Notes: generated from the sequence alone by a model not told the origin. A stretch of DNA of 64,000 nt from an uncultured Verrucomicrobiae bacterium (GCA_963719495.1 CAVRCI010000011.1:96001-160000), one strand, 5' to 3'. Numbered from the stretch's first letter, positions 1-64,000 are shown. A program made the numbers and translations.

Positions 1-1358
1 ACGACGTAGACGGTGAAGAGGAGGGTGGGGTCGATGGCGTCGATTTGCTGGAACATCGCGACGAGGAGGCCAGAGGTTGGGATGAGAGCAATGTAAGCTC
101 CGGTGGTGCTGTCGAAGATGTTGTCGAGGATCGAGGTGACGATGGCGGCGACGATGCAGAAGGTCTGGATGCCGATGAAGATGAGGAGCGCGGAGCGGTT
201 GCGGGGGACGAAGGCGCGGATGAGGGCCGCGGGGAAGAAGAGGGCTCCGCAGCCGGCGAGGAACAGGTTGAAGCGTTCGGTGGTATCGAGGGCGTCGTTG
301 AGGCTGAGGAGGATTCCGCAAATGATGAGGTAGACGACTGCGAAGAGGATGCCGGCGGGCCAGCCGGGGTAGAGGAAGCGTCCGGCGATGCGGCCGACCG
401 CGCCACGACGGGCGAAGGGGCGGAAGAGGCCGGCGTTGAGGTGGACGGGTTCGCAGACGGCTCCGATGAGGCTGAAGAGACCGATGACGAAGGCGGCAAG
501 CGTGATGGGAAGACTGGCGGCGACGTCGAGGAAGGTGAAGAGGGAGGCGATGAGGAGGAATAAGAAGCCAATGAGGCGTTTGCCGAAAGCGTGGTTCTCG
601 GCCTCGGGGGCGATTTTCGACGCGCCGACTTCGAGCATGAGGACAAGGCCGAGGAGGCCGAAGGAGATGAAAGCGAAAGGCACGGACCAACCGGCGGCTG
701 ACGTTCCGGAGAGGACGCTGCCGGATCCCATACCGACCATGAACAAAACCGGGATGGCGGCTTGCGCGAGGAAGATGACTCCGAACCAGAAGAGGACGCG
801 GGTGAGGCGGTTCTGATAGGGCGAGATGCCGACGGTGAGGGCGGTCAGGACGGCGGAAGCGAAGAGCATCGAGCCGAGGATGATGAGGTCGTCGACGAGG
901 TTGACGCCGCCGATGAAGTAGCGGAGGACGGCGTAGGGGAGGACGGCGAAAACGAAGAGGGTGGTTTGCGCGACGATGGCGAGCCATTTGCCGATGATGA
1001 TCCGGCGGGCGGAGAGGCGGGTGAGGAGAATGAGGTCGAGGGTGTTGGCTTTGATCTCGGTGCCGACCGAGCCGAAGCCGCGGAAGGGCATGATGAAGAC
1101 GACGGGGAGGCCGATGAGGAACCAGAAGAAGCTGGAGCCGCCGGTGGCGTCGATGTCCTGAGAGGCGGCGGTGAGGCTGATCGCGACGCCGAGGGTCATG
1201 AGAACCTGGAGGGTGATGAAGAGGGAAACGAAGACTTTGGTGCGGAGGCCTTGGCGGAGCTCCTTGACGATGATGGGGCTGAGGCGGTCGGAGAAATCCG
1301 ACGGTGGTAGCGGCAGGGCTGCGCCCGCGGGTAGGGGTGGTGGGACGGCGGCGGTCAT
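1..1358 (-). CDS. ABC-2-type permease / multi-pass membrane protein (partial, runs off left edge)
   Basis: ATG at 1358 overlaps the stop of the ABC ATPase (ATGA); reads MTAAVPPP...DFSDRLSPIIVKELRQGLRTKVFVSLFITLQVLM followed by many hydrophobic segments; absent from the ORF track because it has no stop in the window. Confidence 0.75.
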   Translation of the reverse strand, partial: MTAAVPPPLPAGAALPLPPSDFSDRLSPIIVKELRQGLRTKVFVSLFITLQVLMTLGVAISLTAASQDIDATGGSSFFWFLIGLPVVFIMPFRGFGSVGTEIKANTLDLILLTRLSARRIIIGKWLAIVAQTTLFVFAVLPYAVLRYFIGGVNLVDDLIILGSMLFASAVLTALTVGISPYQNRLTRVLFWFGVIFLAQAAIPVLFMVGMGSGSVLSGTSAAGWSVPFAFISFGLLGLVLMLEVGASKIAPEAENHAFGKRLIGFLFLLIASLFTFLDVAASLPITLAAFVIGLFSLIGAVCEPVHLNAGLFRPFARRGAVGRIAGRFLYPGWPAGILFAVVYLIICGILLSLNDALDTTERFNLFLAGCGALFFPAALIRAFVPRNRSALLIFIGIQTFCIVAAIVTSILDNIFDSTTGAYIALIPTSGLLVAMFQQIDAIDPTLLFTVYV

Positions 1359-2308
1359 GGCTGAATTTTTCCGAGGAGGTCGACGAAGGCGTCTTCGAGG
1401 CGGCGGTTCTCGCGGTGGAAGTCGGTGACGGCAATGCCGTTGGTGATCATTTTGCGGAGTTGGGTGGCGATGTCTTCGGGTTCGCTGCGTTCGAAGGCGA
1501 CGCGGGCGCCTTCGCGGCGCATTTCGACGAGGGAGACGTGGGGGTTGAGGGTGACCCAGCGGGCGATGGCTTCGGGGTCGCCGTGGACGCGGATGTCGAC
1601 GAGGGCGACGGCGGCGGTGTCCTGGAGGAGGCTGTCGGCGGACCCGTGGTGAACGATGCGACCGGCGTCGATGAAGAGGAGGGTGTCGCACATTTCGCCG
1701 AGTTCGGAGAGGATGTGGGAGCTGATGAAGATGGTCTTTTTCTGGGCGGCGAGGAGGCGGACGAGGTTCTTGAATTCGACCCGGGCCTTGGGGTCGAGGC
1801 CGGCGGCGGGTTCGTCGAGGATGAGGACGTCGGGGTCGTGGAGAAGGGTGCGGCCGAGGCAGAGGCGCTGGCCCATGCCCTTGCTGAGCTTGTTCATCAT
1901 GCGGTCGGCGATGGGGTGGAGGTCGGCGAAGGACATGACGTCGGCGACGCGGGCGGCGCGGTCGTCGCCGGAGTAGCCGTAGGATCGGGCGAAGAAGTCG
2001 AGGTATTCGAAGACGGTGGTGTGGTCGTAGGTGCCGTAGGCGTCGGGCATCCAGCCGATGCGGCGGCGGGCGGCGCCGGGGTCGCTGACGACGTCGTGGC
2101 CGCAGACGGTGATGGTGCCGTCGGTGGGGAGGTCGAGGGTGGCCATCATGCGCATGGTGGTGGTCTTGCCGGCTCCGTTGGCTCCGATGAAGCCGACGAC
2201 CTGCCCGGGGAGAATGTCGAAGCTGACGCCGCGGACGGCTTCGACGTTGGCGAAGGTGCGGCGGAGGTCTCGGACGGAGACGACGGGGTTGGTTGCGGGT
2301 GTGGTCAC
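1355..2308 (-). CDS. ABC transporter ATP-binding protein
   Basis: Walker A GANGAGKTT, signature LSKGM, Walker B ILDEP, H-loop SSH; GTG at 2308 preferred over 2374, which lies in a repeat. Confidence 0.93.
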   Translation of the reverse strand: MTTPATNPVVSVRDLRRTFANVEAVRGVSFDILPGQVVGFIGANGAGKTTTMRMMATLDLPTDGTITVCGHDVVSDPGAARRRIGWMPDAYGTYDHTTVFEYLDFFARSYGYSGDDRAARVADVMSFADLHPIADRMMNKLSKGMGQRLCLGRTLLHDPDVLILDEPAAGLDPKARVEFKNLVRLLAAQKKTIFISSHILSELGEMCDTLLFIDAGRIVHHGSADSLLQDTAAVALVDIRVHGDPEAIARWVTLNPHVSLVEMRREGARVAFERSEPEDIATQLRKMITNGIAVTDFHRENRRLEDAFVDLLGKIQP

Positions 2309-2340
2309 GGTGATGGAATGCAAATGCTTTTGAACAGAGC

Positions 2341-2514
2341 ACCGGAGCCTGGGAAGGCTCGGGGCAGACTGCATTGGCTCTGCAATGCAGCCCGAAGGGC
2401 GAGACGAGCGGGAGCGAGCGAGTCAACACCGGAGCCTGGGAAGGCTCGGGGCAGACTGCATTGGCTCTGCAATGCAGCCCGAAGGGCGAGACGAGCGGGA
2501 GCGAGCGAGTCAAC
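2341..2514. repeat. Perfect 87-bp tandem duplication (2 copies) with internal hairpins
   Basis: 2341-2427 equals 2428-2514; each copy has GAGCC-N6-GGCTC and CTGCATTG-N6-CAATGCAG stems. Confidence 0.95.
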
Positions 2515-2628
2515 GGTTGGGGGCTCGGGTTTGTCGAAAGCGGGGCTGGGGGAGTTCGCTTTGAGACGTGGCTGGAAAGGCGGCAGGCTTGGGAGTGATG
2601 GAGCTAATTCAATTGCGACGCGGTTTGA

Positions 2629-2762
2629 GGCTTCGCCGTTTGGTTGGTTCGGCGATTGCAAATCGCCGCTCCTTGAGGGGGCGGTTCTCCCGCTGGGGCG
2701 GGATTTGCCGGGTGCGTCGGCGGGACGCCGTCGCTCGCACGCCGGGAGGCGTGCGTTCCCCA
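2629..2762 (+). repeat. Modular REP-like intergenic element (family B), copy 1
   Basis: GGCTTCGCCGTT..GGTTGGTTC-[hairpin]-CTCCTTG ... GCGGGACGCCG..CTCGCACGC..GCGTGCG.TCCCCA shared with 12499-12659 and 51457-51595. Confidence 0.85.
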
Positions 2763-2777
2763 TTCTCTCTCGATCGG

Positions 2778-4475
2778 TCATTGGACTTGTCCCATGAGGA
2801 GGGATTGGTGGTTGGTCCAGCGGATGGTGGGGAGGGTCTCCAGGTATGGACCGGCTTGGGCGGTGGCTTGGAAGGCGCCTTTGAGTTCTTTTGGTTGGTT
2901 CCAAGGTTTCGAGATCAGGGGGCCGGTGTCTTTGGATTGGCGGCGCATGGTCGCGACGTCTGGTTCGCTGGCGCGGGTGAGGGTGATGCGTTCGCCGGTT
3001 CTCAGGGGGCCGCCTTGCCAGATGGAGCCGTTGGGGGCGGTGTAGAGAATGTCGTCCAAGGCGTAGGGGACGCTGGAGAGGAGGGTGGGTGTGCCGTCGC
3101 TCGCGGTTTCGACGAGTTCGATGCGGGCCCGGGTGGGGACGATGGCTTCGAGGTATTGGCCTTGGACGGAGCGGCTGTTGAACCACTGGCCGGCGAAGGC
3201 TTTGCCGGATTGTTCGAAATTGCGGGCGCTTTGGCGGATGGGGTCGGTGCTGATCGTGATGGGAGCGACGAAGGCGGATTCGGTGAGGGTGAAGTTGCGG
3301 TCGATGAGGAGACCGGTGCGGGAGATTTGCTCCTGGCGGATGAGCATTTGGTTGGTGCCGGGGAGGAGGACGGCGAGGACGTTGCGCTGACCGCTGCCGC
3401 CGGAGCCGTCCTGGAACCAAATGATGGCTCCGAGGAGGATGCTGGCGACGATGGAGATGAGGGGGGTGGTCCAGAAGAGGCGCTGGCGGCGGCCGGGGCG
3501 GGCGAAGTAGAACAGGTTGACCGGGCCGACCGTGATGGCGAAGAGGAGGACGAAAATGACGAGCAGGGCGACGGGGAAACGGAGGCGGCCGACGAGCTCG
3601 TTGAGTTTCCAATTCGTCACGTAGCCGGTGGAGAGGAAGCGGTCGGGGGAATCGGATCGGGTGGCGATGGTGGCGAGGGTTTCTTCGGTGGGGAGCTCCG
3701 TGCCGTTCCAGCGGTGGAGGGTGATGGTGCCGAGGGCGGGGTCGGTGAACTCTTCGACGGTGCGGGTGGAGGATTCGGCGAGGACCCATTCGAGGTGTCC
3801 GCCCTGGTGGATCCAGTCGTCGAGGGCGGCGCGTTGGGCGGGGGCGAGGCGGTCGAGTTCGTTGTCGGTGATCCAGAGGCTGGTGAGGCCGGAGAGGCCG
3901 CGCCAGTCGGTGGGGAGATTGTCGGGATCGAATTGGGTGCCGAATAGGGATTTGCCATCCTTCTGCGCTTGGTCGCGGAGGGGGCCCCATGATCGGAGGG
4001 CGAGATCGGCGCTGAAAGCCGTGAAAGTCGTCTGGCTGGAATTGTTGGCTGAGCTCGAAGGGAATGAAACGGAGCCACCATCGCGGACGCCGGGGCCCAA
4101 AACGATGAGCTGGGTCTGGCGGTAGACGCTCACTGACGACCCGCTTGGAATCAGTGGAACGAGAAGATCGACGGTGCGGCTTTGGTTGGCTTCTACTTTG
4201 AGTTCGGTGGCCGTGGAGGTTACCGTTTGCTCGATACCGTAGCCGAGGGTGCTGGAGGCGGTGACGTTGTAGGAAAACGTCTTGGAAGTCTGGTTAGTGA
4301 TAGCGACTTTGACTGGGAGGTAGCCGCCGGGGGGGATTTCTTCGAAGAATGATTCGACGCGCACCTGAATTCCGTCGTCGGTTGCAAGTTTGAAATTGCT
4401 TGCTGCTATGACGGACCGCTGGGCGTCGAAGACGAAGATTAAGACTGAGAGAAAGAGGGGGGTGGCGCGCCTCAT
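2778..4475 (-). CDS. Membrane-anchored hypothetical protein of the MoxR/ABC operon
   Basis: Signal-like N-terminus, two TM helices around the GPVNLF motif; start overlaps the MoxR stop. Confidence 0.75.
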   Translation of the reverse strand: MRRATPLFLSVLIFVFDAQRSVIAASNFKLATDDGIQVRVESFFEEIPPGGYLPVKVAITNQTSKTFSYNVTASSTLGYGIEQTVTSTATELKVEANQSRTVDLLVPLIPSGSSVSVYRQTQLIVLGPGVRDGGSVSFPSSSANNSSQTTFTAFSADLALRSWGPLRDQAQKDGKSLFGTQFDPDNLPTDWRGLSGLTSLWITDNELDRLAPAQRAALDDWIHQGGHLEWVLAESSTRTVEEFTDPALGTITLHRWNGTELPTEETLATIATRSDSPDRFLSTGYVTNWKLNELVGRLRFPVALLVIFVLLFAITVGPVNLFYFARPGRRQRLFWTTPLISIVASILLGAIIWFQDGSGGSGQRNVLAVLLPGTNQMLIRQEQISRTGLLIDRNFTLTESAFVAPITISTDPIRQSARNFEQSGKAFAGQWFNSRSVQGQYLEAIVPTRARIELVETASDGTPTLLSSVPYALDDILYTAPNGSIWQGGPLRTGERITLTRASEPDVATMRRQSKDTGPLISKPWNQPKELKGAFQATAQAGPYLETLPTIRWTNHQSLLMGQVQ

Positions 4476-5509
4476 TGGATCTTGGCGGCTTGGAGGGTGG
4501 AGGGGGTGGCTCGGTCCTGGGCGGGGATTTCTTCGAGCAGATTGCGGATGGTGTCGGCGGGTGTGCGGCCTTCGACGCGGGCGGAGTAGTCGAGGACGAT
4601 GCGGTGCTGGAGGACGGGGATGGCGAGAGCGGCGACGTCTTCGAAGCTGGCGTTGAGGCGGCCGCCGAGGAGGGCGCGGGCGCGGGCGGCGGCAGCGAGG
4701 CCGAGGGCGGCGCGGGGGCTGGCTCCGAATTTGATGCCGGCGGCGGCGGTCGACTGGCCGGGGTGGGTGGCGTCGACGAGGCGGGCGACGAAATTTGCGA
4801 CGACGTCGGGGAGGTAGACGCGGCGGGCGAGGTCGGCGAGGTCGATGAGGGCCTGGCGGTCGAGGACGGGTTCGATGGGGGCTTCTTCGCCGATTTCGCG
4901 TTCGAGGACGATGCGTTGGAGGACTTCGACGGAGTTGCGGGTGACTTCGAGTTTGAAGAGGAAGCGGTCGAGTTGGGCTTCGGGGAGGGGGTAGGTGCCC
5001 TCGAGTTCGATGGGGTTCTGGGTCGCGAGGACGAAGAAGGGATCGGGGAGCGGGTGGGAGTCGCCCATGACGGTGACGCGGCGCTCCTGCATGGCTTCGA
5101 GGAGGGCGGACTGGGTCTTGGGCGAGGCGCGGTTGATTTCGTCGGCGAGGACGAGATTGGCGAAGAGGGGGCCGGGGGCAAAAACGAAGGCTCGGCGTCC
5201 GTCTTCTTCCTGGAGGATGGGGTTGCCGGTGATGTCGCCGGGGAGGAGGTCGGGGGTGAATTGGACGCGGCTGCCGTCGATCTGGAGGGCGCGGGCGAGG
5301 CCCTTGACGAGGGCGGTCTTGCCGAGGCCCGGGAGGCCTTCGAGGAGGAGGTGGCCGCGGGCGAGGAGGCCGGTGATGACGAGATCGACGAGGGTTTCCT
5401 GGCCGAAGAGGACTTGATTGAGGGTGGTCTGGAGGCGGGAGAGGTCGGCGCGGGCGGCGGTGACTTCGGCTTCGGTGGCGGGGGTGGATCGTCGGTCGCG
5501 GGGTGTCAT
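4472..5509 (-). CDS. moxR: MoxR-family AAA+ ATPase
   Basis: GLPGLGKT, RVQFTPDLLPGDITG, LADEINRASPKTQSALLEAMQE, ATQNPIELEGTYPLPEAQLDRF. Confidence 0.95.
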   Translation of the reverse strand: MTPRDRRSTPATEAEVTAARADLSRLQTTLNQVLFGQETLVDLVITGLLARGHLLLEGLPGLGKTALVKGLARALQIDGSRVQFTPDLLPGDITGNPILQEEDGRRAFVFAPGPLFANLVLADEINRASPKTQSALLEAMQERRVTVMGDSHPLPDPFFVLATQNPIELEGTYPLPEAQLDRFLFKLEVTRNSVEVLQRIVLEREIGEEAPIEPVLDRQALIDLADLARRVYLPDVVANFVARLVDATHPGQSTAAAGIKFGASPRAALGLAAAARARALLGGRLNASFEDVAALAIPVLQHRIVLDYSARVEGRTPADTIRNLLEEIPAQDRATPSTLQAAKIQ

Positions 5510-5543
5510 TTTGTTTGGGTTCGGGCGGTTGGCGAGTAGGCTA

Positions 5544-5568
5544 CGGCTCGGCGGGAGCCTCGCCCTCC
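5544..5568 (+). repeat. REP family A copy (CGGCTCGGCGGGAGCCTCGCCCTCC)
   Basis: Identical to copies at 54015, 58110 and 59558. Confidence 0.9.
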
Positions 5569-5593
5569 GGGTTTTTTGGGGAGGCCTGGCGGC

Positions 5594-6874
5594 CTATTTG
5601 AAGAAGCGTTGGAGGGTTTCGCGTTCGGCGGGGTCGAGGTTGTTGCTCCAGACGGCGTCTCCGCCGGTGCCGGTGGTGGCGAGGCTGCCGCCCGCCGTCG
5701 GGCCGGTGTCGGCGGTGGGGGTGTCGTCGTGTTCGGCGGTGCCGAGGCCGAGGACTTCGGCGGGGAGGGCGCGGGAGAGGTCGTCGTTGGAGATTTGTTG
5801 CGGGACGCCGCCGCCGAGGTCGGTGGGTTGCTGGGTGCGACCGATCGGGCCGGTGCCGGGGCCGCGGGAGAGGCCGCCGTCGCCGGGGGTGAGGAGGAGG
5901 CCGTTGACGAGGGCTTCGCCGCCTTCGCCGGGGGCGAGGCAGGCCTGGCAGACGCCGACTCCTTTTTCGAGGCGTTCCTGGAGTTTTTTCAGCTCGGCGG
6001 CGCTGAGCTGGCGGGCTTGGGAGAGATCGACGTTTTGGAGGCTTTTCAGGAGGTCGGCGTCGAGGGGGAGGTTGCCGAGTTCGAGGTTGGCGAGGGCGTC
6101 GCCGAAGCGGTCGGCGAGTTGCTGGAGATCGGCGTCGTTGAGGGCACCGGCTGGGTTGGTGGCGCTGGCGAGTTGGGAGGCGGCTTGGGAGAGGTTGCTC
6201 TCGAGGGCGCGGAGGGATTGGGCGGTCTGGTCGCGGAGGCTGTCGCCGGCTTCGAGGCTGGATTGGCTGAACCAATCCTCGGGCGGCTGGTCGCGGAGGG
6301 CGTCGAGTTTTTCTTCGAGCGATTGGACGGTTTCGGGCTCGACGACGTTGGCTTCGGCGAGGCGCTCGGCGAAGGTTTGGGTTTCGGTCCAGGCGGTGGG
6401 TTCCTGGGTTGGGGTGAAGGTCGAGCCGCTCCGGGAGACGGGGATCCACGCGGCGAGGAGGAGGACGGCGAGGCAGGCGGCGAGGGCTCCGGCGATGGGT
6501 TGCCAGCGCCAGGTGAAGCCGTCGGGGGCGGCGCGGGGTGGGGGAAAATCGCCAACGCCGCGGGCGGCGGCGGTGAGGCGGTTGTGGAGGTGGAGGGCGA
6601 CGTCGAGGCGGAGGAGGGCGTCGGTCGGCGTGAAGAAGTCGCGGCGGGCGCGGAGAAAAGCGGAGATGGCGGCGGCGAGAAAGGCGGCGGCGACGATGGG
6701 CCAGAACGCGGTGAGGGCGGTGTCGCGCTGGCGGAGGATGAGGAGCGCGGCGGCTCCGAGGGCCGACGTGACGAGCGCGGCTGGGAGGAAGGCGGACAGC
6801 CAGGCGGCGAAGTTGCGGCGCAGGGCCGTGAGGCGGGCCCGTCGCTGCCAGAACCGCTCCCCGGAGTCGTCCAT
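5594..6874 (-). CDS. Hypothetical membrane protein with coiled-coil and Gly/Thr-rich C-terminus (MoxR operon)
   Basis: ATG at 6874 (MDDSGERFW), three TM segments, helical middle, ends ...PAERETLQRFFK. Confidence 0.75.
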   Translation of the reverse strand: MDDSGERFWQRRARLTALRRNFAAWLSAFLPAALVTSALGAAALLILRQRDTALTAFWPIVAAAFLAAAISAFLRARRDFFTPTDALLRLDVALHLHNRLTAAARGVGDFPPPRAAPDGFTWRWQPIAGALAACLAVLLLAAWIPVSRSGSTFTPTQEPTAWTETQTFAERLAEANVVEPETVQSLEEKLDALRDQPPEDWFSQSSLEAGDSLRDQTAQSLRALESNLSQAASQLASATNPAGALNDADLQQLADRFGDALANLELGNLPLDADLLKSLQNVDLSQARQLSAAELKKLQERLEKGVGVCQACLAPGEGGEALVNGLLLTPGDGGLSRGPGTGPIGRTQQPTDLGGGVPQQISNDDLSRALPAEVLGLGTAEHDDTPTADTGPTAGGSLATTGTGGDAVWSNNLDPAERETLQRFFK

Positions 6875-6959
6875 GGGCCGCAATGTGCGGCTTACGGACC
6901 ATCGGGGCAAGGCGGAAGACCGGGCTTGGGGGTCTTCGGCTGAGTGATGCCGGTTTCCG

Positions 6960-7637
6960 CTAGTCGGAGGAAGGCGCTTCGGGAGACGGCGTGGCTTCGG
7001 TCGGGGGGTTCGTTTCTTCGGTGGGTGAGTCGCTCGGGGTTGCTTCGGGCGAAGCGGCGGCTTCGGCGGCGGGGTTGGGTGGGGGGACTTCCTCGCCGTT
7101 TTCGTAATGAACAATCACGATTTCGTCGGTGGTGTCTTCGGCGATGCGCCACTGGCCTTCGGCTTTGCCGGCGACGTAGGTGCCTTCGGTGGAAATGTTG
7201 CCGTTCGGGAAGTAGTCCTTCCAAATCCCTTCCATGGTGCCGCTTTTGTAAACGCCCTCGGATTCGATTTTTCCGTTTTCCCAGTAGTAGATCCACGGGC
7301 CGATTTCGTTGCCGGCTTCGTATTCGCCTTCGGAGCTTTTGGTGCCGTCTTCGTAGTATTCGACCCAGTAGCCTTCCTCGAGCCCGTCTTTGAGCTGGCC
7401 GGTGGTCTCGGGTTTGCCGTCGGGGTAGGTGACGATGATGGGGCCGGTGAAGGGCTCCTGGTTCGCGGGGTCGACGAAGGCGTTTTTTTCCTCGTTGAAG
7501 GTGAGTTGGTAGAGCTCGATGGGTTTGCCGTCTTCGGTTTTGAGCGGCTCGGATGTTTGGGTGCGGGCGGTGGCGGCGAGGAGGGTGAGGGCCGCGGTGA
7601 GGGTGAGTGCGAAAAAGAGGGTCGGGTGACGCTTCAT
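6960..7637 (-). CDS. Secreted MORN-variant repeat protein (YwqK-like)
   Basis: Signal peptide; repeated G-x-W-x-x-Y-Y-E-N/D-G...EG-x-Y units. Confidence 0.85.
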   Translation of the reverse strand: MKRHPTLFFALTLTAALTLLAATARTQTSEPLKTEDGKPIELYQLTFNEEKNAFVDPANQEPFTGPIIVTYPDGKPETTGQLKDGLEEGYWVEYYEDGTKSSEGEYEAGNEIGPWIYYWENGKIESEGVYKSGTMEGIWKDYFPNGNISTEGTYVAGKAEGQWRIAEDTTDEIVIVHYENGEEVPPPNPAAEAAASPEATPSDSPTEETNPPTEATPSPEAPSSD

Positions 7638-7792
7638 GGGTGGGAGTTTAGGGTCGGAAGGTCGGAATGTCTAATGTCGGAAGGTTGAAAAGTGTCCGGC
7701 TGGGGCCGGATGGGTTGGTTCGGCGGCTGGAAGCTCGCCGTTCCTTGGGGGCTCCGCTTGGTTCGGGGGATTGTCGATTAAGGACGGTTTTT

Positions 7793-7834
7793 GAGTGTGA
7801 GCCAGAGATGTTTCGCTTCGCTCAACATGACAGG
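7793..7834 (+). repeat. 42-bp dispersed repeat (family C), copy 1
   Basis: GAGTGTGAGCCAGAGATGTTTCGCTTCGCTCAACATGACAGG matches 62323-62364 with 2 mismatches. Confidence 0.9.
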
Positions 7835-7882
7835 TTGGGGGGAATGACCTTCGGCCTTTTGGACCTTGGACCTTCCGACTCG

Positions 7883-8917
7883 CTACTGCTCGAGTTCGAA
7901 GGCGATGTTGACGGTGTAGGTGTCGTCTTGGGCCAGGCCGGCTGGGAGGGGGGCGATGCGGGTGACTCGTTTGGCGGCGGCGAGGACGGATTCGTCCATG
8001 ACGGGGTTGCCGCTGCCTTTGATGACGGTGGCGTCGGCGATGGTGCCGTCCTTGCGGATTTTCAGTCGGACGGTGGTGACGAAGGATCGGTCGGAGCTGA
8101 AGATCGACGTCGGTTGGTCCCACTGACTGAAGAAGGAGTCGTGGATGAGGTCGTGATACCAACCGAAATCGGACTCTCCGCCGCCGCCGGACTCGGTGGC
8201 CGAGTCGGCGTTGGTCTTGGCTTCGGATTCGCCGGGCTGGGGTTTGTCGGGTTTGACGGCTTCGGCTTTTTTGACGGGGGTGGGCGTCGATTCGGGGGGG
8301 GGATCCGGGGTGGATTCCGGCGTGGGTTTGGGGGTCGCTTTTGGTGTGGGCTTGGGCGTTGGTTTCGGGGTGGCGGTCGGCTCCGGCGTGGGTTTGGGCG
8401 TCGCGGTGGGTTTCGGAGTTGGTTTCGGAGTTGGCTTGGGGGTCGGTTTTGGCGTTGGCGTCGCGGTGGGTTTGGGGGTCGGCTTCGGGGTGGGTTTCGG
8501 GGTGGGTTTGGGAGTTGGCGTCGGTTCCGGAGTGGGCGTGGGCGTCGGTGTTTCCAGTGGGATCTCGCTTGGTGGTGGGGGTGTCGGGGGTGGCGTTGGA
8601 AGGGGGGTGGGTTCGGGTGTCGGGGGCGGCGTGGGTTCGGGGGTTGGCTCGGGGGTGGGTTCCGGCGTGGCGGGGGTTGGGGTGGGCTCGGGAGCTGGGG
8701 GCGTGATGTCGGGGGGGGCGAACGACGCGGCGTCGAGCCAGGTGATCTCGCCGAGGGGCGGGTCGGTTTCCGGTCTCGTGACGAGCGTGACCGCGACGAT
8801 GACGACGAGGTGGGCGAGCGCGACGAGGATGACGGTGGTGCGGAAGGGGGTCCGGGACCGTCGGTGGGGGCGGAGACGCGACTGGGGGCGGGGCCGACCG
8901 GGGCGTCGCTTTTTCAT
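7883..8917 (-). CDS. TonB/TolA-family energy transducer with long Pro-Thr linker
   Basis: N-terminal TM with His (VALAHLVV), (PTPE/PTPK)n linker, C-terminal IRKDGTI...[14 protein letters not shown] domain. Confidence 0.88.
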
Positions 8918-8959
8918 GCGGGGCGGGCGGTGGGTGCGGACGGTTTCGCGGCGGGGCGA

Positions 8960-8984
8960 CGGCTCGCCGGGAGGCTCGCCCTCC
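8960..8984 (+). repeat. REP family A variant
   Basis: CGGCTCGCCGGGAGGCTCGCCCTCC, 2 substitutions from the family A consensus. Confidence 0.8.
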
Positions 8985-9023
8985 GGGGGGTGGACCGCGC
9001 CCGGTGGGCTTGGGCGCTGGGCG

Positions 9024-9446
9024 TCACGGGGCGGCGTCTTCGGGTCGGGTCATGACACCGACCTTGCTGATTTGGAGGCGCTGGAGGATGTCCATGATGG
9101 AGATGAAGTTCTGGATCGCGAGGTCCTTGTCGGGACGGACGACGACGGCGATCTGGGGGTTCGCATCTTTGATCGCGGCGAGCTGGGATTCGAGTTGCTC
9201 GGGGGTGACGGGGGATTCGTTGAGCTCGAGGGTGGCGTCGCGGTTGATGGCGATCATCTGGACGTCGGAGGGGTCGACTTCGCTCTTGGCGGTGGAGCTG
9301 GTGGGCACGACGAGGTCGAGGCTGTTCTCGATGAGGGGGGTGGTGATCATGAAAATGATCAGGAGCACGAACGCGAGGTCGAGCAGGGGAGTGACGTTCA
9401 GGTCGGTGAGCGTCTGCAGGCTTTGGCGATCGGAGAAGCGGCGCAC
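9024..9446 (-). CDS. exbD: ExbD/TolR-family protein
   Basis: [22 protein letters not shown] motif. Confidence 0.92.
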
Positions 9447-9487
9447 TTGATTTGAATTTGAAATGCGGAATGAGAAATTAAAAATGG

Positions 9488-10255
9488 CTAGTCGGTTGCG
9501 CGTCTCGCGCCGGGGTAGCCGTGGTCGACGTAGCGGTGCTCGATTTCGGACGAGAGCTCGGCGGCGAAGTTGTCGGATTGGACGAGGATCTTGCGGATCG
9601 AGGCGACGAGGAAGTTGTAGCCGAACATGGCGGGGATGGCGACGAGGAGGCCGACGACGGTTGTGATGAGAGCGCCGGAAACGCCCGGGGCCATGGCGGC
9701 GAGGTTGGCATTCCCGGCGGCGGCGATGCCGGAGAAGGCGTCCATGACGCCCCAGACGGTGCCGAGGAGACCGAGGAAGGGGGCTCCGGAGACGGCCATG
9801 GAGAGGACGTTCATCTGGGCTTCGAGGTCGAGGGCGGATTCACCGACGGCGCGCTCCATGGCGGCGGTGACGGTGCGCATCTGGGCGGGGGTGATTTTGT
9901 CGGAGGCTTCGAGGCGGGCGCGGAAGGTTTCGTCGACTTCGGTGGAGCCGAGCATTTGAAAACAGAGTTCGTCGCAGCCGGCTTCGTAGATGTGGAAGAG
10001 GGCGGTGCCGTCGAAGCGGACGCCGCTTTCGTAGACGCGGAGGGGCTGGCGGTCGCGGTGGAAGAGGTCGGAGAAGCGGGCGGACTGGCGGTTCGCGAAG
10101 GCGAGGACCCGGAATTTGGTCACCATGACGGACCAACTGAAAATGGACGCGATGAAGAGCGCGAAGAGGATCGCTTTGCCTTCCCACGTGGAATTCGTGA
10201 AGGCGTAGAAGAGGCCGGTGCCTTCTTGGGCGACGAGTAGGGACCAGGCCAGCAT
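9488..10255 (-). CDS. exbB: MotA/TolQ/ExbB proton channel
   Basis: APFLGLLGTVWGVM and APGVSGALITTVVGLLVAIPA motifs. Confidence 0.92.
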   Translation of the reverse strand: MLAWSLLVAQEGTGLFYAFTNSTWEGKAILFALFIASIFSWSVMVTKFRVLAFANRQSARFSDLFHRDRQPLRVYESGVRFDGTALFHIYEAGCDELCFQMLGSTEVDETFRARLEASDKITPAQMRTVTAAMERAVGESALDLEAQMNVLSMAVSGAPFLGLLGTVWGVMDAFSGIAAAGNANLAAMAPGVSGALITTVVGLLVAIPAMFGYNFLVASIRKILVQSDNFAAELSSEIEHRYVDHGYPGARRATD

Positions 10256-10501
10256 GGGTGCGGGAATGAAACGCGGGGGGAGGGGGCGGGGGCAATGTTA
10301 AAGAGTGGGGCGGAGGCTTTGAACAGAAGATCGCGAAGGACGCAAAGGGGGCGAAGAAGTGGATGCAATTTGCTCCCGCTGGCGCGGATTGCCGTTCGTT
10401 TTGAACAGAAGGAGACGAAGGTAGCGAAGGGGTGATGGTGACGGGTGCGGGCGATTGATTTTGCAGTTGGAGGGGGCGGGGCTTAATGGTGCGTATCTTA
10501 T

Positions 10502-11308
10502 ATGAGGTTTGCGGTTCTTTTTGTTTTCGTTGGTTTGGTGTCTGGTTTGCGGGCGGAGGCTCCGACGGAGAATCGGTATGACATTGTGGCGAAGGTGTTT
10601 CAGCCGTTTTGGTCGGTGTTGCTGGCGGGCGGCGAAGGGCAGGACCGGGCGATGGCGATGAAGATCGTGATGAGTGAGGTGACGGGGCGGCTGCCGAAGG
10701 AGTTCGAGGGCGCGACGCTGGACGCGGCGGCGCAGTTTCCCGACAAGGTCAAATTGACGGCTCCGGTGCTGGGCGAACGGATGACGGTGTGCCGGAATGG
10801 GGACGAGGTGTGGGCGGTGCCGGGGGCGAAGATCGAATATCTGCTCAAACAATTTGCCGGAAAGCTGCCGAAGCCGACGGAGAAGAAGTCGACGCCGTTG
10901 TTCCTGCCAATCACGGCGCAGCAGGCGATTTTTCTGCCGGCGCTGTTCGTGATGGAGGACGGGGTTGTGATCGAGGATTTGAATGGCGAGCCGACCCGCG
11001 TGCTGTCGGGGGGGCTGATGCCGGAATTGGCGAAAGCGGCGAAGGCGGAGGACTTCCGCGCGTCGATGTGGATCGCGGAAGGCTACGTGCCGCGTCAGAT
11101 CGAGGTCGTCCAGAAGACGTTCACGGCGACGGTGCGGATCGAGGATTTGCAGTTTGCGCCGGGGTTTCAGTCGGTGGTGTGGAACCCGCCAGCGGGGGAG
11201 ACGGACGTCTACCGAACGACGCCGGAGGTGCTGGAGCAATTGCTTTTCGTGCTGATGAACTCGCTCGACAGCAAGGACGGCGAGGAGCCGTGGTTGAAGC
11301 TTGAATGA
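10502..11308 (+). CDS. Secreted hypothetical protein
   Basis: Signal peptide MRFAVLFVFVGLVSGLRA; typical codon usage. Confidence 0.7.
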   Translation: MRFAVLFVFVGLVSGLRAEAPTENRYDIVAKVFQPFWSVLLAGGEGQDRAMAMKIVMSEVTGRLPKEFEGATLDAAAQFPDKVKLTAPVLGERMTVCRNGDEVWAVPGAKIEYLLKQFAGKLPKPTEKKSTPLFLPITAQQAIFLPALFVMEDGVVIEDLNGEPTRVLSGGLMPELAKAAKAEDFRASMWIAEGYVPRQIEVVQKTFTATVRIEDLQFAPGFQSVVWNPPAGETDVYRTTPEVLEQLLFVLMNSLDSKDGEEPWLKLE

Positions 11309-11433
11309 GGTGAGTCGGAAGGTCTGAAGGTCGGAAAGTCGGGTTTGAATCGCTGGGGCGATTGTTTTTGGGACTTTCGACTTTCTGACCTTCCGACTTT
11401 CCGACCCATCGAAGATGCGCAATACTAATTTTT

Positions 11434-12486
11434 ATGGAAACTCTCGAGCTTCTTGGGGTCGCGCTGGGGCTGGCTACTTTGGCTGGTCTGAACCTTTACC
11501 TGACTGTCTTCGTGACGGGGTTGGCGGTGCGGATGGATTGGATTCAGCTGGCTGACAAATATCAGCAGCTCGACATTCTCGCGGATCCGACGGTGCTGTG
11601 GGTCTCTGGAACTTTGCTTTTTCTCGAATTTTTTGCGGACAAGGTGCCGTGGGTGGATTCGCTTTGGGATTCGGTGCATACGATCATTCGTCCGGTCGGT
11701 GGGGCCATGGTGGCGATCACGGTATTGGGTGAGGTGAATCCGGCTTACGACGTGATCGTGGGGTTGCTGGGCGGCGGGATGGCGCTCACTTCGCACGCGG
11801 CGAAGGCGGGGACGCGGTTGCTGGTGAACGCTTCGCCGGAGCCGTTCACGAACATTGGATTGAGTCTGGGGGAGGACGCCTTGGTGCTGGGTGGATTGGG
11901 GTTGGTGGCGTTTCAGCCGGTGGTGGCTCTGGGGTTGGCGGTCGTGGCGTTTGGGTTGGCGATTTGGTTGATTCCGAAGGTGATTCGGCGGGCGCGGGTG
12001 ACGCTTTGGTTCGCGTGGAAGTGGGTGGGACATTTGTTCGGGGCTTGTGACGTGAAGAGCGTGGACGCGCGGGCTCTGCCGATCGATCTGGCCGCGGAGA
12101 TGCGGCGGGTCGCCGGGGAGGATTGGACGGTGGCTTTGGCTATGCCTTGCGTGGCGGGAAAGGGGACGGAGTTGCCGAAGCACGCTTTCGGGTGGGCTCT
12201 GTTGGGGGATGCGGGGACGGTTTATTTCGCGCGGTCGGGGCGTCCGCGGCCGGTGGTCGTGCCGGTGGAGTTGGCGGATTGTGATGTGGATCTGCGGCGC
12301 GGATGGGTTTCGGATCGGGTGAGGGTGAAGCGGGTCGGCGGGGGCGTGGCGCAGGAGTTGCGGTTCGATCGGTCGCGGCGGGGGGCGGCGGAGGAATTGG
12401 TGGAGCGGTTGCGGCGGTCGGGGGCTGGTGACGGTGAGGGTGGCTCGGCTGGTGGGGTTGCGGTGCCGGAGCTGGCTGGGGTGTGA
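11434..12486 (+). CDS. DUF4126-domain membrane protein
   Basis: AGLNLYL, EFFADKVPWVDSLWD, SHAAKAGTR, SPEPFTNIGLSLGED motifs. Confidence 0.88.
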   Translation: METLELLGVALGLATLAGLNLYLTVFVTGLAVRMDWIQLADKYQQLDILADPTVLWVSGTLLFLEFFADKVPWVDSLWDSVHTIIRPVGGAMVAITVLGEVNPAYDVIVGLLGGGMALTSHAAKAGTRLLVNASPEPFTNIGLSLGEDALVLGGLGLVAFQPVVALGLAVVAFGLAIWLIPKVIRRARVTLWFAWKWVGHLFGACDVKSVDARALPIDLAAEMRRVAGEDWTVALAMPCVAGKGTELPKHAFGWALLGDAGTVYFARSGRPRPVVVPVELADCDVDLRRGWVSDRVRVKRVGGGVAQELRFDRSRRGAAEELVERLRRSGAGDGEGGSAGGVAVPELAGV

Positions 12487-12498
12487 GTGGGGGAGTGC

Positions 12499-12659
12499 GG
12501 CTTCGCCGTTGGGTTGGTTCGGCAGCCGTAGCGGAGCGGAGACCGGCGAAGCCAATTGCAAATCGCCGCTCCTTGGAGTTCGGCTCTCTCGCTTTGCTCG
12601 ATTTGCCTTTTGCAGCGGCGGGACGCCGTTGCTCGCACGCGGGACGCGTGCGCTCCCCA
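12499..12659 (+). repeat. Modular REP-like element (family B), copy 2
   Basis: Same ordered modules as 2629-2762 and 51457-51595. Confidence 0.85.
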
Positions 12660-12673
12660 GCTTCTTGAATTAG

Positions 12674-15178
12674 GTGGTTGTTGATTTTCCCTGGGCGTTT
12701 TTGGGGCTCTTTGGCGTTTTGGGGCTTTGGGCGCTAGGAGGGCGGCGGGTTGGGGTGGCGCTTTTGGTGCGGGGGGTGGTCTTTTCGCTTTTGGTGCTTT
12801 CGCTCGCTGGGATTGGGTTGGAGCGGGTGGAGTCGGAGGTGGGGGTGATGGTGGTGCGGGATGAGTCGCCGAGCGTTTCGGAGGCGGGCCGGGTGGCGGC
12901 GGAGGATTTGCTGGAAGAACTGCGGGTGACGTTCGGGGAGCGGGTGCGGGAGGTTGGGTTTTCCGATGGGTCGGTGGGGGATGCGTTGTTGCGGGCGGCG
13001 GCGGGGCGGTGGGATGACCGGCCGACCCGGCTTGTGTTGGTGACGGATGGGGTGGGGCTTTCGGCGGCGGATGAGGTGGTGGCTGGGCGGCTGGCGGCGG
13101 TGGGGGTGCCGACGGACGTGGTGGTGCTGGACCGGGAGCGGGGGGCGGAGGTGGCGGTCGCTGCGGTTGAGGGGCCTCGGACGGTGCGGCCGGGGGAGGC
13201 TTTCGACGTGGGGGTGGTGCTTCGGGCGAACCGGGCGGGGGAGGTGGGGTTGCGGTTGTATCAGGACGGGGTGTTGGCGGGGGAGCGGACGGAGGCGCTG
13301 GTGGTGGGCGAGAATCGGGTGACGTTCGCGAACGTGCCGGGGGTGGAGGGGGACTCGGAGTTGCGGGTGGAGGTGGTGGCGGCGGCGGATGGATTCGCGG
13401 AGAACAACGTGGCGGTGGCGCGGGTGGCGGCGGCGCGGAGTGCGCGGGTGTTGGTGTTGGATCCGCAGCCGGACCGGATGGAGTGGCTGGCGGGGACTTT
13501 GCGAGCGGCGAAGTTCGACGTGGAGGTGCGACCGACGGGGGCGGCGCCGGAGCGGGTGGCGGATTTGAATCGCTTCGATCTGGTGGTGCTGAGCGACAGC
13601 GGGGCGGGGGAACTGGGGGATGGGCGGATGCGGGCGCTCGAATCGTGGGTGTCGGATCTGGGGGGTGGTCTCATTCTTTCGGGGGGTGAAAATGGGTTTG
13701 CGGCGGGTGGGTATTACGACACGCCGCTGGCGGAGCTTTCGCCGGTCGAGATTGCGTTCGAGGATGGGGCGGAGCTGCCGGTGTCGGCTCTGATGATTGC
13801 GCTGGATCGATCGGGGTCGATGGCGGCAACGGTGAACGGGGGCGGCGGGGGTGGGCAGACGAAAATGGCGCTGGCGAACGAGGGGGTGGTGCGGGCGATG
13901 GACGCGCTGCAGGCGAAGGATCTTTTCGGCGTGGTGGCAGTGGATACGGAGGTGCGGCCGGTGGTGCCGCTGGGGCGGCTGGTGGACCGAAAATCGGCGG
14001 GCGACCGAATTTTGGCGATTCAAGCGGGGGGCGGGGGAATTTACGTGACGACGGCGTTGGTGGCGCTTTACCGGGCGCTGCTGGAGGCGGATGCGCGGAT
14101 CAAACACGTGATCCTGTTTTCCGACGCGGCGGACGCCGAGGAGAAGGAGATCGGGGGGAATTCTGGGGGGATGTCGGCACTGGACGTGGCGAGGGCGATG
14201 CTGGCGCAGCGGATCACGGTGTCGGTGGTGGCGCTGGGTGGGGACGCGGACCGGGACACGGAATTTCTGCGGGCGTTGGCGGAGCGGGGCGGTGGGCGGT
14301 TTTACCTCACGTCCGACGCGCTGACGCTGCCCCGGATCTTTGCGGAGGAGACGCTGCGGGCGACGCGGACGAATTTGGTGGAGGATGCGTTGCGGCCGGT
14401 GGTGGTGGGGGCGGGGGACGAGATCGGGGGGATCGACTTTGCGGCGGCTCCGTTTTTGTTGGGCTACAACGCGACGAGTGCGAAGGAGGGGGCGAGGACG
14501 TTGTTGGCCACGGAGCGGGGGGAGCCGTTGCTGGCGACGGCGCGGTTGGGCCTGGGGACGGTCGCGGCGTTCACGAGTGACTTGAAGGGGCGGTGGACGG
14601 GGGATTGGCTGGGGTGGCCGGGATTTGGCAAATTGGTGGTGCAGCTGACGCGGGCGGTGGCGCGGGGGGCGGAGTCGGGCGGCGTGGCGGCGCGGGTCGA
14701 AATAGCGGATGGCGGTGCGAGGGTGGTGGTGGTGGACGCGAACGACGCGGGAGGACGGTTCGTGGACGGCGCGGTCGTGGAGGTCACGCGGCTGGTGGAC
14801 GGGCGGACGATGCGGGCGGAGCAGGTGGAACCGGGGCGGTATGCGGCGGAGTTCGCGGGGGGCGGGGAGGCATTTTCCGTGCGGGTGGGCGACGGGACTC
14901 CGGTGGCGGTGATGCGGGATCCGGCTCTCACGCGAGGCCGCGAGGGCGCGAAGTTGGAAGGTGGTGGCGGGGAGTTTGCCGTGCTGGCGGACGTCGAGCC
15001 GGGGGTGGCGCGGTTGGCGATGGCGGGGGGTGGGATCGTCGATCCTGGGGTGAAGGCCGTGATGCGGCCAACGGGGGTGATCGTGGCAAAGACGACGGAT
15101 CTTTCAATCTGGTTTTTGATGGCGGCGCTGGTGATGCTGCCCTTTGACGTGTGGGTGCGGCGGCGGGGGGTTGCCTGA
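12674..15178 (+). CDS. vWA-domain membrane protein with GATase1-like domain
   Basis: MIDAS-like DESPSV and DRSGSM, ILFSD; GGGLILSGGENGFAAGGY GATase-like segment; N- and C-terminal TMs; start uncertain. Confidence 0.85.
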   Translation: MVVDFPWAFLGLFGVLGLWALGGRRVGVALLVRGVVFSLLVLSLAGIGLERVESEVGVMVVRDESPSVSEAGRVAAEDLLEELRVTFGERVREVGFSDGSVGDALLRAAAGRWDDRPTRLVLVTDGVGLSAADEVVAGRLAAVGVPTDVVVLDRERGAEVAVAAVEGPRTVRPGEAFDVGVVLRANRAGEVGLRLYQDGVLAGERTEALVVGENRVTFANVPGVEGDSELRVEVVAAADGFAENNVAVARVAAARSARVLVLDPQPDRMEWLAGTLRAAKFDVEVRPTGAAPERVADLNRFDLVVLSDSGAGELGDGRMRALESWVSDLGGGLILSGGENGFAAGGYYDTPLAELSPVEIAFEDGAELPVSALMIALDRSGSMAATVNGGGGGGQTKMALANEGVVRAMDALQAKDLFGVVAVDTEVRPVVPLGRLVDRKSAGDRILAIQAGGGGIYVTTALVALYRALLEADARIKHVILFSDAADAEEKEIGGNSGGMSALDVARAMLAQRITVSVVALGGDADRDTEFLRALAERGGGRFYLTSDALTLPRIFAEETLRATRTNLVEDALRPVVVGAGDEIGGIDFAAAPFLLGYNATSAKEGARTLLATERGEPLLATARLGLGTVAAFTSDLKGRWTGDWLGWPGFGKLVVQLTRAVARGAESGGVAARVEIADGGARVVVVDANDAGGRFVDGAVVEVTRLVDGRTMRAEQVEPGRYAAEFAGGGEAFSVRVGDGTPVAVMRDPALTRGREGAKLEGGGGEFAVLADVEPGVARLAMAGGGIVDPGVKAVMRPTGVIVAKTTDLSIWFLMAALVMLPFDVWVRRRGVA

Positions 15179-15305
15179 GGAAGGGTGCCTGCTCTTTATT
15201 ATTTTCGTTTTGCGCGGTCGGGCGCGGGTCGAACTGCTTCCTGAACGCTGTAGCTGGGTTCGGGAGTTGTGTCCGAGCGAAGCTCGGTCCAGAGTCGAAG
15301 GTGTA

Positions 15306-16406
15306 GTGAGCAAAGGAAAGAAAGCAGCTCAAACCGCGGCGGAACCTTCCACGCAGCGCGTGAATTTGAGCGACATCGCGCAGCGCGTCGGGGTATCCGT
15401 TGGGGCGGTCTCGAGCGTTCTCAATAACCGGCAAGTCGAGCGGCGAATCCCGGACGCAACGGCTGAGGCGATCCGGCAGGCGGCGGCAAGCATGGGATAC
15501 TTGCCGAACATCAACGCGCGGCGCTTGCGCAGCGGGGAGACGGTGAAAAATACCGTCATCCTGGCGTTGATCTCGAGTTTCGAGGCTCCGATCCCGTTGG
15601 TAAATCACTTCGTGGCGGCCCTTCACGGCGAAGCCGAAAAAGTGGTGGCGACCTCGGGCCGGAATACCTACTCGCTGATGATCGAGATGTTCTCGGCCGG
15701 TCGTTTGAGTGAACTGCCTGGGCTGCTGACGGGGCACGGATTCAACGCGGCGATCATCATGAACACGATTGCCGAGGACGACGAATTCCTGGCGGGAGTC
15801 CGGCTGCCCTACCCGGTCGTGCTGATCAACCGGGTCGTCGCGTCGCTGCCCTGCGTGGTGGAGGACGATGGGTCGGGCGGACGGGTCGCCGATTTGTTCA
15901 AACGGAAAAACCGGGTGCGCCCGGCGGTTCTGCACGGGGAGCCGATGACGCAGACGACGCGGCAACGTGTGAAGCGGTTTGCCGAAAGGTCCCGACATCA
16001 CAACGGCGAGGACCCGGCGGAGATCGTGGCGTCTTCGCTCTCGGAGGAGGGAGGCTACGCGGCAATGCGGACTTTCCTGAAGCGCGGCGGGCGGTGTGAC
16101 TCGCTCTACTCCGTGTCCGATGCGCTCGCGTTGGGTGCCTATCGCTCAATCAAGGAAGCGGGTCTGCGCATCCCGCGGGACGTCGCGGTAATCGGGGTCG
16201 GCGATTACGATCTGGCTCCGTTCTTCGATCCGCCTCTGTCGTGCGTGGGGGTGTCGCATCCACGGTTGGCGACCGAGGCGAGCGCGCTTCTTTTTCAACA
16301 ATTGCGGGGCTCTCCGACCGATGCCCGGGTGACTGTGCCGGTGGACGAAAGTCTGCGGGATTCGCTGGGTGACAAGGTGCCCAAAACGGCTGGCCGGTCT
16401 GTTTAG
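15306..16406 (+). CDS. LacI-family transcriptional regulator
   Basis: HTH LSDIAQRVGVSVGAVSSVLN, hinge GYLPNINARRL, C-terminal GLRIPRDVAVIG...PPLS. Confidence 0.93.
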   Translation: MSKGKKAAQTAAEPSTQRVNLSDIAQRVGVSVGAVSSVLNNRQVERRIPDATAEAIRQAAASMGYLPNINARRLRSGETVKNTVILALISSFEAPIPLVNHFVAALHGEAEKVVATSGRNTYSLMIEMFSAGRLSELPGLLTGHGFNAAIIMNTIAEDDEFLAGVRLPYPVVLINRVVASLPCVVEDDGSGGRVADLFKRKNRVRPAVLHGEPMTQTTRQRVKRFAERSRHHNGEDPAEIVASSLSEEGGYAAMRTFLKRGGRCDSLYSVSDALALGAYRSIKEAGLRIPRDVAVIGVGDYDLAPFFDPPLSCVGVSHPRLATEASALLFQQLRGSPTDARVTVPVDESLRDSLGDKVPKTAGRSV

Positions 16407-16423
16407 CAATTTTTCGTCAATCT

Positions 16424-16439
16424 GCTAAAACCTTTTTGC
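16424..16439. promoter_or_regulatory. Candidate LacI operator 1
   Basis: GCTAAAA-CC-TTTTTGC upstream of the catabolic operon; motif recurs at four other promoters. Confidence 0.7.
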
Positions 16440-16476
16440 TTGCGATCGTCACTGCGTTGGGTTTGGGTGCTGGGAG

Positions 16477-18525
16477 ATGAAATTGACGTTGTTCCCCCCG
16501 GTTCTTGGAGTGTTGGCATTGGTGCTCGGAGGTGCGGGCGGGGCGCTGGCCGACGGAATGCCGGAGCGGTTCGCGCCGATCACGCACGGCGTCGAGGGGT
16601 TGACCGCGGACGTGGGCGTCGGGTTGTGGGGTTGGCCGATGACCGTGGATCGCAACGGCGACGGACACTTGGATCTCACGCTAGTCGCGGGGGCCATGCC
16701 GAAGGGAACGTTCTACTACGAGAACACGGGGCGGGCGGACGAGAAGACGGGCGGGCCGCTTTTCGCGGCGCCGACGCGGATCGGTGACGGGGGGAACGAT
16801 CTGACGCTTTCAGTAACGTCGACCGGGCCGCGGGTGCTCGGTCCGGGCGTCGAGTATCCGGATTTTTTGGAGGAGGGTTTGGGCGAGGGGAAGAATCTTT
16901 CGGTCGACGAGGAGTCCGTCCACTTGTCGAGTGGGCGGACCCGCGGCAAGCAATGGAGCTACGTGGACTACGATGGCGACGGCGTGCTCGATTTGATCGT
17001 GGGGGTTGGGGATTGGACGGATTACGGCTGGGACAACGCTTACGATGCGAATGGCCGCTGGGTGAACGGACCACTGCACGGCTTCGTTTACGTGCTGAAG
17101 AATCGCGGGACGGACGACGCGCCGGATTACGCGGAGCCGGTGCGACTTCAGGCGGACGGTCGGGACATCGACGTTTACGGGATGCCTTCGCCGGTGTTCG
17201 CGGATTTTCGGGGGACGGGGAAGTTGGATCTCATTTGCGGAGAGTTTGTGGATGGATTGACGTTCTTCGAGAACATCGGGACGCGCGAGGAGCCGAAGTA
17301 TGCGCCGGGTCAGCGGCTGCGCTTCGACGGCAAGCCGATCACGATGCCGCTAGAGATGATCGTGGTGACGAGCGCGGATTGGAATGGCGACGGTCGACCC
17401 GACCTCGTGGTCTCGCAGGAGGACAGCCGGACGGCGTGGCTCGAGAATACGGGGGAGTTGGTCGACGTGACGGATAACAAAGGGGAAGTCGTGGCCCGGA
17501 TCCCGGAGTTTCGGCGTCCGGAATTTTTCCGGCAGATCGCGGACGACGTGCGGTTCGGCGTGCTGACCTCGCCCGTGTCGGTCGACTGGAACGGCGATGG
17601 CCGGGACGACATTCTGACCGGTAACGCCGCGGGCGAGATCGCGTTCATCGAGAACCTTGGCGGGTCGCCGCCAACCTGGGCGGAACCGGAATTGCTCGAG
17701 GCCGACGGCGAGCCGATCCGGATCATGGCCGGACAGAACGGATCGATTCAGGGTCCGGCGGAGTCAAAGTGGGGCTACACGAACATTGGCGTCGGCGATT
17801 GGGATGGCGATGGGTTGGCCGACGTCGTGGCGGGGTCCATTCTGGGCACGGTCGTCTGGTATCGAAACGTGGGGACGGCGAGCGCCCCCGAGCTGGCGGG
17901 GGCCGAGCCACTGCGGGTAGCTTGGGAAGGCGCGCCGCCAAAGCCGGAGTGGAATTGGTGGGATCCGGAGGCGAACGAACTCGTGGTCGAGTGGCGCTGC
18001 ACGCCGGTGGTGATCGATTTGGACGGGGATGGGATCAATGATTTAGTGAGCGTCGATCACGAGGGGTATCTCGCATGGTATCGGCAGGTGGAAAGGGACG
18101 GCGGGCGGGTGTTGTTGCCGGGCCAGCGGGTTTTTCAGATGCAGGGACCTTCGACCTTCGACGCAAAGCACAAAGCGACGGGTGACGAGGATGGGTTGCT
18201 GCGGCTGAGCGACGGCTACGCTGGGAGATCGGGACGCCGGACCTACGCGTTTGTCGACTGGGACGGCGACGGTCGGCTGGATCTGCTGGTGAATAGCCGC
18301 AACGTGAATTTTCTGCGCAACGTGTCGGACGTCGAGGGTGAGTGGATCTTCGAAGACCGGGGGCCAGTCGACGGGCGGCGCCTGGCGGGCCACAGCACGA
18401 CGCCCGCGGTCGTGGATTGGGACGGTGATTCCATCCCGGACCTGCTCGCGGGTGCGGAGGACGGACGATTTTATTACCTGAAAAACCCGCGGTCGGTGCC
18501 CGCGAACGGCGACTCGAGCGAATGA
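16477..18525 (+). CDS. Secreted FG-GAP/VCBS-repeat beta-propeller protein
   Basis: Signal peptide; many D-W/Y-D/N-G-D-G-x-x-D-L repeats. Confidence 0.9.
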   Translation: MKLTLFPPVLGVLALVLGGAGGALADGMPERFAPITHGVEGLTADVGVGLWGWPMTVDRNGDGHLDLTLVAGAMPKGTFYYENTGRADEKTGGPLFAAPTRIGDGGNDLTLSVTSTGPRVLGPGVEYPDFLEEGLGEGKNLSVDEESVHLSSGRTRGKQWSYVDYDGDGVLDLIVGVGDWTDYGWDNAYDANGRWVNGPLHGFVYVLKNRGTDDAPDYAEPVRLQADGRDIDVYGMPSPVFADFRGTGKLDLICGEFVDGLTFFENIGTREEPKYAPGQRLRFDGKPITMPLEMIVVTSADWNGDGRPDLVVSQEDSRTAWLENTGELVDVTDNKGEVVARIPEFRRPEFFRQIADDVRFGVLTSPVSVDWNGDGRDDILTGNAAGEIAFIENLGGSPPTWAEPELLEADGEPIRIMAGQNGSIQGPAESKWGYTNIGVGDWDGDGLADVVAGSILGTVVWYRNVGTASAPELAGAEPLRVAWEGAPPKPEWNWWDPEANELVVEWRCTPVVIDLDGDGINDLVSVDHEGYLAWYRQVERDGGRVLLPGQRVFQMQGPSTFDAKHKATGDEDGLLRLSDGYAGRSGRRTYAFVDWDGDGRLDLLVNSRNVNFLRNVSDVEGEWIFEDRGPVDGRRLAGHSTTPAVVDWDGDSIPDLLAGAEDGRFYYLKNPRSVPANGDSSE

Positions 18526-19493
18526 TGACAACGATTCAAACCCTCGAAGCCGATCAGCCCGCATCGGCGACGCTGCCGATCTCGCCGGAGGCTCCGCGCT
18601 CGGGCATCCTGGCGGCTCTCTGGATCCCGACTGACGAGGCGGGAGAGCCCCGAACGGATCTGCTCGCACGGCACGTGGCGTGGCTGGAACGCAAGGGCGT
18701 GCACGGCATCCTGGCCCTGGGAAGCACGGGGGAATTCGCCCGGATGGAACTCGGAGCGCGCGCCAACCTGCTGCGCGAGATCATGGCGTTGCGGAGCGAG
18801 TTGCCGGTGATCGTGAACGTGAGTTCGATCCGGCTGGACGACGTGATTTCGCTCGGGCGGACGGCGCGGGGGCTGGGAGCGGCGGGGGTCGCGCTGATGC
18901 CGCCGCCATTTTTTCCGCTCGATCAGGAGGACATCCTGGAATTTTTCCTGCGGGCGTCCGAGGCGTTCGACCTGCCCGTCTACCTCTACAATTACCCGGA
19001 AGTGACGGGTAATCGGATCGGTCCGGACGTCGTGCGGGACTTCGCCACGCGGGCGCGGATGGTGGGAATCAAGCAGAGCGGCGGCGAACTCGATTATCAC
19101 GATGAATTGATCGCCTTGGGCCGCGAGCACGACTTCTCGGTCTTCACGGCCGCCGATCCACGGCTCGGAGAATTTCTCGAGAAAGGAGCCGCGGGGTGCC
19201 TCGGGGGACTGGCGAATTTCCTGCCGGAATACATGGTCACCGTCTTCGACGCCTGCCGCCGGGGCCGGGGCGACGAGGTCGCGGAGATCTCTCGGCGTCT
19301 GTTGAAGGTCGGTGAGATCCTGGCGCCGCTGAATCTGCCCTATAATGCGCGGGCTGGAATCGAGGCGCGAGGATTCGATCCGGGGGCGGTGAAAACGGTC
19401 GTTTCGGCGCGGACGATGGAGGCGTGCGGGCTGGCGCGGGATCGATTGGTGGAGAAATTCGTCGAATGGGGTCTCGAGATCGAAACCAAGTAA
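18522..19493 (+). CDS. DHDPS/N-acetylneuraminate-lyase family class I aldolase
   Basis: GSTGEF, YLYNYP, Schiff-base Lys in VGIKQSGG. Confidence 0.9.
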   Translation: MMTTIQTLEADQPASATLPISPEAPRSGILAALWIPTDEAGEPRTDLLARHVAWLERKGVHGILALGSTGEFARMELGARANLLREIMALRSELPVIVNVSSIRLDDVISLGRTARGLGAAGVALMPPPFFPLDQEDILEFFLRASEAFDLPVYLYNYPEVTGNRIGPDVVRDFATRARMVGIKQSGGELDYHDELIALGREHDFSVFTAADPRLGEFLEKGAAGCLGGLANFLPEYMVTVFDACRRGRGDEVAEISRRLLKVGEILAPLNLPYNARAGIEARGFDPGAVKTVVSARTMEACGLARDRLVEKFVEWGLEIETK

Positions 19494-19521
19494 GTTCGAG
19501 TCAAACGCTCCGTTCCCCCGA

Positions 19522-21036
19522 ATGAACTCCCATTTCACGGTTCTCGATTTCGCCATTCTCGTCGTCTATTTCGCGGGGACGATGGCGGTGGGCGTCTTCT
19601 TCTGGCGGCGGAGCCGGTCGGTCGACGCGTTCACGGCGGCGAGCGGCAGCCTGCCGGGGTGGCTGACGGGACTGTCGATCCTCGGCACCTACGTCAGCAG
19701 CATCAGTTTCCTGGCCCTGCCGGGAAAGGCGTTTGCGGCGAATTGGAATCCGTTCGTCTTCAGCCTTTCGATTCCGCTGGCGACGTGGGTGGCGGTGAAG
19801 TGGTTTCTACCGTTCTACCGGCGGGGCGGGCACATCTCGGCCTACGAGCATTTGGAGGAACGATTCGGGCCGTGGGCGCGGGTCTACACGAGCGCGTGTT
19901 ATCTGCTGACCCAGCTCGCGCGCATGGGCACGGTGATGTATCTAATGGCGCTGCCGATCAGCATCCTGCTCGGATGGGACATTTGGTGGATCATTCTGGT
20001 GACGGGGGTATCGGTCACCATCTACACGTTCATCGGCGGGATCGAGGCGGTGATCTGGACGGACGCGATCCAGACGGTCGTGCTGATCTTCGGCGCGATT
20101 CTCTGCGCTTTGCTGATGCTCTTCGGCCTGCCGGAGGGGCCGGGTCAGGTTTTTCGGATCGCGGCGGAATACGATAAATTCAGTCTCGGCAGCTATTCGT
20201 TCGACCTCTCGCAGTCGACGTTCTGGGTGGTGCTCGTCTACGGGCTGGTGATCAATCTGCAGAACTTCGGAATCGATCAGAATTACATTCAGCGTTACCT
20301 GACGTCGAAATCCGACGCGGAGGCTCGGAAGAGTGTCTGGATGGGCGGGCTGCTTTACGTGCCGCTCTCGGCGGTCTTCTTCTTCATTGGGACGTTGCTC
20401 TTCGCGTTTTACCTGACGCACCCCGGCGAGTTGCCCGAGGCCTACCAGGCTGCGGACAAGAGCGATTACGTTTTTCCAAATTTCATCGTCACGGTTCTGC
20501 CGCCCGGAGTGACGGGTCTGCTCATTGCGGCGATCTTCGCCGCGGCGATGAGCACGGTATCGAGTAGCCTGAATTCGTCGGCGACGATCGTTCTCAATGA
20601 CTATTACAAACGCTACCTCCGACCCGCTGCGACGGACCGCCAGTGCATGGCGGTGCTCTACGCGGTGACGGTCGTGTGGGGAGTGCTGGGCACGGGAATG
20701 GCGCTCGCGATGACGCGGGTCCCGAGCGCGCTCGACGCGTGGTGGATGCTGGCGGGCATCTTCGGCGGCGGGACGCTGGGACTGTTCTTGCTCGGATTCC
20801 TGAGCCGGAAACCGCGGGCGTTCTCCGCGGCGGTTGGAGTGATCGTGGGACTGCTCGTGATCGTGTGGATGACGCTTTCGCCGAAGATCCCGGGGCTGCC
20901 CGCGGGGTTGGTGAGTCCGTTTAACGGCTTCCTGATCGTGGTCTTCGGCACGAGCGCAATTCTCATCGTTGGCCTGTTGGTCACCGCGTGGCTGCGTCCG
21001 GCCGCTCCCGCCCATTCACCCCCACCGGATTCATGA
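19522..21036 (+). CDS. Sodium:solute symporter (sugar/sialic-acid type)
   Basis: SSISFLALPG, GGIEAVIWTDAIQ, DQNYIQRY, AAIFAAAMST; about 13 TMs. Confidence 0.92.
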   Translation: MNSHFTVLDFAILVVYFAGTMAVGVFFWRRSRSVDAFTAASGSLPGWLTGLSILGTYVSSISFLALPGKAFAANWNPFVFSLSIPLATWVAVKWFLPFYRRGGHISAYEHLEERFGPWARVYTSACYLLTQLARMGTVMYLMALPISILLGWDIWWIILVTGVSVTIYTFIGGIEAVIWTDAIQTVVLIFGAILCALLMLFGLPEGPGQVFRIAAEYDKFSLGSYSFDLSQSTFWVVLVYGLVINLQNFGIDQNYIQRYLTSKSDAEARKSVWMGGLLYVPLSAVFFFIGTLLFAFYLTHPGELPEAYQAADKSDYVFPNFIVTVLPPGVTGLLIAAIFAAAMSTVSSSLNSSATIVLNDYYKRYLRPAATDRQCMAVLYAVTVVWGVLGTGMALAMTRVPSALDAWWMLAGIFGGGTLGLFLLGFLSRKPRAFSAAVGVIVGLLVIVWMTLSPKIPGLPAGLVSPFNGFLIVVFGTSAILIVGLLVTAWLRPAAPAHSPPPDS

Positions 21037-22562
21037 AAAACCCGATCATCAACGCGGCAGCATCGCTGTTGCTGATTCTTCCCGTCGCCGCGGCCGCGGT
21101 CCGACCAGCGCCCGTCTTTCAGGACGGCGTTGTGCTCCAACGCGACCGTCCGGTCCCGGTTTGGGGAACCGCTGAGCCTCGCGAGGAGATCGTCGTCGAG
21201 TTTGCGGGACAACGGAAGGAAGCGGAGGCGGACGAAGGTGGCAAATGGCGCGTCGATCTCGATGCGCTGCCAGCCAGCGCGGAAGCGGGAACTTTGAAAA
21301 TAACCGGTACCGACGTGGTGACGGTCGGCGACGTGTTGGTCGGTGAGGTCTGGATCTGCGGCGGCCAGTCGAACATGGAGTGGACGGTGGACCGCGCCGG
21401 CAATGCCGAGGCCGAAGTGGCGGGGGGAACTTTCCCGCTCATCCGGCATTTCAAGGTCGAGCGGGCGGCGTCCGAGCAGCCGCTGGATCAGCTCGAGGGC
21501 AAGTGGGTCGCGGCGTCTCCGGCGACCGTCGGAGATTTTTCAGCAGTGGGCTATTTCTTCGGGCGGGAGCTGTTTGGCAATCTCGACGTCCCGATCGGGT
21601 TGGTCAATTCGAGCTACGGCGGGACGGAGATCGAAGCGTGGATGAGCGCGAAAGGGCTGGCGGCCACGTCGGTGGCGGCGAGCGTGGAGGCCCGCTGGCA
21701 GGAACGAGTCGCGGCGTTTCCAGCGGACGTCGAGAAATACGAGGCGGCGGTGGCCAAGTGGGAGACGGCCCGCGACGAGGCGCGGGCTGATGGCCACAAA
21801 TTTGCAAAAAAGCGCCCGCGCGAACCCGAAGGACGCGGCACCCGCAAGCAGCCTTCGACGCTCTACAACGCGATGATCAATCCGCTGATCCCCTTCGCGG
21901 CCCGGGGCGTGATCTGGTATCAAGGCGAGGCCAATCAGGGCCGGTCCGCGGAATACGCGGAGCTCTTCCCGGGGATGATTTCGCAGTGGCGGGGGGACTT
22001 CGAGCAACCGGGACTGCCGTTCTATTTCGTCCAACTCGCGAACAACGTTCGCAAGAACGATCCGAGCGGGGAAGCCTGGGGGTATCTGCGGGAGGCGCAG
22101 ACGAAGGCTCTGGAACTCCCGGCGACCGGCATGGCCGTGGCGGTGGACATCGGCGAGTCGGACGACATCCATCCGAAGAACAAGCAGGAAGTGGGGCGGC
22201 GGTTGGCGTTGTTGGCGCTGGCGAACGTCTACGACCGTCCGATCGAATTCGCCGGACCGCGCTTCGCGGGAACGCGGATCGAGGACGACCGGATCGTCGT
22301 GGAGTTTGCGAATGCCGAAGGTCTGGAACTCCGGGCGGAGAACGGCGAAACCGGCTTTGCGATCGCGGGTGCCGATCTGAAGTTCCGGCTCGCGGCTGCT
22401 GAGGTAAAGGGCGGCGAGGTGTGGGTCGGCGCGGACGAAGTGCCGTCCCCGACCGCGGTGCGCTACGCGTGGGCCAATGACCCGATCGCGACCCTCTTCA
22501 ACGGCAGCGACCTTCCGACGGAACCGTTCCGCACGGACGAGGTGCCGGAAGCCGTAGATTGA
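21033..22562 (+). CDS. Sialate O-acetylesterase (SASA/SGNH family)
   Basis: [26 protein letters not shown]; signal peptide from ATG 21033. Confidence 0.92.
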
Positions 22563-24226
22563 GCGCCAACATCGACTCTGTGAAACAGGATCGCTATTTC
22601 GTCGGGGTCGACGTGGGGACAGGCAGTGCGCGGGCGGGCGTCTTTACCAGCGCTGGTCGTCGGTTGGGGATGGCGAAGCGGGACATCCAAACGTGGAAAC
22701 CCGCACCCAATTTCGTCGAGCAATCATCGGACGACATCTGGCGCGCGGTCTGCGATTCCGTCCGCTCGGCCGTGTCGGAGAGCGGAATCGACGCGGGGGA
22801 GGTCGCGGGCATCGGCTTCGACGCAACGTGCTCGCTCGTTGTGCTCGACGGTGCCGGCGAGCCGCTGCCGGTCACTCCAGACGGACAGGCGGCGCAGAAT
22901 GTGATCGTGTGGATGGATCACCGAGCGGTGGCCGAAGCGGCTCAGATCAATGGCTTCGGTGAGGAAGAAGTGCTCCGCTACGTCGGCGGAAAAATCTCGC
23001 CCGAGATGCAGATTCCGAAACTGCTTTGGCTGAAATCGCACCACCCGACGACTTGGCGAGCGGCGGCGCACTTTCTCGATCTGCCCGACTTCCTGACCTT
23101 TCGGGCGACGGGTGATTTGACGCGGTCCCTGTGTTCGACGGTCTGCAAGTGGACGTATCTCGGGCACCGGACGGCGGAGCAGGGTGGGGGCTGGGACGAA
23201 TCGTTTTTCGCTCGCGTCGGGCTGGAGGACTTGCCGGGAGTGGATGCGGCGCGTATCGGCTCGCGGATTCGTCCCGTGGGCGAGTCGATTGGGCATGGTC
23301 TCTCGGAGTCTGCCGCCCAATCCCTCGGACTCACCGCGGGGACGGCGGTCGGTGTCTCGCTGATCGACGCGCATGCGGGGGGCGTCGGGATGGTGGGAGC
23401 GTCGATCGAAACGGGCGACCAGGTCGATTTCAACCGGCGACTCGCGCTCATCGGCGGGACCTCGTCCTGCCACATGGCGGTTTCCACCGACGCACGATTC
23501 ATTCCCGGGGTGTGGGGTCCGTATTGGTCGGCGATGATCCCTGGGCTCTGGCTGAACGAGGGAGGGCAGTCGGCTTCCGGCGCGCTGGTCGATCACGTGA
23601 TCGGAACCCACGGGGCAACGGGCGAATTGAATGACTCAGCCGCGCGCGGCGTGGTCTCGGTCTACGAATTTCTCAATCGTCGACTGGACGCACTCGCGGC
23701 GGATGGGACCGTGGATTTCCTGACCGGGCACCTGCACGTGAATCCGGACTTCCACGGGAATCGGTCCCCGCGGGCGAACCCGGATTTGCGGGGAATGATC
23801 TGCGGGTTGCGGCTGTCGAGCACGCTCGACGACCTGGCGCTGCTCTATCTCGCCACGGTGCAGGCGATCGCCTGCGGGACGCGGCACATCGTCGAGGAGT
23901 TCAACCGCAACGGTTACGAGATCGACACGATCTTCGTCTGCGGCGGAGGGACGAAGAACCCGGTCTTCCTGCGGCAGCACGCGAACGTCACCGGCTGCCG
24001 TCTGATCCTGCCGGAGGAACCCGAAGCGGTCCTGGTGGGAGCGGCGATTCTGGGAGCGGTGGCCGCGGGTGATTTTCCATCCGTCGAGGCGGCCATGCGG
24101 GAAATGACGCGTTCGGGGTCCGTGGTCGATCCAGACTCCGCGACGAAGGATTTTCACGACCGGAAACTTGCCGTGTTTCACCGGCTGCACGCCGACCAGG
24201 TCGCCTACGAAGGCCTCATGCGATGA
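22559..24226 (+). CDS. FGGY-family pentulose (D-ribulose-type) kinase
   Basis: [72 protein letters not shown]. Confidence 0.92.
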
Positions 24227-24251
24227 ATTTCGTTCTCCACCGCAATTTATT

Positions 24252-24267
24252 GCTAAAAGGTTATTGC
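24252..24267. promoter_or_regulatory. Candidate LacI operator 2
   Basis: GCTAAAA-GG-TTATTGC upstream of 24318. Confidence 0.6.
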
Positions 24268-24317
24268 CGGGGTTCGAGTCTCGTGTGATTCTTGGAATTC
24301 GATCATCCTTCCAGCCC

Positions 24318-25118
24318 ATGCTTCCTCCGATCCCCGCCCGTTTCGCCCGTCCAACACTATTCCTCCTCGGCGCGCTTGCGTTGACGACCGCTCGCGCCGA
24401 AACGGTGCTTGTCGCCGATGAGTTCGCCGACGGGAGTCGGCGGGGGAACAGTCCGCCGGAGTCGCTGGATTGGGTCAGCTCGGTCGACGGTCGTTACTTG
24501 GAAGGTGATCGGGGGAAAATGAGAATTTTGGGTGCCCGGGAGTCCGGTCGCCACGCCGTTGCCCACTTCGTGGCTCCCGAAGACGCCGTGACCCTCGAGA
24601 CCGGAGAAACACTGGAGTTTACCTTCGACGTGACGCCGCTGGAGGAAGGTCCACCCCAAGGTAACAGTTTGCGCTTTGGTCTCTTCGACTCGGCGAACGA
24701 GGCGGTCAATTATTTTGGCTCCGACGGGACGAATCCGAAGGCTGCCAGCGCGGAGGGCTACGTCGGCGTCCTGAGTCTCAAATCCGAGACCGAAGTCGCG
24801 CTCGGTATTCTCCGCCGGAGCGGAGACGGTGGGCTGCTGACCAACTCCCACGCCTACAATACGGAGAGCATGAGCAATGCGCCGGAGGGCGTGGGGGTCG
24901 GAGAAACCTATCGCGTCACGCTGCGGGTGAAGCGGACTGGTGACCGGGAGGCGCAGGTCGAGGTTGCCGTGTCGGGCGGGACGTTTGCCCGGGAGATTCG
25001 CGACAAATGGACCGACGAGGAAAGTCCGTTGTTCACCTTCGATCTCATCGGCTTTTCCATCTTTCAAGCGTTCTCGGCGGCGGAAATTTCGAACGTTCGG
25101 CTGGTGAAGCTACCGTGA
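24318..25118 (+). CDS. Secreted hypothetical beta-rich protein
   Basis: Signal peptide ending ARA; alternating beta-strand pattern. Confidence 0.7.
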   Translation: MLPPIPARFARPTLFLLGALALTTARAETVLVADEFADGSRRGNSPPESLDWVSSVDGRYLEGDRGKMRILGARESGRHAVAHFVAPEDAVTLETGETLEFTFDVTPLEEGPPQGNSLRFGLFDSANEAVNYFGSDGTNPKAASAEGYVGVLSLKSETEVALGILRRSGDGGLLTNSHAYNTESMSNAPEGVGVGETYRVTLRVKRTGDREAQVEVAVSGGTFAREIRDKWTDEESPLFTFDLIGFSIFQAFSAAEISNVRLVKLP

Positions 25119-27184
25119 CTCGCCGCGCCGGAGCTTGCCCCTCGCCCGTCGGCATTGTCGTCTCGCTGATTTCGATGATGATGAGCGTTCCGTCGGTTCG
25201 CGCGGCGGAACTCTCGACTTCCGCCGACACCGTGGCGCTTCAATCAGCGGAGCCAGCCGGCCTCGGCCCGTTGTCCCTCCCGAGTCTTTACTCCGAAATT
25301 CCCGGTGCAGCGTCGGTCTACGGGGGAGCGCGTCCCGACCTGTTCGTCGTGGCGGCGGAGAGGAAAAGCGGGACACTGCTTCTGTATCGTTGGCTGCGGG
25401 ATTCGCCGGATGGCGTCCCGGTATTTGGCGAACCGCGCGAGATCTCCGCTCCGATCGTGCTCAATGGAACGATCTTCGAAATGCCGGATGGCGAAATTCA
25501 TGGTCTTTGGTTGGACGGGAAGGCGATCGTGCGGGCGGATTTCGATCGGAGCACGTTTGCTTTTCGAGAAAACGGCCGCGTGATCCTGTCCATCACCCCG
25601 CGAAGCGTCGCGGCGTTTCCAAACGAAGACGGTAGCGTGGACATCGCGGTCGAGCTGACGGAACACCCGGACTCGGGCGAGGATTCCGACGTTGAAACCG
25701 ACCGATCCAGTCCGGATTGGCGGCCTTACGATGCGGCGGGAATTTCGACCGAGCCTGCTCGGTTCAGCCACGTCGTCGGATTTCGACTCCCCGGATTCTT
25801 GCGAGGTCCAGCGGAAGGGGAACGTCAGATCTCGCCCGTCCGGAACGACGCCTACTACGATATGCGCAATCTGGCTCGCGTCGACGTGGGACCCGACCGA
25901 CCAGCGGGTCTTGTCGCCGGGACGCGGATGGGGAGTTTTTATTATTACCCGGATCCGTTTGGGTCCGACGCGCCTCGGCGTTTGCTGATGGCCGACCCGG
26001 ACGGGATTGCGATCCGCCACCCGAGCATCGCCCCCGTGGTTTGCGCATACCCTCGAGCGGACGGGCGGTCCGACTTGATCGCCGCGGGTGAGGGCGGAAT
26101 TCATTACTACCGGTTTGAAAATCGCTTCACCGACGCTGGTGCGCCGATCTACGAAAAACCAAGGATGGTCCTCCAGGAAAATGCCGATCTTTTCCCCGGG
26201 AAGCTACCCGCGCTGAGCGTCGCGGACTGGACGGGGAATGGCGCATTCGACATCATCGCGGGCAACTCCGAGGGATTTGTCGTTTTGTTCAAGAACGTCG
26301 GGACGACGGATGAGCCTAAGTTTCTGTCCGGTGAACGGATTCAATCTGATGGTGCCGACATCCACATCCAGGCTGGCTACTCGGGCAGCGTCCAGGGTTT
26401 GAAAGAAGCCCGCTGGGGTTACGTTTCGCCCACGGTCGTGGACTGGAACGGGGACGGCCTGCCGGACATTGTGATGGGTGACATCACGGGCGACTACACC
26501 GTTTACCTGAATCGCGGGACGAAAGAAGCACCCGAGCTGGGTCCCGCGCTTCCGCTCTACTGCGACGGCGTGCCGCTGCACGGAATGTGGCGGTCGCGGG
26601 CGGCCGTGGCGGAACTCGATGGTCGCATGGCGATGGTGATCGTCGATGGGGAAGATCACTTCCATCTCTACTGGAAGGTGGACAACCAGAACGTCGACGA
26701 TGGTGGTAAGCTGACGCTCGCGGACGGGTCGTTGATTGAAACAAGCTTCGATCCCGCGGGCGGCACGGGCCGGTGCAAACTCGATTTCTTCGACTACGAT
26801 GGGGACGGGGTGCTCGACTTGATCATCGGAACGGGCCGCCGATCTGCGATTCCAGACAAGGAAACGGGATACCCGATGCCGATGCTTGGCAACCGAACGC
26901 TGGGAACGCCTCTTTTCATGAAGAACGTTGGGAGCAACGCCGAGCCGATGTTTGCTCGTCCTCAGGTCTTTTCCCACGCGAATTTCGGCCTCGTTCAGCC
27001 GGGTGGCTCTCATGAGACGGGCGCGATTGCAACACCGCTCGGTGGCGACGGACCCAATCTGCTGGTAGCAAGCGAAACGGGCGAACTTTTCCTTCTTCGC
27101 AAAAAGAACCTTTCGCTCCTGACTCCGGAGCAGGCAGCCACCTACCGGGATCGGCGCAACCCGCTGCCCCGATCAGAAAATTAA
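25115..27184 (+). CDS. Second FG-GAP/VCBS-repeat protein
   Basis: DWNGDGLPD, DYDGDGVLD repeats; shares the GSxQGxxExxWGY motif with the 16477 protein; start uncertain. Confidence 0.85.
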   Translation: MTRRAGACPSPVGIVVSLISMMMSVPSVRAAELSTSADTVALQSAEPAGLGPLSLPSLYSEIPGAASVYGGARPDLFVVAAERKSGTLLLYRWLRDSPDGVPVFGEPREISAPIVLNGTIFEMPDGEIHGLWLDGKAIVRADFDRSTFAFRENGRVILSITPRSVAAFPNEDGSVDIAVELTEHPDSGEDSDVETDRSSPDWRPYDAAGISTEPARFSHVVGFRLPGFLRGPAEGERQISPVRNDAYYDMRNLARVDVGPDRPAGLVAGTRMGSFYYYPDPFGSDAPRRLLMADPDGIAIRHPSIAPVVCAYPRADGRSDLIAAGEGGIHYYRFENRFTDAGAPIYEKPRMVLQENADLFPGKLPALSVADWTGNGAFDIIAGNSEGFVVLFKNVGTTDEPKFLSGERIQSDGADIHIQAGYSGSVQGLKEARWGYVSPTVVDWNGDGLPDIVMGDITGDYTVYLNRGTKEAPELGPALPLYCDGVPLHGMWRSRAAVAELDGRMAMVIVDGEDHFHLYWKVDNQNVDDGGKLTLADGSLIETSFDPAGGTGRCKLDFFDYDGDGVLDLIIGTGRRSAIPDKETGYPMPMLGNRTLGTPLFMKNVGSNAEPMFARPQVFSHANFGLVQPGGSHETGAIATPLGGDGPNLLVASETGELFLLRKKNLSLLTPEQAATYRDRRNPLPRSEN

Positions 27185-27215
27185 AGCGGCCCCTCGAAAT
27201 ATATCTTGCTTAACA

Positions 27216-27231
27216 GCTATAAGGATTTAGC
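27216..27231. promoter_or_regulatory. Candidate LacI operator 3
   Basis: GCTATAA-GG-ATTTAGC just upstream of the PEP-CTERM gene. Confidence 0.65.
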
Positions 27232-27257
27232 GTTCACAAAACCTCAACTACCAAATC

Positions 27258-29492
27258 ATGAAAACACCCCTCCATCTCACGAAAAACATTGCTGCGGCGC
27301 TGGCGATTCCGCTGTTCCTGTTGCCCATTGATCGCCTTGCGGCTCAAACCGACGGAACCTGGACGAAAACGAACGCCGGAACGGCGGATTGGAATGACTC
27401 GGCGAATTGGAGCGGGGGGAATATCGCGGACGGCGTCGGAGCGACGGCGAACTTCACGCCACTCCAAAACACAACTCGCATCGTCAACATCGATACGACC
27501 AGCCGAACGGTGGGGATTTTCAACCTACTCAATCAGCACAACAACGGATCGAGTTCGCAGAGCTACACCTTCGCGACGACGATGGCCAATAGCCTGACGT
27601 TCGACAACGGTGCCTCCACGGCGCAGCTCAACACCCTGGTCCCGTCCTACGAATCCGGGGGAACGAATACCTTCAGCGTGCCGATGTTCGTCGGCAGTTC
27701 GCTCGACATCAACAACGGGCGGCCGTTGAGCTCCAACACGCTCACGCTTTCCGGACCCGTCTCGGCGTCTTCCACCGGGACAAAAACGATCTCGAACGTC
27801 AGCACCGGTCCAGCAGCCGTCGTGATCAGTGGTGCGGTTTCGGATGGCTCCGGCGTCGTCGGTATTCGTCAGAACAGTGCGACCAGTCAGATGACTTTGA
27901 GCGGGACGAACACGCACACCGGTGGGACGGCGATTGATGCCGGCGTGCTGGCGATCTCGTCGAATGCCAATCTCGGCGCCGCAGCGGGCGGGGTGACGTT
28001 CAACGGCGGCACCCTGCGGGTGACGAGCTCGATCAACGATTCGGGCTACCAACCCCTGACGACCGTGAATGCCGGCGGCGGAACGATCCAGGCGGATGGA
28101 TTCGTCAATTATTATGGCGTGATCGCCGGGTCCGGCACCTTGACCAAGACGGGCGGAAACGTTCTGTCGCTCAACAACGCCGGAAACACTCACACCGGAG
28201 GAATCGTGGTCAATGACGGTCAACTCCGGGTGCGTAACGACGGAGCCTTCGGCGCGGCCAGCAACGGAGTGACATTCGCGGACGGCACGACCTTCCGGCA
28301 GAGCGACACGTTCGACGCGGGAGCGGGGCGCACTCTGACGTTGGCTTCGGGCAACGTGATTGTCAGCACGACCAGCAACTTCGGCTGGCAGGGCACCGTG
28401 ACCGGTGCCGGTGGAATGACGAAGGTCGAATCCGCCACGCTGACACTGAGTGGGACGAACGACTACGTCGGCAACACGGTTATCCAGGCGGGATCGGTGC
28501 GGATCGATGCCGACGAGAACCTTGGGGCCGCTTCGAGTGGCGTGATGCTGGATGGCGGAACCCTCCAAGTGGACAACGTGGTTTCGGGGACCGGTGTGGT
28601 CTCGGACCGAAGCCTCAACGTGACGGTCGGCGGCGGAACGGTTCAGACCGATAAGTTCGTGAACTGGGGCGGTGTGGTTTCTGGCTCGGGTGTCCTGACC
28701 AAGACGGGTGGCAGCACGCTCTCGCTCAACAACGATGCCAACAGCCACAGCGGAAACATCGACGTCCAGGCTGGTAAACTTCGCATTCGCGCCGGAGACG
28801 GTAGCCTTGGTGCGGCTGGCAACAACGTGACCCTCGCCGACGGGAGCACGTTCCAGGTTTCCAACTTCGGAAGCGTCACGGACCCCACGGTCTCCGCCTC
28901 CCGGACACTCACGCTGACCTCGGGCACCGTCACCTTCGAGATTGATAGCGAGACCCCGATGGCTGCAGCAATCACTGGAGCTGGTGGTCTCACGAAGATC
29001 GGAGCTTCCGACTTCACGATGATCGGTTTGGCAACCTATACGGGAGCAACGACCATCAACGAAGGTAATTTCATCCTCGGAGCGAGTGAGCGCCTGGCGG
29101 ACACGAGCAATATTGTGTTGGGCGGCGGAACACTCGACGCGGCTGGATTCAGCGAGACGGCGGGGACATTGCTCCTCACGGGAAATTCGAGCCTGTTGCT
29201 CGGCGGCACCGGGACAAACAGCTTTAGCTTCGCCAACAGCAGCGCGCTGGACTGGAGCAGCTTCACGATGGACATCAACGGCACGTTTGTCGGCGGTCAA
29301 TCCGTTCGCTTCGGCTTCGACAGCACAGGCTTGACGATGGGTCAGCTCTCCGCGATCTCGATCAACGGGATCGGTGCCGGGATCGATTCCGCCGGTTTCC
29401 TGACGGCGGTTCCCGAGCCATCGGCGGTCGCTCTGTTCGGTCTTGCTCTTGCGGTCCTCGTCTTCGTGCGGCGCCGGCGGCAGACCGCTTAG
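27258..29492 (+). CDS. Autotransporter-associated beta-strand-repeat surface protein with PEP-CTERM sorting signal
   Basis: Signal peptide; LTKxG..L.L...N.Y/H.G.T.I..G repeats; C-terminal VPEPS + TM + RRRR. Confidence 0.93.
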   Translation: MKTPLHLTKNIAAALAIPLFLLPIDRLAAQTDGTWTKTNAGTADWNDSANWSGGNIADGVGATANFTPLQNTTRIVNIDTTSRTVGIFNLLNQHNNGSSSQSYTFATTMANSLTFDNGASTAQLNTLVPSYESGGTNTFSVPMFVGSSLDINNGRPLSSNTLTLSGPVSASSTGTKTISNVSTGPAAVVISGAVSDGSGVVGIRQNSATSQMTLSGTNTHTGGTAIDAGVLAISSNANLGAAAGGVTFNGGTLRVTSSINDSGYQPLTTVNAGGGTIQADGFVNYYGVIAGSGTLTKTGGNVLSLNNAGNTHTGGIVVNDGQLRVRNDGAFGAASNGVTFADGTTFRQSDTFDAGAGRTLTLASGNVIVSTTSNFGWQGTVTGAGGMTKVESATLTLSGTNDYVGNTVIQAGSVRIDADENLGAASSGVMLDGGTLQVDNVVSGTGVVSDRSLNVTVGGGTVQTDKFVNWGGVVSGSGVLTKTGGSTLSLNNDANSHSGNIDVQAGKLRIRAGDGSLGAAGNNVTLADGSTFQVSNFGSVTDPTVSASRTLTLTSGTVTFEIDSETPMAAAITGAGGLTKIGASDFTMIGLATYTGATTINEGNFILGASERLADTSNIVLGGGTLDAAGFSETAGTLLLTGNSSLLLGGTGTNSFSFANSSALDWSSFTMDINGTFVGGQSVRFGFDSTGLTMGQLSAISINGIGAGIDSAGFLTAVPEPSAVALFGLALAVLVFVRRRRQTA

Positions 29493-29520
29493 ATCTCGAG
29501 GGAAACAAGGTCATAAGCGG

Positions 29521-29551
29521 AAAAGGGCGTTCTTCGGAACGCCCTTTTTTT
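29521..29551 (+). terminator. Rho-independent terminator (potentially bidirectional)
   Basis: AAAAGGGCGTTC-TTCG-GAACGCCCTTTT followed by T-run. Confidence 0.9.
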
Positions 29552-29877
29552 GTGGAGAAATTTTTCGAAAGCGGGCGATGCTGCGATCCTATCGGGATCG
29601 CAACACGGGTGGTCGATGGATCGAAGACCCCGAGCGAACTGAACGGTGGTGAACTATGTGGAATCGGCATAGCAGCCGATTTTGCTGTGGTGATCGGCTG
29701 GAAGCCAATGTCACGAACGTCTGATGCGGCCGACGTTCGAGAACGGACGCGTCACTGGGCGGGGCGGCGAGCGCTCCGCGCACGCTGACGAATGACTCCG
29801 TTTGGAATGACGGCTCTGGTTCGCCGGGCATCGTCTCCCGGCAACTCGCGCGAAGCGCGGGAGAATTTTTCACCGAT

Positions 29878-29969
29878 TGTAGCGGCGTGTCTGTGACCGC
29901 CGCTGATTTCCGCGACAATTGAATCTTACCCTGTTGCCAGGCCGCCGGCGGTCATAGACCGCCGCTACA
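29878..29969. repeat. GTAG-type REP inverted doublet
   Basis: TGTAGCGGCGTGTCTGTGACCGCCG ... CGGCGGTCATAGACCGCCGCTACA in inverted orientation. Confidence 0.8.
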
Positions 29970-30147
29970 GCCACGGTCTGGTTCATCGTGCGATTTGTTT
30001 TCAGACGTCCCCAGGGTCGGCGGAAACGGGGCGATGCCTGCCCGTGGTGTTCCCACACTGGATTGCAGGCTATCGTCAGCTCATTCCGCGGCTGAACTGG
30101 ATTCGAGCTTGGCGCGAACGGTAACAAGCGCTGGAGGATGGGTCGCG

Positions 30148-32052
30148 TCACTTGTCTTTCATCAGACCGCGGGCGGTGGGACCGAGTTCGGGGTTGTCGA
30201 GGAACGGGATCAGGAGTTCGTTCAGCCCGTCCCGGTATTTGAATTTAATCTTCTCGCAGGCTCGCAGGATCGTGAGTCGCTGGCTGTCGCTTGCGGCGGC
30301 GAGGGCGTCGCCGACGAGTTTGACTCGGCGGGCCGCGCCATTGGGCATGCCTCTGGGCATGGCGGATGAGCCAATCAATCGGCTGAGCGCCTGAAGTGCT
30401 TGGGCGGCCCCGGTTGGGTCCGAATTCTCGGCTGCGAGGCGCTCGAGCCAGAATGATGCCGCGTCGTAGTTCGGCCAGGCGGCGAGCGCTTTCAGAGCGG
30501 GGGACCGGAGCTCTGGGGTATCGCTCCGGGCCTTTTCGGTGAGGTAGGCGAGAGCCTCCGGCGCGGGGACTGAATCCATCACGACGATCAAAGCGCCCCG
30601 GTCGTTGTCGGTGGCCGCCGCGGCGAGGGCGGGTTGGAAGGCGGTGGTCCAAAGGCTCGCGGGTTGGTCGAGTCGGACGGCGAGCCGCTTGAGCGCGAGC
30701 TGGGCGGGTCGGCGGGAAGCCGAGTCCTTCCCGGAGACGACCAGTCGCGCGAGGTCGGCGGCTGAATTGGTGCCGCCGATCTGAGCCAGGGATTCCAGGA
30801 GGGCCGTCTGAAACTCTCCCGGGGCGTTGGTGTCGAGTTGAGTGGTGAGGATGGCTTCGGCTCCGCGCGGATTGCGCAGGCCGAGGGCGCGGACGGCGGC
30901 GATTCGGGTCGTCTCGTCTTTGGCCGTGACCTGATCCCGAAGTTGGTCGTCGACGACGGGATCGAGTCGCGCGAGGGCTTCGGCGGCCGCGTCGACGACG
31001 TCGCGATCCTTGGAGTCGAGCCGGGCGGCGATGGCGGGCAGGCTGGCTTCGCGGCCAATCCTTCCGAGCGTCCGTAGGGCGGCGATCTGCACTCCGGCGT
31101 TGGGCGATTCGAGTAGGGCGATGAGCGCGGACTTCGCGGTCGTGTCGGGATGAATCGCGAGAGCGGCGACGATGACGATTTGGGCGGATGGGTCGAGGTC
31201 GGGGAGTTGGTCGAGGAGAATGGTCCGCGTCGCCTCGACGGACATGGCGCTGTGAATGATCGCGGTGCGTCCGGCGAACGTCCGATCACCGAGCGCGGTC
31301 GCGAATGCGGTGCTGGCGGCGGCGAGATCGCGTGAAAGTAGTTGAGCAAAGGCCCCGGCTCGGATGCCGGCGTTGGCCCCCTCTCCGACGAGCTGCGTCA
31401 GCTCGGCGAGGTCCGGCGACAGGGCGAGCAGGGCTGCTTGGAAGTCGGGATTCGCCGGTTCGCGAGCGATAGCGGAACGGACTGCTTCAATGGCATCCGC
31501 GCCGCCGAGGCGGGCGAGTGCTTGCGCGGCCGCGGCTTTAGCGGCGGGATCTTCGGTCGTCAGAAACGGGACGATGGCTGGGACGGCCGAGTCGTCGCCG
31601 CGCCACGCGAGCGCCTGAATCCAAGCAGAGGGATCGTCAGCCGCTTTGAGCGCGCGGGCGATCCGGGCGGTAGCGGTAGGGTCGGGATTCGCCGCAAGCG
31701 CTTCCAAAGCTTCGTTGGCGATGACCGGGTCGGTCGAGTCGAGCTGAGCAACCAGGGGGTCGAGGGCAGCGGGGCCGCCGACGAAACGCAGCATCCGCAG
31801 CGTCCAGGTGCGTTCCTGGGTCGGCTTGTCCGGGCCAATTCGATCGAGGAGCTGGCGCTCGAATTCGACGCGCTCGGTGGGAGCTGCTCCGGGCGCGGTG
31901 ACGGCGTTGGCCCGCGTCTGAAGACTTTCCTGGGCGGCAAGCCGCCGGGTGAGGTCGTCGCTGGAGAGATCGCGGAACGGATCGGCGGAGAGGGAGGACA
32001 GCGCGGCCGTGGCCAGAACGATTCCGATGAGGAGAGAGCGGGGAGTTTTCAT
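30148..32052 (-). CDS. Secreted HEAT-repeat protein
   Basis: Signal peptide; repeated ..L.S.D..V...A..AL..IG helical units. Confidence 0.85.
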   Translation of the reverse strand: MKTPRSLLIGIVLATAALSSLSADPFRDLSSDDLTRRLAAQESLQTRANAVTAPGAAPTERVEFERQLLDRIGPDKPTQERTWTLRMLRFVGGPAALDPLVAQLDSTDPVIANEALEALAANPDPTATARIARALKAADDPSAWIQALAWRGDDSAVPAIVPFLTTEDPAAKAAAAQALARLGGADAIEAVRSAIAREPANPDFQAALLALSPDLAELTQLVGEGANAGIRAGAFAQLLSRDLAAASTAFATALGDRTFAGRTAIIHSAMSVEATRTILLDQLPDLDPSAQIVIVAALAIHPDTTAKSALIALLESPNAGVQIAALRTLGRIGREASLPAIAARLDSKDRDVVDAAAEALARLDPVVDDQLRDQVTAKDETTRIAAVRALGLRNPRGAEAILTTQLDTNAPGEFQTALLESLAQIGGTNSAADLARLVVSGKDSASRRPAQLALKRLAVRLDQPASLWTTAFQPALAAAATDNDRGALIVVMDSVPAPEALAYLTEKARSDTPELRSPALKALAAWPNYDAASFWLERLAAENSDPTGAAQALQALSRLIGSSAMPRGMPNGAARRVKLVGDALAAASDSQRLTILRACEKIKFKYRDGLNELLIPFLDNPELGPTARGLMKDK

Positions 32053-32065
32053 TTTCGAGGAGGGA

Positions 32066-33355
32066 TCAAACGGGGAGGCCATAGCCTTCGCGGCGGGGAC
32101 GGGTCATCCAGCGGGCGGCTTCGGAATCATCGGTGATGATCTGTTCATCGGGGTCCCAATGCACTGGGCGGCCGAGGCGTTCGGCGATGCTGGCGAGGGC
32201 GCTGATGGAACCGCTTCGGTTGCCCACGCGGGCGTTGCAGATGGGCGCGGTGCGCGCGCGGACGCAATTTAGCCAGTTTGCGCGGTGGTCGTCGGAGATT
32301 TCGAGTCGCTGGTCGGACGGGGAGAGGGGACGGGCGGCGAGTTCCGCGGGTTCCGTGGCGAGTTGCCCGTGGCGACCGACTTTGACCACGCCTTCGGTGC
32401 CGACGAATTGGATCATGAAGGGGTCCGAAATGGGGTGGTCGCGGATGACTCGCACGCCGCTCGCGTATTGGTGATATTGGTAAGGTTCGTCTTGATAGCC
32501 CTTGGGGACGAAAAGCGTGGGGCCGCTGTCGTCCTGATCGAGCGCCCACTGGATGATGTCGAAATGGTGGGAACCCCAGTCGCCGTTCCGACGGGATCCG
32601 TAGTCCCAGAACAAGCGCCAGCCGTCGACCTCGGGACCGGCGCAGCGGAGCGGGTAGTAGGGAACGAACGGCGCGGGACCGAGCCATTTGTCGTAGTCGA
32701 AGCCATCCGGGACGGGTTGTTCGGGCTCGAGGATGCCTGGGGGGAACTCGTCCAGCTTCGCGTAGACCTCTTTGATTTCACCGATCCACCCGTTGCGCAC
32801 CATCTCGGCGGCGCGACGGAAGGCGGAGTCGGATCGCTGCTGGGAGCCAACTTGGAGGACGCGCTGGTAACGGTCGGTTGCTGCGACCATGGCTTTGCCT
32901 TCGTCGATGGTCAGCATCATGGGTTTCTCGACGTAGACGTCCTTGCCGGCCTTCATGGCGGCGATGGCGATGGCGGCGTGCCAATGGTCGGGGGTGGCGA
33001 TCACGACGGCGTCGAGATCGGGTCGGGCGAGGAGTTCCTCGTAGTCCCCGTAGGTGTCACATTCGCTGCCCGCCTCGGAGGCGTAGGCTTTGGCTTTCGC
33101 CAAATCGGAAGCACGGACGTCGCAGAGCGCGGTCACCCGCGTCTCGGCGGAGCTGAGATAATAGCCGCGGTGGCTGAGCATGATGTTGCCGTTGCCGATG
33201 AGGCCGAGATTGATCCGGTCGTTGGCTGCCGGCGCGCCCTGACCGCGGGCGGTGGATCGGAGGATGAAGGGGACGGCGAGGAGTCCGGCGGCGGCTCCGG
33301 CACCCTGCTGGAGGAAGCGCCGTCGGCTGAAGGAGGTGGGGGACGAATTTTTCAT
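32066..33355 (-). CDS. Tat-exported Gfo/Idh/MocA-family oxidoreductase
   Basis: SRRRFL Tat motif, IATPDHWH, YVEKP, QVGSQQRS, DWGSHHFD. Confidence 0.93.
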   Translation of the reverse strand: MKNSSPTSFSRRRFLQQGAGAAAGLLAVPFILRSTARGQGAPAANDRINLGLIGNGNIMLSHRGYYLSSAETRVTALCDVRASDLAKAKAYASEAGSECDTYGDYEELLARPDLDAVVIATPDHWHAAIAIAAMKAGKDVYVEKPMMLTIDEGKAMVAATDRYQRVLQVGSQQRSDSAFRRAAEMVRNGWIGEIKEVYAKLDEFPPGILEPEQPVPDGFDYDKWLGPAPFVPYYPLRCAGPEVDGWRLFWDYGSRRNGDWGSHHFDIIQWALDQDDSGPTLFVPKGYQDEPYQYHQYASGVRVIRDHPISDPFMIQFVGTEGVVKVGRHGQLATEPAELAARPLSPSDQRLEISDDHRANWLNCVRARTAPICNARVGNRSGSISALASIAERLGRPVHWDPDEQIITDDSEAARWMTRPRREGYGLPV

Positions 33356-33368
33356 GAAAAAAGAGGCG

Positions 33369-34343
33369 CTAACGTTGGCTGGGCGTCGTGTCGGCGGGTA
33401 AATCGCCGACCGCGAATTGGATGCCCGCGAGAAAATGACGGAGGAGCGTTGGGTTCTGAAAGATGTGGGGGTTGTGACCCAGCGAGGTGTAGAAGACGCG
33501 GCCCCGCCCGACGGACTGGACCCAGGCCACGGGGTAGCCGCCGTCGCCGCGGTTGATTCCTTCGACGGCGTCGCTTCGGTCGGGATCGAGGCGCAGGAGG
33601 ATGCGGAGTTTTTCCCGCGAGTCGGGGTCGGCTTTGAACTGATAGATCTCCTCGGTGAGTTCGAACGAGTCTTCGTCGAAAACCGGAGCGTTGAGCGCGT
33701 GGCCGGGATCCGCGACGACGACGGTCACTCGGCTGGCTGATTTCCACGGGTGGCCATCGAAGACCGCTCCGATCAAAGCGCCGTAGGCGGGTTGTTGGTA
33801 GCAGGCGTCGGCGGCGGCGTGGATCCCGACGAGCCCTCCGCCCTTCCGAACGTAGTCGACGAGCGATTGCGTGAGCCGGGCGTGCCGCTCGCGGAGTGCG
33901 GCTCGCTGGGGCTCCGGCTTGGCGGCGAATTCGTCGGCGGGTGGGAGGAAAAAATCGAGGGTGGGATTGAGGAGGACGACGGCGTCGAAGGTCGCGACGG
34001 CCGCGGGCTCGAAATTCGCCGGGTCGTCGCTGACGATGGCCTCATACGAGCCGGTCATCTCGCCCATGAGCGATAGGGCAATTTTTCCGTAGGGGATGGA
34101 TTTGTGCCGGAATCCGGCGGTCGCGCTGTAAACGAGAATTCGGCGGGGAGCCCGGGGATCGGCGATGGCCGAAGCGGGGATCGCGGCGGCGATCTTCGCC
34201 CGATCTGACGCGCTCACGGGACGATCGTCGAAGGTGGGCTGCCAACCGGCCGCATCCGCCGCGCCCGGACACAGGGCGACTGCGGCGAGGACCGCGACCG
34301 CCGCCAGGCACCAACGATTGGGTCCGAGGGAGGACTTTTTCAC
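33369..34343 (-). CDS. ThuA-domain (trehalose-utilisation-like) protein
   Basis: GFRHKSI, GGGLVGIHAA, GRGRVFYTSLGH. Confidence 0.88.
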   Translation of the reverse strand: MKKSSLGPNRWCLAAVAVLAAVALCPGAADAAGWQPTFDDRPVSASDRAKIAAAIPASAIADPRAPRRILVYSATAGFRHKSIPYGKIALSLMGEMTGSYEAIVSDDPANFEPAAVATFDAVVLLNPTLDFFLPPADEFAAKPEPQRAALRERHARLTQSLVDYVRKGGGLVGIHAAADACYQQPAYGALIGAVFDGHPWKSASRVTVVVADPGHALNAPVFDEDSFELTEEIYQFKADPDSREKLRILLRLDPDRSDAVEGINRGDGGYPVAWVQSVGRGRVFYTSLGHNPHIFQNPTLLRHFLAGIQFAVGDLPADTTPSQR

Positions 34344-35209
34344 GGACGCTCGATCCCGACCCGGCCCGCGGGAGACATCACCTGATCGTCGGGAAGTCGC
34401 TCGATCCAGATGTTACGGAAGCTGATGGCCGCGGTGTGGTATTGGATTCGTAGGGGCAGGGAATCGGCGTGAGCTTGGTAGAGCTTACGGCGGGCATTGG
34501 ACGAAGGTCCGGTGAACGGGGTGTTGTCCTGGACGGTCACGCCGTTCACTTGCACGGTGACGCAGGCAGGAGTGAGCATCTCACCATTGGCGCCGAAGAC
34601 CGGGCGGCGGAACCACACATCGTAGGTCTGCCACTCCCCCGAGGGACGGAGGGCGTTGTGGGTCGGGGGTGCCACGCCGTAGAGCGAAGCGGCGATTCCG
34701 TCGGCGTAACTCTCGTTGTCGTAGGTGTCGAGAATTTGAATCTCGTAGTCTTTCATCAGAAAGAGGCCGCTGTTCGCCCGATCCTGCCCCGTCGCATTCG
34801 ACCCGGTGGGAGCCTTCCACTCGACGTGCAAGTGGCACGATCCGAAGGTCTCCCGGCTGGTGAGATAGAGCGACCGCGAGACCTCGAGCACACCATCCCG
34901 CACCGACCATGCCTGCGGCACGTTCCAGGCGGAAAGGTCGCCACCGTCGAACAAAATAACGGCGCCGCGCGGAGCGGTCGCTGATTCCCGAAGTTCAGCT
35001 TCGGACTTCGGCTCCGCTCGCGGCGGCAGCGGGCGGGACGGGTCGTGCACCTTCCACTTTCCGTCGGCGCTGAGACTCAAATCGGGATGTTGATTGAAGA
35101 CCGAATACGGTCCTTCGGTCGCATGGACGATCCCGCTGGCGAGGAAAATCAAGGCTGGGAGACCGAGGATTCGAAGCCACGGATTGGGAGTTCGACGGGG
35201 GAGTTTCAT
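34340..35209 (-). CDS. DUF1080 (3-keto-disaccharide hydrolase family) protein
   Basis: LFDGGDLSAW, LHVEW, NSGLFL, YEIQILD, GEWQTYD, FRNIWI. Confidence 0.9.
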   Translation of the reverse strand: MKLPRRTPNPWLRILGLPALIFLASGIVHATEGPYSVFNQHPDLSLSADGKWKVHDPSRPLPPRAEPKSEAELRESATAPRGAVILFDGGDLSAWNVPQAWSVRDGVLEVSRSLYLTSRETFGSCHLHVEWKAPTGSNATGQDRANSGLFLMKDYEIQILDTYDNESYADGIAASLYGVAPPTHNALRPSGEWQTYDVWFRRPVFGANGEMLTPACVTVQVNGVTVQDNTPFTGPSSNARRKLYQAHADSLPLRIQYHTAAISFRNIWIERLPDDQVMSPAGRVGIERP

Positions 35210-35282
35210 GATTTTACTGATTGGGTTCGATGGGGCGGGACAAATAACGGTTGGACAAACAATCCCAAACCAACGTTAATCT

Positions 35283-35298
35283 GCTAAAACGTCATACC
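35283..35298. promoter_or_regulatory. Candidate LacI operator 4 (divergent promoter)
   Basis: GCTAAAA-CG-TCATACC; perfect left half with central CG, weaker right half. Confidence 0.5.
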
Positions 35299-35307
35299 AT
35301 CGGCAAT

Positions 35308-35838
35308 ATGATTCTTTCTTCAACCAAAAATCAAGCCACCGACCTCGGGGCCACGCTCGCCGTTCTGCTTCTTCGCCTCTGGCTTGGGGTGCGGGCGTGG
35401 CAGACCGGATTGGAAAAATTTGCGGGCAAGCGCTCCGGCAGCGAAGCGGTCCTGATCGATGGACAGCGCAACGAATACGGGCTGACCGATGCCACGAGCG
35501 AAAAGTTTTACGCGCTCGGAAATTACCACGGCGTTCCCGCGGCGCTCGCGGACAAGTTCAAAGCCGAGCCGCTGCTGCCAGGCGTTTTGCTGACGGCGTT
35601 CGACTGGATGATCGGACCTCTTCTCCTGCTGACTGGACTCACACTGCTCCTCGGCGTCGCAACGCGGTGTTCGCTTTTCGTGATGGGACTTCTCTACGTC
35701 GGACTGACGTTTGGGCTGATCCTGATCAACGAAAACTCCGGCGTGGCGTGGTTGGCGATCCACGTGGTTTTGATCGCCCTGATGCTGTTGAACGCCCGAG
35801 CCAATCGATTCGAAATCACAGGACGTTGGGAAATCTAA
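35308..35838 (+). CDS. DoxX-like membrane protein
   Basis: LLLRLWLG...GLEKF and GLTLLLGVATR pattern; 4 TMs. Confidence 0.7.
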   Translation: MILSSTKNQATDLGATLAVLLLRLWLGVRAWQTGLEKFAGKRSGSEAVLIDGQRNEYGLTDATSEKFYALGNYHGVPAALADKFKAEPLLPGVLLTAFDWMIGPLLLLTGLTLLLGVATRCSLFVMGLLYVGLTFGLILINENSGVAWLAIHVVLIALMLLNARANRFEITGRWEI

Positions 35839-35851
35839 CGCGATCGCTTCG

Positions 35852-37231
35852 ATGAATTTCACCCCAACCCCCCAATCGCGCCGCCACTTTCTTCGGCAAG
35901 CTGGCTTGGCCAGCGCGGGCCTCGTGCTCGGAGCGCCGTCGATCCTGCGCGCGGGCAGTGCGAAGAATTCCGCCAACGAATTGCGCGTCGGCTTCATCGG
36001 TTGCGGCAAGCAGCACGACGTTTTGTTCAACGCGATGAAGAACATTCCCGGTCTGCACTACGCGGCCGTGTGCGACATCATGAAGGACCGGGTCGGGGCC
36101 GCCTTCGGTCGAATCCGAGGAATGTTCGATTACAACCCGAACCGCTACATCGACGCCGCGGAAATGCTCGAGAAAGAGACCGACCTCGACGCGGTGATCG
36201 TGGCGACGCCGGACTTCTGGCACGCGCCCCACACCGTGATGGCGCTCGAAGCGGGGTGCAACGTCTACTGCGAAAAGATGATGTCGAACACCATCGAGGG
36301 AGCCCGCTCGATGGTCGCCGCGGCGGACGCGAGCGGGAAGCTCTGCCAGATCGGGCACCAGCGCCGGAGTAATCCGCGTTACATTTACGTGCTCGAAGAA
36401 CTCATCCGCAAACAGCGGATCTGCGGTCAGATCGTGAACGCCAACGGCCAATGGAACCGGGCGATCGGATCGTCGCAGGATATCCAGGTCAAACCGTCGA
36501 TCCTCCCCGACGAAAAAACTTTGCTCAAATACGGCTTCGGGCGCTTGGGAGAGCATCTCTCGCTCGATGAGCTTCGCCATCGTTTTCTGAACTGGCGATT
36601 CTACAAAGATCTCTCGGGCGGCCCGATCTCGGATCTCGGCGCGCACCAGATCGACATTTTCAATTGGTTCTTCGGCGCTCAACCGACCTCGGTCATGGCG
36701 TCCGGTGGTCGGAACTACTTCAAGGACCGCGAACACTTCGACAACGTCATGTGCGTGTTCGATTACGCGACGGACGACGGCGGGGCGCGGGCGTTTTACC
36801 AGGTGCTCACCACCACCAGTGCGGGGGGCGGCTATAAGGAATCCTTCATGGGCACCGAGGGCACGATCGACATCTCCGAGCGCGCCGCCTACACGAACAT
36901 CTACCGCGAAGCCGGCACCGCGCCGAGTTGGGACGCGCTGGTCGATGGTGGCTACCTCAAACGTTCGACCGCCGCTCCGGCCGCGGACACGTCCGACGCC
37001 ATTGCTTCCTACGAATCGGCCGCGCCGGAAAAATACGAGCTTCCCGGCGGCCTCGACAAACCGCCGCATCAGCCGCACCTCGAAAATTTCCTCGCCGCCA
37101 TCCGCGGCGAGGCGAAGCTCACCTGCGACGCCCGGCACGCCCTCTATTCCGAGGCTCCGATCTATTGGGTCAACCCCGCCGCCGAGAGCGCCTCGACGAT
37201 CATCTTCACCCCCGAACACCTCCACGTATGA
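35852..37231 (+). CDS. Tat-exported Gfo/Idh/MocA-family oxidoreductase
   Basis: SRRHFL, IGCGKQ, VATPDFWH, YCEKMM, QIGHQRRS, DLGAHQID. Confidence 0.93.
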   Translation: MNFTPTPQSRRHFLRQAGLASAGLVLGAPSILRAGSAKNSANELRVGFIGCGKQHDVLFNAMKNIPGLHYAAVCDIMKDRVGAAFGRIRGMFDYNPNRYIDAAEMLEKETDLDAVIVATPDFWHAPHTVMALEAGCNVYCEKMMSNTIEGARSMVAAADASGKLCQIGHQRRSNPRYIYVLEELIRKQRICGQIVNANGQWNRAIGSSQDIQVKPSILPDEKTLLKYGFGRLGEHLSLDELRHRFLNWRFYKDLSGGPISDLGAHQIDIFNWFFGAQPTSVMASGGRNYFKDREHFDNVMCVFDYATDDGGARAFYQVLTTTSAGGGYKESFMGTEGTIDISERAAYTNIYREAGTAPSWDALVDGGYLKRSTAAPAADTSDAIASYESAAPEKYELPGGLDKPPHQPHLENFLAAIRGEAKLTCDARHALYSEAPIYWVNPAAESASTIIFTPEHLHV

Positions 37232-37884
37232 AAAACCCCCTTCTCCTCACTTGTCTGGCGGCCACCGTTGTCATTGGACAATACTCGGCCCTCGGCCAGG
37301 TCGCTCTCACGACCGAAATCCCGCCCGAGCAAATCGAGGGGACCCCGATGCCGATCGAGGTCCCTGGCCTCGTCGCCGCGCCGACCGAGGCACCCACGAT
37401 CTCCGTGCCCGAAGGGACGATTTTGCTATCGGCCGGTAAACCCGTGACCGGAAGCGACGATTTTCCCATCGTCGGCGAACTGTCCTACGTCACCGACGGG
37501 GACAAACTGGGCGGCGAAGGCTATTTTGTGGAGATCCTCGACGGGCTCCAGTGGGTTCAGATCGATCTCGAGCGGTCCGCGACGATTCAGGCGATCTGGG
37601 TGTGGCACTTTCACTCCCAGGCCCGCGCTTACCACGACGTGATCGTCCAGATCTCGAACGATCCGGAATTTGCCGAGGGCGTGACCACCGTCTTCAACGA
37701 CGACTACGACAACTCCGCGAATCTCGGTCCCGGCGAAGACAAGCCCTACGTCGAATCCCGTTTTGGCCTGCTCGTGGACGCCAAGGAAACGAAGGGCCGC
37801 TACGTCCGGCTCTACAGCAATGGAAATACGTCCACCTCGATGAACCACTACATCGAGGTGGAGGTATTCGGCAGCGAAGGCTGA
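37228..37884 (+). CDS. Secreted discoidin/F5-8 type C (CBM-like) protein
   Basis: GKPVTGS, TDGD, WVQIDL, GRYVRLYS, EVEVFG. Confidence 0.8.
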   Translation: MKNPLLLTCLAATVVIGQYSALGQVALTTEIPPEQIEGTPMPIEVPGLVAAPTEAPTISVPEGTILLSAGKPVTGSDDFPIVGELSYVTDGDKLGGEGYFVEILDGLQWVQIDLERSATIQAIWVWHFHSQARAYHDVIVQISNDPEFAEGVTTVFNDDYDNSANLGPGEDKPYVESRFGLLVDAKETKGRYVRLYSNGNTSTSMNHYIEVEVFGSEG

Positions 37885-37939
37885 TCTTCTCCGATTGGAG
37901 TCGCCTCCTGTCCGACCAAGGCACGCCCCCCACCCATTC

Positions 37940-39184
37940 ATGTCCCCCGAACCCGCCGTCAGACCATCCCGTCTTTTTGTCGCCAGTTGCATCGCGCTGA
38001 TCGTTACGGCGATGAGTTTCGCTCTGCGCGGCGAGGCGACTGGCGCGTGGGTGGCCGACTTCGGTCTCAGCAACGCGCAGGTCGGGTGGATCAACGGCAC
38101 CGCCTTCTGGGGATTCACTCTCGCCATGCTCGTGGGCGGATCGCTCTGCGACGCGATCGGGTTGGCTCGGATCACGCGGATCGCGTTCTTCGGTCATCTG
38201 ATCGGGATTCTGCTCACAATTTTTGTGTGGGATTATTGGAGCCTCTACGCTGGCACTCTGATTTTTGGAATCGCCAACGGATCGGTCGAAGCTGCCTGCA
38301 ACCCGCTGATCGCCACGCTTTATCCCGCGGACAAAACGACGAAGTTGAACCGCTTTCACGTCTGGTTCCCGGGCGGCATCGTGATTGGTGGGCTGCTTGC
38401 CTTCTCGCTCGGTTGGGCTGGTTTCGGGTGGCGCGTGCAGTTTGCGATCATGCTCATCCCGCTGGCGATCTACGGGGTCATGTTCCGGGGGCAGATGTTT
38501 CCGGTGACCGAGCGCGTGCAGCGGGGGATATCGACCAAGGCCATGTTTGCCGCCTGCCTCAACCCGATCTTTCTGTTGATGGTCGGGTGCATGCTGCTGA
38601 CCGCCGCGACGGAGCTGGCTCCTGGTCAATGGATTCCGAATATCCTGAGCTATTCCGGCGTCTCGGGGATTCTCGTGCTCGTTTGGATCACGGGTCTCAT
38701 GGCGATCGGTCGGAGCTTTGCGGGCGTCTTCGTCCACCGCATCGCGGCGGAAGGAATGTTGATCGGGAGTGCCGTCGTGAGCGCGCTCGGGCTGTATCTC
38801 ATGAGTCAGACCAGCGGCGGAATGCTGTTCGCGGCCGCGACGGTCTTCGCCATCGGTGTCTGTTTTTTCTGGCCGACGATGCTGGGTTACGTCAGCGAAA
38901 AATTCCCGAGCACCGGCGCGCTTGGACTCGCGATCATGGGCGGTGCCGGGATGTTGAGCGTGAGCATGGTGCTCCCGATCATGGGTGGCATCTACGACGC
39001 TGGGATCGTCGAGCGGGTCGCCGACGGCGGCGAAGTGACGGTGGCCATTCAGGCTGCGGCCGGTCTGGGGACGCTCGAGAGGATCGCCATCGTCCCGGCG
39101 GTGCTGGCCATCGCGTTTCCGGTCATCTTTCTCCTGCAAAGGCGTCGCTCTAATCGGTTCACCGACTCTTTTCGAAACGAGTAG
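37940..39184 (+). CDS. MFS sugar transporter
   Basis: About 12 TMs; NGSVEAACNPLIATLYP, HVWFPGGIVIG, FFWPTMLG. Confidence 0.9.
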   Translation: MSPEPAVRPSRLFVASCIALIVTAMSFALRGEATGAWVADFGLSNAQVGWINGTAFWGFTLAMLVGGSLCDAIGLARITRIAFFGHLIGILLTIFVWDYWSLYAGTLIFGIANGSVEAACNPLIATLYPADKTTKLNRFHVWFPGGIVIGGLLAFSLGWAGFGWRVQFAIMLIPLAIYGVMFRGQMFPVTERVQRGISTKAMFAACLNPIFLLMVGCMLLTAATELAPGQWIPNILSYSGVSGILVLVWITGLMAIGRSFAGVFVHRIAAEGMLIGSAVVSALGLYLMSQTSGGMLFAAATVFAIGVCFFWPTMLGYVSEKFPSTGALGLAIMGGAGMLSVSMVLPIMGGIYDAGIVERVADGGEVTVAIQAAAGLGTLERIAIVPAVLAIAFPVIFLLQRRRSNRFTDSFRNE

Positions 39185-39345
39185 AACAGAGAATGTCTGG
39201 TGGAATTAACGCTCCGTGCGGGTTGGCGGGCGGTGACGCTTGGAAGGTCGGCGTCGTGTTCGCGGACGGAGTCGCTCGCCAGGGTCCACGGAGTGCCCGC
39301 TCCACCCGCTCGCTATGGACGAGATCCGGGAATAGGCACGAGCAA

Positions 39346-40185
39346 TCAGTAGAGCCGCCGGAGGGTGCCGTCGGGTGTTTCGGCGACGACGGATTCGACG
39401 TAGGGGCAATCGCGGGCGACCTCGGGGATTTCTTCCGGGGTCATGAGCATGGCGGCCGTGGTCCACGCGTCGGCGAGGGCCGCCGTCGCGGCCACGCACC
39501 AGATTCTTTTGAAGGCGTAGATCGGCGGGTCCGGCTCGATCTCCAGCGGTGAGGCGATGTGGCTGCCCAGGACGGCTGTGCCCGATACGCTCATGGCCGC
39601 GGTCGCGAGGCGGACTTCGCGTTGGTCGTTGTCTGTAAGGAGGAGCAGCGGCCAATCTGCCGCTCCCAGCGCGAGATGCGTGCTCGCTCCCGCTGCGAGG
39701 AGGGCGTCCGAAATGCCCCAGTCCGTGAGGATCCTCCCGAGATCGTCCAGTGCAAATCCTTTGCCGATCCCGCCCAGGTCGATCTCCCGCCCGGCTTCCT
39801 CGCAGGTGACCATTGGGCGTTTGGGGTCGAGGATCAATCGCCCACCCAACCGCGGCGGTGGGCCGGATTTACCGGCTTTGAAGTGTTCGATCCGCCGTCC
39901 GAGCGTCACGTCGAATAGGCCGCCCGTATCTCCGCCAACCCGGGCGGCGAGCCGAAGGCAGGCGTCGCACGCTTCGCCGATGATCAGGGTCTCGCCGGTC
40001 CGCATCGAGTTGATTTGATGCACGTCGCTTCCTCCCCGGAAGCGGCTGAGTTGGCTCTCCAACTCGTCGAGTCGATCGTGGCATGCCCGGGCGATCCCGG
40101 GGAGCGGTGAATCGGGGTTCGCCGCGAAGCGCAGCCAGAACGTCGTGTTCATCGCGCCGTGTTGGAAGAGCTTGGATTCTCTCAT
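39346..40185 (-). CDS. apbE: FAD:protein FMN transferase (ApbE family)
   Basis: AMNT, LSRF..SDV..IN, TGGLFDVT, IDLGGIGKGFALD, HI, ADAWTTA. Confidence 0.88.
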   Translation of the reverse strand: MRESKLFQHGAMNTTFWLRFAANPDSPLPGIARACHDRLDELESQLSRFRGGSDVHQINSMRTGETLIIGEACDACLRLAARVGGDTGGLFDVTLGRRIEHFKAGKSGPPPRLGGRLILDPKRPMVTCEEAGREIDLGGIGKGFALDDLGRILTDWGISDALLAAGASTHLALGAADWPLLLLTDNDQREVRLATAAMSVSGTAVLGSHIASPLEIEPDPPIYAFKRIWCVAATAALADAWTTAAMLMTPEEIPEVARDCPYVESVVAETPDGTLRRLY

Positions 40186-41615
40186 CGCGCCACCTCCTCC
40201 ATCCAACGGTCCCAAAGATCCCGGCGCACGAAGCACGAAAGCAGCACCTCTTCGCGCAAGCCGCGGAAGATGACCGCGTGCGAGTCCGCCAGCTGCCCGC
40301 CGACTGCGACTGCCTCGCTCGGGAGCGCGATCACTACGGGGAAGTGCGCCATTTCGTCGGAAGGGTTCGGCCAATAGCCGACCGGATCCTGTCCGCGCAG
40401 GACCCACGGCAGCGGCCAGTATCCCGAGCCCACCACCGCGACTCGCCACGGACCGACCGCCAGTGGACGCAGCTCGCCCAGCATTTCCGCAACCGCTGCA
40501 GCGTCCGGGGAGGTCGCCGCGTAGGCGTAGGGATTACAGACCGCAACGCGCTGCGTTTGCAATCCGATGAGCGCGACGCACCCGGCGGCAACCGCGATCC
40601 GACTGGATGATCGGCACCGCATGATCAGACCCACTCCGCAGCCGGCCAACAGGCAGGCTTGAATCCAGGGAACTACCGCCAGCCAAGGCACCTTGTAAGC
40701 AAGAACGCTGTAGCAGAGAAACTGCGCTGCCGTCGCCCAACCCAGGAAGCGGGCCTGTCTTGAAAGCCGGGAGCCGCGGTCGATCCAACCGAGCGCGAAT
40801 CCGGCGGCGGCGAGCAGGACGATGCCCGGCTCGGCCGAGATCATCAATTTCGCGTAGTAGCCAAACGGTTTGGTGTGGCCCGGCGTTGTCTCGTAGACGA
40901 AAAATGTCCGCACCGCATCTGCCAATCCGCCCGCGTAGCCTACGAATGCCGTGGCCGCGGCTACCGCGACGACCAAGGCCGCTGGCCGCCACCAACGACG
41001 AAACCGGATTCTCCGTCTCGCCTCCAGCCAGACCAGCGTCCCACCGAAGGTCCACCCCGCCACCGACACGACGAACGTTTCCTTCGTCGCAAACATCAAT
41101 CCGAGCCCCAAGCCGACTCCAACGGCCGCCGCCCATGGATTTCGACGGTCCCAGGCGGACAGAAAAGTGAGGGTGAGAAGGGCGAAGAATCCGAGGATCG
41201 TCTCGTGGATGAACGTCCGGCTGAATGTCACCAGGAGCGGCGAGATTGCCAGCAGCGCCGCCGCCGTTAGCGCACCCGCATTGCCCAGCCGGTGCCGCCA
41301 AAAAACGAGCAGCGCCACGGTGAGGCACCCCGCCACCGCCGTGACGAGCCGCAGCGAGATGGCCGTGAGGCCCAGCCAATCGAATTCGCCGCGGAAGTGG
41401 GCGACGACGGCCCCGGCGAGACTGAGGGTGGGACCGTGAAAATGGACCGGGTCGAATTCGTAGCCCGCCCCCTCGAGACGATCGGCGACGATCCGGGCAC
41501 CCGTGGCTTCGTCGGCGTGCATTGGGGACACCCCAAGATCCTGGAAACGCAGGAACACAGCCGCGATGATCACCGTGACACACAATCCGAGATCAATCAC
41601 CCGGTGCGCGATCAT
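40182..41615 (-). CDS. GT-C-fold (ArnT/PMT-like) membrane glycosyltransferase, TIGR03663/Agl23-like
   Basis: PMHADEA, YEFDPVHFHGP, SRTFIHE, ATKE, YKVPW, YWPLPW; many TMs. Confidence 0.8.
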   Translation of the reverse strand: MIAHRVIDLGLCVTVIIAAVFLRFQDLGVSPMHADEATGARIVADRLEGAGYEFDPVHFHGPTLSLAGAVVAHFRGEFDWLGLTAISLRLVTAVAGCLTVALLVFWRHRLGNAGALTAAALLAISPLLVTFSRTFIHETILGFFALLTLTFLSAWDRRNPWAAAVGVGLGLGLMFATKETFVVSVAGWTFGGTLVWLEARRRIRFRRWWRPAALVVAVAAATAFVGYAGGLADAVRTFFVYETTPGHTKPFGYYAKLMISAEPGIVLLAAAGFALGWIDRGSRLSRQARFLGWATAAQFLCYSVLAYKVPWLAVVPWIQACLLAGCGVGLIMRCRSSSRIAVAAGCVALIGLQTQRVAVCNPYAYAATSPDAAAVAEMLGELRPLAVGPWRVAVVGSGYWPLPWVLRGQDPVGYWPNPSDEMAHFPVVIALPSEAVAVGGQLADSHAVIFRGLREEVLLSCFVRRDLWDRWMEEVAR

Positions 41616-41657
41616 CGTTGGAGCGAGACTAGCACGGTTCTGGTCTGGCCGTGCCGA

Positions 41658-42293
41658 TCAATAGTTGACGACGACTTGACCTGAGAGGCCCGAGACGAGG
41701 ATCGAGGCGGTCTTGTCCACGACTTCGGTCGTCCCGCGCATTTCGCGGAGCGGGATTTCGATCCAAGCCGACGTCGCGGCGGGATCGAGCAGGGCTTCGC
41801 CTTGCGGTGAGAACGCGATGATCGTTCCGGTAAACGAGACCGATTGGCCGTCGACCGGGGCTGCGAATACGAATGGGCTGCCTTCAAGCACCCTCGTGCC
41901 GACGGGAGTGCCGTCGGTGCGCGCGGGGAGGAGTTTGACGTTCTCGACGCGGACCGGACGGGTGAGGGGGAGGAGGTTTGCGCTGGTCGTGTCCCGCGTG
42001 CCGTCGCGTGAGATGACGGTGGTGATGGCGAGCTCGGGCGTGCTCGCGGCGTTGGCCTTCGTGGTGTCCGCCACGCCGACCCAGACCCATGTGCTTTGAG
42101 CCATGGCTTCCGTTCGCGCGAGTTCGAGAGAATCCGAGACCGACGTAATGGCCCGGCGCATTCCGCTTCCCTGGGTCAGGCTGACGAGCGCGGGGACCGC
42201 GAGGCCGACGAGCACCGCGATCACGGCGATGACGACGAGAAGCTCGACGAGGCTGAAGCCGGTGCCGCGGTGAGGGGGGAAGGATTGGATCAT
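41658..42293 (-). CDS. Prepilin-type protein (Verru_Chthon cassette protein D-like / FimT-like)
   Basis: G|FSLVELLVVIAVIAVL methylation motif; ARTEAMA; FSPQG. Confidence 0.85.
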   Translation of the reverse strand: MIQSFPPHRGTGFSLVELLVVIAVIAVLVGLAVPALVSLTQGSGMRRAITSVSDSLELARTEAMAQSTWVWVGVADTTKANAASTPELAITTVISRDGTRDTTSANLLPLTRPVRVENVKLLPARTDGTPVGTRVLEGSPFVFAAPVDGQSVSFTGTIIAFSPQGEALLDPAATSAWIEIPLREMRGTTEVVDKTASILVSGLSGQVVVNY

Positions 42294-42317
42294 GGTCGGG
42301 CTCGAAATGGGTCAGGG

Positions 42318-43142
42318 TCAAGGCGGCGTCGGTGGACGGTATTTCTCCGCGAGTTCTTCCCGCCAGCGGTCCAGTTCGTCCCGGAACGATTGGGGCGGAT
42401 CGAGCTGCGGCGCGTCGAACTTGTATTGGTAAGTCCGGACGTTCTCGCCGTCGTCGACGTAGACGGGCAGTCGGGAGGCGGCGTCGATCAGCGCGACCAG
42501 TGGACGGGCGTCGGCGGCCTGGGTGGCGGGACCTTCTTCGGCGTCGATCCTTCGCTGGGCGACCTCGCGGGGGGAGAGGCGTTTCCCGGCGGGCGTTACT
42601 GAATATTGAAGGAGAGTGCGGTCGCCGACTTCGTGCGTGGCGACGAAGTTCGCCGGGTCGATCCACTCGGCTGCTTCGAAGTCGCTCCGGGAGTAATCGG
42701 AAAAGTTGGACGGGTAGTTGACGAGATCGATTCTGGCGATGCGCTTCGACGTCGGGGTCTCGTAAACCTGGAGGCCCCCGGACACCCATTTTTCCGTTTT
42801 TCTTCCGCTCGCCCAGTGGGTGACTTCGCGGTAAAGCGTGCCCTGCTTGGAGACTACGATCTTCTCGACGACCGCGGCGGCGATGGATTCGGGAACCTCG
42901 TCTCCGGAGTCGGTGGGATCCGGTGCCTCCTCGGGCTTCAACGTTGCGGCGAGCGCCGCTTCCGGATTGCGTTCCACGGTGATCGTCCATTCGGATCGAT
43001 CCGGAGCGCGCATGGCCGGGAGGTCGGTCGATGTCTCGGATTGGGCGAAGCCGGACACCGCGATGGCGAGGGTGAGCAAGCAGGGCAATCCGAATGACCT
43101 GGCAAGGTGACGTTTTGGGTTTTGTTGAAGCGGCGGGGTCAT
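42318..43142 (-). CDS. Secreted hypothetical protein inside the pilin cassette
   Basis: ATG at 43142 just after the cassette A stop; signal peptide ending GFA. Confidence 0.7.
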   Translation of the reverse strand: MTPPLQQNPKRHLARSFGLPCLLTLAIAVSGFAQSETSTDLPAMRAPDRSEWTITVERNPEAALAATLKPEEAPDPTDSGDEVPESIAAAVVEKIVVSKQGTLYREVTHWASGRKTEKWVSGGLQVYETPTSKRIARIDLVNYPSNFSDYSRSDFEAAEWIDPANFVATHEVGDRTLLQYSVTPAGKRLSPREVAQRRIDAEEGPATQAADARPLVALIDAASRLPVYVDDGENVRTYQYKFDAPQLDPPQSFRDELDRWREELAEKYRPPTPP

Positions 43143-43146
43143 CTGA

Positions 43147-46100
43147 TCAATCGTTGACCGCTTCGGCGAAGCGGGCGGTGACGCCGCCGGTGTAGCGGTC
43201 GATGGCGAGGTGAATCCAATAGCGTTGTTCCCCGGAGATCGAGAACTCGTCGAGCGTGGCCGCGCTGGCGGGGTAGCGACCGGATTGAACGATGAGGTCG
43301 ATGAGAAAGGCCCACGTCCGGGTCGTGCCGCCGTCCACCAGGGCGCGTAGGACATTCTGCCGTCGGACCTGCAATGTCCGATCCTCGGAGCTGCCGAGCT
43401 GGGCGGCGAGTTCGGTGGAGAAACCGGCGAAGTTTTCCGTCGCGGCCCCGCCGAGGTCGGGGTCAAAACGGCCGACGATCTCGGCCCGGTTGCGAAGCGG
43501 ACCTTCTCCGGGGTCGGTGCCGCTGGTCCATTCGACAAAAGCTTCGGCGATGGCGTTGGCCTCGCCGTCGGGGAGGACGGCACCGTCGGTCCGGGCGACG
43601 CCGCGAAGCAGCGCTTCGACGACCGGGGCCTGGCGGGTATTCAGATTGACTCGGCCGCTCACGATGGGTTCGGCAGTGGGCTCGTTCGGCTCGTGAATGC
43701 AGAAGACGTCGAGCAGCGCGACGTCGGCGCTCTTCGGCGTCCAGAAATCGAGTTGTTTCCAGGGCTGACCGCGAAAGGCGTAGCCCAGCTCCGCGACGGA
43801 GCGGAAGGGACGGTCGAGGATGACGGGGCGGCTGCCCAGGTTTCCGGTCGCGAACGGGAGGCCGAGGGTGCCCGCCCCGTCGAACTCGGCGGCCATCCCG
43901 GCGCGGATGACGCCGTCGGGGTCGCCGTAGTGGATGTCGTCGCTCGGGGAATTCCGGGCGATGGGCATCCAAAATCTCCAAGTCCCCGTGTCGTTGATCG
44001 TCCAGTTGACGGCATTTGGGTCGGTCGCGCCACCGTTGCTAAATTTGCCGAGCTGAAGCTGGGGTTCGGAGCCGTAGGGGGCGGGATACGGGTTGGCCGC
44101 CCAAGCCGACCAGCCCTGAAACCAATGCCGATACTCGTCGGTCGTGCCGGATTTGTGGACGTAGTTGTTCCCGTCGCGCGGGCCGTAGCGGTCGGTGCGC
44201 GGGTCGATCTTGAGCGAGAATCGCATCATGGGACGACCGCGATTGGTGACGCCGGCGGGGATGTCGTGCCACGCGGGATTGGACGCGCTGAAGGCTGGGA
44301 AGACGTCGTAGGTGGCCCAGCCCCCGGCGGGAGTGCGGTATTGAAGCTCGAAATCGATGCCATTTCCCAGCACGCGGCAGGAGCGAAACCACTGGTGGAC
44401 CTCGCCGTCGGTCGTGGGGCCGCCCCAGATCGTTCCGACCTTGAAACCGATCACGCTGGTTGCCGGAGTCGTCGCCCCATCGGCCTCCTCGTTGGGCTCC
44501 TCCCCGGCCAACACCGGCTGAGTCCAGTAACCGGTGGCTTCGCTGCCCGGCGGATAGTTTGGCGAGGAGAGTGTGTAGGGGTCCCGGAAGGCGGCTTTAC
44601 CAGTGGAAGTCGTGCTGAACGACATGACGTCCGTGGCCGGATTGAACGCGATGACCGCTCCGCCGGGTAAGCTGTTGTCCTGCGGATTGGAACTGGGAAA
44701 ATAGTCGACGTATCCGCCGATCCGCGGTGCCCAGGTCGAGTTCGCTCCGGCGAAAACGTCGAATCCGCTGGACGCCGTGATCCGGAACTCCGTCGGTCCA
44801 TCGCCGAGGTTCGTGGTGGGTGCGTGGGGATTCCAAAGCGTGGGCTGAAGCATGAGAGCGCATCGGTAAATGATCGGCGGCGTCTCCTCGGGCGATGGAG
44901 TGGCGGGCACGGGCACGGTGATGTCCGCCGGATCGACGATCTCGACCCGGTAGGGCGCGGTGCGGATGAGGTAGAGATACGGGAGATTCTCCGCGCCGAA
45001 AAAAGTGCGCCCCTCGAACTCGATGCGGGTTGGGTAGCTGTCGGCGTCGAACTGGTCGATGATGTTCGCGGCGATCTGGATGATCTGATAATTCACGCTG
45101 CCGTGCGAGCCGCCGATCAGCCGCGGTGATCCCGGCGGCTCGGGCGGTGAGGTGTTTTGAAATTGTCCGCCGAGCGAACCCACGCCGATGGCGGCCTTGA
45201 GCAACTCGACGAAATTGGGTTCGCGTCCGCTGATCTCTGACAAGCGCTTGATCTCGGTCGTGCTGCCGTCGACCTGGTAGCGCCACGCGTAGGAGCTGGC
45301 GTCCCACGTCAGGCCAAATTCGTCGGCAACTTCTCCAGGTTCGGGTGGGTCGGGGACTACGGCTTCGAGGCGGTCGAGCGGGAAACGGCGTTTGGCGACG
45401 GGATCTCCGTTCGAGTCGGTGACGGTGAGAAAATTCGGATTGATCCCGTCGTCGGATCCGTGGGCGTCGTTTCCACCAGAGGCCCGGTCACGCTGAATCT
45501 TCGGACGGCCCGGATCGGGGGCAAAGGACGGTTGGTCGAGGTCCGCGGAGAAGGTCGTGAGAAACGGAAGCGCGTCGGGGGTGATCGCACCGCTTCCGTG
45601 CGTCGCGACGTAGTCGAGTAGGTCTTGGCGACTGTAGAATCGATTTTCGCTGGCTCCGGAAGTGACGTAGGGGGCGCTGAATCCACGGGGTTCGCTCCAC
45701 TCGTTCACCAATTTCTCGTAACCGTTGGCGGATCCGGCGGTGAGTTTGTTCCGCCAAAGAAAAAAGTCTTCGATCGCCGCGCGGTCGCTCAAGCCGGGGA
45801 GAGCGGTCAGGTCCGCCCAGGCGACGGAGCCCTTGTCTGCCGCTTCGCTGGCGGCGGCGGCGGGGAACCCGGCGGCGTTGATGTCGAGGAGGCCGCCGAC
45901 GTCGTAGATGTTGTAGGCGAAACGGCCGATCACGTGGTCGCTATTGCCTTCCGTCGCATCGTTGAAGTCTCCGGGATTGCCTCCGTCGGCGAGCGGCCCA
46001 TCGCGCGAGATGAGGATCCAGTCGGGGAGTTGATCGGTCGCGGTGAAGCCGCCGCCGCCGAGGAGGCGGGGTTGGTTCCAGCGCTCGGTGCTGACGAGTC

Positions 46101-46587
46101 GACCGGAGGTGCTGGGGTCGGCGGTGCTCACGCTGGACCCGCGCGTGCGACCCTCGGCGTTGGCCGCCGAGCCTTTGGCCGTGAAGGTTGCGGGGTTAGT
46201 GCCGGGGTAGAACGGGGCGGAGCGGCGACTTTGTTTGACGAGATTGGCAAACTCGGGGTCGGCTGGAGCGATGGTCGCCGCGAGCACGCGACCGGGGACC
46301 ATGGCCCAGGGTTGGGAGACGAGGAACGGATCGCCGTCGGCGGGCGGAGCGGCGCCGTCCGATCCGGCGAGCATTTCCTGCCGAATGTCGGCGACGATGG
46401 CTGCCGTGGCGGTCTCGGCCAGGAGTTCGGTGTGGGTTATGGCGGCGCTGGACGTGCTGCGTTTGAGCGAGCTTCGCGTGGTGGCGAGATAGGTGAGGAG
46501 AATGACCGTGATCAATACGACGAAAGCCAGCACGATGAGTAACGCGCTGGCCGTTGTCGGGCGGGGATGAGGAAGTCGGTGGCTCAC
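43147..46587 (-). CDS. Large PilX-like protein (Verru_Chthon cassette protein A-like)
   Basis: N-terminal ALLIVLAFVVLITVILL, GRFAYNIYD..LDIN, AANIIDQFDAD, RPFRSVAELG, GRVNLNT; GTG overlaps the stop of C. Confidence 0.85.
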   Translation of the reverse strand: MSHRLPHPRPTTASALLIVLAFVVLITVILLTYLATTRSSLKRSTSSAAITHTELLAETATAAIVADIRQEMLAGSDGAAPPADGDPFLVSQPWAMVPGRVLAATIAPADPEFANLVKQSRRSAPFYPGTNPATFTAKGSAANAEGRTRGSSVSTADPSTSGRLVSTERWNQPRLLGGGGFTATDQLPDWILISRDGPLADGGNPGDFNDATEGNSDHVIGRFAYNIYDVGGLLDINAAGFPAAAASEAADKGSVAWADLTALPGLSDRAAIEDFFLWRNKLTAGSANGYEKLVNEWSEPRGFSAPYVTSGASENRFYSRQDLLDYVATHGSGAITPDALPFLTTFSADLDQPSFAPDPGRPKIQRDRASGGNDAHGSDDGINPNFLTVTDSNGDPVAKRRFPLDRLEAVVPDPPEPGEVADEFGLTWDASSYAWRYQVDGSTTEIKRLSEISGREPNFVELLKAAIGVGSLGGQFQNTSPPEPPGSPRLIGGSHGSVNYQIIQIAANIIDQFDADSYPTRIEFEGRTFFGAENLPYLYLIRTAPYRVEIVDPADITVPVPATPSPEETPPIIYRCALMLQPTLWNPHAPTTNLGDGPTEFRITASSGFDVFAGANSTWAPRIGGYVDYFPSSNPQDNSLPGGAVIAFNPATDVMSFSTTSTGKAAFRDPYTLSSPNYPPGSEATGYWTQPVLAGEEPNEEADGATTPATSVIGFKVGTIWGGPTTDGEVHQWFRSCRVLGNGIDFELQYRTPAGGWATYDVFPAFSASNPAWHDIPAGVTNRGRPMMRFSLKIDPRTDRYGPRDGNNYVHKSGTTDEYRHWFQGWSAWAANPYPAPYGSEPQLQLGKFSNGGATDPNAVNWTINDTGTWRFWMPIARNSPSDDIHYGDPDGVIRAGMAAEFDGAGTLGLPFATGNLGSRPVILDRPFRSVAELGYAFRGQPWKQLDFWTPKSADVALLDVFCIHEPNEPTAEPIVSGRVNLNTRQAPVVEALLRGVARTDGAVLPDGEANAIAEAFVEWTSGTDPGEGPLRNRAEIVGRFDPDLGGAATENFAGFSTELAAQLGSSEDRTLQVRRQNVLRALVDGGTTRTWAFLIDLIVQSGRYPASAATLDEFSISGEQRYWIHLAIDRYTGGVTARFAEAVND

Positions 46588-47372
46588 GGGAGGGGGAGGT
46601 AGCGTTGGTTGAAGCGGACGTTCCGGCCGACGAAGGGCGGGTAGGCGGAGAAATCGCCGACGGTCCACGCGGTCGACGGCGCCGACCCATTCGCCGCGTC
46701 GGGCAGGGCGGTCGCGAGGGAAGCGCGTTGGGCGGAGGTGAGTTTGGCCAGGGAATCGGCGTCGAGCGATGCGGTGGCGCAAACCACGGCGGAGATCTCG
46801 TCCGCTGGCGGTGGGGTGGCGACGAGTGTCCCGTCGGTTGTCAGGAAGGCGAGTTCCAGCCGGAAGACGCCGCGTCCGAGTGGCTGGAGGTCGGCGGCCG
46901 CCGAGGGATCGACCCGGGTGACGTCATCGGTCCAGAGAAACGGCTCCGCGCAACGCAGGAGGGCCGTCGAGGCGTATCCCGGCGAAGTCGACGTCGCCTC
47001 GCCCACTTCGTAACCGATCCGGGCGAAACGCGACGCGGCGCTGGTGGTCCGCGTGGCGGCGAGGAAGCGGATCGCGTCGTTGGGTGACGTGACCGAGCCG
47101 ACGGCCTGGGAATTTTTGAGAAACTCGATCCCAATGCCGCCGCGGCGAACGCTGGCGTCGAGGTCGAACGCGAGTCGGTCGAAGATTGTCCGGGATTCGT
47201 TGCCGCTCTCGATCCGGTCGGTCGAGGAATCGGTGAGGCCGACGAAATTCGAGAAGAGGCCCGCCAGGATCGTCGTGAGCAGCGCGAGGACCGCGCACGT
47301 GACGAGAATCTCGAGGATGGTGAACGCGTCGGATCGGCGGGCGGGTCTGGGGGAAGACGGCATCGGGGGCAC
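46584..47372 (-). CDS. Prepilin-type protein (Verru_Chthon cassette protein C-like)
   Basis: A|FTILEILV; FDRLAFDL. Confidence 0.83.
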   Translation of the reverse strand: MPPMPSSPRPARRSDAFTILEILVTCAVLALLTTILAGLFSNFVGLTDSSTDRIESGNESRTIFDRLAFDLDASVRRGGIGIEFLKNSQAVGSVTSPNDAIRFLAATRTTSAASRFARIGYEVGEATSTSPGYASTALLRCAEPFLWTDDVTRVDPSAAADLQPLGRGVFRLELAFLTTDGTLVATPPPADEISAVVCATASLDADSLAKLTSAQRASLATALPDAANGSAPSTAWTVGDFSAYPPFVGRNVRFNQRYLPLP

Positions 47373-47377
47373 CGGGG

Positions 47378-47860
47378 TTACATTGCCGCCTTCATCGCGA
47401 CGCTTTCGACGGGGCTTCCGAGGGTCTTGTCGCCGGCACCGGGGGCGGTGCGTTGGATGCGCAAGAAGAGGCGGTAGTTGGCGAAGCGCGACGCCGGGGC
47501 CTCGACCGCGTAATTGACTTTAAACCGTTGATCCATGGCGGCGATTTGAAAATTTTCGTCCAAGCCGATGGAACCTTCGGTCGCCGACGCGCCGATGGCG
47601 GGAAGCTGGATTCCGTAGGCTGTCGAGTGCGTCTGCCCGGTGGGGATGGATCGAAAGTCGGCGGCGACGGCCGAGAGCACTTCGAGCGCCAGTAATTGGT
47701 CGGTGGATTGGCGCTCCTGCTGAAGTCCGACGGACGCGAGCCCGAGCATGGCGACGAGGCAATACGACATCAACCCGATGGCCATCGTCACTTCGACCAG
47801 TGAGAAGCCGCCGGTCAGTCCGACACGACGGGATGGGCAATGGGGAGGAGAGACTTGCAT
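47378..47860 (-). CDS. Prepilin-type protein (Verru_Chthon cassette protein B-like)
   Basis: G|FSLVEVTMAIG...MLGL..VGL. Confidence 0.85.
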   Translation of the reverse strand: MQVSPPHCPSRRVGLTGGFSLVEVTMAIGLMSYCLVAMLGLASVGLQQERQSTDQLLALEVLSAVAADFRSIPTGQTHSTAYGIQLPAIGASATEGSIGLDENFQIAAMDQRFKVNYAVEAPASRFANYRLFLRIQRTAPGAGDKTLGSPVESVAMKAAM

Positions 47861-47963
47861 GCGGGGGGGAATTGGAAAAGTGCCGGGAAACGAGGGTCGT
47901 TGCGATGCGGGAGTTTCAGGACGGCTCGCCGGAGAAAAACTTCTCGCATCGCCGGAAGCATCC

Positions 47964-47979
47964 GCTATATCCTTTTAGC
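47964..47979. promoter_or_regulatory. Candidate LacI operator 5 (divergent promoter between pilin cassette and sialidase-like gene)
   Basis: GCTATAT-CC-TTTTAGC. Confidence 0.65.
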
Positions 47980-47984
47980 TGTCA

Positions 47985-49319
47985 ATGAAGTTGCCGCGAA
48001 ATTTGCGAAGGAGTCGGTCGGCGGTGGCGGGATGTCTGATCCTGGCGGTGGCGGTGGCGGCGATCGCTCGGGGCGGTTCGGTTCCGCTTGTGGCCGGGCC
48101 GCCGGTCGAGGTGGCGCGGAGTGCCGACGCGCGGAACGCGCCCTTGGTCTCGCCGAGTCTGCTGCGGCTGGATGGGGGGCGATTGGTCGCGACTTACACG
48201 GAGGTGAGCAAGCGGGATGCGGAGGGACGAGATGAACAGGTGATGCTGACGTCCGGCGACGGGGGACAGCGGTGGGACGAGCGCGCGAGGTTGGCCGCGG
48301 TGCAGGGGCGGGTTTTTGCCAGTGGGGATGATCTGTATTATTTGGCGACGGGTCCGGGACTTCCGATCAGTAAGTCGGAGGATCGCGGGGAGACCTGGAG
48401 CGAGCCGGTCGACCTCACGGATCGGAGCCAAACGTGGCAGCAGACGGCGGCGAACGTTTGGTATGCCAATGGGAACGTCTACGTCGCGATGGATCTGCGG
48501 ATGCGCGAGATCGACGCGTGGGGAGCGGGTGAAAAAGCTCCCGTGTTGCTGCGGGCGCGGGTAGGGGACGAGCTGACGGACCCCGCGAGTTGGACGTTCT
48601 CCGAGTCGATGGCGTTCGCCGACCTCATCCCCGGCTACCGGGAGAACGAGCCGGAGATCGATTTCTTCGGCATCCCCTTCTATCGGCAGGAATACCCGGA
48701 GCGGGCGCGAATCGTTCCGGGTAGATCCTTTTCGCCGATGGGGTGGGCCGAGGGAAACGTGGTGCAGATCCTCGATCCCGACGACTACTGGTTCGACGAG
48801 TCGGGGCGGACGTTTCACATCTTTCTGCGGGCGCTCACCGGGATGGCGAACTACGCCGCGGTGATCAAAGTGGTCGAGCGTGCCGACGGGTCGATGACGA
48901 CGGAGGTCGAGCGGGCTCCGTCGGGCAAAAAACTGCTCTTTCTTCCATTCCCGGGTGGTCAGATGCGGTTTCACGTCCTCTACGACGAGGCGACGAAACT
49001 CTACTGGCTGCTGTCGAATCAGACCACGGATTCGATGAAGCGAGCGGATCGTCTGCCGGAGGACCGGCATGATCTGGCCTACGGGGAGCGTCACCGGCTG
49101 GTGCTCCATTTTTCGAAGAACATGGTGGACTGGTGTTTCGCCGGGGTAGTGGCGATCGGCGAGAGCGCGAAGGCATCCCGACACTACGCGGCGATGGATT
49201 TCGACGGGGACGACCTCGTGATCCTATCCCGCAGCGGAGACGAGGACGCGCACGATGCGCACGACGGCAACCTCATTACTTTTCACCGCATCAAGGATTT
49301 CCGCGAACTGGTTTACTGA
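47985..49319 (+). CDS. Secreted BNR/Asp-box (sialidase-like) protein
   Basis: Asp-boxes SGDGGQRW and SEDRGETW; SPSL; ERHRL; SRHY. Confidence 0.8.
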   Translation: MKLPRNLRRSRSAVAGCLILAVAVAAIARGGSVPLVAGPPVEVARSADARNAPLVSPSLLRLDGGRLVATYTEVSKRDAEGRDEQVMLTSGDGGQRWDERARLAAVQGRVFASGDDLYYLATGPGLPISKSEDRGETWSEPVDLTDRSQTWQQTAANVWYANGNVYVAMDLRMREIDAWGAGEKAPVLLRARVGDELTDPASWTFSESMAFADLIPGYRENEPEIDFFGIPFYRQEYPERARIVPGRSFSPMGWAEGNVVQILDPDDYWFDESGRTFHIFLRALTGMANYAAVIKVVERADGSMTTEVERAPSGKKLLFLPFPGGQMRFHVLYDEATKLYWLLSNQTTDSMKRADRLPEDRHDLAYGERHRLVLHFSKNMVDWCFAGVVAIGESAKASRHYAAMDFDGDDLVILSRSGDEDAHDAHDGNLITFHRIKDFRELVY

Positions 49320-49336
49320 AGCTGCTGACTCCCTCT

Positions 49337-50065
49337 ATGAAAACACCTCATCCCTTCCCAAGATTTTCCCGTTTGGGAGCCATCCTTGCCCTGACCGCCG
49401 CGGCGCATCTGCCAGCCGAAGTGCTCGTTGGCTGGAACCCGCAGGGGTTCATCTACGTCGGACCCGACCGAGCCGCCGCTCCCGACCCGTGGTTCGAAGC
49501 GCGTCTCGATCGGGATGGGCATCCGGTAGGCGTGGTTCACGTGGCCGATCACGTGAAGCTCGTGGAGGGGCTCACACGAGGAAGTGCGTGGCGGGCCGGT
49601 GCCCTGAACCACGGCTGGGGTGGCCGGATGAACCCGGCGGCGACCTACGATCAGGAAGAAGCGGCGGATACCGGAACCTGGATTCAATTTAAAATCGCTC
49701 CGGATGACGGCTGCGAGTTGTCGCTCGAGTCCCTCTCGGCGAACGTGCGGCTACCTCCCGTGGGGGCTGAATATTTTTACCGTTGGCAATATGCGGTCGG
49801 CACCGGGAAATTCGAGGACATCGGGGACGTGGTGGAGGGAACTTACGGATCGGTCGCGCGGCCCGGTGACGACGGATTTGCGCTGCCGGTTGTCGAGCTG
49901 TCGGGGGTCGAGGCTCTACAGGGTCTCGCGGAACCGGTGACATTGCGCATTCTCGTGTGGATGGCCCCCGATTACCTGCCTGAGGCTGACTTCGCCTGGA
50001 TTTTTGGCCGGACGTCGGGCGATGACCTAACGTTGCGGGGGAGCGTGACGCGGGTGTCCCGGTGA
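49337..50065 (+). CDS. Secreted hypothetical protein
   Basis: Signal peptide; beta-rich (QFKIAP...LSLESL) pattern. Confidence 0.7.
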   Translation: MKTPHPFPRFSRLGAILALTAAAHLPAEVLVGWNPQGFIYVGPDRAAAPDPWFEARLDRDGHPVGVVHVADHVKLVEGLTRGSAWRAGALNHGWGGRMNPAATYDQEEAADTGTWIQFKIAPDDGCELSLESLSANVRLPPVGAEYFYRWQYAVGTGKFEDIGDVVEGTYGSVARPGDDGFALPVVELSGVEALQGLAEPVTLRILVWMAPDYLPEADFAWIFGRTSGDDLTLRGSVTRVSR

Positions 50066-50309
50066 CGTTCTTGACCGAGGCCGTCGGGCTTGGACGCCGC
50101 TTGGCTTTTGCGATAGTTCCCTTGAGAACGCAGGCCTGACGGGCGGGGGTGACGATCATCGAAGCGACGGCGCGGGCGGAGCGAGGGGGTGGATGGGCGG
50201 CGGTCCGGGATACCGGGTCGGCGGGGCTGAGCCGAGGGTGAACGCGTTGGCTCGGGTGGGGCCGAGCTAATCAACGGGACGGGCGATCCGTCTCGGGTAG
50301 GCTCATCTC

Positions 50310-51455
50310 ATGATGTCTTTTCGAATCTGCACGGTTTTGGCCGCAACTATTTTCACGATGCCAGTCGTTTCGGCGGAATTTCCGGTTGGGTTGCATCGGT
50401 CGAACCTTCCTTGGCACGAGGATGGGGATCTGGGGGCGGCGGAGGAGTTGATCGACGAGATGGCGGCGGCGGGGGCGGCGTTCATTCGGTTGTCGGTGAA
50501 CAATCGGAAGGAATTCGACCTGGTCGCGGCGCACATCAAAATGTGCGAGGCGAAGGGGATGCGGACGGTGCTGCTGCTTTCGATCACGGGGGAGCCGCTG
50601 ATTTATCCGGATGGGGCGGAGCGGCGTGCGGGGCGCGAGCCGCTTTGGCCTTCGTATCTGCACTCGCAGATCGATCCGGAGAAGTTTCGCGAATGGACGA
50701 CGGATCTTTGTGAATTTCTTAAGAAGGAGAACGCGATTCCGGGAGCGCTTCAGGTGGGCAACGAGGTGAATTGGGCGGGGTTCAACGGGGACTTCGAAAT
50801 TCTTCTTTCGGGGGAGGGTCATGGATTCGACGGGAATTCGAAGTGGGACGATCTGCCGGAACCGGTGCGGATGGGGGCTCGGAAGTGCGGGCAGATCGCG
50901 GTGATCGCGAAGGAGGCGGTGGACGCGGTGTTCGCGGACGGGCGGAAGCCGGAGGTGATTTTTGGGGCGCTGAACAAACCGGAGGACGATGGTTGGCTGG
51001 CGCGGAGTGGCGGGACTTACCTCGTGCCGGAGGTTTATCTGGAGATCGCGGCGGGGACGCTTCCGGGGATGCCGGAGACGGAGAAGGAGAACTATCTGGA
51101 GAAGCTGGATGGGATCTCGGTTCACTTTTATCCGAAGATCAACCGGACGAATCTGCGGCAGGGCAAGCAGTTCAGTCGCGAGTATCTGCGGGATTTCATG
51201 GGGCCGGTGAGCAAGGTGACGAAGCTGCCGATCTACGTGTCGGAATTCGGCTTCCCGAAGGAGTATTTCGACAGTGAAGAGGATCGGGCGGAGGCGTTCG
51301 AGGACTTTTTGGGGGCGATGCGATCGAGCGACTATCCGTGGCGGGCGGTGGCGGTTTTCAGTTGGGACCAGATGGTGCACGCGATCCGCGATCCGGCGAC
51401 GGGGACGGCGGATGATTTGTTCATTGAGGCGCTCGGGTGGAAGCGGGGGGAGTGA
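50310..51455 (+). CDS. Secreted clan GH-A-like glycoside hydrolase
   Basis: QVGNEVN acid/base motif, ISVHFY, LPIYVSEFGFP nucleophile motif. Confidence 0.7.
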   Translation: MMSFRICTVLAATIFTMPVVSAEFPVGLHRSNLPWHEDGDLGAAEELIDEMAAAGAAFIRLSVNNRKEFDLVAAHIKMCEAKGMRTVLLLSITGEPLIYPDGAERRAGREPLWPSYLHSQIDPEKFREWTTDLCEFLKKENAIPGALQVGNEVNWAGFNGDFEILLSGEGHGFDGNSKWDDLPEPVRMGARKCGQIAVIAKEAVDAVFADGRKPEVIFGALNKPEDDGWLARSGGTYLVPEVYLEIAAGTLPGMPETEKENYLEKLDGISVHFYPKINRTNLRQGKQFSREYLRDFMGPVSKVTKLPIYVSEFGFPKEYFDSEEDRAEAFEDFLGAMRSSDYPWRAVAVFSWDQMVHAIRDPATGTADDLFIEALGWKRGE

Positions 51456-51456
51456 C

Positions 51457-51595
51457 GGCTTCGCCGTTAGGGTTGGTGCGGTCCGGCGGCTGCCGGACCG
51501 CTCCTTGAAACTTCGGCTCTCTCGCTTTGCTCGACTTGCCTCGCGTGACGCGGCGGGACGCCGCATCTCGCACGCGGGGACGCGTGCGTTCCCCA
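51457..51595 (+). repeat. Modular REP-like element (family B), copy 3
   Basis: Shared modules with 2629-2762 and 12499-12659; different central hairpin. Confidence 0.85.
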
Positions 51596-51596
51596 T

Positions 51597-52757
51597 CTAT
51601 TCCAGGAGTTGGGCGCAGACTTTTTTGGCGTCGAGGTGGGTCTCGGCGAACTTTTTTGCGGCCTGGCAGTGGTGGTCGTAGTTCGTGGCGACTTCGGCGA
51701 TGGCTTTGGCGGCTTTTTCCATTGTGGTGAAGGCGAGGATGCCTTCGCCGGCGGGGAGGTGTGCCGTCCAGCCGGTGTCTTGGACGACGACGGGCTTGCC
51801 TAAGGCCAGGTAACAGGCGCTGCGGCAGCTGAACCAGCCGCTGTGGCTTTTGACGTAGCCGTTCTTGGCGATGCTCCACTCGGCTTTGCTGTTGGCTAGG
51901 AAATCGTGGTAGGTGGCGTAGTCGGGGAGGTGGACGTCGGGTTCGATGATCTCCCAGCCGGCGGCGCGGATCTCGTCGGTGGGGCGGCTGCGCCCGACGC
52001 CCTGGCCCATGGCGAGGACGAAGCGTTCGGTGGTGTGGCGGGGGAGGTCGAGGAAGCGGCGAAATTCGAGGTCCTTGTTGCCGTAGGTCTCACCGTCGAA
52101 TTCCTGGGGCGGGTAGCTGGCCCAGTTCATGACGGTGGTCCAGGCTTCGCGGGCGACGTGGGTCGCGGTGGGCGGGAGGAGGTTTTTCCGCCACCAGTCG
52201 ATGGCGATGGGTTGGACGGTGGGTTTCCAATCGAAGCCGGCGGTGGGAACTTTGCAGCCGGGCTGGCCGACGTTGAGGCCGAAGGTGAGGTGGTCGGTGT
52301 GGGCTCGGAGGTGGTCGATGTAGCCTTGGCGTTCCAGGTTGGTGAGGCCGATGTGGGTGAACATGGGGTCGCCGTCGACGAAGAGTTTGCGCGGGATGGC
52401 GGCGGTGCAGTCGCGGAGCCAGCAGGCACCGGAGACGTTGACGAGGACGTCGGCTTCGCGAATGACGCGCTCCGAGTCGTCGCCGGCGGGGCCGTGGTAG
52501 CGGCCGTCGGCTTCGTTGCGGTAGATCCACCGGTCGCCGAGGTCGAACTCGTGCATGACGCGTTCGAGGTAGTTGACGTTGTGGTGGCAGTCGGCGGACG
52601 GCTCCTGAGCGACGGGGTCGTAGGCCCAGGTGGCGGTGTCTTCGAGATACCAGACGTCGTGGCCGAGGTCGCGGAAGCCGAGGACGTATTGGACGTAGTC
52701 CCAGGTGACGCCGCCGAAGGCGTAGTTGCCGATGAGGCCGGTGACGAGGATGCGCAT
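51597..52757 (-). CDS. GT-B-like uncharacterised protein
   Basis: GFRDLGHDVWYLED, AKNGYV, GWFSCRSACYLALGKPVVVQDTG. Confidence 0.7.
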   Translation of the reverse strand: MRILVTGLIGNYAFGGVTWDYVQYVLGFRDLGHDVWYLEDTATWAYDPVAQEPSADCHHNVNYLERVMHEFDLGDRWIYRNEADGRYHGPAGDDSERVIREADVLVNVSGACWLRDCTAAIPRKLFVDGDPMFTHIGLTNLERQGYIDHLRAHTDHLTFGLNVGQPGCKVPTAGFDWKPTVQPIAIDWWRKNLLPPTATHVAREAWTTVMNWASYPPQEFDGETYGNKDLEFRRFLDLPRHTTERFVLAMGQGVGRSRPTDEIRAAGWEIIEPDVHLPDYATYHDFLANSKAEWSIAKNGYVKSHSGWFSCRSACYLALGKPVVVQDTGWTAHLPAGEGILAFTTMEKAAKAIAEVATNYDHHCQAAKKFAETHLDAKKVCAQLLE

Positions 52758-52872
52758 TTTGAGCTGGTGATTGGTGACTGGTGAATGGTGATTGGTGGAG
52801 GGCGGGCGGCTCTCTCGCTTCGCTCGATTTGCCGGGCGCTTTCAAGCTGGGAGGTTGTGCTACGGTGTGGCG

Positions 52873-54006
52873 ATGAAAATTGTCATCGGAGTGGGGATTG
52901 CGGCTCAGCCGATCTCGGCGATCGGGATCGCCTGGACGGCGTTGAATTGGCCGCTCGGATTTCGGGAGCTCGGGTGGGAGGTCTGGCTGGTCGAGGCGCT
53001 CGATTCGGCGAAATGTATCGATTCGGATTGGAATTCGGTGCCGTTTTCCGGGAGTGCGAACGAGGCGCATTGGGGGGCGATGATGGCGGCGTTTGGCTTC
53101 GAGGGTCGGTCGACTTTGTTGGTCGATGGGGAGGCGGGGAATTTGGAGGAGTTGCGGGCCTTCGCGGAGGAGGCGGACGTTTTTCTCAATTACTCGGGGC
53201 ATTTCCGGTCGGAGGCGGTGGAGTTTCCGCGGGCGGTGAAGGTGTATCTGGATGGGGATCCGGCTTTCTCGCAGACTTGGGTGGAGAGCTACGACTGCGA
53301 CATGAATTTTGCGGCTCACGACCGGTTCGTGACGGTGGGGACGACGTGGGGGGCGGCGGACCGGTTTGCGCCGGATTGCGGGATCGAATGGGTGCCGACG
53401 TTTCCGCCGGTGACTTTGCGATACTGGCCGTTCGAGCCGCTGGCGGAGTTCGGGCGGTTCACGACGATCGCGCACTGGGAGGGTTACAACAACGTGGAGT
53501 GGGGGGGGCGGTGGTTGACGGGGAAACGGGAGGAATTTCAGAGGTTCGTGGACGTTCCTCGGTTGGTCTCGGCTCCGATCGAGTTGGCGATGCACGTGGC
53601 GGATCACCGGCTGGAACTGGATCCGTTTCACGCGGCGGGGTGGCAATTTCGCGAGGCGCGTGAGGTTTGTTCTTCGCTGGACGCTTATGCGGACTACCTG
53701 CGGGGATCGTCGGCGGAGTTTTCGGTGGCTAAGGGGGGTTACGTAATTTCGCGGGCGGGGTGGTTCAGCGATCGGAGCGTGTGCTACGCGGCGCTGGGGC
53801 GGCCGCTGGTCTTGCAGGATACGGGGGCGAGCGCGGTGTTGCCGGAGGGGGAGGGGTATTTTGGATTCGTGACGCCGGATGGGGCAGTGGCGGCTTGTGA
53901 ACGGGTGGTGGGGGATTTTGCGAATCAGCAGCGGGCGGCGCGGCGGTTGGCGGAGGATTTTTTTGCGAGTGACGTGGTGTTGCCGAAGTTGTTGGCGCGG
54001 TTGTAG
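52873..54006 (+). CDS. GT-B-like uncharacterised protein (paralog of 51597-52757)
   Basis: GFRELGWEVWLVE, AKGGYV, GWFSDRSVCYAALGRPLVLQDTG. Confidence 0.7.
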   Translation: MKIVIGVGIAAQPISAIGIAWTALNWPLGFRELGWEVWLVEALDSAKCIDSDWNSVPFSGSANEAHWGAMMAAFGFEGRSTLLVDGEAGNLEELRAFAEEADVFLNYSGHFRSEAVEFPRAVKVYLDGDPAFSQTWVESYDCDMNFAAHDRFVTVGTTWGAADRFAPDCGIEWVPTFPPVTLRYWPFEPLAEFGRFTTIAHWEGYNNVEWGGRWLTGKREEFQRFVDVPRLVSAPIELAMHVADHRLELDPFHAAGWQFREAREVCSSLDAYADYLRGSSAEFSVAKGGYVISRAGWFSDRSVCYAALGRPLVLQDTGASAVLPEGEGYFGFVTPDGAVAACERVVGDFANQQRAARRLAEDFFASDVVLPKLLARL

Positions 54007-54014
54007 AGAAGCCA

Positions 54015-54039
54015 CGGCTCGGCGGGAGCCTCGCCCTCC
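54015..54039 (+). repeat. REP family A copy
   Basis: Exact 25-mer between convergent genes. Confidence 0.9.
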
Positions 54040-54049
54040 CGGGGGGCTT

Positions 54050-55366
54050 TTATCGTGGCTCTGCGGCCAGGATCTCGCCTTCGGACTGAGCTTTGCCTCG
54101 GTAGGTTTCGCGGAGGAAGGCGCAGGAGATGATGCCGAGGAGCGAGAGGGCGGGGAGGAGGATCATGGCGTTGCGGAAGTCGGCGGCGGAGAAATCTCCG
54201 CTGCTGATGGCGGCCGGGGATTGGGCGAAGTGGTCGAGGAGGACGCCGACGAGGGGTTGGAGGAGGCCGCCGAGGAGCATGACGATCATGTTCACGCAGG
54301 CAATCGAGGTCGCGGCGGCGGGTAGGGGATTTGCCTCGAGGCCGGCGGCGAATCCGACGACCTGGACGCTGGAGGCGAGGCCGATCGCGAAGAGGAGGAT
54401 GATCATGCCGGGGATCGTGGTGGGTGGGGCGAGGACGAGGAAGATGGTGGTGAGGAGGGTGAGGGCTGCGGATCCGGCGAGCATGGATTTGCGGCGGCCG
54501 AGGCGGTCGGAGAGCCAGCCGGCTGCGGGGCCACCGATGAGCCACCCGACGTAGAGGACGGAGATGACGCGGGAGGCGTCGACGACGCTGATGCCCGAGA
54601 CGGCGGTGAGATAAGGGACGCCCCAGAGACCGCCGAAGACGGAGAGTGGGAGGTAGAGGCAGGACGCGACGAAGCCAATGATCCAGGTCTGGGGATTGAA
54701 GAGGACGGCTCGCAGGTGGCCGAACATGCGGGTGAAGGCGGCGGATTTTTCCCGCGGGACTCTGGGTTTCGGATGGGGGTCGGCGGGTGGCTTGGGGAGC
54801 AGGAAGAAGATGGCGGCGGCCACGACCAGGCCGAACAGCGCGGCGTCGCGCAGAGATGCCTGCCAGCCGACGGAGGCGACGAATTGCGCGACGGCGGCGT
54901 TGCCGATGATGGCGCCGACCATGCCGAGGGCGGTCGTCAGGCCCGAGATGAGGGCCATTCGCTGGGGTGGAAACCACTGGGCGGCGGCGTGCATGGCCCC
55001 GACGAACGCGAAGGCCGAGCCGCTACCCTGGAGGAGGCGGGCGGCGAGCAGGACGCCGCCGGAGCCGCCGAGGACTTCAAGAAAGCACCCGGCGACGCAG
55101 AGTAGAATGGCGGGAATGAGGACGCGGCGGGTGCCGAATTCGTCGAGGAATCCGCCGACGACGAGTTGGAGTGGCGCGTAGATGTAGTAGTAGGCCCCGA
55201 GGGCGGCTCCGAGTCCGGCGGCGCTGAGGTGAAAGGATTTCTGCAGCTCCGGCTCCATGACGGAGGGAGCGACGCGGATGAGAAATTCGTAGAGGTAAAA
55301 GAGCGAGACGACTCCCCACGCGATCCAGCCGACGAGCGGGGTGCGAGTTTTTTCCCGAGCTTTCAT
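54050..55366 (-). CDS. MFS transporter
   Basis: 12 TMs; GGFLDEFGTRR and GWLSDRLGRRK motif-A copies. Confidence 0.92.
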   Translation of the reverse strand: MKAREKTRTPLVGWIAWGVVSLFYLYEFLIRVAPSVMEPELQKSFHLSAAGLGAALGAYYYIYAPLQLVVGGFLDEFGTRRVLIPAILLCVAGCFLEVLGGSGGVLLAARLLQGSGSAFAFVGAMHAAAQWFPPQRMALISGLTTALGMVGAIIGNAAVAQFVASVGWQASLRDAALFGLVVAAAIFFLLPKPPADPHPKPRVPREKSAAFTRMFGHLRAVLFNPQTWIIGFVASCLYLPLSVFGGLWGVPYLTAVSGISVVDASRVISVLYVGWLIGGPAAGWLSDRLGRRKSMLAGSAALTLLTTIFLVLAPPTTIPGMIILLFAIGLASSVQVVGFAAGLEANPLPAAATSIACVNMIVMLLGGLLQPLVGVLLDHFAQSPAAISSGDFSAADFRNAMILLPALSLLGIISCAFLRETYRGKAQSEGEILAAEPR

Positions 55367-55430
55367 GATGACGTGAGGGGCTTGCAGGTTGCGGGCCAGA
55401 AATCGAGATCGGCGATTCTGCCGACGAAGA

Positions 55431-55476
55431 CCATCACCGATAAAACGTAACGGCCGTTACGTTTTATCGGTGATGG
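55431..55476. other. Perfect 46-bp palindrome
   Basis: CCATCACCGATAAAACGTAACGG|CCGTTACGTTTTATCGGTGATGG is exactly self-reverse-complementary. Confidence 0.95.
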
Positions 55477-55573
55477 CGCAAATGGTTTGTGGGTAATTGG
55501 TGTGGGTGATTGGAGCGACGATGGGCGGTTGCGTTGGGACGATTGAGGGCTGGCGCGTATGGTGGTGGGCTGA

Positions 55574-55657
55574 GTGTGAGGTTGGGCGTGAGGTTGGGCG
55601 CGAGGTTGGGTGTGAGGTTGGGTGTGAGGTTGGGTGTGAGGTTGGGTGTGAGGTTGG
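55574..55657 (+). repeat. 12-bp tandem repeat x7 (GYGYGAGGTTGG)
   Basis: Seven consecutive units upstream of bioB. Confidence 0.95.
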
Positions 55658-55693
55658 GATTGCGGAATTTGGGTGGGGGTTTAGAAATTCCGG

Positions 55694-56671
55694 ATGGCGA
55701 CGTTTGCTGCATTGAAGGAGATCTATGACCGACCGTTTTTCGATTTGATCGAGGCGGCGCGGGGGGTTCATCGGGCCAATTGGCCGGAACGGGAGATGCA
55801 GCTTTGCACTTTGTTGAGCGTGAAGACGGGGGGGTGCTCGGAGGATTGCAAATATTGCGCTCAGAGTGCGCGGTATCAGACTGGGGTGGAGCGGGAGCAG
55901 CTGATGACGGCGGCGGAGGTGATGCCGATCGCGGAGCAGGCTCGGGCGAATGGGTCGACGCGGTTCTGCATGGGGGCGGCGTGGAAAGGGGTGCGCGCGG
56001 GGGATCCGCGGTTCGAAACCGTCCTCGAGACGATTCGCGAGGTGAGCAAGCTGGGGATGGAGGTGTGCGTGACGCTGGGTCAGGTCGGGGACGCGGAGGC
56101 GGAGCAGCTGCGTGACGCGGGCGTGACGGCTTACAATCACAACATCGACACGTCGCCGGAGCATTACGGCAACATCGTGACGACGCACTCGTTTCAGGAT
56201 CGCCTCGATACGATCGGATCGGTGCAGCGGGCGGGGATGGCGGTTTGTTGCGGCGGGATTCTGGGGATGGGGGAGTCGGAGAAGGACCGGCTGCGGATGC
56301 TGGAGGTGCTGTCGAATTTCGATCCGGTGCCGGAGAGCGTGCCGATCAATTGCCTGATGCCGATGCCGGGGACGCCGCTTGAGGACGCGGTGCCGATCGA
56401 TCCGTTCGAGTTGGTGCGGCTGATCGCGACGGCGCGAATGACTTTGCCAAAGGCGAAAATTCGGCTTTCCGCGGGGCGGACCATTCTGTCGCGGGAGGCG
56501 CAAGCGTTGTGCTTCTTCGCGGGGGCGAACTCGGTTTTTTACGGCGAGAAACTGCTCACGGCGGGGAATCCGGAGGTGAACGAGGATCTGGATCTGATGC
56601 GGGAGTTGGGGCTCGAGGCGCAGCGGCCTTTCAGTGATGTGGCGCGACCGAGGCTGGCCGTGGGGGCCTAA
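55694..56671 (+). CDS. bioB: Biotin synthase (radical SAM)
   Basis: KTGGCSEDCKYCAQS, RFCMGAAW, YNHNIDTS, CCGGILGMGE, PESVPIN, RLSAGR, AGANS..YGEKLLT. Confidence 0.97.
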   Translation: MATFAALKEIYDRPFFDLIEAARGVHRANWPEREMQLCTLLSVKTGGCSEDCKYCAQSARYQTGVEREQLMTAAEVMPIAEQARANGSTRFCMGAAWKGVRAGDPRFETVLETIREVSKLGMEVCVTLGQVGDAEAEQLRDAGVTAYNHNIDTSPEHYGNIVTTHSFQDRLDTIGSVQRAGMAVCCGGILGMGESEKDRLRMLEVLSNFDPVPESVPINCLMPMPGTPLEDAVPIDPFELVRLIATARMTLPKAKIRLSAGRTILSREAQALCFFAGANSVFYGEKLLTAGNPEVNEDLDLMRELGLEAQRPFSDVARPRLAVGA

Positions 56672-56712
56672 TTTACTTTGATGTCACGAGCGTTTGGTTG
56701 CAGTTTACGGAC

Positions 56713-56937
56713 ATGACGGTTGAGCGGGTGAAAGATGCGATCGAGTCGAATGACCCGTTCGAGATTCGGATGGCAGACGGGCAGTCCTACTTGGTGCCAC
56801 ACCGGGATTTTATCTCATTCACGCGAAAACAGACGACGGTGATCGTAAGCGGAGAGGATGATCGGTCGCACTTTCTGCCGTTGTTGACGATGACGGGGAT
56901 TTCGCGTCCGACGCGCGATGAATCAATCGCAGCTTAG
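56713..56937 (+). CDS. Small hypothetical protein
   Basis: 74 aa; PFEIRMADGQSYLVPHRD; fills the bioB-rpiB gap. Confidence 0.65.
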   Translation: MTVERVKDAIESNDPFEIRMADGQSYLVPHRDFISFTRKQTTVIVSGEDDRSHFLPLLTMTGISRPTRDESIAA

Positions 56938-56945
56938 GGCGCAAG

Positions 56946-57407
56946 ATGAAAATTTCCATTGGATCGGATCACGCGGGGTTTGCCTACAAGCGGCGGATCA
57001 TCGAGCACTTGAGGGCGGCTGGGCACGAGGTGCTGGATTGTGGGACGGATTCGGCGGAGGCGACGGATTATCCGTTGTTCATCATTCCGGCGGCCGAGGC
57101 GGTGGTGCGCGGTGACGCGGATCGCGGGATCGTGCTGGGGGGCTCCGGGAACGGGGAGGCGATCGCGGCGAACAAGGTGAAGGGGGTGCGGTGCGCGCTT
57201 TGCTGGAACTCGCAGACGGCGGAATTTTCACGCATGCACAATGACGCGAATGTTTTGTCGATCGGGCAGCGGATGACGTCGATCGAGATCGCGTTGGACA
57301 TCGTGGACATCTGGTTGCGGACGGAATTTCAGGGCGGTCGGCATCAGGGGCGGATCGACGAGTTTGCGCGGTATGAGGTGACGGGGGAGTTGCGGCGGTC
57401 GTCGTGA
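56946..57407 (+). CDS. rpiB: Ribose-5-phosphate isomerase B
   Basis: IGSDHAG, DYP, GGSGNG, ANKVKGVR, HNDAN, GGRH. Confidence 0.93.
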   Translation: MKISIGSDHAGFAYKRRIIEHLRAAGHEVLDCGTDSAEATDYPLFIIPAAEAVVRGDADRGIVLGGSGNGEAIAANKVKGVRCALCWNSQTAEFSRMHNDANVLSIGQRMTSIEIALDIVDIWLRTEFQGGRHQGRIDEFARYEVTGELRRSS

Positions 57408-57436
57408 GGCGCCGGGAGCCGCTGGGCTTTTCTTTC

Positions 57437-57545
57437 GGAGGGCGGGGCTCCCGCCGAGCCGTGGCTTTGTGGGCGTGGCGGCCGTTTTGAGAATGATCGG
57501 GAGGTTTGGGTGATTGATCACGGCTCGGCAGGAGCCTCGCCCTCC
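57437..57545. repeat. REP family A inverted doublet (REPIN-like), left of RAYT
   Basis: Reverse copy 57437-57461 and forward copy 57521-57545. Confidence 0.9.
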
Positions 57546-57548
57546 GGT

Positions 57549-58004
57549 TTGGACGATGTCGGCCGCAGGCGGCCGGTGCACCTGGCGTCTATCGAGCGGT
57601 GCAATACGCCGATCATTGTGTTTTTGACGGTTTGCACGAAGGGGCGGCAGCGGGTGCTGACTACGCCGGAAATGCACGGGGTGCTTCGCAAGGCTTGGGT
57701 GGCTGCCGGGGAGTGGCGGGTGGGGAAATACGTGATTTTGCCGGAGCATCTTCACTTGTTTTGCGGGCCGGGGGTGGCGGGGTTGAACGATCCGACTCGG
57801 TGGGTGCGCTACTGGAAGTCGTTGGTGACGCGGGAGCTGGGTGAATCGATTTGGCAGAGTGGGCATTGGGATACGCAGTTGCGGCGGAGCGAAAGCTATT
57901 CGGCGAAGTGGGAATACGCGCGGTCGAATCCGGTGCGGCATGGGTTGGTGGAGCGGGCCGAGGATTGGACGTTTCAAGGGGAGGTCGCGGAGTTGCGGTG
58001 GTGA
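57549..58004 (+). mobile_element. REP-associated tyrosine (HUH) transposase, RAYT
   Basis: FLTVCT, LPEHLH (HUH), IWQ..HWD..LR, Y..SNPVRHGL...DW; REP doublets on both sides; start TTG 57549 or GTG 57510. Confidence 0.9.
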
Positions 58005-58030
58005 TTCTTCCCGAAGGGAATCCATAACCC

Positions 58031-58134
58031 GGAGGGCGAAGCTCCCGCTGAGCCGTGGTTGAATGGATTCGGCGTCCTGGGAACGTTTGCAGCGTTGGGG
58101 TGAAGATCACGGCTCGGCGGGAGCCTCGCCCTCC
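58031..58134. repeat. REP family A inverted doublet (REPIN-like), right of RAYT
   Basis: Reverse copy 58031-58055 and forward copy 58110-58134. Confidence 0.9.
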
Positions 58135-58190
58135 GGGTTTTGGTTTGCCCTTCGGGCGTCCTGCGGACTTGGGAGTTGCGTAGTTTCTAC

Positions 58191-60941
58191 GTGATTGAGG
58201 TGCGTTATTCTCGGGGGGTGGAATTGCCGGAGCTGGGGGCTTCGGGACTTTGGCTGGACCCTCGGGGGCCGACGGACTTTGCGTTTGTTTCGCACGCGCA
58301 TTCCGACCACACGGGGCGGCACCGGGAGTCGATTCTGACGGACGGGACTTCGCGGTTGATGCGGGCTCGGCTGGGGGTGCCGGTGGGGACGGAGCACGTG
58401 CTGGGGTGGCACGAGCGGCGGGAGTTTTCGAACTTTGCGATGACGCTCGTTCCGGCGGGGCACGTGCTGGGTTCGGCGCAGTGTCTGATCGAGTCAGCGG
58501 CGGGTTCTTTGCTTTACACGGGGGATTTCAAACTACGGGCTGGGCTGTCGTCGGAGGTGGCGGAGGCGGTGCCGGCGGAGACGCTCATCATGGAGACGAC
58601 GTTTGGGTTGCCGCACTACGTGTTTCCGCCGGCGGAGGAGGTGATCGCGGGGGTGGTGAAATTCGCGCGGGAGGCGCTGGAGGAGGGGGACGTGCCGGTG
58701 CTGCTGGGTTATTCGCTGGGGAAGGCTCAGGAGATCCTGTCGGCGCTGTCGACGGCGGGGGTTCCGATCATGCTGCACGGGGCGGTCTGGAAGATGACGC
58801 GGGTTTACGAGGGGCTGGGGATCTCGTTTCCGGAGTATCGCAAATACGAGGCCGGGGCGGTGTCGGGTCATGCTCTCATCTGTCCGCCGAACGTGAACGG
58901 GTCGGCGATGCTGCGGAAAATCCGGAACCGGCGGGTGGCGATGCTTTCGGGGTGGGCGATGAATCCGGGGGCGAAGTTTCGGTATCAGGCTGACGCGGCG
59001 TTTCCGCTGTCGGATCACGCGGGGTATGACGATCTGCTGCGGCACGTGGAGGCGGTGGGGCCGAAGCGGGTGCTGACGCTGCACGGATACGCGCGGGAAT
59101 TCGCGGCGGATCTGCGCGAGCGGGGGGTGGAGGCTTGGGCGCTGACGGGGGATAATCAGTTGGAGTTGGCTCTGCCCAAAAAGCGGGAGGCGGCGGTGGC
59201 GGGGGCGCGGGTGAACGAGGCGCTTGGGGCTCCGGTCGAGCCGGTCGAGGTCGGCGGATTCGGAGCGTTTTGCGCGGTTTGTGAGGGGATTGGGCGGACG
59301 ACGGGGAAGCTGGAGAAGGTGCGGATCTTGCGGGAGTTCTTTGCCGGGTTGGGGGACGCGGAGTTGCGGGTGGCGGCGGTGTGGCTGACGGGCAACGCGT
59401 TTTCGCAGGTGGCGGCGCGGCCCTTGCGGGTCGGGTGGGCGGTGATTCGGCGGGCGGTGCTGGCGGTGTCGGGGTTGTCGCCGGGGGATTTTTCGGCGAT
59501 TTCGCGGCGGTGGAATGATTTGGGGTTGACGACCGCGGAGGCGCTGGGTGGAGGCTACGGCTCGGCGGGAGCCTCGCCCTCCGGGGGTGGACGTGGCTCG
59601 GCGGGAGCCTCGCCCTCCGGGGGTGGAGTTTCGCCCTCCATTTTGGAGGTGGATGGGTTTCTGCGGAAGTTGGAGGCGGCGCGGGGGCCGATGGGGAAGG
59701 GGGGGCTGCTCGAGGAGATGTTGCGGCGGATCTCGGCGGGGGAGGCGAAGGTGTTGGTGACGATTCTCACCGGGGAGCTGCGGATTGGTTTGAAGGAGGG
59801 GCTGGTCGAGGAGGCGATTGCGGAGGCTTTCGGGGTCGATGGGGCGGTGGTGCGGGAGGGGAATATGTTGCTCGGCGATCTGGGGGAGACGGCGGTGCGG
59901 GCGCGGGCGGGGTCGTTGGACTCGGTGGAGCTGCGGCCGTTTCGACCGATGAAGGCGATGCTGGCGAGTCCGGAGCCGGATGCGGCGGCGGTGTGGGGTC
60001 GGCTTGGTGGGGCGACGGGGACGGTCTGGCTCGAAGATAAATTGGATGGGATCCGGGCGCAGATGCACGTGGCGGGTGGGGAGTGCCGGATTTTTTCGCG
60101 GGAGCTGAAGGACGTGACGGCGACCTTTCCGGAGATGGCGGCGGCGGCGGTGGCGACGGGGCGGGAGTTCGTGCTGGATGGCGAGATGCTGGCTTGGCAG
60201 GACGGGAAGCCGCTGGGGTTTTTCGAGCTGCAGCGACGCTTGGGGCGGAAGGAACGGGATCTGTTCATGGCGAACGAGGTGCCGGTTTCGTTCCTGGCGT
60301 TCGACGTTTTGTGGGCGGAGGGGCGGTCGGTTTTTCGGGAGGAATTGGCGGAGCGGCGGCGGGTGCTGGATGCGCTAGGGTTGGAAGGATTGTTGAGCGC
60401 GGTGCCGCTGGTGGCGGCGGGGTCGGCGGAGGAGATCGACGCGGCGTTCGACGCGGCGCGGGCGCGGGGGAACGAGGGTCTCATTGCGAAGGATCCGACG
60501 AGCGCGTATTCGCCGGGGCGGCGGGGGCTCTCGTGGATCAAGTTGAAGAAGGCGTTCGCGACGTTGGATTGCGTGATCGTGGCGGCGGAATACGGGCACG
60601 GGAAGCGCGTCGGGGTGCTGAGCGATTACACGTTTGCGGTGCGGGACGCCAAGGGCGGGTTGGCGAACATCGGAAAGGCTTACAGCGGATTGACGGACGT
60701 GGAGATCGCGGAGCTGACCGAGGAACTGCTCGGGCTGGTGGTGCGTCAGCGGGGTCGGGTCTACGACGTCGAGCCGCGGATCGTGCTGGAGATCGCGTTC
60801 GATTCGTTGAACGAGAGCGACCGACATTCGAGTGGGTTGGCGATGCGGTTCCCGCGAATCAAGGGGGTCCGGCGGGACAAGGGGGTCGACGGGATCGACA
60901 GCGTGGCGTCGGCTCGGCGGTTGGTGGCGGGGCGGGGGTGA
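58191..60941 (+). CDS. Metallo-beta-lactamase/beta-CASP exonuclease fused to ATP-dependent DNA ligase
   Basis: SHAHSDH, AGHVLGSA, YTGDFK, LSDHAG; ligase motifs EDKLDGIR, LDGE, FDVL, EGLIAK, KLK, RFPR. Confidence 0.92.
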   Translation: MIEVRYSRGVELPELGASGLWLDPRGPTDFAFVSHAHSDHTGRHRESILTDGTSRLMRARLGVPVGTEHVLGWHERREFSNFAMTLVPAGHVLGSAQCLIESAAGSLLYTGDFKLRAGLSSEVAEAVPAETLIMETTFGLPHYVFPPAEEVIAGVVKFAREALEEGDVPVLLGYSLGKAQEILSALSTAGVPIMLHGAVWKMTRVYEGLGISFPEYRKYEAGAVSGHALICPPNVNGSAMLRKIRNRRVAMLSGWAMNPGAKFRYQADAAFPLSDHAGYDDLLRHVEAVGPKRVLTLHGYAREFAADLRERGVEAWALTGDNQLELALPKKREAAVAGARVNEALGAPVEPVEVGGFGAFCAVCEGIGRTTGKLEKVRILREFFAGLGDAELRVAAVWLTGNAFSQVAARPLRVGWAVIRRAVLAVSGLSPGDFSAISRRWNDLGLTTAEALGGGYGSAGASPSGGGRGSAGASPSGGGVSPSILEVDGFLRKLEAARGPMGKGGLLEEMLRRISAGEAKVLVTILTGELRIGLKEGLVEEAIAEAFGVDGAVVREGNMLLGDLGETAVRARAGSLDSVELRPFRPMKAMLASPEPDAAAVWGRLGGATGTVWLEDKLDGIRAQMHVAGGECRIFSRELKDVTATFPEMAAAAVATGREFVLDGEMLAWQDGKPLGFFELQRRLGRKERDLFMANEVPVSFLAFDVLWAEGRSVFREELAERRRVLDALGLEGLLSAVPLVAAGSAEEIDAAFDAARARGNEGLIAKDPTSAYSPGRRGLSWIKLKKAFATLDCVIVAAEYGHGKRVGVLSDYTFAVRDAKGGLANIGKAYSGLTDVEIAELTEELLGLVVRQRGRVYDVEPRIVLEIAFDSLNESDRHSSGLAMRFPRIKGVRRDKGVDGIDSVASARRLVAGRG

Positions 60942-60955
60942 AGGGTCAGCGGCTT

Positions 60956-62302
60956 TCAGCCGGGTTGGGTTGGTGATTGGCTGGAAGCCAATTCCACGGT
61001 GGTTCGCCAGGTGTCGAGGAGGGTGGCGGGGTCGGGGCTTTCGTCGAAGTCGCGTTGGAGCTGAAGGAGGCCTTGTTGGTGGACGGCGGAGTGGAGGAAC
61101 TTGCGGTCGTTGCGGGCGAAGAAGGCGTTGGCGGTGGTGGACATCGTGGTGGCGATGGGTGGGCCGGGTTCGGCGAGGTATCGGGTCCAGGCTTCGGGCG
61201 CGTCGAGGCTGGTGATGGGGTAGAAAATGTTGAGGAGAATGTCGGTGATGCGCTGGGTGCCGAGGAGGGCGACGGGTTTGGGGAGCGGGGCGGCGGCGAG
61301 GGTGTAGTGGGCGTCCCAGAAGGGGTGGGTGAGGGTGGCGAGGGCGGCTTGGAATTTTTTGGAATCGGCGGCCTCGAGCGCGGACCGAATGGGTTTCCAA
61401 TGGGTCGCAATGGCGTGGAGGGCGGCGAGGCGGCGGTGGGGGTGATTCGCGGGTCGGATGCCGGCGAGGTTCCATTGGGTGGCGGGGAGGACGAGGCGTT
61501 CGAGGCGGGCGCGGTGGTCCCACCAGTCGTCCCAGAGCGCGCGGAGGGCGGTGCGGATCCCGGGGTCCTTCGGGTGGCGGCCGTCGGTGGCGAGGAAGCC
61601 GGCGAGGCCGAAGAGGAGGCCCTCGCCGCCGGGGGCGCGGGCGGCGGCGAGGCTGGCGCGTTGGGCGACGAGCTGGAAGGGGAGTTTGTTGCGCTTGTAG
61701 CCGAGGGCGACGGCGATGGCTTCGAACCAGGCGTTGTCGCGGCCGCGGAGCCGGGCGGCTTCGGCGAGGACGGCGGCTTTGTGGCGGAGGCGGTGGTGGG
61801 CGGCGGCGTGGAGGAGGGCGGAGGCGCGGGCGGGGTCGTCGGTGACGAGGCGGGTGGGTGGGGTCGGGCCGCGGACGGGAGTGTCGGCGTGGAGTTCGAC
61901 CTGGGCGACGTCGCGGTGGGCGGTCGTGCGGGTGAAGCTGCGGGCGGCGGGGCGGCGGAGGAAGACGTGGAGGATGGTGTCGTCGAAGGCGGGGTTGATG
62001 GCGTGGCCGTGGTGGTCCCAGTCGCGGACATCGGTGTCGATCTCGATGGCTCCGCGGCGGGGTGGGTCGTCGCCGAAGCGGACGGTGGCGCCGACGAAGT
62101 CGGGGCCGGCCTCGTGGTTCCAGGTGCCGAATTCGAGGAGTTCGGCGGGGCGTCCGTCGGTGGTGGTCCAGCGGCTGCCGAAGGCTCCGGCGAACCAACG
62201 GGCCTGGATGTCGAGTTCGCCGCCGGTGAGGTCGAGGGGTGGGGTGGTGGCTTCGGCGACGCGGCTGTTTGGATCTAGGAGGGTGGCGGGGTAGTCGATC
62301 AC
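60956..62302 (-). CDS. DUF2851-family protein
   Basis: GTWNHEAGPDF, GAIEID..DWDHHGH..NPAFD..ILHV, LGYKRN, RPANHPHRR, QGLLQ. Confidence 0.88.
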   Translation of the reverse strand: MIDYPATLLDPNSRVAEATTPPLDLTGGELDIQARWFAGAFGSRWTTTDGRPAELLEFGTWNHEAGPDFVGATVRFGDDPPRRGAIEIDTDVRDWDHHGHAINPAFDDTILHVFLRRPAARSFTRTTAHRDVAQVELHADTPVRGPTPPTRLVTDDPARASALLHAAAHHRLRHKAAVLAEAARLRGRDNAWFEAIAVALGYKRNKLPFQLVAQRASLAAARAPGGEGLLFGLAGFLATDGRHPKDPGIRTALRALWDDWWDHRARLERLVLPATQWNLAGIRPANHPHRRLAALHAIATHWKPIRSALEAADSKKFQAALATLTHPFWDAHYTLAAAPLPKPVALLGTQRITDILLNIFYPITSLDAPEAWTRYLAEPGPPIATTMSTTANAFFARNDRKFLHSAVHQQGLLQLQRDFDESPDPATLLDTWRTTVELASSQSPTQPG

Positions 62303-62322
62303 TGGGGAGGCGGTGAGGTGAG

Positions 62323-62364
62323 GAGTGTGAGCCAGAGATGCTTCGCTTCGCTCAGCATGACAGG
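62323..62364 (+). repeat. 42-bp dispersed repeat (family C), copy 2
   Basis: Matches 7793-7834. Confidence 0.9.
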
Positions 62365-62395
62365 GTTGGATGGGCTTTGCCCGACTGCGTCGGGC

Positions 62396-63946
62396 TTAGT
62401 TTAGATCCAAGGCGATTTTGTCCAGGATCGCGGTCTGGGCCGGGGTTCGGAAGTCGCCCAGGGCCTCGGATAGGACCATTTTTGCGGCGGGTTTGTCGTT
62501 GGCTCTTTGGTGGATTTCGATTCGTTCGAGGGCGAGGCGGAAGCGGATGGCGGTGGAGCGCTCCATCCTGGCGGCGGCTTCGAGGGCCTTGATGGCCGGA
62601 CCGTATTTTCGCTCGCCGGCGTAGGCTTGGCCGAGGGCTTCGAGGAACATGGAGTCGCCGGTTTCCTGGGCCAGGGCGCGGAGCTGGTCGGCGGCGTCGG
62701 TGGGATTGTCGCCGCCGGCGAGGACGGCGTTTCGGTATTTTTGCCAATTCGATCGGGCGGGGGCGCCGGGGTTGTCGATCCACTGGGCGTAAGGGCGGTA
62801 GAGCGGGTCGCCGAGGACGATGCCCATCCAGGAGAGCCCGCGCATGGAGGCGTAGGCGGATTCCGCGAGGGTGAGGCCGGTCATGAGGCGGTCCTGGAGG
62901 ACGTCGAAATTCGCGGTGAGGCTCAGGTAGGGTTCGTAGACGTTGCCGACGGTGGCGGCGGCTCCGTGGACCAGAATGGGCGCGGACCAGGTTTTCTTTG
63001 GGTTGCGGAGCGTGCTGGCGCTGAAGGAATGGAGGTGGCAGGCGACGGCTCCGGGGAGAAACGAGAAGCCGCGGGCGGCGAGGGCTCCGGCGACGTTCTG
63101 CGTATACCAACCGTAGTAAACGGCGGCGTCGGTGATGGGGTAACCCGCGGGGAAGATCTCGGGCGAAAAGTCGGAGATCACGGGGATGCCGCGCTGCCGC
63201 ATGGAGCGGGAGACTTCGATGAGCCAATCGTCGCCCTCCTTGTAGCCGCCCGACGTGATGTTGCGGGCGTCGACGTAGGCCCAGCCCCAGAGGCCGGTTT
63301 TCTCGGTGGCGATGGCGTCGTCGATCATCGCGCGCACGGTGTCGGCGGTCGGGGCGTCGAGGCGGCAGACGAGGAGCGGGCTGGCGCCGGGGGGTTGGGC
63401 GAGGATCGGGGTGAGGCGGCGGTAGTAGGGATTCGCGACGACCGAGGGGCGTTCGTCGGTGAGCGCGAAGAGGGCGGCGAGCTCGGAATCGACGGAGGCT
63501 TCGTTGTGTTTGAAGAGGGTGGCGATGGGCGAACCGGGCTTGATCTCGCCGGGTGCGGTGGTGCTTTCGCGGCTGTCGGGCGAAATTTTCAGCGGAACGC
63601 CGCGCATGATGGCGACGAAGCGTTTGCTGGCCGTGGCGACGAATTGGTTGCCGTCGGCACCGCGCTCCCGGGTCCACCAATTCCGGTCGGTGAACGCGCC
63701 GCGGACCGGGGCTTCGATGGTCACGAGGTAGCTGTCGCGCGTGATCTCCTCGTCGGTCGAAACGTTGAGGCCGAGGACCTGGCTGAACGGGATCTCGCGC
63801 CGCTCGGCGTAGTATTTCGCCAGGTCGCGGGATTCGGCGTCGTTGCGGTTGTAGAGGACGATCGTGGCGTCGGACTCGGGGCTCGCGACGGCGAGGCGTG
63901 CGGCTCCGAAGAGGATCAGGGCGACGCGGGCGGCGAGCGCTCTCAC
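62396..63946 (-). CDS. TIGR03790-family secreted protein
   Basis: VLYN..S..LA.YY..RR.IP, ASVDSEL, CRLD, YYGWY, PGAVACHLHSFSA, GNVYEPYL, LSW...GDPLYRP. Confidence 0.85.
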   Translation of the reverse strand: MRALAARVALILFGAARLAVASPESDATIVLYNRNDAESRDLAKYYAERREIPFSQVLGLNVSTDEEITRDSYLVTIEAPVRGAFTDRNWWTRERGADGNQFVATASKRFVAIMRGVPLKISPDSRESTTAPGEIKPGSPIATLFKHNEASVDSELAALFALTDERPSVVANPYYRRLTPILAQPPGASPLLVCRLDAPTADTVRAMIDDAIATEKTGLWGWAYVDARNITSGGYKEGDDWLIEVSRSMRQRGIPVISDFSPEIFPAGYPITDAAVYYGWYTQNVAGALAARGFSFLPGAVACHLHSFSASTLRNPKKTWSAPILVHGAAATVGNVYEPYLSLTANFDVLQDRLMTGLTLAESAYASMRGLSWMGIVLGDPLYRPYAQWIDNPGAPARSNWQKYRNAVLAGGDNPTDAADQLRALAQETGDSMFLEALGQAYAGERKYGPAIKALEAAARMERSTAIRFRLALERIEIHQRANDKPAAKMVLSEALGDFRTPAQTAILDKIALDLN

Positions 63947-63999
63947 GGGATTTGAATCGTCAGCCCGTCGTGCGCGAGGCGGATGTCGGGCGGGAGATC
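63943..63999 (-). CDS. C-terminus of probable PhnP-like MBL-fold hydrolase (partial)
   Basis: DLPPDIRLAHDGLTIQIP-stop; stop overlaps the GTG of the next gene. Confidence 0.5.
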   Translation of the reverse strand, partial: DLPPDIRLAHDGLTIQIP

Positions 64000-64000
64000 G

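Follow-up and report, generated by a model that had tools for sequence, protein, structure and literature searches.

Putative operators of a local LacI-family repressor precede four transcription units of an inserted glycan island in an uncultured Verrucomicrobiae bacterium

Could a single operator motif place an entire glycan island under the control of one sugar-responsive repressor? This question is raised by a 64,000-nucleotide stretch of DNA from an uncultured Verrucomicrobiae bacterium (hereafter the window; GCA_963719495.1, CAVRCI010000011.1:96001-160000), for which a sequence-only reading had proposed one regulon spanning catabolic enzymes, periplasmic oxidoreductases, a surface beta-helix protein and a pilin cassette. 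The island (15179-51596) is a genuine 36.4-kb insertion: the genes that flank it (12755-15178 and 51597-52757) are adjacent in three of five genomes of the same genus, lying only 32-144 bp apart, and GC skew is 0.0-0.2 within the island versus 0.3-0.4 in the flanks. Gene calling by codon bias and Pfam yielded 33 ORFs. Att-like repeats or mobility genes were sought at the island ends and none were seen, a PHROGs search with six ORFs of no assigned family returned no matches, and no Rfam family was found in window positions 12000-53000.

The plus-strand gene at 15306-16406 encodes a LacI-family regulator of 366 amino acids with an N-terminal helix-turn-helix (HTH) domain (PF00356, 41.2 bits; cut-off 27) and a C-terminal sugar sensor (PF13377, Peripla_BP_3, 71.4 bits; cut-off 26.5), the domain arrangement of the LacI/GalR family. 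The protein falls short of every NCBIfam equivalog cut-off, the RbsR-type model scoring best with 126 of the 382 bits required. According to the main text of a comparative-genomics survey of the LacI family (PMC4052901), in which Verrucomicrobia are not named, operators of this family are even palindromes, 16-22 nt long and centred on CG, and more than 75% of sites fall between -140 and -30 relative to the start codon. A full-text literature search found no LacI regulon reconstruction in Verrucomicrobiota. Five 16-mers had been singled out in the window as operators, and all were found exactly where they had been placed: O1 (GCTAAAACCTTTTTGC, 16424-16439), O2 (GCTAAAAGGTTATTGC, 24252-24267), O3 (GCTATAAGGATTTAGC, 27216-27231), O5 (GCTATATCCTTTTAGC, 47964-47979) and a weaker site (GCTAAAACGTCATACC, 35283-35298). 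Codon-bias gene calls and Pfam agreed that all five are intergenic and upstream of a start, and two of them do lie between divergently transcribed genes (35210-35307 and 47861-48023). The centres of the sites are 34-59 nt before start codons, with the end of O3 26 nt from its ATG. A search for sigma-70-like promoters around all sites gave no matches, versus 1.9-2.2 expected in shuffled sequences.

Homologs of the regulator with 38-59% identity were found in 12 loci of 11 other Verrucomicrobiota genomes belonging to different genera, and the HTH and hinge regions are kept across 13 aligned homologs; a metagenome scan with this alignment returned only three loci, distant or partial. A seed search of the DNA flanking the homologs, blind to both the window and the motif, returned GCTAAAACGTTTTTGC and shifted versions of it as top seeds, and the palindrome, with the consensus GCTAAAACGTTTTAGC, occurs beside the LacI homolog in nine of the 12 loci, often within 150 bp of the gene, while no site scoring at least 12 was found in the remaining three (L063, L066 and L070). 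The scores derive from a weight matrix built from 12 seed-picked sites beside LacI homologs in other genomes, none of them from the window; they are partly circular within the seven training loci, independence from matrix training being limited to L071, L072 and the window genome. In a prediction test, the L067 operon had no site within the stretch first analysed, and DNA further upstream (L072) revealed two in tandem, with scores of 22.2 and 22.1, immediately 5' of the first gene of this 12-gene operon. The window consensus matched the 226,416 bp around the 12 loci 24 times with at most three mismatches and 14 times with at most two, against means of 2.4 and 0.1, respectively, in thirty composition-preserving block shuffles. 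The reversed pattern gave 12 and 0 matches, respectively, and is a poor control at three mismatches, as its A/T runs are common to true sites. When the genomes of five relatives were scanned in full for a degenerate pattern, no excess over the reversed-pattern control appeared, only the matches with no or one mismatch beside LacI being informative. The assignment of the motif to the adjacent LacI protein is therefore well supported by its co-occurrence with homologs and its de novo recovery from their flanks.

Compared with local repressors of the LacI/GalR family such as RbsR, GalR and PurR, as described in the main text of PMC4052901, the present system has the same pairing of HTH_LacI with a periplasmic-binding-protein-like sensor, sites 30-140 nt before start codons, and a regulator gene that adjoins its putative catabolic and transport targets and is apparently autoregulated in several homologous loci. 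The operator is likewise palindromic with an even length of 16 nt, and the consensus of the group is centred on CG, although all four strong window sites (O1, O2, O3 and O5) have CC or GG centres. Further differences are that no operator was seen upstream of the window LacI gene itself, whereas one is present in four homologous loci, and that a PEP-CTERM surface protein, perhaps together with a pilin-like cassette, is among the putative targets.

In a GC-rich genome, similarity of this kind might arise by chance between intergenic stretches that are rich in A and T. The consensus GCTAAAANNTTTTAGC matched the window seven times with at most three mismatches, against a mean of 0.47 and a maximum of 3 in 100 dinucleotide-preserving shuffles, and here the chance explanation gains some ground, as intergenic DNA is AT-richer than whole-window shuffles assume. 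The genome as a whole speaks against it, as does the near-absence of matches with at most two mismatches from the block shuffles described above. Only seven sites with at most two mismatches occur in 4.54 Mb, four of them island sites and one more (C6:3093) lying on another contig, within an 85%-identical paralogous copy of window positions 15389-19470, where a 28-nt block around O1 is identical and the remaining spacer has diverged. With the foreign-trained matrix, the five best positions in the genome were C6:3093, O1 (24.8, joint best), O5 and O3 (both 21.3, joint third) and O2 (20.9, fifth), followed by a coding match at 19.6; in about 784 kb of non-coding DNA, only the four island sites and the paralog site score at least 19. 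Chance is effectively refuted for O1, O2, O3 and O5; as a general account of the palindrome we consider it extremely improbable. Chance is the likeliest explanation of two further three-mismatch matches at 35498 and 49766, which are within genes and have background scores, and it is a live one for the site at 35283. This site shares the 13-mer AATCTGCTAAAAC with O1 and has a good left half, but its right half, TCATACC, is degenerate and not palindromic to the left, giving three mismatches; its score of 12.84 is at background level, being reached by 76 positions in the genome, 37 of them non-coding, and about 0.1 matches at this score would be expected in the 2,062 non-coding bases of the island.

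A different objection is that the palindrome is bound by another factor, or is a shared promoter or structural element, with the proximity of LacI being incidental. The CC and GG centres, atypical of LacI operators, fit this objection. Against it, the motif tracks homologs of this particular LacI across genera, and no strong match was found elsewhere in the genome, including beside its other LacI paralogs. The half-site GCTAAAA has 48 non-coding and 74 coding occurrences on both strands genome-wide, and its rarity in non-coding DNA indicates that it is no general promoter box. Only a slim chance is left to this explanation, and the 16-bp palindrome very probably serves the LacI-family repressor encoded within the island as its operator.

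A LacI dimer bound at O1, O2, O3 and O5 would repress four transcription units until released by a sugar-derived effector; that the protein binds there, that it represses and does not activate, and what kind of molecule the effector is, are inferred. Downstream of O1, the first predicted unit (16477-24226, plus strand) encodes an FG-GAP propeller (FG-GAP1), a DHDPS-family aldolase, a Na+/solute symporter (SSF), a SASA esterase and an FGGY pentulose kinase, the last assigned to NCBIfam TIGR01315 with 677 bits against a cut-off of 409; the aldolase gene occupies 18522-19493 and the kinase gene 22559-24226. The second (24318-27184, plus strand) would comprise a 266-amino-acid secreted protein of no known family, which has an N-terminal signal-like sequence and no counterpart in the foreign LacI-homolog loci, and a second FG-GAP protein with only 24-34% identity to FG-GAP proteins of other loci. 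The third is a putative surface protein (27258-29492, plus strand) with PATR beta-strand repeats (Pfam PATR, 74.4 bits, above cut-off) and a PEP-CTERM signal at residues 717-741 of 744 (PF07589, 23.9 bits, cut-off 20.7; TIGR02595, 24.7 bits, cut-off 16), for which no homolog was found at E<=1e-40 among 400 other genomes of the phylum. It is followed on the same strand by a terminator-like hairpin (29525-29551), read from the sequence as an 8-bp GC-rich stem with a TTCG loop and a T7 tail. The fourth predicted unit (48024-50065, plus strand) encodes a 431-amino-acid BNR-like protein, its GTG start preceded by an AAGGAG box 10 nt upstream, and a 230-amino-acid protein of no known family. The BNR-like protein has a weak BNR_2 match, only marginal anhydrosialidase matches in the PDB (E ~0.003), and 50-62% identity to products of the LacI-homolog operons in L067 and L064. 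Orthologs of FG-GAP1, the aldolase, the symporter, the SASA esterase, the FGGY kinase and the BNR-like protein lie within foreign LacI-homolog loci, and together these constitute the conserved core of the predicted regulon, while the PEP-CTERM protein and the second FG-GAP operon are additions seen only in this genome. O2 and O3 are situated in short gaps of a co-directional gene string and, instead of controlling promoters of their own, could act as roadblocks or be relics.

The remainder of the island does not follow as readily. Two divergent operons identified by Pfam and NCBIfam (30148-39184) are in the island yet not convincingly in the regulon: the minus-strand operon encodes HEAT, GFO/IDH/MocA, ThuA and 3-keto-disaccharide hydrolase proteins, the plus-strand operon a protein of no assigned family, a GFO/IDH/MocA oxidoreductase, an F5/8-C protein and an MFS transporter, and the sole site near them is the background-level match at 35283. 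The proposal that one motif ties the whole of the roughly 35-kb island together is thus not supported at these oxidoreductase operons. The idea of one regulon survives in part, as the catabolic operon, the second FG-GAP operon, the PEP-CTERM gene and the BNR-like gene all lie behind operators, the oxidoreductases are not convincingly tied in, and inclusion of the pilin-like cassette is plausible.

This minus-strand cassette (39346-47860) encodes proteins in the order B, C, giant A, one of no assigned family and D; next come a PMT_2/Agl23-like protein and ApbE, the Pfam matches being to N_methyl, PMT_2 and ApbE. The Verru_Chthon layout consists of three small prepilin-type proteins and one of about 1,100-1,300 amino acids. 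The island cassette shares with it the order B, C, giant A and D, as well as prepilin-type cleavage/methylation N-termini in B, C and D (GFSLVE, AFTILE); its A protein (1,128-1,211 amino acids) has a hydrophobic N-terminal helix. Unlike Verru_Chthon cassettes, it carries an extra 256-amino-acid gene between A and D, and all four proteins score below the NCBIfam cut-offs (in bits, A, TIGR02600, 20 against 332.3; B, TIGR02598, 34.8 against 51.4; C, TIGR02599, 22 against 256.5; D, TIGR02596, 35.8 against 70). No gene for an assembly ATPase or platform protein was found in the island, and the phrase "Verru_Chthon cassette" was absent from the literature searched. A 1,108-amino-acid protein of L062 was considered as a counterpart of A and rejected, its similarity being weak and N-terminal (E 0.025).

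The cassette and the BNR-like gene share the 163-bp divergent region 47861-48023, making the cassette a possible further target of O5, and its co-regulation through this site is plausible. The regulon may instead be narrower, with O5 serving the BNR-like gene only and with the cassette and the oxidoreductase operons being co-inserted neighbours that are regulated otherwise or not at all. Consistent with this, orthologs of the BNR-like gene occur inside foreign LacI-homolog operons, which is not so for the cassette, the PEP-CTERM gene or the oxidoreductases; O5 is centred nearer to the GTG at 48024 (52 nt) than to the cassette ATG at 47860 (111 nt); and the score at 35283 is that of background. 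The surroundings of such cassettes argue the other way. Among the nine pilin-like cassettes of this genome, four have a LacI gene in their 20-kb window, six have a sugar-type regulator nearby and eight have carbohydrate genes, one being flanked on its two sides, on the same strand, by genes for a GH2 protein and an MFS_2 sugar transporter; co-regulation with sugar genes therefore looks like the rule. Moreover, Pfam detected no regulator other than LacI in the island, and passages of PMC13274419 describe, in another verrucomicrobium, a pulG-like pseudopilin in an alginate-induced cluster, as well as over-expression of a pseudopilin on alginate. Palindromes were also scanned for around the remaining cassettes of this genome, and no recurrent motif emerged. 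On balance, we place the narrower regulon just short of an even chance.

The core genes suggest what the regulon may act upon. Their most economical reading, which we put forward tentatively and somewhat below even chance, is that they break down a 3-deoxy-ulosonic acid such as Kdo: the aldolase would yield pyruvate and D-arabinose and the latter would be converted to D-ribulose and then to ribulose-5-phosphate. Two homologous regulons combine the core genes with a fucose/D-arabinose-isomerase-like gene. One known parallel considered was the sialic-acid cluster (NanA, a SiaT-type symporter, NanS and a sialidase), which resembles the predicted regulon in having a DHDPS/NanA-family aldolase with an SSF transporter, and a SASA esterase with a BNR-like protein. 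However, the aldolase is below the equivalog cut-offs for NanA (NF003164, 69.5 against 281 bits; TIGR00683, 51.4 against 382 bits), no ROK kinase or epimerase (NanK, NanE) was among the Pfam results for the island, and the best-conserved partner, an FG-GAP propeller, is uncharacterised. The FGGY pentulose kinase, together with the isomerase-like gene of the two homologous loci, points instead to a pentose product.

The island was also described as PUL-like without SusC/SusD or a TonB-dependent receptor, and this description holds: Pfam searches of the 33 ORFs (Plug, TonB_dep_Rec and SusD) found neither these proteins nor the adjacent receptor and SusD-like lipoprotein pair by which SusC/SusD-type PULs are recognised. 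No Plug match was obtained anywhere in the genome, whose completeness is 98.6%, while control searches in E. coli, Caulobacter and B. thetaiotaomicron were positive. As in Bacteroidota PULs, genes by which a glycan would be bound at the surface, degraded, imported and catabolised lie together in the island, and substrate induction, established for PULs, is proposed for the island. Unlike them, its regulator is a LacI repressor rather than a hybrid two-component system, SusR or an ECF/anti-sigma pair. In six homologous regulons of another family, the operator-headed operon includes a TonB-dependent receptor, so that the same regulator and operator provide a natural comparison; here, with no receptor found in the genome, the operators precede a PEP-CTERM protein and adjoin a pilin-like cassette. 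That LacI co-induces the catabolic genes, the PEP-CTERM beta-repeat protein and a pseudopilin tip cassette, the latter two together replacing the receptor, is in our judgement unlikely, but if true the PEP-CTERM protein and the cassette would jointly serve as the module for capture or export in a utilisation locus that lacks SusC/D, and each glycan locus might have its own pilus tip. As glycan sensing and uptake without SusC/SusD are poorly understood in Verrucomicrobiota, the locus offers a testable regulon of one repressor and four high-confidence predicted operators within a defined 36-kb insertion. Its core genes also point to a possible undescribed route for a 3-deoxy-ulosonic acid, perhaps Kdo, involving the FG-GAP propeller. 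The AF2 model of FG-GAP1 has a pLDDT of 90.3; Foldseek searches of the PDB with it recovered generic beta-propellers, lectins and CRTAC1-like chains only, with no enzyme assignment, and phmmer against PDB sequences gave no match. The propeller is widespread, with more than 5,600 homologs at E<=1e-30, and among the best 120 of these the names given by the source are all VCBS, FG-GAP or hypothetical.

The sequence-only reading had proposed that one LacI operator motif, a 16-bp palindrome at window positions 16424, 24252, 27216, 35283 and 47964, ties a glycan island of about 35 kb together, and all five 16-mers lie exactly where it placed them. At up to three mismatches, the window holds seven matches to GCTAAAANNTTTTAGC, compared with a mean of 0.47 and a maximum of 3 in 100 dinucleotide shuffles. 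The genome assembly (4.54 Mb, 16 contigs, with the window at 96001-160000 of contig C11) contains 38 such matches and only seven at up to two mismatches; four of these seven are the island sites at 16424 (O1), 24252 (O2), 27216 (O3) and 47964 (O5), and one more lies at position 3093 of contig C6. The half-site GCTAAAA, counted on both strands genome-wide, occurs 48 times in non-coding and 74 times in coding DNA, and since it is rare in non-coding DNA the motif is not a general promoter box.

None of 40 same-order relatives carries a close homolog of the window LacI: at E ≤ 1e-20, matches were found in 3 of 41 genomes including the window's own, those of the other two being 28-30% identical. 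A scan of species-representative genomes recovered one close homolog at 53% identity (locus L007), around which five matches to the window consensus lie at gene boundaries versus 0.19 expected, and a sample of 400 genomes of the phylum yielded ten further genomes with homologs at 38-59% identity, eight of them from one other family. The 12 homolog loci (226,416 bp) contain 24 matches at up to three mismatches and 14 at up to two, the means of 30 block shuffles that kept local composition being 2.4 and 0.1. A seed search was confined to non-coding DNA flanking the LacI homologs, with the window and its motif both left out; the 16-mers it ranked as best conserved were GCTAAAACGTTTTTGC and shifted forms of it. 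From 12 such foreign sites we built a weight matrix, whose consensus is GCTAAAACGTTTTAGC. Scored with this matrix, the top five positions in the window genome are C6:3093 and 16424 (24.8 each), 47964 and 27216 (21.3 each) and 24252 (20.9), while rank 6 (19.6) falls within a coding region; this ranking is independent of the earlier choice of sites. Nine of the 12 homolog loci have sites scoring at least 18 and three (L063, L066 and L070) have none in the matrix scan; training sites came from seven of the nine, L071 and L072 having contributed none. For the long co-directional operon of L067, which had no site in the locus as first fetched, an upstream operator was predicted, and this prediction is borne out by two tandem sites (22.2 and 22.1) in the upstream DNA (L072), directly before the operon's first gene. 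Alignment of 13 LacI homologs shows conservation of both the HTH and the hinge region. Cross-genome evidence supports well the reading of the palindrome as a LacI operator.

A survey of LacI-family regulons (PMC4052901) classes 1251 of its 1303 motifs as even palindromes of 16-22 nt, notes a central CG in 1173, and places over 75% of sites 30-140 nt ahead of the start codon. All three rules hold for the group consensus of the window-LacI homologs, and the window site centres lie 34-59 nt before starts; the four strong window sites deviate in that all have CC or GG centres. Operators are paired in several homolog loci (L064:513/592, L064:9356/9433, L065:9512/9591, L072:2974/3000 and L007:11063/11101), three pairs being 77-79 bp apart and heading TonB-dependent-receptor operons in two genomes, and the window sites are single only. 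Such pairs might permit looping by a tetramer.

The island itself is real. Its flanking genes (12755-15178 and 51597-52757) are only 32-144 bp apart in three of five same-genus genomes, and 15179-51596 is therefore a 36.4-kb insertion; in the remaining two genomes they lie on different contigs. Neither mobility genes nor flanking repeats of the insertion were found. GC skew is unusually strong in this genome (median absolute value 0.19 per 5 kb), and amounts to 0.0-0.2 inside the insertion versus 0.3-0.4 in the flanks. Genome-wide, as at window positions 1-15000 and 50000-64000, skew rises as high as 0.4-0.48, and entire contigs carry a single sign; as this sign is common to genes on both strands, a link to replication seems likely. 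Blocks of low skew match the position of the inserted island and of two further cassette-bearing regions on C11.

Genes were called with our own codon-bias caller and annotated using Pfam and NCBIfam. The LacI gene (15306-16406, plus strand) is followed by O1 and an operon (16477-24226, plus) encoding an FG-GAP propeller (FG-GAP1), a DHDPS-family aldolase, a Na+/solute symporter, a SASA esterase and an FGGY pentulose kinase that matches TIGR01315 at 677 bits against a cut-off of 409. O2 precedes genes for a secreted 266-aa protein of unknown family and a second FG-GAP protein (24318-27184, plus), and O3 precedes a PATR/PEP-CTERM gene (27258-29492, plus), 3' of which lies a clear hairpin with T7 (29525-29551). 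The 655-bp gap beyond this gene contains a 125-bp repeat (29875-29999), neither a tRNA nor a match to any Rfam family, with five more copies at 89-94% identity on contigs C12 and C13. Either side of the weak site at 35283 are a minus-strand block (HEAT, GFO/IDH/MocA, ThuA and 3-keto-disaccharide hydrolase; 30148-35209) and a plus-strand block (unknown, GFO/IDH/MocA, F5/8-C and MFS; 35308-39184). Next come ApbE, PMT_2/Agl23-like and pilin-like cassette genes (39346-47860, minus; cassette transcription order B, C, giant A, extra gene, D), then O5 and genes for a BNR-like protein and a 230-aa protein of unknown family (48024-50065, plus). The cassette proteins have prepilin-type N-termini and match the four NCBIfam Verru_Chthon models below cut-offs only. 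A second, different inverted repeat, GAGAAAAACTTCTCGC (47932-47947; LacI matrix score only 8.2), lies between O5 and the cassette start. Outside the island, a divergent intergenic region holds a perfect 46-bp palindrome (55427-55472), after which gtgtgaggttgg is repeated in tandem about eight times (55575-55660).

Island proteins were compared with the LacI-homolog loci by tblastn. Orthologs were found for FG-GAP1 (five loci, 47-61% identity), DHDPS (three, 46-49%), the symporter (one, 70%), SASA (one, 49%), the pentulose kinase (two, 59-60%) and the BNR-like gene (two, 50-62%), which together form the conserved core. Counterparts in these loci are lacking for the 266-aa protein, the PATR/PEP-CTERM protein, the cassette and the 230-aa protein, and 400 other genomes of the phylum contain no homolog of the PEP-CTERM protein at E ≤ 1e-40; all four are additions seen in the window genome only, two of them directly behind top-ranking operators (O2 and O3). 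Strong operators precede four units: the catabolic core, the second FG-GAP operon, the PEP-CTERM gene and the BNR-like unit.

The idea of a single motif uniting the entire island goes too far. Four of the five proposed sites stand, but the fifth, at 35283, scores 12.84, a value reached by 76 positions genome-wide (37 of them non-coding), so that for the 2,062 non-coding bases of the island about 0.1 positions at or above this score are expected. The site has the 13-mer AATCTGCTAAAAC in common with O1 and may represent an operator that has decayed or plays an auxiliary part, but on this evidence the adjoining oxidoreductase operons are unsupported as regulon members. The divergent region that holds O5 is 163 bp long. 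From the centre of O5 it is 52 nt to the GTG of the conserved BNR-like gene, where an AAGGAG box precedes the start by 10 nt, versus 111 nt to the cassette ATG. The more cautious reading is therefore that O5 controls the BNR-like gene; it may also control the cassette, which is a plausible candidate target.

Contig C6 carries, at its end (56-4145), a second copy of window 15389-19470, 4.1 kb long and 85% identical, that comprises LacI, the operator at C6:3093, FG-GAP and DHDPS. Its LacI is frameshifted and split over two frames, and its FG-GAP and DHDPS genes are fragmented in our gene calls. Around O1 a 28-nt block (operator plus 12 flanking bases) is perfectly kept, the remaining spacer having diverged. 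This copy may be a paralog in decay, or it may come from a strain variant that was mis-binned.

The pathway core consists of the DHDPS/NanA-family aldolase, the SiaT-like symporter, the acetylesterase, the BNR-like protein and the pentulose kinase, to which two homolog loci add a fucose/D-arabinose-isomerase-like gene; a 61-63%-identical copy of the latter lies elsewhere in the window genome, where no operator is close by. D-arabinose is also a substrate of L-fucose isomerase, and TIGR01315-type kinases include D-ribulokinases. Taken together, these genes fit cleavage of a 3-deoxy-ulosonic acid to pyruvate and a pentose that is then isomerised and phosphorylated, with Kdo passing via D-arabinose and D-ribulose to ribulose-5-phosphate, a tentative reading that we hold to be somewhat less than an even bet. 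The regulator's most constant partner, FG-GAP1, has a confident AF2 model whose structure matches are generic propellers and lectins only; family members number over 5,600 at E ≤ 1e-30, and wherever a source names one of the best 120 listed, the name is VCBS, FG-GAP or hypothetical.

Six of the nine site-bearing homolog loci encode a TonB-dependent receptor in the operator-headed operon, in most of the six as the first gene after the operator. None of these six receptors has a tblastn match in the window genome at E ≤ 1e-10, and the Pfam Plug model has 0 matches in this 98.6%-complete genome, controls being positive; the reported lack of such a receptor in the island thus extends to the whole genome as searched. 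Same-family genomes have 0-2. As a LacI regulon, the system is of an ordinary kind. It is of interest for the set of genes it combines within a genome in which the searches found no TonB-dependent receptor, and for how it compares with homologous regulons that include one. On contig C2 of this genome, where no Plug domain was found, ExbB, two ExbD and a TPR protein (600300-607300; 12520-19330 of fetched stretch L078) adjoin a GntR/sugar-binding regulator and a pilin-like cassette.

B and A models identify about nine pilin-like cassettes in the genome. In another verrucomicrobium, a 2026 report (PMC13274419) describes a pulG-like pseudopilin that lies within an alginate-induced cluster and has 67 homologs in that genome, and also a pseudopilin over-expressed on alginate. 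Running Pfam on 20 kb around each of the eight other cassettes here revealed carbohydrate genes in seven (GH2, GH28, GH43, GH36-like, sulfatases, SASA, sugar transporters and kinases) and a sugar-type regulator in five (LacI in three, GntR with a sugar-binding domain in one, AraC in one); one cassette is flanked by a GH2 gene and an MFS_2 transporter on the same strand. LacI-HTH matches number 17 in the genome, or about 0.075 expected per 20-kb window, and four of the nine cassette windows, the island's own included, contain a LacI-HTH gene.
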